Of a DNA stretch of 20,000 nt, positions 1 to 20,000 are shown piece by piece. The notes beneath the pieces are model-generated. The model had not been told where the DNA came from, did no database searches, and worked only from the letters and a program-made list of their open reading frames with translations. The position numbers and the translations under genes were made by a program. The DNA comes from an uncultured virus (IMG/VR IMGVR_UViG_3300032307_000957). Taxonomy: Duplodnaviria; Heunggongvirae; Uroviricota; Caudoviricetes. Position 1 is the stretch's first letter, and each line of letters starts with the position of its first letter. The DNA is taken from the IMG/VR virus record IMGVR_UViG_3300032307_000957; one strand, written 5' to 3'.

Positions 1-223
1 TGAATGGGATATGTTTTGTTATTTCTATGAAAACCCAGGAAAAATCATATCGCTATCGGAGATTCGTGATAAGGTAATGTTCACTAAGTTTGGGTCAAAA
101 CTTCCTCCAAGATGGTTTGATTCAATTCTGAGAGTGGTTAATAATCTAAGAAAGAATGTTCCTGGTCTTAAGAATAGGCTATTGACAATTAAAGGCGAAG
201 AAACAAGTTATATTTTCCAGTGA
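1..223 (+). CDS. OmpR/PhoB-type winged-helix DNA-binding domain protein (5' partial)
   Basis: Frame is open from the window edge (EWDMFCYFYENPGKIISLSEI...VVNNLRKNV...LLTIKGEETSYIF) and follows the Trans_reg_C pattern E-xx-L..NPGxVxS..E....LRK.....TxxGxGY. Confidence 0.6.
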   Translation, partial: EWDMFCYFYENPGKIISLSEIRDKVMFTKFGSKLPPRWFDSILRVVNNLRKNVPGLKNRLLTIKGEETSYIFQ

Positions 224-230
224 AAAACAT

Positions 231-515
231 ATGATTTATACATTAAATAAAAGAAAATCCTCTCTATATACGCCAAAGAATAAACCACCAGCTTTAATGG
301 GTTATAAATCTAAAGAACAGGATATTTGGGATTGGACAATAGATTTATATTCAAACCAAGATATTTATGAAGAACCCTTAGATGATGAAGTTTTTAGTAA
401 CCTAGAAGAAATAAAGAAAGTAAATAGTGTGATTTTAAATATCACCAAATTCTTTCTAACCACTATTATTTTCGTAATTATTATTATGGTTTTTTTGCTG
501 CTGGATAAAAGTTAA
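231..515 (+). CDS. hypothetical protein with C-terminal transmembrane helix
   Basis: ORF track; hydrophobic tail FFLTTIIFVIIIMVFLLL. Confidence 0.7.
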   Translation: MIYTLNKRKSSLYTPKNKPPALMGYKSKEQDIWDWTIDLYSNQDIYEEPLDDEVFSNLEEIKKVNSVILNITKFFLTTIIFVIIIMVFLLLDKS

Positions 516-519
516 AATT

Positions 520-657
520 ATGAATAAGAAGAATACTAAATTCGTTATTGATGATTACATTGTTGAACGAGAGAATTCTCGTTCCAGATTTGAGAGGAAA
601 AAGAAGTACAAGAAAGACTCTTATAAGAAGGATAGAAAGTTCAGCAACAATTGGTGA
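520..657 (+). CDS. small basic protein (45 aa, MNKKNTKFVIDDYIVERENSRSRFERKKKYKKDSYKKDRKFSNNW), not in ORF track
   Basis: ATG 4 nt after the upstream stop, TGA at 655-657; tiles the gap before the ATG at 662. Confidence 0.65.
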   Translation: MNKKNTKFVIDDYIVERENSRSRFERKKKYKKDSYKKDRKFSNNW

Positions 658-661
658 AATT

Positions 662-1075
662 ATGGAATTATCAATTAAAGAAGGTTCCGTTTATTGTGGT
701 GAATATGAGGTTTTGTATAGAAATAATCAAAATCAATTCTGCGTTAATAATTTCATTCACGTTGATTGTATAAAGCCATGTGGTTCTATTGGTAAGTTTT
801 TGGAATATGTTTTCATTTGGTTGAAAAACTCGCACGATGAAGTCATGAAAAAATTCAATTGGGACCCCTATAATGAAGGTGAATATTTGGTTGTAGGATA
901 TTCCGATATATTTGGTGGCGGAATTTTATCTTCATGCGATGAATTTAATGCTCACCGTATTAAAAAGAGCCTTTTGCCATATTATGTCGATATTAAAATC
1001 ATGAAGAACTCAAATGAAAACTTGAAGAAAATTCATGATGAATTGTTGGATTTTGAAAATAAGAAGCATGGATAA
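662..1075 (+). CDS. hypothetical protein (start moved from TTG 548 to ATG 662)
   Basis: ATG 662 directly follows the stop of the 520-657 ORF. Confidence 0.7.
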   Translation: MELSIKEGSVYCGEYEVLYRNNQNQFCVNNFIHVDCIKPCGSIGKFLEYVFIWLKNSHDEVMKKFNWDPYNEGEYLVVGYSDIFGGGILSSCDEFNAHRIKKSLLPYYVDIKIMKNSNENLKKIHDELLDFENKKHG

Positions 1076-1083
1076 TATGGTAA

Positions 1084-1305
1084 ATGATTATGAAAATCAA
1101 AGATTTAATATCGGAGCTAAACAAGTTCGACCAAGAAGATGAAGTTATGATACTGGATGGGTATAATGGTGGCGGCAACCCAAGAGAGATTAATCTTGGA
1201 CCAAAACAAATTTCCATTAAAGAAGATTTCATTGAAAATTGTGCGGACTGTGAAGAATTTGATGTAAATTCAAAAGTTGTTATTTTGGGATTTGGTTGTT
1301 ATTAA
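1084..1305 (+). CDS. hypothetical phage protein (MKIKDLISELNKFDQEDEV-type N-terminus)
   Basis: ORF track; N-terminal MxVxELIxxLxxxDxxxxV pattern is common in small phage proteins. Confidence 0.75.
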   Translation: MIMKIKDLISELNKFDQEDEVMILDGYNGGGNPREINLGPKQISIKEDFIENCADCEEFDVNSKVVILGFGCY

Positions 1306-1329
1306 TATATTAAAGAAAGGTAATTAAAA

Positions 1330-1650
1330 ATGGGAAAGCAAGTAGTATTTAAGGTTATAGTTTTATGTGATAATTTTGTAATTAACGTTCAAAATTTTGA
1401 AAAATGTCTTGATAAAGATAGTTTGAAAGATGATTATCTAGATATAATTCAGTCTGTTATTGATAAGTATGAAAACAACGGAGTAACTATTGATACTTCC
1501 GGTGAAGAAAATGACAATTTCTTAATTGAAGAATTTGAATTTCCAGATGTTTGTACTAAAAAAGAATTAAATTCCGTTATGAAAACTGCTATTAAATTTT
1601 TGGATGATTTGTTTTCCAGCTTTTCTAAAGCCGGCTATACAACAAATTAA
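1330..1650 (+). CDS. hypothetical acidic protein
   Basis: ORF with AAAGGT SD-like sequence upstream. Confidence 0.75.
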   Translation: MGKQVVFKVIVLCDNFVINVQNFEKCLDKDSLKDDYLDIIQSVIDKYENNGVTIDTSGEENDNFLIEEFEFPDVCTKKELNSVMKTAIKFLDDLFSSFSKAGYTTN

Positions 1651-1652
1651 AA

Positions 1653-1910
1653 ATGTTAATAGATATCATTCAACAAGGACACAGAACAATAACGCTTCTC
1701 GGTAGTAATGATATGTATGTAAATTACTATTGTTGGCAAAATGTAAAAAAAGGAAATTCAAGTAACTGGAAACATAGATCTGGCGAAAGATGGCCGGTCG
1801 TTTTGTCTTATGAATGGGATTATGATTTAATCTTAATACCTTCATCTTTCCAATTTAAGGTTGCCGAAGAAATGTTTCAAGAATATATGTTGTTGAAAGA
1901 AATTATTTAA
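1653..1910 (+). CDS. hypothetical protein, C-terminal LKEII tag
   Basis: ends EYMLLKEII*. Confidence 0.8.
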   Translation: MLIDIIQQGHRTITLLGSNDMYVNYYCWQNVKKGNSSNWKHRSGERWPVVLSYEWDYDLILIPSSFQFKVAEEMFQEYMLLKEII

Positions 1911-1911
1911 T

Positions 1912-2175
1912 ATGACAAAAGTTACATTTATAAACAAAATGTTTATTGTCGGAGATTTTGAAGGAATTGATAATAATAGACATAAAGTTTTTAAACACTA
2001 CCTTTTAAGGGATTTGTTTAAAGGATATATTAGACCGTTTTCAATATTTCCTTTAATTACATTAGTTAATATTGACTACATAGTATGTATTGATCCAAAA
2101 TATACATACAAAGAATGCAACCATATGATAGAAGAAGTTATGAGTGAATTGCTCCTTCTTAAGGAAATAATTTAA
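1912..2175 (+). CDS. hypothetical protein, C-terminal LKEII tag
   Basis: ends ELLLLKEII*; TAATG overlap with next gene. Confidence 0.8.
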   Translation: MTKVTFINKMFIVGDFEGIDNNRHKVFKHYLLRDLFKGYIRPFSIFPLITLVNIDYIVCIDPKYTYKECNHMIEEVMSELLLLKEII

Positions 2176-2480
2176 TGTCAAAAAACATAACACTAAAAAC
2201 AAACATAGAGATAATTCTAAATACAAAAACTAAAGAGTTTATTGATTTTGGAACGCATGGAGAATATAAAACTTATGAAAAAGAGGTTTGTGTAACTATT
2301 GAAGATTTAAAGTTTGATAGATCCAAATATAATGTTTCTGATATTTCATCTGTTAAGATGCCCTTTGTAACATTTGAGAGTTGCATTCTTCCATTTGTTC
2401 AAAATATACCTTACCGTGTTAATAGTGACAATATTTGGTATGGTGATATGGCTAAGTTTATTGTTGATAATTTTCTATAA
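2175..2480 (+). CDS. hypothetical protein
   Basis: coupled start (TAATG), AAGGA upstream. Confidence 0.75.
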   Translation: MSKNITLKTNIEIILNTKTKEFIDFGTHGEYKTYEKEVCVTIEDLKFDRSKYNVSDISSVKMPFVTFESCILPFVQNIPYRVNSDNIWYGDMAKFIVDNFL

Positions 2481-2491
2481 AGGAGTTAATT

Positions 2492-2842
2492 ATGTATAAG
2501 TATATTGTTTTATTTGCAATGATGATGATGGGTTGCTCTTCTACCCAGGTTAATCCTGAAACCCCAAAACCTGATAATGAAAAGGAAGTTGTGACAAAGG
2601 AAGAGGATAGTACATTTAAGAATTATGTTTATGATCGTTTGGTTTCAGTAAAGCTTAAGATTGAAGAGCTTCTGGATGATCCAAAGCTGTTCAGTAAGGA
2701 AAGGTTTTCTTCTATTAGTGATAGAATTAAGCTTTTGGATTCTCTGGAAGAATACAGGAATGTTCTGGGTGACAAGATTATGTTGCTTGTTGCCGAAATC
2801 AAATTGAAGTTTGAAGAGTTAAAGGTTAGGTATAATTCATGA
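2492..2842 (+). CDS. putative lipoprotein
   Basis: AAGGAG SD; signal MYKYIVLFAMMMMG-C15 followed by SSTQ and a low-complexity linker. Confidence 0.7.
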   Translation: MYKYIVLFAMMMMGCSSTQVNPETPKPDNEKEVVTKEEDSTFKNYVYDRLVSVKLKIEELLDDPKLFSKERFSSISDRIKLLDSLEEYRNVLGDKIMLLVAEIKLKFEELKVRYNS

Positions 2843-3417
2843 AAACAAAGAAAAAAAATAGATTCAATAAAGGAACAAAACTTACATATAAAGATGGTTC
2901 AAAATGGCTAATTAAACAAGAATGCTTAAGATTAATATCCGAAGATATATCTAAGTCATTATTGGATCAATTTAATAGTGCTATTTGTAAACCTAATGAA
3001 AAATTATTTCAAGATTTTATAAATGAATATAATTTTGTACCGTGGTTCATCTTTAATGTAAAAATTAGCCAACAATTCATTCAAAAAAACATATCAATTT
3101 TTGATAAAAAATGTTGGGATGCCATCTCTTTATATCAGGAAATGTCAATGTCTTTCATAAATAACAATATAAGTAAATTAAATATTGAATATTTAATGTA
3201 TAATCATAATCTATCTAAAAAAGATAAGATGAAAATATATAGTACATTCTTTAAACAAAAAAATAAAAAGTTCAACAATACACCAAAAACAATTAAATTC
3301 AAGAATAAATTCTTTAGAGTAAATGACAGAATTGTTTCAATAAATTATTTCTGCAATAGAATTGCTCAATGGAACTATTTTTCTAACAATTTTAATTTCA
3401 GTGAATTATACTTCTAA
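2839..3417 (+). CDS. protein with degenerate Trp-repeat (WxxISxxQxLSxxFI) units
   Basis: contains WDAISLYQEMSMSFINNNISKLNIEYLMYN, matching the repeat and cap of the 6058/6351/10010 proteins. Confidence 0.7.
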   Translation: MKTKKKNRFNKGTKLTYKDGSKWLIKQECLRLISEDISKSLLDQFNSAICKPNEKLFQDFINEYNFVPWFIFNVKISQQFIQKNISIFDKKCWDAISLYQEMSMSFINNNISKLNIEYLMYNHNLSKKDKMKIYSTFFKQKNKKFNNTPKTIKFKNKFFRVNDRIVSINYFCNRIAQWNYFSNNFNFSELYF

Positions 3418-3447
3418 ATGTAATTTTTTTTAAAAAGGAATAAAATT

Positions 3448-3774
3448 ATGAAATTCAACAAGAATCTTACAAATCACATTGCAAATCTTGGCTCAATGCA
3501 ATTATTTATGGATGCCGAACCCACAAAGTCTCCGGATGTTGTTTTTGGTTCAAATTATGGGGAGAGGGAATCTTTCCTTATGGTATCCATGGAAGTTATG
3601 AAAGATGAGGATGATAAGGAATTTGGCATAAAATGTTATGTTGAAACGGCAAATGAAAAGAAGGAAGAGGTTTTGCCATTGCATTCAAGCGCGAAGTCTG
3701 TTAAGGATTGGTTCGAAAACAATATCATGGACTTTGGTTTTATTCGTTCTTGGGTAAAGGTTGAAAAGGTTTAA
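3448..3774 (+). CDS. hypothetical protein
   Basis: ORF with AAGGA SD. Confidence 0.8.
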   Translation: MKFNKNLTNHIANLGSMQLFMDAEPTKSPDVVFGSNYGERESFLMVSMEVMKDEDDKEFGIKCYVETANEKKEEVLPLHSSAKSVKDWFENNIMDFGFIRSWVKVEKV

Positions 3775-3776
3775 TT

Positions 3777-4379
3777 ATGACGCTTTTAAATATTGATTGG
3801 GAAAAGAATCCAACTAGTAGATTTACAAAAATTGAAGTTTATGAACACATAAAGGAAATTCTACCTTCTTATAACATTGATCCTAAACACTTAGATTCTC
3901 ATAACTTTATTTGCGGATATAGATTTTTTCCAGCGGGGCCTAATAGGCACTATAAAAAGAAAATAACTGTAGCTTTGGCTAATTACGAATTTCATTGTAC
4001 TGATTGTAATTTTTCCATTCATCTAACTGTAACAGATATAAACAATAAATCTTCTAATCTTGAAATTGAAGAAGTTGAGTATGACAAAAAAGAAATCTCA
4101 ATCTATGCAAAAACAATACATAGCACTATGTTTTCTTTATCCTCTTTAGATTCTAATCTAAAAACCAATGAAGAGTATTATCAAAGTGATATAAACAACT
4201 TGAAGAAACATCCATCAATAAAAAACTTCCCAGGTTTTCAAATTCCTAATCCCCAAATTGATTATGTGGTATTGGTAAAAAAACAAATTAAAGAAATGAA
4301 TTTAGAATTCAATTCATTAAGAATGACATGTGCAGAAGCTAAAAAATTAAATTTAACAAAAACCTTTTTTCAAAAATAA
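3777..4379 (+). CDS. hypothetical protein
   Basis: 200-aa ORF tiled in the operon. Confidence 0.75.
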   Translation: MTLLNIDWEKNPTSRFTKIEVYEHIKEILPSYNIDPKHLDSHNFICGYRFFPAGPNRHYKKKITVALANYEFHCTDCNFSIHLTVTDINNKSSNLEIEEVEYDKKEISIYAKTIHSTMFSLSSLDSNLKTNEEYYQSDINNLKKHPSIKNFPGFQIPNPQIDYVVLVKKQIKEMNLEFNSLRMTCAEAKKLNLTKTFFQK

Positions 4380-4384
4380 ATAAA

Positions 4385-4624
4385 ATGAAGCAAGAACACA
4401 TATATGTTGTTTACAACAAAAACAATGAAATAATTTTCATTCACTTTTCAAAAAGGAATAGGTTTGATTCATTTTTAATCCAAGCAATGGATAACTTTTC
4501 CGAAAAAACAAAAGGTGTTGGGTGGTTGAGTTTTTGTCCAAAACAAGAAATTGATGAAAACTCTGCCCACACAATGCTTGGTAGAAAAATCCAAATAAAA
4601 AACAATACAGCTTATGTCACGTAG
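4385..4624 (+). CDS. hypothetical protein
   Basis: ORF tiled in the operon. Confidence 0.7.
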   Translation: MKQEHIYVVYNKNNEIIFIHFSKRNRFDSFLIQAMDNFSEKTKGVGWLSFCPKQEIDENSAHTMLGRKIQIKNNTAYVT

Positions 4625-4781
4625 AATACCAAATTCTTTGATTGCAATAGCAAAAGAAGAAAGAAGATTGAAAAAGGGTCATTTATCAAAAGATGAAGAT
4701 CCAAGTAAAATAGATTTTTACTTGGAATGTCTTCAAAGATTGAAGGTTTGGTACTTGGAAAGGTTAAAGAAAGATGACTAG
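4614..4781 (+). CDS. small hypothetical protein (55 aa, MSRRIPNSLIAIAKEERRLKKGH...RLKKDD), not in ORF track
   Basis: ATG 4614 to TAG 4779-4781 fills the gap, with short overlaps to both neighbours. Confidence 0.7.
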   Translation: MSRRIPNSLIAIAKEERRLKKGHLSKDEDPSKIDFYLECLQRLKVWYLERLKKDD

Positions 4782-5172
4782 AGATTACAATAACGCAGAA
4801 ACGATCAATAAAATAAAAAAACAATTAGAATTAGATTTGTATGATTTTTCAGTAACCAAATCAAAAAATTCAATAAATGATTGCTTAATATTCGATGCAA
4901 ACAAAGAAAGCCAGTTTGGTTTTTTACATGAAACAATATCTTTTTCAATTCAAATTTACAAAAACGATAGAAATGCAGAAATAAGAGAAATAACAAATTT
5001 AAAATATAAAGTATTATTTATTGACAAAGAAATATTTAATTCAAATGAAAACTATACTTTGCCATATGATTCGTATTCTTTATACGACACACTCGAAGTA
5101 TATAGAAAAACATTCAGGCAAATGGTTCATTCAACATTAAACTTTTTAGACTTAAAGGTAAGTATATCATGA
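4774..5172 (+). CDS. hypothetical protein
   Basis: ORF, ATGA-coupled to next gene. Confidence 0.75.
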   Translation: MTRDYNNAETINKIKKQLELDLYDFSVTKSKNSINDCLIFDANKESQFGFLHETISFSIQIYKNDRNAEIREITNLKYKVLFIDKEIFNSNENYTLPYDSYSLYDTLEVYRKTFRQMVHSTLNFLDLKVSIS

Positions 5173-5363
5173 AAACAATTGAAATGACCGAAGAAGAATA
5201 CCAAGATCTCGTTGATGATTATTGCGGAGTTTGCTTATCATGCGAAGAAATTGCAGATAATGTAGAGCCGGATGCCACAAATTACAAATGCGATTCTTGC
5301 GGAAAGAATACTGTATTTGGTATTGAAGAAGCTCTTATTATGGGAAATATCGATATTACTTAA
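5169..5363 (+). CDS. small zinc-ribbon protein
   Basis: CLSC...VEPDA..YKCDSCG, two CxxC pairs. Confidence 0.8.
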   Translation: MKTIEMTEEEYQDLVDDYCGVCLSCEEIADNVEPDATNYKCDSCGKNTVFGIEEALIMGNIDIT

Positions 5364-5376
5364 TCAGTATAAATAT

Positions 5377-5742
5377 ATGACAAAAGGAACGGATAAAGAT
5401 ACCAATTTAGAAATTTTAGTTAATGCATTTTATAAATCTGCCAATAATATTGACGATATAAAATCCAGAATAATGGAATCATTTGATTTTTTCAATGAAA
5501 TTAATGGAAAACAATATTATGTACCTCTATTTAACCTTAGAGAGTCTTTAAGTGATGTTTCCAGGGAAGATTTTGATGAAGCAATAAATGATCTTAGAAG
5601 AGATTGGATATTAACTTTAAGCCCAGCAGAAGGTTTGCATGAAAAAATACCAGAACACATATTAAATGCTGGTATTATAGAACAATCAAATAATCTTGTT
5701 TATGCAGCAAGAAGAGCAACTTATGATGATGAAGAGGATTGA
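5377..5742 (+). CDS. hypothetical protein, possible winged-helix-like domain (start moved to ATG 5377)
   Basis: ATG 5377 follows the 5363 stop; VPLFNLRESLSDVSREDFDEAINDL resembles an HTH. Confidence 0.6.
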   Translation: MTKGTDKDTNLEILVNAFYKSANNIDDIKSRIMESFDFFNEINGKQYYVPLFNLRESLSDVSREDFDEAINDLRRDWILTLSPAEGLHEKIPEHILNAGIIEQSNNLVYAARRATYDDEED

Positions 5743-5748
5743 AATAAT

Positions 5749-6057
5749 ATGAAATGGAATCTTTGGTTGGATGATCAAATAAACGACCCAGATGCTGAAA
5801 ATAGATGGACTCCGGAAAATTATGTTGGTGCGGAATCTTCCGATGCAGCAATTCATTTAGTGCAAAAGTTTGGTCCACCTGAATTAATGGATCTTGACCA
5901 TGATTTGGGAGAAGGTGATGATGCAATGATTTTTTTAAAATGGTTGTCGGATAATTATTATGACCAAATTCCAGGTTATGTTGTTCATTCTTCAAATCCT
6001 GTAGGAAGAAAAAACATAATATCATTTATGGAATCTTGGAGAAAGAGCATTTATTAG
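5749..6057 (+). CDS. cyclic-phosphate-processing receiver-like domain protein
   Basis: LWLDD...P...DLDHDLG...HSSNPVG motifs characteristic of this stand-alone receiver family. Confidence 0.8.
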   Translation: MKWNLWLDDQINDPDAENRWTPENYVGAESSDAAIHLVQKFGPPELMDLDHDLGEGDDAMIFLKWLSDNYYDQIPGYVVHSSNPVGRKNIISFMESWRKSIY

Positions 6058-6354
6058 ATGCACAGTCTAGACCTTGTACGAACACAATATTCAGAAGAAG
6101 AGTTAGAAGATAACGTTCATTTTTTTGTTAAAAATGATTGGTGGTTTATTTGTTTTTGCCAAGATTTATCAGAGAATTTTATAGAAAAACATGCGGATAA
6201 GGTAAATTGGATTTACATTTCAGAAAAGCAATCTTTATCAGAAGGGTTTATAAAAAGACATATTGAAAAAATTAATATTGAAATTTTAATGTATAATGAT
6301 AGAATTTCTGAAGAAATAAAAAAAGAAATAAAAACATTAAAAGAAATTATATGA
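6058..6354 (+). CDS. Trp-repeat protein (2 x 23-aa repeats), LKEII tag
   Basis: WWFICFCQDLSENFIEKHADKVN / WIYISEKQSLSEGFIKRHIEKIN; ends EIKTLKEII. Confidence 0.85.
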   Translation: MHSLDLVRTQYSEEELEDNVHFFVKNDWWFICFCQDLSENFIEKHADKVNWIYISEKQSLSEGFIKRHIEKINIEILMYNDRISEEIKKEIKTLKEII

Positions 6355-6791
6355 ACCAACACAATTTAGAATTAATTAAAAAACAATATTCCGAAAAAGA
6401 ATTAGAGCAAAATATCAATTTATTTGATGATCGAGATTGGCACTCAATTTCAATTTTCCAAAAACTATCAGAAAAATTTATTGATAAATATTCAGGTAGG
6501 ATTAATTGGGATTGGGTTGCTTCAGAACAAGAATTATCAGAACTTTTTATAAAAAAACATGCGGATAAGGTTAATTGGTATCACGTTTCAATTTACCAAA
6601 AGCTATCAGAAGAATTTATTGAAAAATATTCCGATAAGCTTGATTGGTTATATATTTCTGAATTTCAAAAATTATCTGAAAAATTTATAAAAAAACATAT
6701 AGATAAAATTAACATTAATTTTTTAATGATTAATAATAAAATTTCAAAAAAAATAAAAAAAGAAATTAAATCACTAAAGGAAATTATATGA
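6351..6791 (+). CDS. Trp-repeat protein (4 x 23-aa repeats), LKEII tag
   Basis: four WxxISxxQxLSExFIxKxxDKxN units; ends EIKSLKEII. Confidence 0.85.
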   Translation: MNQHNLELIKKQYSEKELEQNINLFDDRDWHSISIFQKLSEKFIDKYSGRINWDWVASEQELSELFIKKHADKVNWYHVSIYQKLSEEFIEKYSDKLDWLYISEFQKLSEKFIKKHIDKININFLMINNKISKKIKKEIKSLKEII

Positions 6792-7321
6792 AAAACACAA
6801 TTGCTCTTCTAACAATTATTGTCACCATAGGTTGTTCAAACTCAACATCAGAAGCTGACATTGAATATAATAAATCCGTTCAACAAAAAGAACATAAAAT
6901 AAATGAACTTAATGATAAAGTTTTCAATCTAAAGGACGAAATTATTAGATTGAAAAATGAATACAACTCTATTCCTCAAAATGAATTAATTCAACTTAAT
7001 TCATCCATTGAAAGCAAAAAATCCGAACTTGCCAATCTTCAAAATAATATTGCAACCAACAAGGCTGAATTGGAAGCCAATCCAAAACATAGATATGTTA
7101 TTAAGTTTGAACTAAAACAGTCCAGATTTTCTCTTGATATTGGTCAGCATATGAAGGATAGTATGAATGCCGCTGAATTCGAACTACCTGTTGATAAGGA
7201 ATTCTATGATAGCGTTCATGTTGGTCAAGAGTTGGTTGATAAGTTTAGAACAGGATCATTATTAATCAACGGTTCGTTTTCAAAATGGAAAGTAACCGTT
7301 CTTCAAAAGAAAGTAAAATAA
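6788..7321 (+). CDS. putative lipoprotein with coiled coil and C-terminal globular domain
   Basis: MKNTIALLTIIVTIG-C16 lipobox-like signal, heptad-rich middle region. Confidence 0.75.
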   Translation: MKNTIALLTIIVTIGCSNSTSEADIEYNKSVQQKEHKINELNDKVFNLKDEIIRLKNEYNSIPQNELIQLNSSIESKKSELANLQNNIATNKAELEANPKHRYVIKFELKQSRFSLDIGQHMKDSMNAAEFELPVDKEFYDSVHVGQELVDKFRTGSLLINGSFSKWKVTVLQKKVK

Positions 7322-7573
7322 ATGAAATTACGTTATGCAATTGTTTATGACGGTCATGTACCAGATGTATTGAAAGAATTCGACCCGAATTTTTCAATAA
7401 AACATTTAGCTTTTAGAAATGTCAAAAGATCTCACTTTGACACCAAAGAAGAGGCTGAAAGTTTTCTTAATATTATAAAAGAAAATCTTGAGAATAAACT
7501 TGGCATGAAAAACCCCCATATAATGCAAATCAGTTGTTATGATCATGGCGAATCAATCGGAACATGCTTTTAA
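7322..7573 (+). CDS. hypothetical protein
   Basis: ORF abutting the upstream stop. Confidence 0.75.
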   Translation: MKLRYAIVYDGHVPDVLKEFDPNFSIKHLAFRNVKRSHFDTKEEAESFLNIIKENLENKLGMKNPHIMQISCYDHGESIGTCF

Positions 7574-7582
7574 GGAGTTTTT

Positions 7583-8020
7583 ATGAAGTGTTTATGCTGC
7601 CACATTGATAATTTAAAAAAAGAAGATTTTCTTAAAGAAGAACAATATCTTGTTGGTAGATATACTGTAATATTTACCTTTAATTACAAAGATAGTTATA
7701 TGTGCAAGGTTTGTGAATCATATAGCGTTAATTATAACGATTTAGAGCAAGTTGAAATTTTGGTTGCAAAATTCTTATTGGATAATGTGGCATTTTTTGA
7801 CCCTAACGCATTTCGTTTTATTAGAAAGGCTGCTGGGTTTAGTGCAGAATTTTTGCAAGAAAAGCTTGGTCTTGAAACCAAAGACGCTATTAAAAAGATT
7901 GAAAGACAAGAATCAATACCAGAAAACATATGGTTTGGTTTAGATTCATGCTTTGAAGAGTTCCTAAAGAAGAAAAACATAAAAACAAATCTTATCAAAC
8001 CTAAGCTTCTTACTGATTGA
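7583..8020 (+). CDS. MqsA/YgiT-like zinc-finger + XRE HTH protein
   Basis: AAGGAG SD; N-terminal CLCC...CKVCES zinc site, then FRFIRKAAGFSAEFLQEKLG...IKKIER HTH. Confidence 0.7.
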   Translation: MKCLCCHIDNLKKEDFLKEEQYLVGRYTVIFTFNYKDSYMCKVCESYSVNYNDLEQVEILVAKFLLDNVAFFDPNAFRFIRKAAGFSAEFLQEKLGLETKDAIKKIERQESIPENIWFGLDSCFEEFLKKKNIKTNLIKPKLLTD

Positions 8021-8026
8021 AATAAT

Positions 8027-8293
8027 ATGTTTTGTTCAGCACTTGTTTATTTTAATAATTTACATAGCATTTGTATACTAAGTCTTCCAAACAAAGCAGA
8101 TGTAAAGTATACAGATATTAAATTCATTGATAAATATCAGTTTATAAATGAAACTTTCTGTTTCCCAGAGTATATATTTCACAGCATTATATTTTCACCT
8201 ATTATAACTCAAATATATAAAATAGAAGGCAAAACAAAAGAAGAGGTTTGGTTGAAAATTCAGGATTTTTTGGTTATTAAAGAAATAATTTAA
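8027..8293 (+). CDS. hypothetical protein, LKEII-type tag
   Basis: ends DFLVIKEII. Confidence 0.75.
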   Translation: MFCSALVYFNNLHSICILSLPNKADVKYTDIKFIDKYQFINETFCFPEYIFHSIIFSPIITQIYKIEGKTKEEVWLKIQDFLVIKEII

Positions 8294-8294
8294 T

Positions 8295-8636
8295 ATGTTT
8301 GATTTAAAAGAATACGAAGAAAATATAGTTAAATTAGAATACTTAAATAAGTATTTTATTTCTTTTAAAGACCATTGTTGCGAAATAATGACATACATAT
8401 TAAGCGAATTTTATGTGGACTATTTGTATATTACAATTGCTCAATTAGATCCACTTGTAATACATAAAAGTAAGTATATTATATTTAATGTTCACGGTTC
8501 TGACTTGAAAAGTCTTTCTGGGACTCCTTATGAATATAATGGCGAAAACAAAGCATGTTTTCCTTATGATCTATTATTTGATGAAAATTGGAAAGAAACA
8601 GTAAAAAGAGATGCTTTAATTAAAAGCATAATATAG
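8295..8636 (+). CDS. hypothetical protein, LKEII-type tag
   Basis: ends RDALIKSII. Confidence 0.75.
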   Translation: MFDLKEYEENIVKLEYLNKYFISFKDHCCEIMTYILSEFYVDYLYITIAQLDPLVIHKSKYIIFNVHGSDLKSLSGTPYEYNGENKACFPYDLLFDENWKETVKRDALIKSII

Positions 8637-8655
8637 AAAGAAAGGTAATTTAAAA

Positions 8656-8883
8656 ATGGCAAACCACGCAGAATATAAACAAATAAACGGAGCTGATTTT
8701 TCAAAAATTCACAACATTGAATTTGTAGAAGGAAAGATTAGAGCAGAAGTTTCTATTGGAACCTTAGATTATATTTGGTTTGATTCGGTTGATGAATTAA
8801 ATGGTTTTATAAACAAAATGAAATATGTTCAAGCAAAAAATGAACTTCTGGTTGATAATTTCATCAAGGATTTAAATAAATAA
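8656..8883 (+). CDS. hypothetical protein
   Basis: AAAGGTAATTTAAAAATG start context, near-identical to that at 1330. Confidence 0.75.
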   Translation: MANHAEYKQINGADFSKIHNIEFVEGKIRAEVSIGTLDYIWFDSVDELNGFINKMKYVQAKNELLVDNFIKDLNK

Positions 8884-9000
8884 AAGAATTATAAATTATT
8901 ACCAAAAATACAGGTAAATCTTCAACTTCTTACTGTATGAGATTGGTTGATGCTTTAATTGATGATTAGCAATATAGTTAAAGGGAGAAAGTAGGGTTAA

Positions 9001-9130
9001 AGCTGGACGGCGCTAGAGGGTGGGGAAGTGGCTTGCGGCCCCTTCCCTGGTCTGCTATGTTCGGAGCGCTCAGAAGGCTAGCAGGGAGCGAGCAATCGGG
9101 CCCTAAGTCTCCGGTCCTTTCCGGTTCCGT
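9001..9130. other. GC-rich structured intergenic island
   Basis: 83/130 nt G+C (64%) in a very AT-rich window; inverted repeats 9023-9047 and 9052-9084. Confidence 0.75.
9033..9061 (+). promoter_or_regulatory. sigma70-like promoter (TTGCGG-17bp-TATGTT, extended -10 TGc)
   Basis: -35 at 9033-9038, -10 at 9056-9061; same TGCTATG core as the promoters at 12946 and 18599. Confidence 0.55.
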
Positions 9131-9174
9131 GAGTAAAGAAACAAATTATCATTTTATATAATTAAAGGGAAAAC

Positions 9175-9630
9175 ATGGCAAAAATCACAACAAAAGAATT
9201 AAAGAATAATATTGTTCAATGGATTAAAAGGGAAGAGATTTATAATGATCTTAAAGAATATTATTATGGATGTGGTGAATTTTCTAAATCAAACTGTTTT
9301 GACGACGTAATGTTTAAAAGACTTTCCGATCCAAAAAACTGGTTAAGAGATCATAAATCTAAATTAAAAGACGATAATGATACTTATAGTTTTGATGTTT
9401 TAATATTTAAAGACGGAAACAAAAATGTTTTTGCTTGTGATATTGATGGAGATTTTGATCAAGTATTGGTTGATTTTTACTCCGACCCGGTAAATAAAAA
9501 TTTAAGAAAAAAACTTACAATAAGAACATTTGTGCATTCTTACAGATTGTACTATCCTGATTATAGGGTAGAAGTTTTAACCGATCATAATGATGAGAAA
9601 ATTGTTGGTTGGTGTTTTACATGCGATTAA
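9175..9630 (+). CDS. hypothetical protein
   Basis: AAAGGGA SD; first gene after the GC island. Confidence 0.8.
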   Translation: MAKITTKELKNNIVQWIKREEIYNDLKEYYYGCGEFSKSNCFDDVMFKRLSDPKNWLRDHKSKLKDDNDTYSFDVLIFKDGNKNVFACDIDGDFDQVLVDFYSDPVNKNLRKKLTIRTFVHSYRLYYPDYRVEVLTDHNDEKIVGWCFTCD

Positions 9631-9638
9631 AAGGATGA

Positions 9639-10013
9639 TTGAATCATATGAAATACTTATTATTTGCAGAGTCTAAAACTAGTAACGTCATCGTTTTGTC
9701 ACCCAGTAAACAAGACGGTCCTTATAATGACTTTTTTATTATTGATAACGGCAAGGTGTCACATAATGAATATAATCAATTAAACATTACACAAGAAAAT
9801 CTATTCATATATTTTGATGAATCATTTTATGATTACTTTATTTATAATGAAAAAACATTAGTGAACAAAAACGAAATTGGTTATGATTATGTATTCATAG
9901 AGATTCCGGAAAGAGATGAGTTTGCTAAAAATTATAAAAACATAATGAAGCACGCAATTGCAAAAGCAAAAAGAGAATTTGCAGAACTGAAATTATTAAA
10001 AGAAATTATATGA
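9639..10013 (+). CDS. hypothetical protein, LKEII tag (start may be ATG 9648)
   Basis: ends ELKLLKEII; ATGA-coupled. Confidence 0.75.
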   Translation: MNHMKYLLFAESKTSNVIVLSPSKQDGPYNDFFIIDNGKVSHNEYNQLNITQENLFIYFDESFYDYFIYNEKTLVNKNEIGYDYVFIEIPERDEFAKNYKNIMKHAIAKAKREFAELKLLKEII

Positions 10014-10396
10014 AACATAATTTAAACTTAATACATGTTAAATATTCCGAAAAAGAATTAGAAGATAATATTCATTTATTTGATAAGTTTGATTGGATGG
10101 ATATTTCTTTCTACCAAACTTTATCTGAAGTATTTATAGAAAAATACTTACATAAGCTTAGTATATATTATATATGTTCACGACAAGACTTATCGGAAAA
10201 ATTCATAGCAAAACATGCAAATAAAATTACTTGGGATAGTATCTGTAAGTACCAGAATCTTTCAGAAAAATTTATACAAAAACATATAGATAAAATAAAT
10301 ATCCACATCAATTTGTTAATGCAAAATAAAAGAATATCATTAAAATTAAAAAACAAAATAAAAAAAGAAATTATATTGCTAAAAGAAATTATTTGA
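10010..10396 (+). CDS. Trp-repeat protein (3 x 23-aa repeats), LKEII tag
   Basis: same N-cap (HNLNL...YSEKELEDNIHLFD) and repeats as 6058/6351; ends EIILLKEII. Confidence 0.85.
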   Translation: MKHNLNLIHVKYSEKELEDNIHLFDKFDWMDISFYQTLSEVFIEKYLHKLSIYYICSRQDLSEKFIAKHANKITWDSICKYQNLSEKFIQKHIDKINIHINLLMQNKRISLKLKNKIKKEIILLKEII

Positions 10397-10406
10397 AAGG
10401 AATATT

Positions 10407-10769
10407 ATGAAATTAAAATATATTTTTGCGAAGTTTTCAGGAAGCACTCATGGGGATGTTGCTTACCTATATATAAAACCCTTGTTCGGGAAAACTGAAG
10501 TTTACTCTCACGAAGGAAACCCAAGATTTATACCTAAAATTGAAATAAGGTGGGTTAATGAATTAGATCCATTTAAATTTTCAGTTAAAGATCTTGATTT
10601 TAATATTTGGTTATCAGAAAAATTTAATGATCATGTAATTCTAAAAACATGGAGTGGACGTGCTCTTGGATTGCATCCATGGATGTTTCCACCTTGCCCT
10701 TCTAAACCTCCAATTAGTAAAAGTGAACAAAATAATGAAGCGCCAATCCAACTAGAGGTTGGAGATTAA
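10407..10769 (+). CDS. hypothetical protein
   Basis: AAAGGA SD, 120 aa. Confidence 0.75.
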   Translation: MKLKYIFAKFSGSTHGDVAYLYIKPLFGKTEVYSHEGNPRFIPKIEIRWVNELDPFKFSVKDLDFNIWLSEKFNDHVILKTWSGRALGLHPWMFPPCPSKPPISKSEQNNEAPIQLEVGD

Positions 10770-11013
10770 TTGGATAATGATTAACAAAACATTCATAGAC
10801 AAACATTATTTATCCATCAAACTTTGCTTTGTACAAATATTATTAATTATATTATATACAATTATTTATTTTGTCTTTCTAAGACCATCTAATTATTTAA
10901 CATTTTCTATTTTTATATACGGTGTAGCGGTACAATCTAAATGGTTGTATTATGATTATAAAAGATATATTGAAGAATATGAAATAAACTTATTGAAAGA
11001 AATCATAGAATGA
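10759..11013 (+). CDS. small two-TM membrane protein, LKEIIE tag (array member 1; start may be ATG 10777)
   Basis: two hydrophobic segments; ends EEYEINLLKEIIE. Confidence 0.8.
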   Translation: MEINWIMINKTFIDKHYLSIKLCFVQILLIILYTIIYFVFLRPSNYLTFSIFIYGVAVQSKWLYYDYKRYIEEYEINLLKEIIE

Positions 11014-11258
11014 AAAGTAAGTTTAAAATATTTTTAAAAGCAACAAAAAAGGATTTAATTTTTATTACCATTCTTTTTATAGCTTTAATTTCTTCTATAG
11101 TTATGTTTATTAATTACTTGTATAATTTGCGGTCAGCTTGGGATCTATATTTGTCTTATATAATAAATATATTAACTTCAACATTTTTCTTATATGGAAT
11201 TTATAAAGATAACATTAAACAAGAAGAAATTGATTTACTGAAAGAAATAATAGAATGA
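11010..11258 (+). CDS. small two-TM membrane protein, LKEIIE tag (member 2)
   Basis: MKSKFKIFLKAT N-terminus; ends QEEIDLLKEIIE. Confidence 0.8.
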   Translation: MKSKFKIFLKATKKDLIFITILFIALISSIVMFINYLYNLRSAWDLYLSYIINILTSTFFLYGIYKDNIKQEEIDLLKEIIE

Positions 11259-11512
11259 AAAATAAAATAAAAATATTTTTAAAAGCAACGGCAAAGCTTT
11301 ATATTAACATTCCTTTAATATTTTCAACTTTTATTATACATCTAATAATTAATAATATAATTTATTATTATAAAGATAATTACAATGTCGATTGTTTTTT
11401 GGAATTAATGATTATTCCAATAATAATATTGCATTTGATTTATATTTATATTTTAGAATTCAAACGGATTGAAGAAGAAGGAATGAATGCGCTAAGAGAA
11501 ATAATAGAATAA
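11255..11512 (+). CDS. small two-TM membrane protein, LREIIE tag (member 3)
   Basis: MKNKIKIFLKAT N-terminus; ends EEGMNALREIIE. Confidence 0.8.
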   Translation: MKNKIKIFLKATAKLYINIPLIFSTFIIHLIINNIIYYYKDNYNVDCFLELMIIPIIILHLIYIYILEFKRIEEEGMNALREIIE

Positions 11513-11787
11513 TGTTTAAAATTAAAACAATATTAAAAGCAATACTAATCACAATTAAAGAACAAGGATATTTATACTTTATAAATATAGTTTCATATAT
11601 TGCAAGCATTATTCATCTCTATATATCTGATTTACCAGACGCCCCACATCATGTTAGAGCGTTTTGTATTGTTGCATGGTTTGTTATAATGTGTATTTCA
11701 TGCATTATGACGGCAAACATATTGTTATTAATCATTAATAAAATTAAACAAATTCAAATAGAATTACTTATGGAGATTATAGAATGA
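11512..11787 (+). CDS. small two-TM membrane protein, LMEIIE tag (member 4)
   Basis: MFKIKTILKA N-terminus; ends QIELLMEIIE. Confidence 0.8.
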   Translation: MFKIKTILKAILITIKEQGYLYFINIVSYIASIIHLYISDLPDAPHHVRAFCIVAWFVIMCISCIMTANILLLIINKIKQIQIELLMEIIE

Positions 11788-12056
11788 TGGCTAAAATTAA
11801 AAAGTTTTTCAATGTAATGAGCTTTATATTTAAAGAACAACCATCAGGTATTTTGGTTATTACTATTCTATATTCCGCAAGTGCTTTTCATGTATTCTTA
11901 GCAAAAGAAAATAAAGTAAATAACATATACATTACATTATCTATATTGTTTTTAGGAATACTTTATGGAATATTGGCAACAAAAATAACAATTAAAGGAT
12001 TTAAAGAGGCATATGAAGATTATGAAATTAACTTATTGAAAGAAATTATAGAATGA
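11784..12056 (+). CDS. small two-TM membrane protein, LKEIIE tag (member 5)
   Basis: ends EDYEINLLKEIIE. Confidence 0.8.
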   Translation: MMAKIKKFFNVMSFIFKEQPSGILVITILYSASAFHVFLAKENKVNNIYITLSILFLGILYGILATKITIKGFKEAYEDYEINLLKEIIE

Positions 12057-12325
12057 ATTACAAAACAAAAACAATTATAAAAATTTATAACAAAAACAAA
12101 TATACAACGTTATATTCTCTATTTCTTACATTATACATGTTTTTTATTTTCTATTTTGTCGTTACATCTATTCATTGGGAAGTATTATCACTTCTTAGTA
12201 TCTTGTCATTTTTCTTGTTAGCATTACTTTTGATTACATCAATATCTCCATTATTTTATTTGTATAAAATTTATAAATTACAAATGAAAGAAGAAGAGAT
12301 AGATCTACTTAAGGAGATAATATGA
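12053..12325 (+). CDS. small two-TM membrane protein, LKEII tag (member 6)
   Basis: ends EEEIDLLKEII. Confidence 0.8.
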   Translation: MNYKTKTIIKIYNKNKYTTLYSLFLTLYMFFIFYFVVTSIHWEVLSLLSILSFFLLALLLITSISPLFYLYKIYKLQMKEEEIDLLKEII

Positions 12326-12480
12326 ATTGGTTTATTTTATACTTGTTTTTAATTTTAATATTGTTTATTTTAATGTTAAAACCAACAAAAGTAAAACGCT
12401 TTAAAGTTTATAAGTTAATGAGAAAGAAAAGATATAGAGATTTTATTGAACGAAAAAGAAAGTTGAGACTATTGAAATGA
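12322..12480 (+). CDS. small single-TM basic protein (52 aa, MNWFILYLFLILILFILMLKP...RKRKLRLLK), not in ORF track
   Basis: AAGGAG SD, ATGA overlaps at both ends. Confidence 0.75.
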   Translation: MNWFILYLFLILILFILMLKPTKVKRFKVYKLMRKKRYRDFIERKRKLRLLK

Positions 12481-12890
12481 TTAAAAAAAGAGAAGGTAGA
12501 TTCTTACTTAAATAATTTAAACAAAACTTAATTAATAATTTAAATGGAAATTATGCAAAATTCAATGTAACAGAAGAGGGTTGGGTTACATTAGAAACAA
12601 ATGCATTTTGTATTCCTGATTATGGTTATTTTGCTTATAGTTATGATTTATTTGATTGTGAATCATTTTTAGATATGCATTATCACATAACCAACTCAGA
12701 TATTTTGAATGATAAAGATTTAAAAGAATTTATTGATGAAGTAACTAATCTTAAAGAAATAATTGGGGCAAATTACCCTTTTAATATTGAAGGTTTTGAA
12801 ATTAATTCCAAAGAAGAATTTGATTATTTTGTCCTTGTATTGGAAGATATGCTTGCTAAGCAACTTGGGTTGACAGAATATTGTTCTTAA
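12477..12890 (+). pseudogene. hypothetical gene with a lesion near the 5' end (ORF track shows only 12675-12890)
   Basis: Coupled ATG at 12477 is in frame with the 12675 ORF, but TAA occurs at 12513-12515; the frame is open from 12516 to 12890. Confidence 0.55.
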
Positions 12891-12945
12891 AAAACAACAA
12901 ACATAATCCACTCAAACAAAACAACAAACAAAAGAAGGTTGGGGC

Positions 12946-12975
12946 TTGACAGCACCGACCTTTCCGTGCTATGCT
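12946..12975 (+). promoter_or_regulatory. sigma70-like promoter (TTGACA-18bp-TATGCT, extended -10 TGc) with upstream A-tracts
   Basis: perfect -35 at 12946-12951, TGCTATGCT at 12967-12975, located in an intergenic gap. Confidence 0.75.
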
Positions 12976-13021
12976 CTCCCTGTATCAATTGGATGCTAAC
13001 CCTAAACTATAAATAAACATT

Positions 13022-13309
13022 ATGGAAAAATTAAGATTACTTTACCACAACAACATCATTGTTAAGAGAGCCAAATCATACATTCAAGATTATTTGTTTT
13101 CTCTTAAATTCAAGAATGTTTTACATTTAAAACGTGAATATCCATATGGCATTTTAAAGCTTTTCATTAAACATGATTCATACTATTATAATATAAATAT
13201 TTCTGGCAGTTGGACCGGGTTATCCATTATGATAAACGGATACACTTTACCAAGAAAAACCAAGTCTTTTGATGATGCTTTTAAAGAAATTATGATTTAT
13301 TTGGGTTAA
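13022..13309 (+). CDS. hypothetical protein (degenerate FKEIM near C-terminus)
   Basis: first ORF after the promoter. Confidence 0.7.
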   Translation: MEKLRLLYHNNIIVKRAKSYIQDYLFSLKFKNVLHLKREYPYGILKLFIKHDSYYYNINISGSWTGLSIMINGYTLPRKTKSFDDAFKEIMIYLG

Positions 13310-13311
13310 TT

Positions 13312-13941
13312 ATGAATATCAATTTTATTTTGAAACAAGATACGGAACCAAGAAATCGCGGCTTTGTGGTACACGAATGTCGTGCAACTATTGATAATGA
13401 AGAGGTTGCTTATTTAAAAGCAGCTCTTGTTCCAAGCGAAAACTTTAAAAGACTTTATAAATCAATAGTTGATTTCCAGTATAAACTTGGAGGTATGTGC
13501 TTTTTACCTTACTATGGTGAGCTTCAAAATGAAATGTCTGTTCATGAAATTTTTTCTAATGAAGAAATAGTTCATTATTATAATGAATCTGGGTATGGAT
13601 GTTACAATAAAGTTAACTCGTTTAATGAATTGATAAATTTGTTTTATTGTGAGTATGGAAAATCGTTCAAGCAATTTAAAAATTGTCAAGTAGATAATCC
13701 TTATGTTGATTATTCTTATGTAAAAGAACCCTTTAGAAGAAAAGGTATTGGTGAAAGACTTTACATTGAAACAAGCAAATTCATGAAAGAACTTGGTTAT
13801 AAAGGATTAAGGCAATCAACTCTCCAAAGTAATGATGCAAAAGCTTTCTGGGAAAGTCTAAAAAATAAAGGTTTGGCAAAAAAGCTAAACATTCACCCAA
13901 AACAAAAATGGTCTAAACAAGAAATATTTTATATCGGTTAA
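13312..13941 (+). CDS. GNAT-family acetyltransferase
   Basis: acetyl-CoA-binding motif A: VDYSYVKEPFRRKGIGERLY; later QSNDAKAFWE. Confidence 0.8.
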   Translation: MNINFILKQDTEPRNRGFVVHECRATIDNEEVAYLKAALVPSENFKRLYKSIVDFQYKLGGMCFLPYYGELQNEMSVHEIFSNEEIVHYYNESGYGCYNKVNSFNELINLFYCEYGKSFKQFKNCQVDNPYVDYSYVKEPFRRKGIGERLYIETSKFMKELGYKGLRQSTLQSNDAKAFWESLKNKGLAKKLNIHPKQKWSKQEIFYIG

Positions 13942-13949
13942 ATCGTATT

Positions 13950-14266
13950 ATGAAAAGAAAAATCTGCATACTTGGAAATAAAGTAACTTTAAATTTTAAA
14001 CCGGAAAATTTAGTTAATTATGGCAGAATGGTAACATTTACAATTGGACCATACGCTTTGGTATTTAAAGACCAGAAATCTTTTACATTGACATATATGT
14101 TTATAACGAGCTAAGGTTTAGCAGGAGATGTTTATCAATTCCAGCTCTTGAAGAAACTATAAATAACTTTTTTATTGAAGATTATCAAAAATTAAAAGAA
14201 AGAATTAAATCACTTGATAATTTTTGTAATATGGAAAATTTGATTTCAATAAAGGAAATTATATGA
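13950..14266 (+). pseudogene. frameshifted paralog of 14263/14589 with IKEII tag, not in ORF track
   Basis: ATG 13950 frame stops at TAA 14112-14114; the -1 frame from about 14084 reads YIDIYV...ENLISIKEII* to 14266. Confidence 0.7.
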
Positions 14267-14592
14267 AAAAGACAACCTTGGTTATTTTTGGCAAAGAATA
14301 TATATTCAAAGATCATAATGCTAACGAACCGAATGACATTACTAGATTTACTTATATTGAGCAATTAGATTACGAAATCTATTTCCATTATAGAAAAGGT
14401 CAAGAGAATGAATTTGAGTGGGGCGTGGACGATTATTATGGTGAAAGAAAAACTTTTCATAAAAAAGCCGAACTTATAAATTTTCTAGAAAAAGAAATAA
14501 TAGCAAAATATCAACTTAGATTAAAGCAATTAAATGACTTTGAAGAGTTCATCGGTTTGAAAGATTGTCTTGCATTAAAAGAAATTATATGA
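14263..14592 (+). CDS. hypothetical protein, LKEII tag
   Basis: ends DCLALKEII; ATGA-coupled at both ends. Confidence 0.8.
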   Translation: MKKTTLVIFGKEYIFKDHNANEPNDITRFTYIEQLDYEIYFHYRKGQENEFEWGVDDYYGERKTFHKKAELINFLEKEIIAKYQLRLKQLNDFEEFIGLKDCLALKEII

Positions 14593-14855
14593 AAATAAAA
14601 ATATTTGAAACAGAGTATGAAGTTTTAGAAAACAAACCAGTTTACATTGGAAATATCGAATTAGAATTGGGTCGGGATAAAGTATGGTATGTAGATGTAG
14701 ACGGTGAATGCCATGATTTTGACACAATCGAAGAAACAAAAGAGTTTATAGAAGAACAAGTTTATTTGTCTTATAAAGATCATGAAAATATAATGCTTAC
14801 AATTGAAAAAATAAAAGGATTTAAAGAATATTTAACAATAAAGGAAATTATATGA
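14589..14855 (+). CDS. hypothetical protein, IKEII tag (start moved to ATG 14589)
   Basis: ATGA overlap at 14589; ends EYLTIKEII. Confidence 0.8.
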   Translation: MKIKIFETEYEVLENKPVYIGNIELELGRDKVWYVDVDGECHDFDTIEETKEFIEEQVYLSYKDHENIMLTIEKIKGFKEYLTIKEII

Positions 14856-15055
14856 AATTTTACACATGCCCAAAATGCAAAACAATCCATAACAACAAAA
14901 TCAATTCAATTGCCGGAGTTGCAGAAAGTTGCCCAGCTTGCAATTACACTTACAATGCAGTTGCATCCGGGTTCTTTGATAAAGATACGGGAAACTTTCC
15001 TTCTTTTAAGCTTCTAAGAGAAGCAAAGGTTAAGAAGGGAATTTGGGTGGCTTAA
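14852..15055 (+). CDS. small zinc-ribbon protein
   Basis: CPKC...CPAC. Confidence 0.75.
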   Translation: MKFYTCPKCKTIHNNKINSIAGVAESCPACNYTYNAVASGFFDKDTGNFPSFKLLREAKVKKGIWVA

Positions 15056-15348
15056 TGAATTTTTTAACATCATTCGGTTTAACAATTGCTTTTCTTATTT
15101 TTGTTTTCTTTATTTTACCAATTATATTTGTTTGTTTATTGGAATTATTTGAAAACCTTTTCATAGAACTTTTCCCTTTAAATATTAAAAGAAAATATTA
15201 TTTTAGATCATGGGGAAAATCTTTATTTAAAGATACTCTTTTTGCTTTACAAGTCCTTATTTTTAAGTCATCTTTAAGAAGAAGGATGTCAGTTTTAACC
15301 GATAAAGAAAGAGAAGATTACATAAAGTCAATCGAGGTATACAAATGA
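15055..15348 (+). CDS. membrane protein (start moved to ATG 15055)
   Basis: TAATG overlap; N-terminal hydrophobic helix. Confidence 0.7.
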   Translation: MNFLTSFGLTIAFLIFVFFILPIIFVCLLELFENLFIELFPLNIKRKYYFRSWGKSLFKDTLFALQVLIFKSSLRRRMSVLTDKEREDYIKSIEVYK

Positions 15349-15683
15349 TTAGAAATTGCGTTGTATGTAATGAAGAATATGATGATCAGTCAAGAGCAAA
15401 AATGGAAGCTGGTGGTTTAATTACCACATGCCCAGATTGTAGCGAAGATAATGTTGTAAAATATGTTGGTTTCCAGGCTGCTGATGGCAAACAAAGCCAA
15501 GTAACAATCATGCATTTTGATAACGAAAATGACAAAAAAGATTACATTAAATTCTGGAAGAATAACACAGGATTTAATAAAGGAAAGTCTTGTCAATTAG
15601 GGCAACATCTTTCCACAACCCCAGGTATCAAGTTTAAGACCGTTTCTGGCTTTAAACCAACAAACCATAAAGGTAAATCATGA
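15345..15683 (+). CDS. zinc-ribbon protein
   Basis: CVVC...CPDC; GAGGT SD. Confidence 0.75.
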   Translation: MIRNCVVCNEEYDDQSRAKMEAGGLITTCPDCSEDNVVKYVGFQAADGKQSQVTIMHFDNENDKKDYIKFWKNNTGFNKGKSCQLGQHLSTTPGIKFKTVSGFKPTNHKGKS

Positions 15684-16045
15684 ACAAAGAGAATATAGAT
15701 AAGCTTAAATCTTATGGAATATTCAATATTGATATGGGTAGAACCTTTGAATGTGATGATGGATGGTTTGAAATTTTAGTTGAATTTTCAGAAAATATCT
15801 CATCCATAAAAGAATCTTTAGGTATAGAATACGAAGTTACTACAGTAAAAGAAAAGCTTGGAAAACTAACTATATATCCATATTCTGACCATAAAGAAAT
15901 CAATGATTTAATTAATCTTGCCACAAATAAAAGCAGAATAACATGTGAAATTTGTGGAGATCACGGAAAAATAAGAAATACTAGATGGATAAGATCATTA
16001 TGCGAAAAACATTATCAAGAGCGTTTAAAGTATGAAAATGAGTAA
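15680..16045 (+). CDS. conserved phage hypothetical protein (ECxxGW...VKEKxGxL...CExCG family)
   Basis: FECDDGWFEIL, VKEKLGKL, TCEICG...WIRSLCEKH motifs. Confidence 0.8.
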   Translation: MNKENIDKLKSYGIFNIDMGRTFECDDGWFEILVEFSENISSIKESLGIEYEVTTVKEKLGKLTIYPYSDHKEINDLINLATNKSRITCEICGDHGKIRNTRWIRSLCEKHYQERLKYENE

Positions 16046-16256
16046 TGAAAAAGTAATTGTGGTCTGGAAAGAAAATACACTAATCAAAAACGGTTTAGAT
16101 CGTATTATTTTTCATATAGCAAATAAAAACTCTGGATATTTAAGGGAATATAGAAAAGACTTGCACGAAGATTATATTATCTTTCCAATAGAAACCCCCT
16201 TGGAAGACATAAGATCATCTTTAAATCAATACAGATTATTGAAAGAGATTATATGA
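16032..16256 (+). CDS. small 'WK..N' family protein, LKEII tag
   Basis: VVWKEN...IIF..NK..Y...YIIFPIETPLEDI...YRLLKEII. Confidence 0.8.
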   Translation: MKMSNEKVIVVWKENTLIKNGLDRIIFHIANKNSGYLREYRKDLHEDYIIFPIETPLEDIRSSLNQYRLLKEII

Positions 16257-16489
16257 ATTCAAATAAAGAAAAGTTTTACTTCATTTGGAAAAGCAATGCG
16301 GATCTTAATCATAATGATTTACATCATATTATCTTTTGCATTGTAAACAAAGATCGTAGTTACTTTAACTGCGTAGATTCATTATGGGACCCAATAGATA
16401 ACTATATTATATTTGATTCAAATACACCTATAGAGGACATAGAAAAAGAATTAAAATCATTTATTGATTTAAGAGAAATAATAAGTTAG
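16253..16489 (+). CDS. small 'WK..N' family protein, LREIIS tag
   Basis: FIWKSN...IIFCIVNK..Y...YIIFDSNTPIEDI...FIDLREIIS. Confidence 0.8.
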   Translation: MNSNKEKFYFIWKSNADLNHNDLHHIIFCIVNKDRSYFNCVDSLWDPIDNYIIFDSNTPIEDIEKELKSFIDLREIIS

Positions 16490-16497
16490 GTTATTAT

Positions 16498-16752
16498 ATG
16501 CAAGTAAATATTGAAACAACCTTAATAGAATTTCTTAAAAGACATTCCTTTTCTGAATTTAAAAGGCAAATCCAATCTCAATCAAAAAACAATAATTATA
16601 TAGAAAAAATAAAAGAAATAATTTTGTTGGAAGAAATTATTGGCATGCCAGATTCGGGAACAATATTATTTTTCGATGAAAAATTGGTATATAATAATTT
16701 TAGTAAAAATATATTATTTTCTGCTTTTAATTATATTTTGAATGATTCATAA
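16498..16752 (+). CDS. hypothetical protein with internal tag-like EIILLEEIIG
   Basis: ORF track. Confidence 0.65.
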   Translation: MQVNIETTLIEFLKRHSFSEFKRQIQSQSKNNNYIEKIKEIILLEEIIGMPDSGTILFFDEKLVYNNFSKNILFSAFNYILNDS

Positions 16753-16769
16753 TTAAGAAAATAAATTGT

Positions 16770-16985
16770 ATGATAAGAGAAATTTATATATGGAAAAATA
16801 ATGGTTATCTACTCAGTAGTAATATTGAAGGTTTAATATATGGCATTTTAAATGCCACCTCAGATTATATGCAAGATAATCTAAGGTATGGTTATGATCA
16901 ATATATTGTTGTAAAATCAAAACTTGAAAAGGATGATTTAAGAAAAGCTTTGGAAGAATTAATGCTTTTAAAGGAGATCATATAA
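16770..16985 (+). CDS. small 'WK..N' family protein, LKEII tag
   Basis: YIWKNN...LIYGILN...YIVV...ELMLLKEII. Confidence 0.8.
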   Translation: MIREIYIWKNNGYLLSSNIEGLIYGILNATSDYMQDNLRYGYDQYIVVKSKLEKDDLRKALEELMLLKEII

Positions 16986-17230
16986 TGTCAGGATATCATA
17001 TAGCAAAAATAAAAAAAGGAAAACTTGGAGAACCATCAAAAATCCAAGAAGAATTGGATGAGTTAATTGATGCTCTTAATCAAAATAATAAAATCATGGC
17101 TCTTGTAGAGTTATCAGATCTTTATGGGGCAATCAAAGCCGTTGCAGAATCTTTAGGTTCAAATATGCAAGATTTAAAGATAATGAGCGAGGCAACAGAA
17201 AGAGCATTTAAAAATGGAAAAAGAAAGTAA
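16985..17230 (+). CDS. MazG-like (all-alpha) nucleotide pyrophosphohydrolase
   Basis: KIQEELDELIDA...ALVELSDLYGAI fits the EExxE...ExxD metal-binding motif; AAGGAG SD. Confidence 0.75.
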   Translation: MSGYHIAKIKKGKLGEPSKIQEELDELIDALNQNNKIMALVELSDLYGAIKAVAESLGSNMQDLKIMSEATERAFKNGKRK

Positions 17231-18020
17231 TTTTATATTACCACAATTAATTAATTATAATTTAATTAGTGATGCTATTAATTGGTACCAAAACAATGGT
17301 TTTGAATATATAGAAGTCCCATGGAAAGTTAGCAAAGAAGCAATGAGTGTTACTTTTCCAAATTCAAAAAAGGGTTTAGTTGGTTCTGCTGAACAATCAT
17401 TTATTCAAATGATGTTGGATGGCAAATTAAAAAATGGAAAATATGTTGCTTGTACTCCTTGTTTTAGAAATGAAGTAGTTGATGAGTATCATTATCCATA
17501 TTTTATGAAAGTAGAATTGATTGATTTTGGATCATCTAGTTATAACCAAAACTTGCTTTTATCTAAAAAATTCTTCGAGTCTAGACTTCACGTTAAATCA
17601 GAAATTAAGTTTAAAGAATTGAAAACAAAAGATGGTTTTGATTTATTAATGTCTTTTGATAGTAAAAATGAACTTGAAGTTGGTTCTTATGGTGTAAGAA
17701 AATATAAAGATTTCATTTGGTCATATGGAACAGGTATAGCAGAACCAAGGTTTTCAAAACACCTTTTAAATTTAAACTGTGGGTTTAAATATATAAACAT
17801 TTATAAAGGTTACAGGATTGAAAATAAATTATCTTGTGATAATATAAAAAAAGGTATTTTAAATGAAATTATTCATCTAAAAAACTTAAATTATAATTAT
17901 ACTCACGAATACTTTTCAAACAAAAAAGAGCGCCATTCAATATCAATACCTGCATCTCTTGATTTTGATGAAGTTTGCGCTGAAATTGATACAATAGTTT
18001 CATTAAAGGATATTATATGA
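17214..18020 (+). CDS. class II aminoacyl-tRNA synthetase-like catalytic domain (no anticodon domain) with C-terminal extension ending in LKDII
   Basis: motif 1 GFEYIEVP, motif 2 TPCFRNE...FMKVE, EVGSYG, motif 3 YGTGIAEPR. Confidence 0.8.
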   Translation: MEKESNFILPQLINYNLISDAINWYQNNGFEYIEVPWKVSKEAMSVTFPNSKKGLVGSAEQSFIQMMLDGKLKNGKYVACTPCFRNEVVDEYHYPYFMKVELIDFGSSSYNQNLLLSKKFFESRLHVKSEIKFKELKTKDGFDLLMSFDSKNELEVGSYGVRKYKDFIWSYGTGIAEPRFSKHLLNLNCGFKYINIYKGYRIENKLSCDNIKKGILNEIIHLKNLNYNYTHEYFSNKKERHSISIPASLDFDEVCAEIDTIVSLKDII

Positions 18021-18292
18021 AAAAAGATGTTAAAATAAGGATAGTTATTTGTAAGAAATATAATTTTGTTTTTCAAAATCAAAATAAGAATGTTTTGAAA
18101 GATGAAATAATGGGAGCAAAAGAAAAGTGCAAAAATAACTCAGAACATGCTTACTTAAGCAATTACAGAATTGATTTTTCTAAAACCTGTTATTATTTAG
18201 ATTTTGATATTTCAACTCCAACAGAAAAAATTATTAAAGAATTCTACAAAGAATCAAATAGATTAAAAGAATTGAGAGAAATTATATGTTAA
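18017..18292 (+). CDS. hypothetical protein related to the 16032 family, LREIIC tag
   Basis: YYLDFDISTPTEKI...RLKELREIIC. Confidence 0.75.
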   Translation: MKKDVKIRIVICKKYNFVFQNQNKNVLKDEIMGAKEKCKNNSEHAYLSNYRIDFSKTCYYLDFDISTPTEKIIKEFYKESNRLKELREIIC

Positions 18293-18573
18293 TTTATGTA
18301 AATGACACTAGCAAATGTAAATATTTGTGCTGGGTAAACATTCAAAAAGATACATTTGTAATTACAAATTACAAACTTGCAATTAAAAGAATAAAAGAAA
18401 AACATGATTCTTTTTTTATAAAAAACAATAATTTATCAAAAAAATATTTAAAAGAAATTGAATCTAACCCTTTTAACAAGGATGGAGTTATCTTAGTTTT
18501 CAATGGAGATAATCCATTTGAAGAGATCAAAAAAGAAATAGATAATTATATTTCATTATATGAAATAATATAG
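18286..18573 (+). CDS. hypothetical protein related to the 16032 family, LYEII tag
   Basis: ILVFNGDNPFEEIKKEIDNYISLYEII. Confidence 0.75.
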   Translation: MLIYVNDTSKCKYLCWVNIQKDTFVITNYKLAIKRIKEKHDSFFIKNNNLSKKYLKEIESNPFNKDGVILVFNGDNPFEEIKKEIDNYISLYEII

Positions 18574-18598
18574 CAATTGTTTTTTTAAAAACATAAAC

Positions 18599-18627
18599 TT
18601 GACAAGCCGCGATGACCATGCTATGGT
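18599..18627 (+). promoter_or_regulatory. sigma70-like promoter (TTGACA-17bp-TATGGT, extended -10 TGc)
   Basis: -35 at 18599-18604, TGCTATGGT at 18619-18627, intergenic. Confidence 0.8.
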
Positions 18628-18650
18628 GAGAGGACAAATGGGTATCCCTT

Positions 18651-19004
18651 ATGAAAAACATATCATTTAAAGCCAGAACCAATGGAAAAGGATTTTGGTC
18701 AAATACAGTTGCAGAAGTTAATATAGTTGGTTATGAATTAACTCATTTAACATGTTATCGTAATGACTATTATTCATATACAAAGTTATATTTTGATAAC
18801 AGTTGGAATACTAAAGAGTATGGTTTGATTTATACTGACCCTCTCTTCATTAAAGATGTTACACTAAACCTTAAACCAATTCTAAAATTTAAATCAATTG
18901 ATTATACCGAAAATGGTATGCAAGGTAATAATTATGTAAGCTTAGAGTGTGATTTTGATAAAAAAACCTATGAAGAGTTAAAAACTTTAATTGATATTAT
19001 TTAG
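18651..19004 (+). CDS. conserved phage hypothetical protein, LIDII tag
   Basis: TNGKGFWS...GLIYTDP...YTENGMQGNNYVS; ends ELKTLIDII. Confidence 0.8.
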   Translation: MKNISFKARTNGKGFWSNTVAEVNIVGYELTHLTCYRNDYYSYTKLYFDNSWNTKEYGLIYTDPLFIKDVTLNLKPILKFKSIDYTENGMQGNNYVSLECDFDKKTYEELKTLIDII

Positions 19005-19055
19005 TGAAGAAAAAATGTATTATACATCAACAAAAACAAAAGAAAGAAGTTAAAT

Positions 19056-19505
19056 ATGATTTACGAAGTAAAAATTACAGAATCTGGCCAAAATCAATAT
19101 ATTGAAGTTCCTAACGAGCTAAATCAAACAATGTGTATCCATGTAATGGAATATTATCCAAATGGAAAAGAGCACAATTACAAATTTGCAGAAGTTCTTG
19201 GAAAGATTGACGAATCCCTTGTTGACAAGGAAGATATAATTTCTTTTGCTGAATTTATTCACCCCAATCTTTTTTTTAATGAAACGGAAGCTACAGACGA
19301 ACAAGGCAACCCTAATCCTGATAAGGGTAAGATATTTATTGATCAAGAAGTATTTCAATTGGTGAATAAGAACTTTATTCAAGAGATGTTTTATTTGTGG
19401 TCAAGTTTACCATCAATTTCTGTTCAACAATATCTTGACAAGATTGAAATGCAAGATTTAGATCAGATTTATGATGATGCCGTTTTACAGGATATTGTTG
19501 AGTAA
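19056..19505 (+). CDS. acidic hypothetical protein, degenerate tag (VLQDIVE)
   Basis: 149-aa ORF, TAATG-coupled to next start. Confidence 0.75.
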   Translation: MIYEVKITESGQNQYIEVPNELNQTMCIHVMEYYPNGKEHNYKFAEVLGKIDESLVDKEDIISFAEFIHPNLFFNETEATDEQGNPNPDKGKIFIDQEVFQLVNKNFIQEMFYLWSSLPSISVQQYLDKIEMQDLDQIYDDAVLQDIVE

Positions 19506-19580
19506 TGTATACTTTTGTTGTTTATTATCCAAAACTTGCTCCGGAAATTAGATCTTTTAAAGATAAAAAATTCTTATTGG
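19505..19580 (+). pseudogene. 5' fragment of a gene interrupted by the TnpB element
   Basis: TAATG-coupled ATG 19505 reads MYTFVVYYPKLAPEIRSFKDKKFLL, then runs into the element end at 19581. Confidence 0.55.
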
Positions 19581-20000
19581 GTGAACTACTTTTACCTAAA
19601 GGTGAAAGCTTCCTATCTTTATTGGATCAAAAATATCATTTTTTGATCCAATAATCAAGGCTTTATATTCGGGCAGTTCCTGCCCTATTAACTTTATATT
19701 TTTTGCTGCATTTATATCTCTATCATGATTAGTATGGCAATGCTTGCATTGCCATTCTCTATCTTCTAATTTTAATTCTTTATTTATTTCTTTGCAACAA
19801 GAACACATCTTTGATGTATTTTTAGGATTTACTTTTATTAAATATTTTCCTCTAAACTCTGCTTTATATGTCAACATTCTTATGAATGTTGACCAAGAAG
19901 CATCTCCAATTAATCTATTCATATTATGATTAGATTTTTGTTGAAGATTTTTTACATTCAAATCTTCAACAAAAATAACTTGGTTTTCGTTTATTATTCT
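19581..20000 (-). mobile_element. IS200/IS605- or IS607-type TnpB element, right end (continues beyond window)
   Basis: tnpB followed on the - strand by GAAGCTTTCACC-TTTA-GGTAAAAGTAGTTCAC: subterminal hairpin plus TCAC end typical of TnpB right ends. Confidence 0.8.
19596..20000 (-). CDS. tnpB: RNA-guided endonuclease TnpB, C-terminal part (5' partial)
   Basis: IFVEDLNVKNL (RuvC II E), DASWSTFIRMLTYKA, TSKMCSCC...WQCKHC Zn finger, HDRDINAAKNI (RuvC III D); frame open to the window edge. Confidence 0.92.
   Translation of the reverse strand, partial: RIINENQVIFVEDLNVKNLQQKSNHNMNRLIGDASWSTFIRMLTYKAEFRGKYLIKVNPKNTSKMCSCCKEINKELKLEDREWQCKHCHTNHDRDINAAKNIKLIGQELPEYKALIIGSKNDIFDPIKIGSFHL

Follow-up and report, generated by a model that had tools for sequence, protein, structure and literature searches.

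Several AAA+ machines read short C-terminal tails, such as the ClpX-binding peptide at the C-terminus of SspB, the ssrA-type C-terminal degrons, and the MIM helices of ESCRT-III proteins that bind the MIT domain of Vps4. The encapsulation peptides of bacterial microcompartments and the cargo-loading peptides of encapsulins are terminal amphipathic helices or peptides that plug unrelated cargo into a shell. In T4, internal proteins packaged into the head carry an N-terminal capsid-targeting sequence, and the prohead protease follows the cleavage rule L/I-x-E. The ankyrin-repeat families of poxviruses and giant viruses share a constant C-terminal PRANC/F-box-like module.

In the uncultured large phage analyzed here (the window being a 20,000-nt stretch of its DNA), about one third of the small accessory proteins end in a short helix reading …L-K-E-I-I. 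The same tag is found on 33–44 of the 186 genes in the 133 kb examined of a second phage; these are the two tag-bearing genomes, neither of which is complete. Similar to the tails read by AAA+ machines, it sits at the C-terminus of diverse proteins as a short peptide or helix that one machine would read, but its sequence fits none of the SspB, ssrA, and MIM motifs; further, one extra residue follows the II in seven window tails, so the tag does not depend on a free carboxylate at a fixed position. Its hydrophobic spacing is similar to that of the LLxxII-type helices of Pdu enzymes. However, the tag carriers include membrane proteins, the terminase-containing block of the second phage is untagged, and a scan of the 59 window proteins and 69 large second-phage ORFs revealed no gene for a shell, BMC, or encapsulin. 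As in T4 capsid targeting, a short peptide is common to unrelated small phage proteins, and L-K-E formally fits L-x-E, but the tag is C-terminal and occurs on non-structural and membrane proteins. Like the PRANC/F-box-like ankyrin families, the phages have a hugely expanded, fast-diverging alpha-solenoid family with a constant short C-terminal element, although the constant part of the tag spans 9–13 residues instead of a domain of ~50, there is no homology, the host is bacterial, and the LKEII tail is also present on non-repeat proteins. Lastly, most tags end at coupling junctions (an SD inside the upstream gene, followed by ATGA or TAATG), with ATA as the last codon and an SD-like tract. Unlike in a simple junction, the peptide and not the DNA is conserved; the tag is anchored on the stop, reaches back to position −12, persists on uncoupled genes, and is missing from other coupled junctions, 15 of them in the window and 68 in the second phage. 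The genes and internal copies concerned, as read from the window, are:

1653..1910, + strand: 85-aa ORFan, ...EYMLLKEII, full nine-residue pattern; TAA stop, next ATG 1 nt on
1912..2175, + strand: 87-aa ORFan, ...ELLLLKEII; TAATG junction
6058..6354, + strand: alpha-solenoid ("Trp-repeat") member, ...EIKTLKEII; ATGA junction; phrog_3532
6351..6791, + strand: alpha-solenoid member, 146 aa, ...EIKSLKEII; tail within C-terminal helix 133–145 of the fold model (pLDDT 96)
8027..8293, + strand: 88-aa ORFan, ...DFLVIKEII
8295..8636, + strand: 113-aa ORFan, degenerate tail ...ALIKSII; uncoupled, next gene with its own SD
9648..10013, + strand: 121-aa ORFan, ...ELKLLKEII; ATGA junction into a solenoid gene
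10010..10396, + strand: alpha-solenoid member, ...EIILLKEII; uncoupled, TGA followed by AAGGAATATTATG of the next gene
10759..12325, + strand: six tandem two-TM paralogues, tails E-I-x-L-L-K-E-I-I(-E); ends 11013, 11258, 11512, 11787, 12056, and 12325
12750..12764, + strand: internal copy …EVTNLKEII then Gly, inside gene 12675–12890
13950..14266, + strand: frameshifted gene; frame 14114–14266, without a start codon, ends ...NLISIKEII at an ATGA junction
14263..14592, + strand: 109-aa ORFan, ...DCLALKEII
14589..14855, + strand: 88-aa ORFan, ...EYLTIKEII
16032..16256, + strand: "WK" family member, 74 aa, ...YRLLKEII; LLKEII kept in a 91% identical orthologue
16253..16489, + strand: "WK" family member, ...FIDLREIIS; uncoupled, 8-nt gap
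16609..16641, + strand: internal copies IKEII-LLEEII then Gly-Met, inside gene 16498–16752
16770..16985, + strand: "WK" family member, ...ELMLLKEII; TAATG junction
17214..18020, + strand: class II aaRS-like core (residues 12–182) plus 86-aa extension, ...IVSLKDII; phrog_4806
18017..18292, + strand: 91-aa ORFan, ...KELREIIC; downstream ATG unmoved, upstream frame one codon longer
18286..18573, + strand: 95-aa ORFan, variant tail ...YISLYEII; uncoupled, 77-nt gap with a promoter-like site
18651..19004, + strand: 117-aa ORFan, variant tail ...ELKTLIDII; uncoupled, 51-nt gap
19056..19505, + strand: 149-aa ORFan, ...AVLQDIVE, non-member

A preliminary description of this DNA, made from its letters, had listed 25 tagged gene ends. 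All 25 stops lie where it placed them, but its membership holds only in part. The core [LI][KR][ED]-I-I with zero or one further residue is present at 20 of the 25 ends, the full [ED]-hydrophobic-x-x-[LI]-[KR]-[ED]-I-I pattern at 14, and a hydrophobic residue at position −8 at 23. The weak members end at 8636 (LIKSII), 11787 (LMEIIE), 18573 (LYEII), and 19004 (LIDII). The end at 19505 (LQDIVE) does not fit the pattern and was rejected, and that at 14266 is the tail of the frameshifted gene, whose 3′ part is the frame lacking a start codon. The carriers do come from apparently unrelated classes, forming at least 12–15 groups without detectable sequence similarity (by BLAST, and by HMM built without the tail). 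However, many are paralogues (three solenoid, six two-TM, and three "WK" genes), so tag counts overstate independence.

Scanning C-termini against internal positions gave strong C-terminal enrichment, with 19 C-terminal and two internal copies of the motif in the 6,123 residues of the window and none in its three minus-strand frames. The second phage has 33 C-terminal vs. three internal copies, and the minus-strand frames of the two phages contain 0–1. Endings in II are found in 16 of 57 window genes (0.64 expected from the Ile frequency) and 43 of 186 second-phage genes (1.46 expected). The internal copies in the window look like former gene ends, fused to downstream sequence in one case (12750..12764) and to the next gene in the other (16609..16641).

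The tag is constrained at the amino-acid level and is more than a translated ribosome-binding site (RBS). The same peptide is present in five geometries (ATGA, TAATG, TAA-N-ATG, ATGA with one additional residue, and uncoupled ends), with stop-to-ATG gaps that range from −7 to +10 (window) and reach 574 nt (second phage); its position is anchored on the stop codon, not on the downstream ATG. The synonymous variation reported in the preliminary description was confirmed from the codons. In a frame-blind scan for sites with at most three mismatches from the 15-mer consensus, every position being free to vary, mismatches at codon positions 1/2/3 in sites before a stop numbered 8/6/25 (p = 2e-4) and 21/12/64 (p = 4e-11). 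Third positions thus take 64–66% of the departures from the DNA consensus and are far less conserved than first and second positions, even with sites picked by DNA similarity alone. At L, K, E, and I(−2), codons are used as in the genome at large (for example, AAG in 6/16 tags vs. 22%, p = 0.22, and in 4/32 vs. 17%, p = 0.64). ATA at I(−1) is the only enriched codon, as the ATGA overlap requires it; an NNA-UGA effect is described in PMC7246954. With solenoid-family members set aside, the 37 remaining tagged proteins show a helix pattern at positions that played no part in choosing the carriers: −8 is hydrophobic in 86% vs. 40% (p = 1e-7), −9 acidic in 57% vs. 12% (p = 2e-8), and −12 acidic in 49% vs. 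18%. Lying 24–36 nt before the stop, these positions are outside the reach of any RBS. The amphipathic helix proposed earlier reaches back to at least −9/−12.

Two of the carrier families are widespread. Of 120 solenoid-repeat homologues listed, 15 end in the tag, all in a short phage subfamily, and the single tagged protein among 120 listed aaRS-like homologues is the window's own (17214..18020). None of the 365 ORFs in four aaRS-like-gene loci from other large viral contigs bears the tag. These comparisons show the tag to be a lineage-specific addition to both families. The solenoid family has at least 36 copies in 133 kb of the second phage and four in the window, including an untagged relative (2839–3417). 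In the second phage, no tag was found on the 26 genes of the terminase-containing block beyond 100 kb, vs. 44 of 160 genes elsewhere. With this distribution and six carriers being two-TM membrane proteins, the virion shell or packaging route suggested earlier is disfavored.

The main rival to a docking helix, to which we give a limited probability, is that the RNA coupling junction (SD-like tract, A/T spacer, and ATGA) is primary and the upstream frame simply reads K-E-I-I. Such tails would have spread by gene-end duplication and recombination, with the helix pattern as a secondary adaptation making an imposed tail harmless, and with no trans partner. The preliminary description had played down the link to translation, which is in fact strong: tags occur at 17/32 coupled vs. 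2/24 uncoupled junctions in the window (OR 12.5, p = 5e-4) and at 25/93 vs. 8/92 in the second phage (OR 3.9, p = 0.002), although these labels are noisy, since genes were called heuristically (greedy choice, starting at the first ATG, minimum 40 aa; end 98447 is an example). The tag consensus resembles the phage's own RBS, TTAAAGG(A/T)AA. A synonymous G, in TTG for Leu or AAG for Lys, places a GAAAG or AAAGGA register at the proper spacing and is enriched in coupled tags (14/19 vs. 38% background; 19/32 vs. 28%), and in both LMEII variants the codons ATG GAG create GGAG. Pairing with a long anti-SD tail, …CCUCCUUUCU, which we assume and which may not be the host's, is as strong at tag junctions (median −4.9 kcal/mol) as at other coupled junctions (−4.8 to −5.1), compared with −1.5 to −1.7 at random internal sites. 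Single LKEII-ATGA ends also occur in unrelated contigs, but give no rate, as the search was for exactly that DNA. Against this explanation, overall AAG and GAG enrichment is absent, 13/24 window tails and most second-phage tails use AAAGAA and have no GG, and with an E. coli-type anti-SD the pairing of second-phage tags (median −0.9) does not exceed that of random sequence. Relative to genuine RBSs, the AGAAA register is ~7 nt too near the ATG (aligned spacing −1 vs. 2–6). An RBS spacer has no reason to remain A-T-x-A-T-x (Ile-Ile), and spacers of uncoupled RBSs vary. The stop anchoring, the three-base period of variation under frame-blind ascertainment, and the −8, −9, and −12 pattern outside the junction are likewise unexpected. 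As many coupled junctions have other tails (those in the window using GG-containing SDs, AAAGGT and AAGGAG), coupling alone does not impose the tag. Nor is the tag lost where coupling is absent: the four uncoupled ends described earlier (8636, 10396, 18573, and 19004) are followed by gaps of 19, 10, 77, and 51 nt, the third with the promoter-like site at 18599–18627, within 2–4 such cases in the window and 8–12 in the second phage, and solenoid-family tails persist on uncoupled genes across ~40–50% protein divergence. Enrichment at overlaps together with the tuned SD-like G indicates a dual-coded element; the protein-level label proposed earlier is supported in part, the tail being constrained as a peptide, but the same DNA also serves translation coupling.

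Alternatively, the tag could act in cis, as the final turn of a C-terminal capping or packing helix by which each carrier stabilizes its own fold or protects its end, LKEII being the best helix ending compatible with ATGA and reached repeatedly by convergence. We regard this as improbable overall, although it may apply to the solenoid family, whose model has a confident C-terminal helix (133–145; pLDDT 95 for residues 131–140 and ~80 for the last six), suggesting that the tail belongs to the fold and is not a free peptide. Similarly, the last helix (57–73) is the most confident part of the "WK" model (mean pLDDT only 68), and the tail sequences of many soluble carriers indicate a strand and a turn that lead into a long terminal helix. 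However, unrelated folds would accept LL, LF, VL, and others, so that uniform [ED]-I-I across at least 12 groups is unexpected, and wider solenoid relatives manage without the tail. The two-TM proteins have only ~18 residues after their second TM segment, leaving no soluble domain and little for a helix to pack on. A further explanation, which we consider very unlikely, is a recombination joint, i.e., conserved DNA at gene boundaries for cassette shuffling or duplication with the peptide as passenger, comparable to the promoter/stem-loop cassettes that act as gene-shuffling joints in T4-type phages. The tandem arrays, the two internal "fossil" tails, and the near-identical junction DNA of second-phage solenoid genes, including the next gene's start (TGAAAAAACATAATTTAGAT), are consistent with it. 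Unrelated carriers, however, share exact identity over only ~12–15 nt, broken at synonymous sites, the downstream flank is family-specific, and it is the peptide, not the DNA, that survives changes in junction geometry.

Our tentative preference, held at slightly less than an even chance, is that selection maintains the tag as a dual-coded helix at the C-terminus, through which carriers dock to, or are recognized by, one candidate cytoplasmic partner. It would be a lineage-specific short linear motif, [ED]-hydrophobic-x-x-[LI]-x-[ED]-I-I with 0–1 residue before the stop, on carriers that are non-structural and mutually unrelated (small soluble ORFans, two-TM proteins with tails predicted to be cytoplasmic, the expanded alpha-solenoid family, and a few enzymes). 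Its hydrophobic face (−8, −5, −2, and −1), flanked by E(−9), K(−4), and E(−3), would be read in trans by the common partner, while the consensus codons TTA AAA GAA ATT ATA TGA provide a purine-rich SD-like tract, a spacer, and an ATGA restart. The docking helix is favored by the C-terminal specificity, stop anchoring, peptide-level constraint, helix pattern, and lineage-specific addition, and weakened by the coupled-junction enrichment, RBS-like DNA, paralogy, the solenoid cis helix, and the restriction to two genomes.

As for the partner of such a docking helix, an AAA+ unfoldase/protease, with the tail as degron or adaptor-docking peptide, has a low probability, and is suggested by the two ClpP homologues and the YjoB/Cdc48-like AAA ATPase encoded by the second phage; the three AAA proteins searched included no ClpX. 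A scaffold or hub co-localizing the carriers is of similarly low or slightly lower probability, and a tail-to-tail zipper, for which the two-TM carriers would provide nucleation at the membrane, is less probable still, each being judged as a share of the whole and not of the docking reading. PMC7824862 describes jumbo phages that carry ClpP or ClpS. The solenoid model weakly resembles ankyrin, HEAT, and PPR solenoids (Z 5.1 or less), and BLAST matches among the two-TM paralogues rest on the tail region.

The LKEII tail, a C-terminal helix of the form [LI][KR][ED]-I-I followed by at most one residue, is a short C-terminal linear motif that is dual-coded with the translational coupling junction between adjacent genes. 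Residues are counted back from the C-terminus, the consensus being L(-5), K(-4), E(-3), I(-2), and I(-1). The preliminary description had listed 25 stops that end such tails in the window, and we found every one of them at its position. The nine-residue motif proposed for them holds mainly in its core: 20/25 ends match [LI][KR][ED]-I-I plus zero or one residue, and 23/25 have the predicted hydrophobic residue at -8, whereas the whole pattern is present in only 14/25. Four of the 25 carry variant tails (LIKSII, LMEIIE, LYEII, and LIDII), and the end at 19505 does not belong to the tag set. The end at 14266 is tagged as described, but its frame lacks a start codon and belongs to a gene split by a frameshift, of which it is the 3' half:

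13950-14266, frameshift-split gene; the frame at 13950-14114 stops, and the start-less frame at 14114-14266 continues to a normal tagged end

Together with the two genes to its right, this split gene may form a tandem set of three paralogues, judging by the N-termini.

We used heuristic gene sets (first ATG, at least 40 aa, greedy choice). The strict tail was found on 20/63 plus-strand and 0/19 minus-strand ORFs of at least 40 aa in the window. Within the non-overlapping gene set, tails are terminal in 19/57 genes vs. two internal copies in 6,123 residues, and II forms the last two residues of 16/57 genes, with 0.64 expected; these and the other tag statistics rest on two incomplete genomes, and the counts are inflated by paralogy. 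Seven window tails have an extra E, S, or C after II. In the two internal copies (12750-12764 and 16609-16641), the next residue is Gly, with Met after it in the second; both look like fossil gene ends at which the stop was lost and two small genes were fused.

A pattern scan of viral contigs returned 35 stretches, 13 of them on a single 115.6-kb viral contig (G001), which is estimated to be 27% complete and is the one further genome that has this tail. A second contig, G002, overlaps the end of G001 with 99.99% identity over 33.7 kb and is the same phage; the merged genome of 133,257 bp is referred to as phage B. Since phage B and the window have the solenoid family alone in common, at ~45-60% protein identity, it is a different phage from that of the window. 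The strict tail occurs on 32/212 plus-strand ORFs and 0/119 minus-strand ORFs in G001. In phage B, 43/186 genes end in II, compared with 1.46 expected, and the tag total reaches 44 once looser L-x-[ED]-I-I tails are counted. These tags are confined to the first 100 kb (44/160 genes vs. 0/26 genes beyond, p = 8e-4), and the untagged 26-gene block includes the terminase and very large ORFs. Carriers in phage B include the following:

Phage B, M78 peptidase, ending in …VDEII
Phage B, ClpP homologue, ending in …DDIIE
Phage B, nucleotidyltransferase with a PolyA_pol head domain, ending in …ILKEII

A viral scan for relatives of phage B via its 981-aa protein returned only two self copies and one 97% identical fragment. 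Four loci of other large viral contigs that carry the aaRS-like gene contained no tagged ORF (0/365), and ~100 loci outside G001, taken from the pattern scans of viral and metagenome sequences, contained at most one seeded match apiece. Among the metagenome pattern matches listed and scanned, there were only single matches and no new multi-tag contig.

BLAST joins the carriers of the window into only three sets of paralogues, namely three solenoid genes, six genes encoding proteins with two transmembrane segments (two-TM), and three genes of a set referred to as “WK”. A single hidden protein family encompassing all carriers was considered and rejected, as BLAST shows no similarity outside the tail beyond these three sets. 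A WK profile built without the last eight residues, with a sensitivity that is limited for such short proteins, matched no other carrier. Because BLAST links only three sets and the tail-less profile finds no hidden kinship, the carriers probably represent roughly 12-15 unrelated groups rather than 25 independent events.

The shared component is a family of short alpha-solenoid repeat proteins, with 36 members in the 133 kb of phage B and four in the window, including an untagged relative at 2839-3417:

6058-6791, 10010-10396, and 2839-3417 of the window, and loci L048-L053 of phage B, solenoid repeat family (W..IS..Q.LSE.FI.K..DK..W, phrog_3532)

The fold predicted for the solenoid (pLDDT 96) consists of short helix pairs followed by a 13-residue terminal helix that holds the tail. 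Foldseek found no match to this model in the PDB at E <= 0.001, and VIA-align found generic repeat proteins only (ankyrin, HEAT, PPR, and designed repeats, Z <= 5.1). A homodimer prediction addressing tail-mediated pairing scored 0.00 with the tool verdict “no answer”, and counts neither way. Many metagenomic proteins also contain the repeat in fusion with DUF7666 or RING domains.

The model of the WK protein (mean pLDDT 68) suggests a β-α-β-α-β-α arrangement with the tail in the last helix; a fold search was not sensible since the confidence of the model is too weak. Only two close relatives of WK are present in 5.8 billion proteins, one of which is truncated before the tail. The six two-TM paralogues consist of a Lys-rich N-terminus, two hydrophobic segments, and an acidic tail of only ~18 residues, and their BLAST matches rest on this acidic region; by the positive-inside rule, the tail would face the cytoplasm. 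Homologues of the aaRS-like protein are typically ~180 aa, to which the window protein adds an 86-aa extension ending in SLKDII. About 10 of the 120 aaRS-like core homologues listed bear a C-terminal domain ending in …TKRAFxxGxR. A comparable ending, …ATERAFKNGKRK, occurs in the window on a separate upstream gene (16985-17230) with a weak PRA-PH/MazG-like match, next to the aaRS-like gene (17214-18020), which suggests fission or an altered domain order.

The simplest reading of the tail, that it is the ribosome-binding site (RBS) of the next gene read in frame, is true in part. The consensus DNA of the tag, TTA AAA GAA ATT ATA TGA, resembles the intergenic RBS TTAAAGG(A/T)AA…ATG of other window genes, and 17/19 strict tags in the window and 25/33 in phage B are coupled (gap -20 to +3), i.e., their stop overlaps or abuts the next start. 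With coupling labels that are noisy owing to the heuristic gene sets, genes that are tagged and coupled, tagged and uncoupled, untagged and coupled, and untagged and uncoupled number 17, 2, 15, and 22 respectively in the window (OR 12.5, p = 5e-4), and 25, 8, 68, and 84 in phage B (OR 3.9, p = 0.002). Pairing was calculated with assumed anti-SD sequences: with a long anti-SD, tag junctions have a median of -4.9 kcal/mol, compared with -4.8 to -5.1 kcal/mol for real RBSs and -1.5 to -1.7 kcal/mol for random internal sites, while with an E. coli-type anti-SD the tags of phage B pair no better than random.

The codons of the tag are also tuned to some extent. Leu TTG and Lys AAG provide two synonymous sites able to form a well-placed GAAAG or AAAGGA, and the aligned SD spacing is 3-4 for the TTG or AAG variants vs. 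-1 for plain AAAGAAA. Relative to a background of internal [LIVM][KR] dicodons, G at these sites is more frequent in coupled tags both in the window (14/19 vs. 38%, p = 0.002) and in phage B (19/32 vs. 28%, p = 2e-4). Uncoupled tags have the synonymous G in 0/4 cases in the window and 6/12 in phage B; the contrast between coupled and uncoupled tags gives p = 0.014 in the window, and is non-significant in phage B (p = 0.73) and in the pooled data (p = 0.08). ATA as the last tag codon is far above background because it is demanded by the ATGA overlap, a last-codon effect like that reported across bacteria at ATGA overlaps in PMC7246954.

These observations raise the question of whether the tail is nothing but a by-product of the junction. 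Such a by-product would account for the link between tags and coupling as well as for the tuned SD sites, and we regard it as a serious possibility, if an unlikely one, as it leaves unexplained why the tail is anchored to the stop, why the “spacer” reads Ile-Ile, why the variation has a period of three, and why a helix pattern is seen further upstream. Measured from the tract, the ATG lies at varying distances (5, 8, 10, or about 20 nt, or no ATG at all), while the stop keeps a constant distance of 0-1 codon, and K-E-I-I is common to ATGA, TAATG, TAA-N-ATG, ATGA plus one residue, and uncoupled ends. AAAGAA without GG is present in 13/24 window tails and in most tails of phage B, and its best register lies ~7 nt too near the ATG (aligned spacing -1 vs. 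2-6 for genes with their own RBS). Moreover, coupling does not impose the LKEII tail, since many coupled junctions end otherwise (15 in the window, where they have GG-containing SDs, and 68 in phage B).

A first period-3 analysis of information content was set aside because the carriers had been picked by their peptide. We therefore rely on a frame-blind scan, which allowed up to three mismatches to the 15-mer consensus at any position and filtered the hits afterwards for a following stop. Mismatches at codon positions 1/2/3 number 8/6/25 in the window (p = 2e-4) and 21/12/64 in phage B (p = 4e-11). Third positions as conserved as the first and second would, according to the preliminary description, speak against a protein-level signal; they take 64-66% of the mismatches here. 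Codon usage does not differ from the genome background at L(-5), K(-4), E(-3), and I(-2), and AAG and GAG show no overall excess.

Further upstream, at positions unused in the selection of carriers, 37 tagged proteins outside the solenoid family have a distinct helix signature: -8 is hydrophobic in 86% (vs. 40%), -9 is acidic in 57% (vs. 12%) and hydrophobic in 3% (vs. 34%), and -12 is acidic in 49% (vs. 18%). The corresponding codons sit 24-36 nt ahead of the stop. The tail thus forms an amphipathic terminal helix, with hydrophobic residues at -8, -5, -2, and -1 and acidic residues at -9 and -3. Its persistence without coupling, as claimed from the start, is borne out by solenoid paralogues, which keep the tail at gaps of 9 to 574 nt with ~40-50% divergence elsewhere. 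Among the homologues listed, the tail is present on 15/120 solenoid-repeat proteins, all from a short “MKKHNLDL…” phage subfamily, and on 1/120 aaRS-like core proteins, the latter being the window's own. As far as these homologues indicate, widespread families have gained the tail specifically in this lineage. Taken together, the C-terminal amphipathic helix motif is constrained at the amino-acid level, this lineage has placed it on unrelated non-structural proteins, and its codons serve coupling as well, with partial tuning to that end.

The shared tail could have arisen in several ways. If the tail were a structural helix acting in cis, it would agree with the predicted model of the solenoid; this is improbable, being at odds with the uniformity of the tail across folds and with its presence on the two-TM carriers. 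A recombination joint, at which gene ends would be exchanged as DNA, agrees with the near-identical solenoid junctions in phage B, and is scarcely credible given the synonymous scatter between unrelated carriers. As [ED]-I-I is uniform across unrelated folds, including membrane proteins without a packing surface, we infer that the tail is best explained by recognition in trans, in which one common cytoplasmic partner would read it on all carriers.

For such a partner, the option we rank first is a link to an AAA+ unfoldase/protease, with the tail acting as a degron or adaptor tether, because phage B has genes for two ClpP homologues, a YjoB/Cdc48-like AAA ATPase, a trigger factor, a DnaJ-like protein, and a peptide deformylase:

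L048:18133-18717, L049:18304-18924, L050:17176-18477, L051:14450-15646, L052:8951-9838, and L051:4386-4898 of phage B, proteostasis / RNA-repair loci

The RNA-repair genes of phage B comprise two RNA ligases, a Thg1-like protein, and the PolyA_pol-head nucleotidyltransferase. Jumbo phages encoding ClpP or ClpS are discussed as manipulating proteolysis in PMC7824862, from which the terms “degron” and “C-terminal tail” are both absent. A full-text literature search for “LKEII” returned nothing relevant, judging by titles and the first lines of abstracts. The partner ranked second would be a co-localising scaffold, and third a tail-to-tail zipper, for which the a/d-like spacing of -8, -5, and -1 might be suitable and E(-9)/K(-4) might form a g-e' ion pair. 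A virion-packaging route would be the least likely, considering the gene classes and regions that bear tags.

In its fullest form, the proposal is that an LKEII addressing system docks a quarter to a third of the accessory proteins on one machine, most attractively a phage AAA+/ClpP protease, with ~40 hypervariable solenoids as adaptors that hand host (e.g., defence) proteins to destruction, and with the tag codons as the restart signal. This is speculative and highly improbable as a whole; if true, bacterial viruses would have a parallel to the strategy that poxviruses pursue with ankyrin/F-box proteins.

Degrons, adaptor tethers, and encapsulation/targeting peptides are examples of short terminal tags by which many proteins connect to a single partner, a central principle of cell organisation. 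Compared with the motifs of these systems, the LKEII tail appears to resemble docking, degron, and encapsulation peptides yet to belong to none of them, since its sequence differs and no shell or ClpX gene is seen in the available sequence. An ssrA-type ClpX degron expects a non-polar end with the free carboxylate fixed; in the window, II is terminal in 16/57 genes, and seven tails are extended by one residue. An SspB-type tether needs a cognate unfoldase with a tail-binding N-domain; the best matches of the three AAA proteins of phage B are Cdc48, VCP, and YjoB, and ClpX was not seen among the matches listed for them. Cargo peptides for encapsulation in bacterial microcompartments (BMC) or encapsulins are, like the LKEII tail, terminal amphipathic helices on unrelated cargo; no BMC or encapsulin shell family is present among 59 window proteins or 69 large ORFs of phage B, both genomes being incomplete. 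PIP-box (Q-x-x-[LIM]-x-x-[FY]-[FY]) and clamp-binding (QL[SD]LF) motifs were also considered and rejected: the tail resembles them in the spacing of L(-5)…I(-2)I(-1), and it has neither Gln at -8 nor an aromatic pair.

To our knowledge, large phages have hundreds of small orphan “early” proteins about which almost nothing is known, and a tag on a quarter to a third of small phage proteins would offer a single experimental handle toward their common hub. It also exemplifies how one stretch of 15-18 nt can be selectable on two levels, as a peptide and as a translational coupling signal, and cautions annotators and motif hunters that such tails may be dismissed as RBS artefacts.

Besides the tags, the window is A+T-rich (G+C 22-32% per kb), with ~58 tightly packed plus-strand genes, the majority shorter than 150 codons. 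Family searches of the window proteins gave no Pfam or PHROG family for almost all genes, and no tRNA or Rfam family was found in the window. At its right end, the window contains a TnpB-like gene, encoded on the minus strand, and the only further recognisable families are a cREC_REC and a weak GNAT match:

19596-20000, minus strand, TnpB / Cas12f1-like TNB-domain gene, cut by the window end; the sole clear minus-strand gene
19671-19685 and 19734-19755, two terminator-like hairpins
5749-6057 and 13312-13941, cREC_REC (cyclic-phosphate processing receiver) domain protein (E = 2e-17) and weak GNAT acetyltransferase match

At the DNA level, positions 13000-19500 have no match among 50,697 phage records. 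Relatives of the aaRS-like gene sit on viral contigs of 135-433 kb, and the few relatives suggest very large uncultured phages. An alternative code with TGA as a sense codon was considered and dropped, since a second in-frame stop follows 3-4 codons past TGA in the upstream frame at the junctions read, and all three stop codons end genes.

Amid this A+T-rich DNA, a G+C-rich stretch of ~160 nt occupies an intergenic gap at 8990-9150. Searched against Rfam, it gave no hit even with E <= 1, and its predicted fold does not surpass that of shuffled sequences (z = 0.97); it may be an RNA of a mobile element, or a remnant. Finally, two unlinked genes, at 1330 and 8656, have a common RBS stretch, AAAGAAAGGTAATT(T)AAAAATG, in the upstream 20 nt. 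This stretch is complementary to what we take to be a long …CCUUUCU 16S tail, and hints at the anti-SD of the host.
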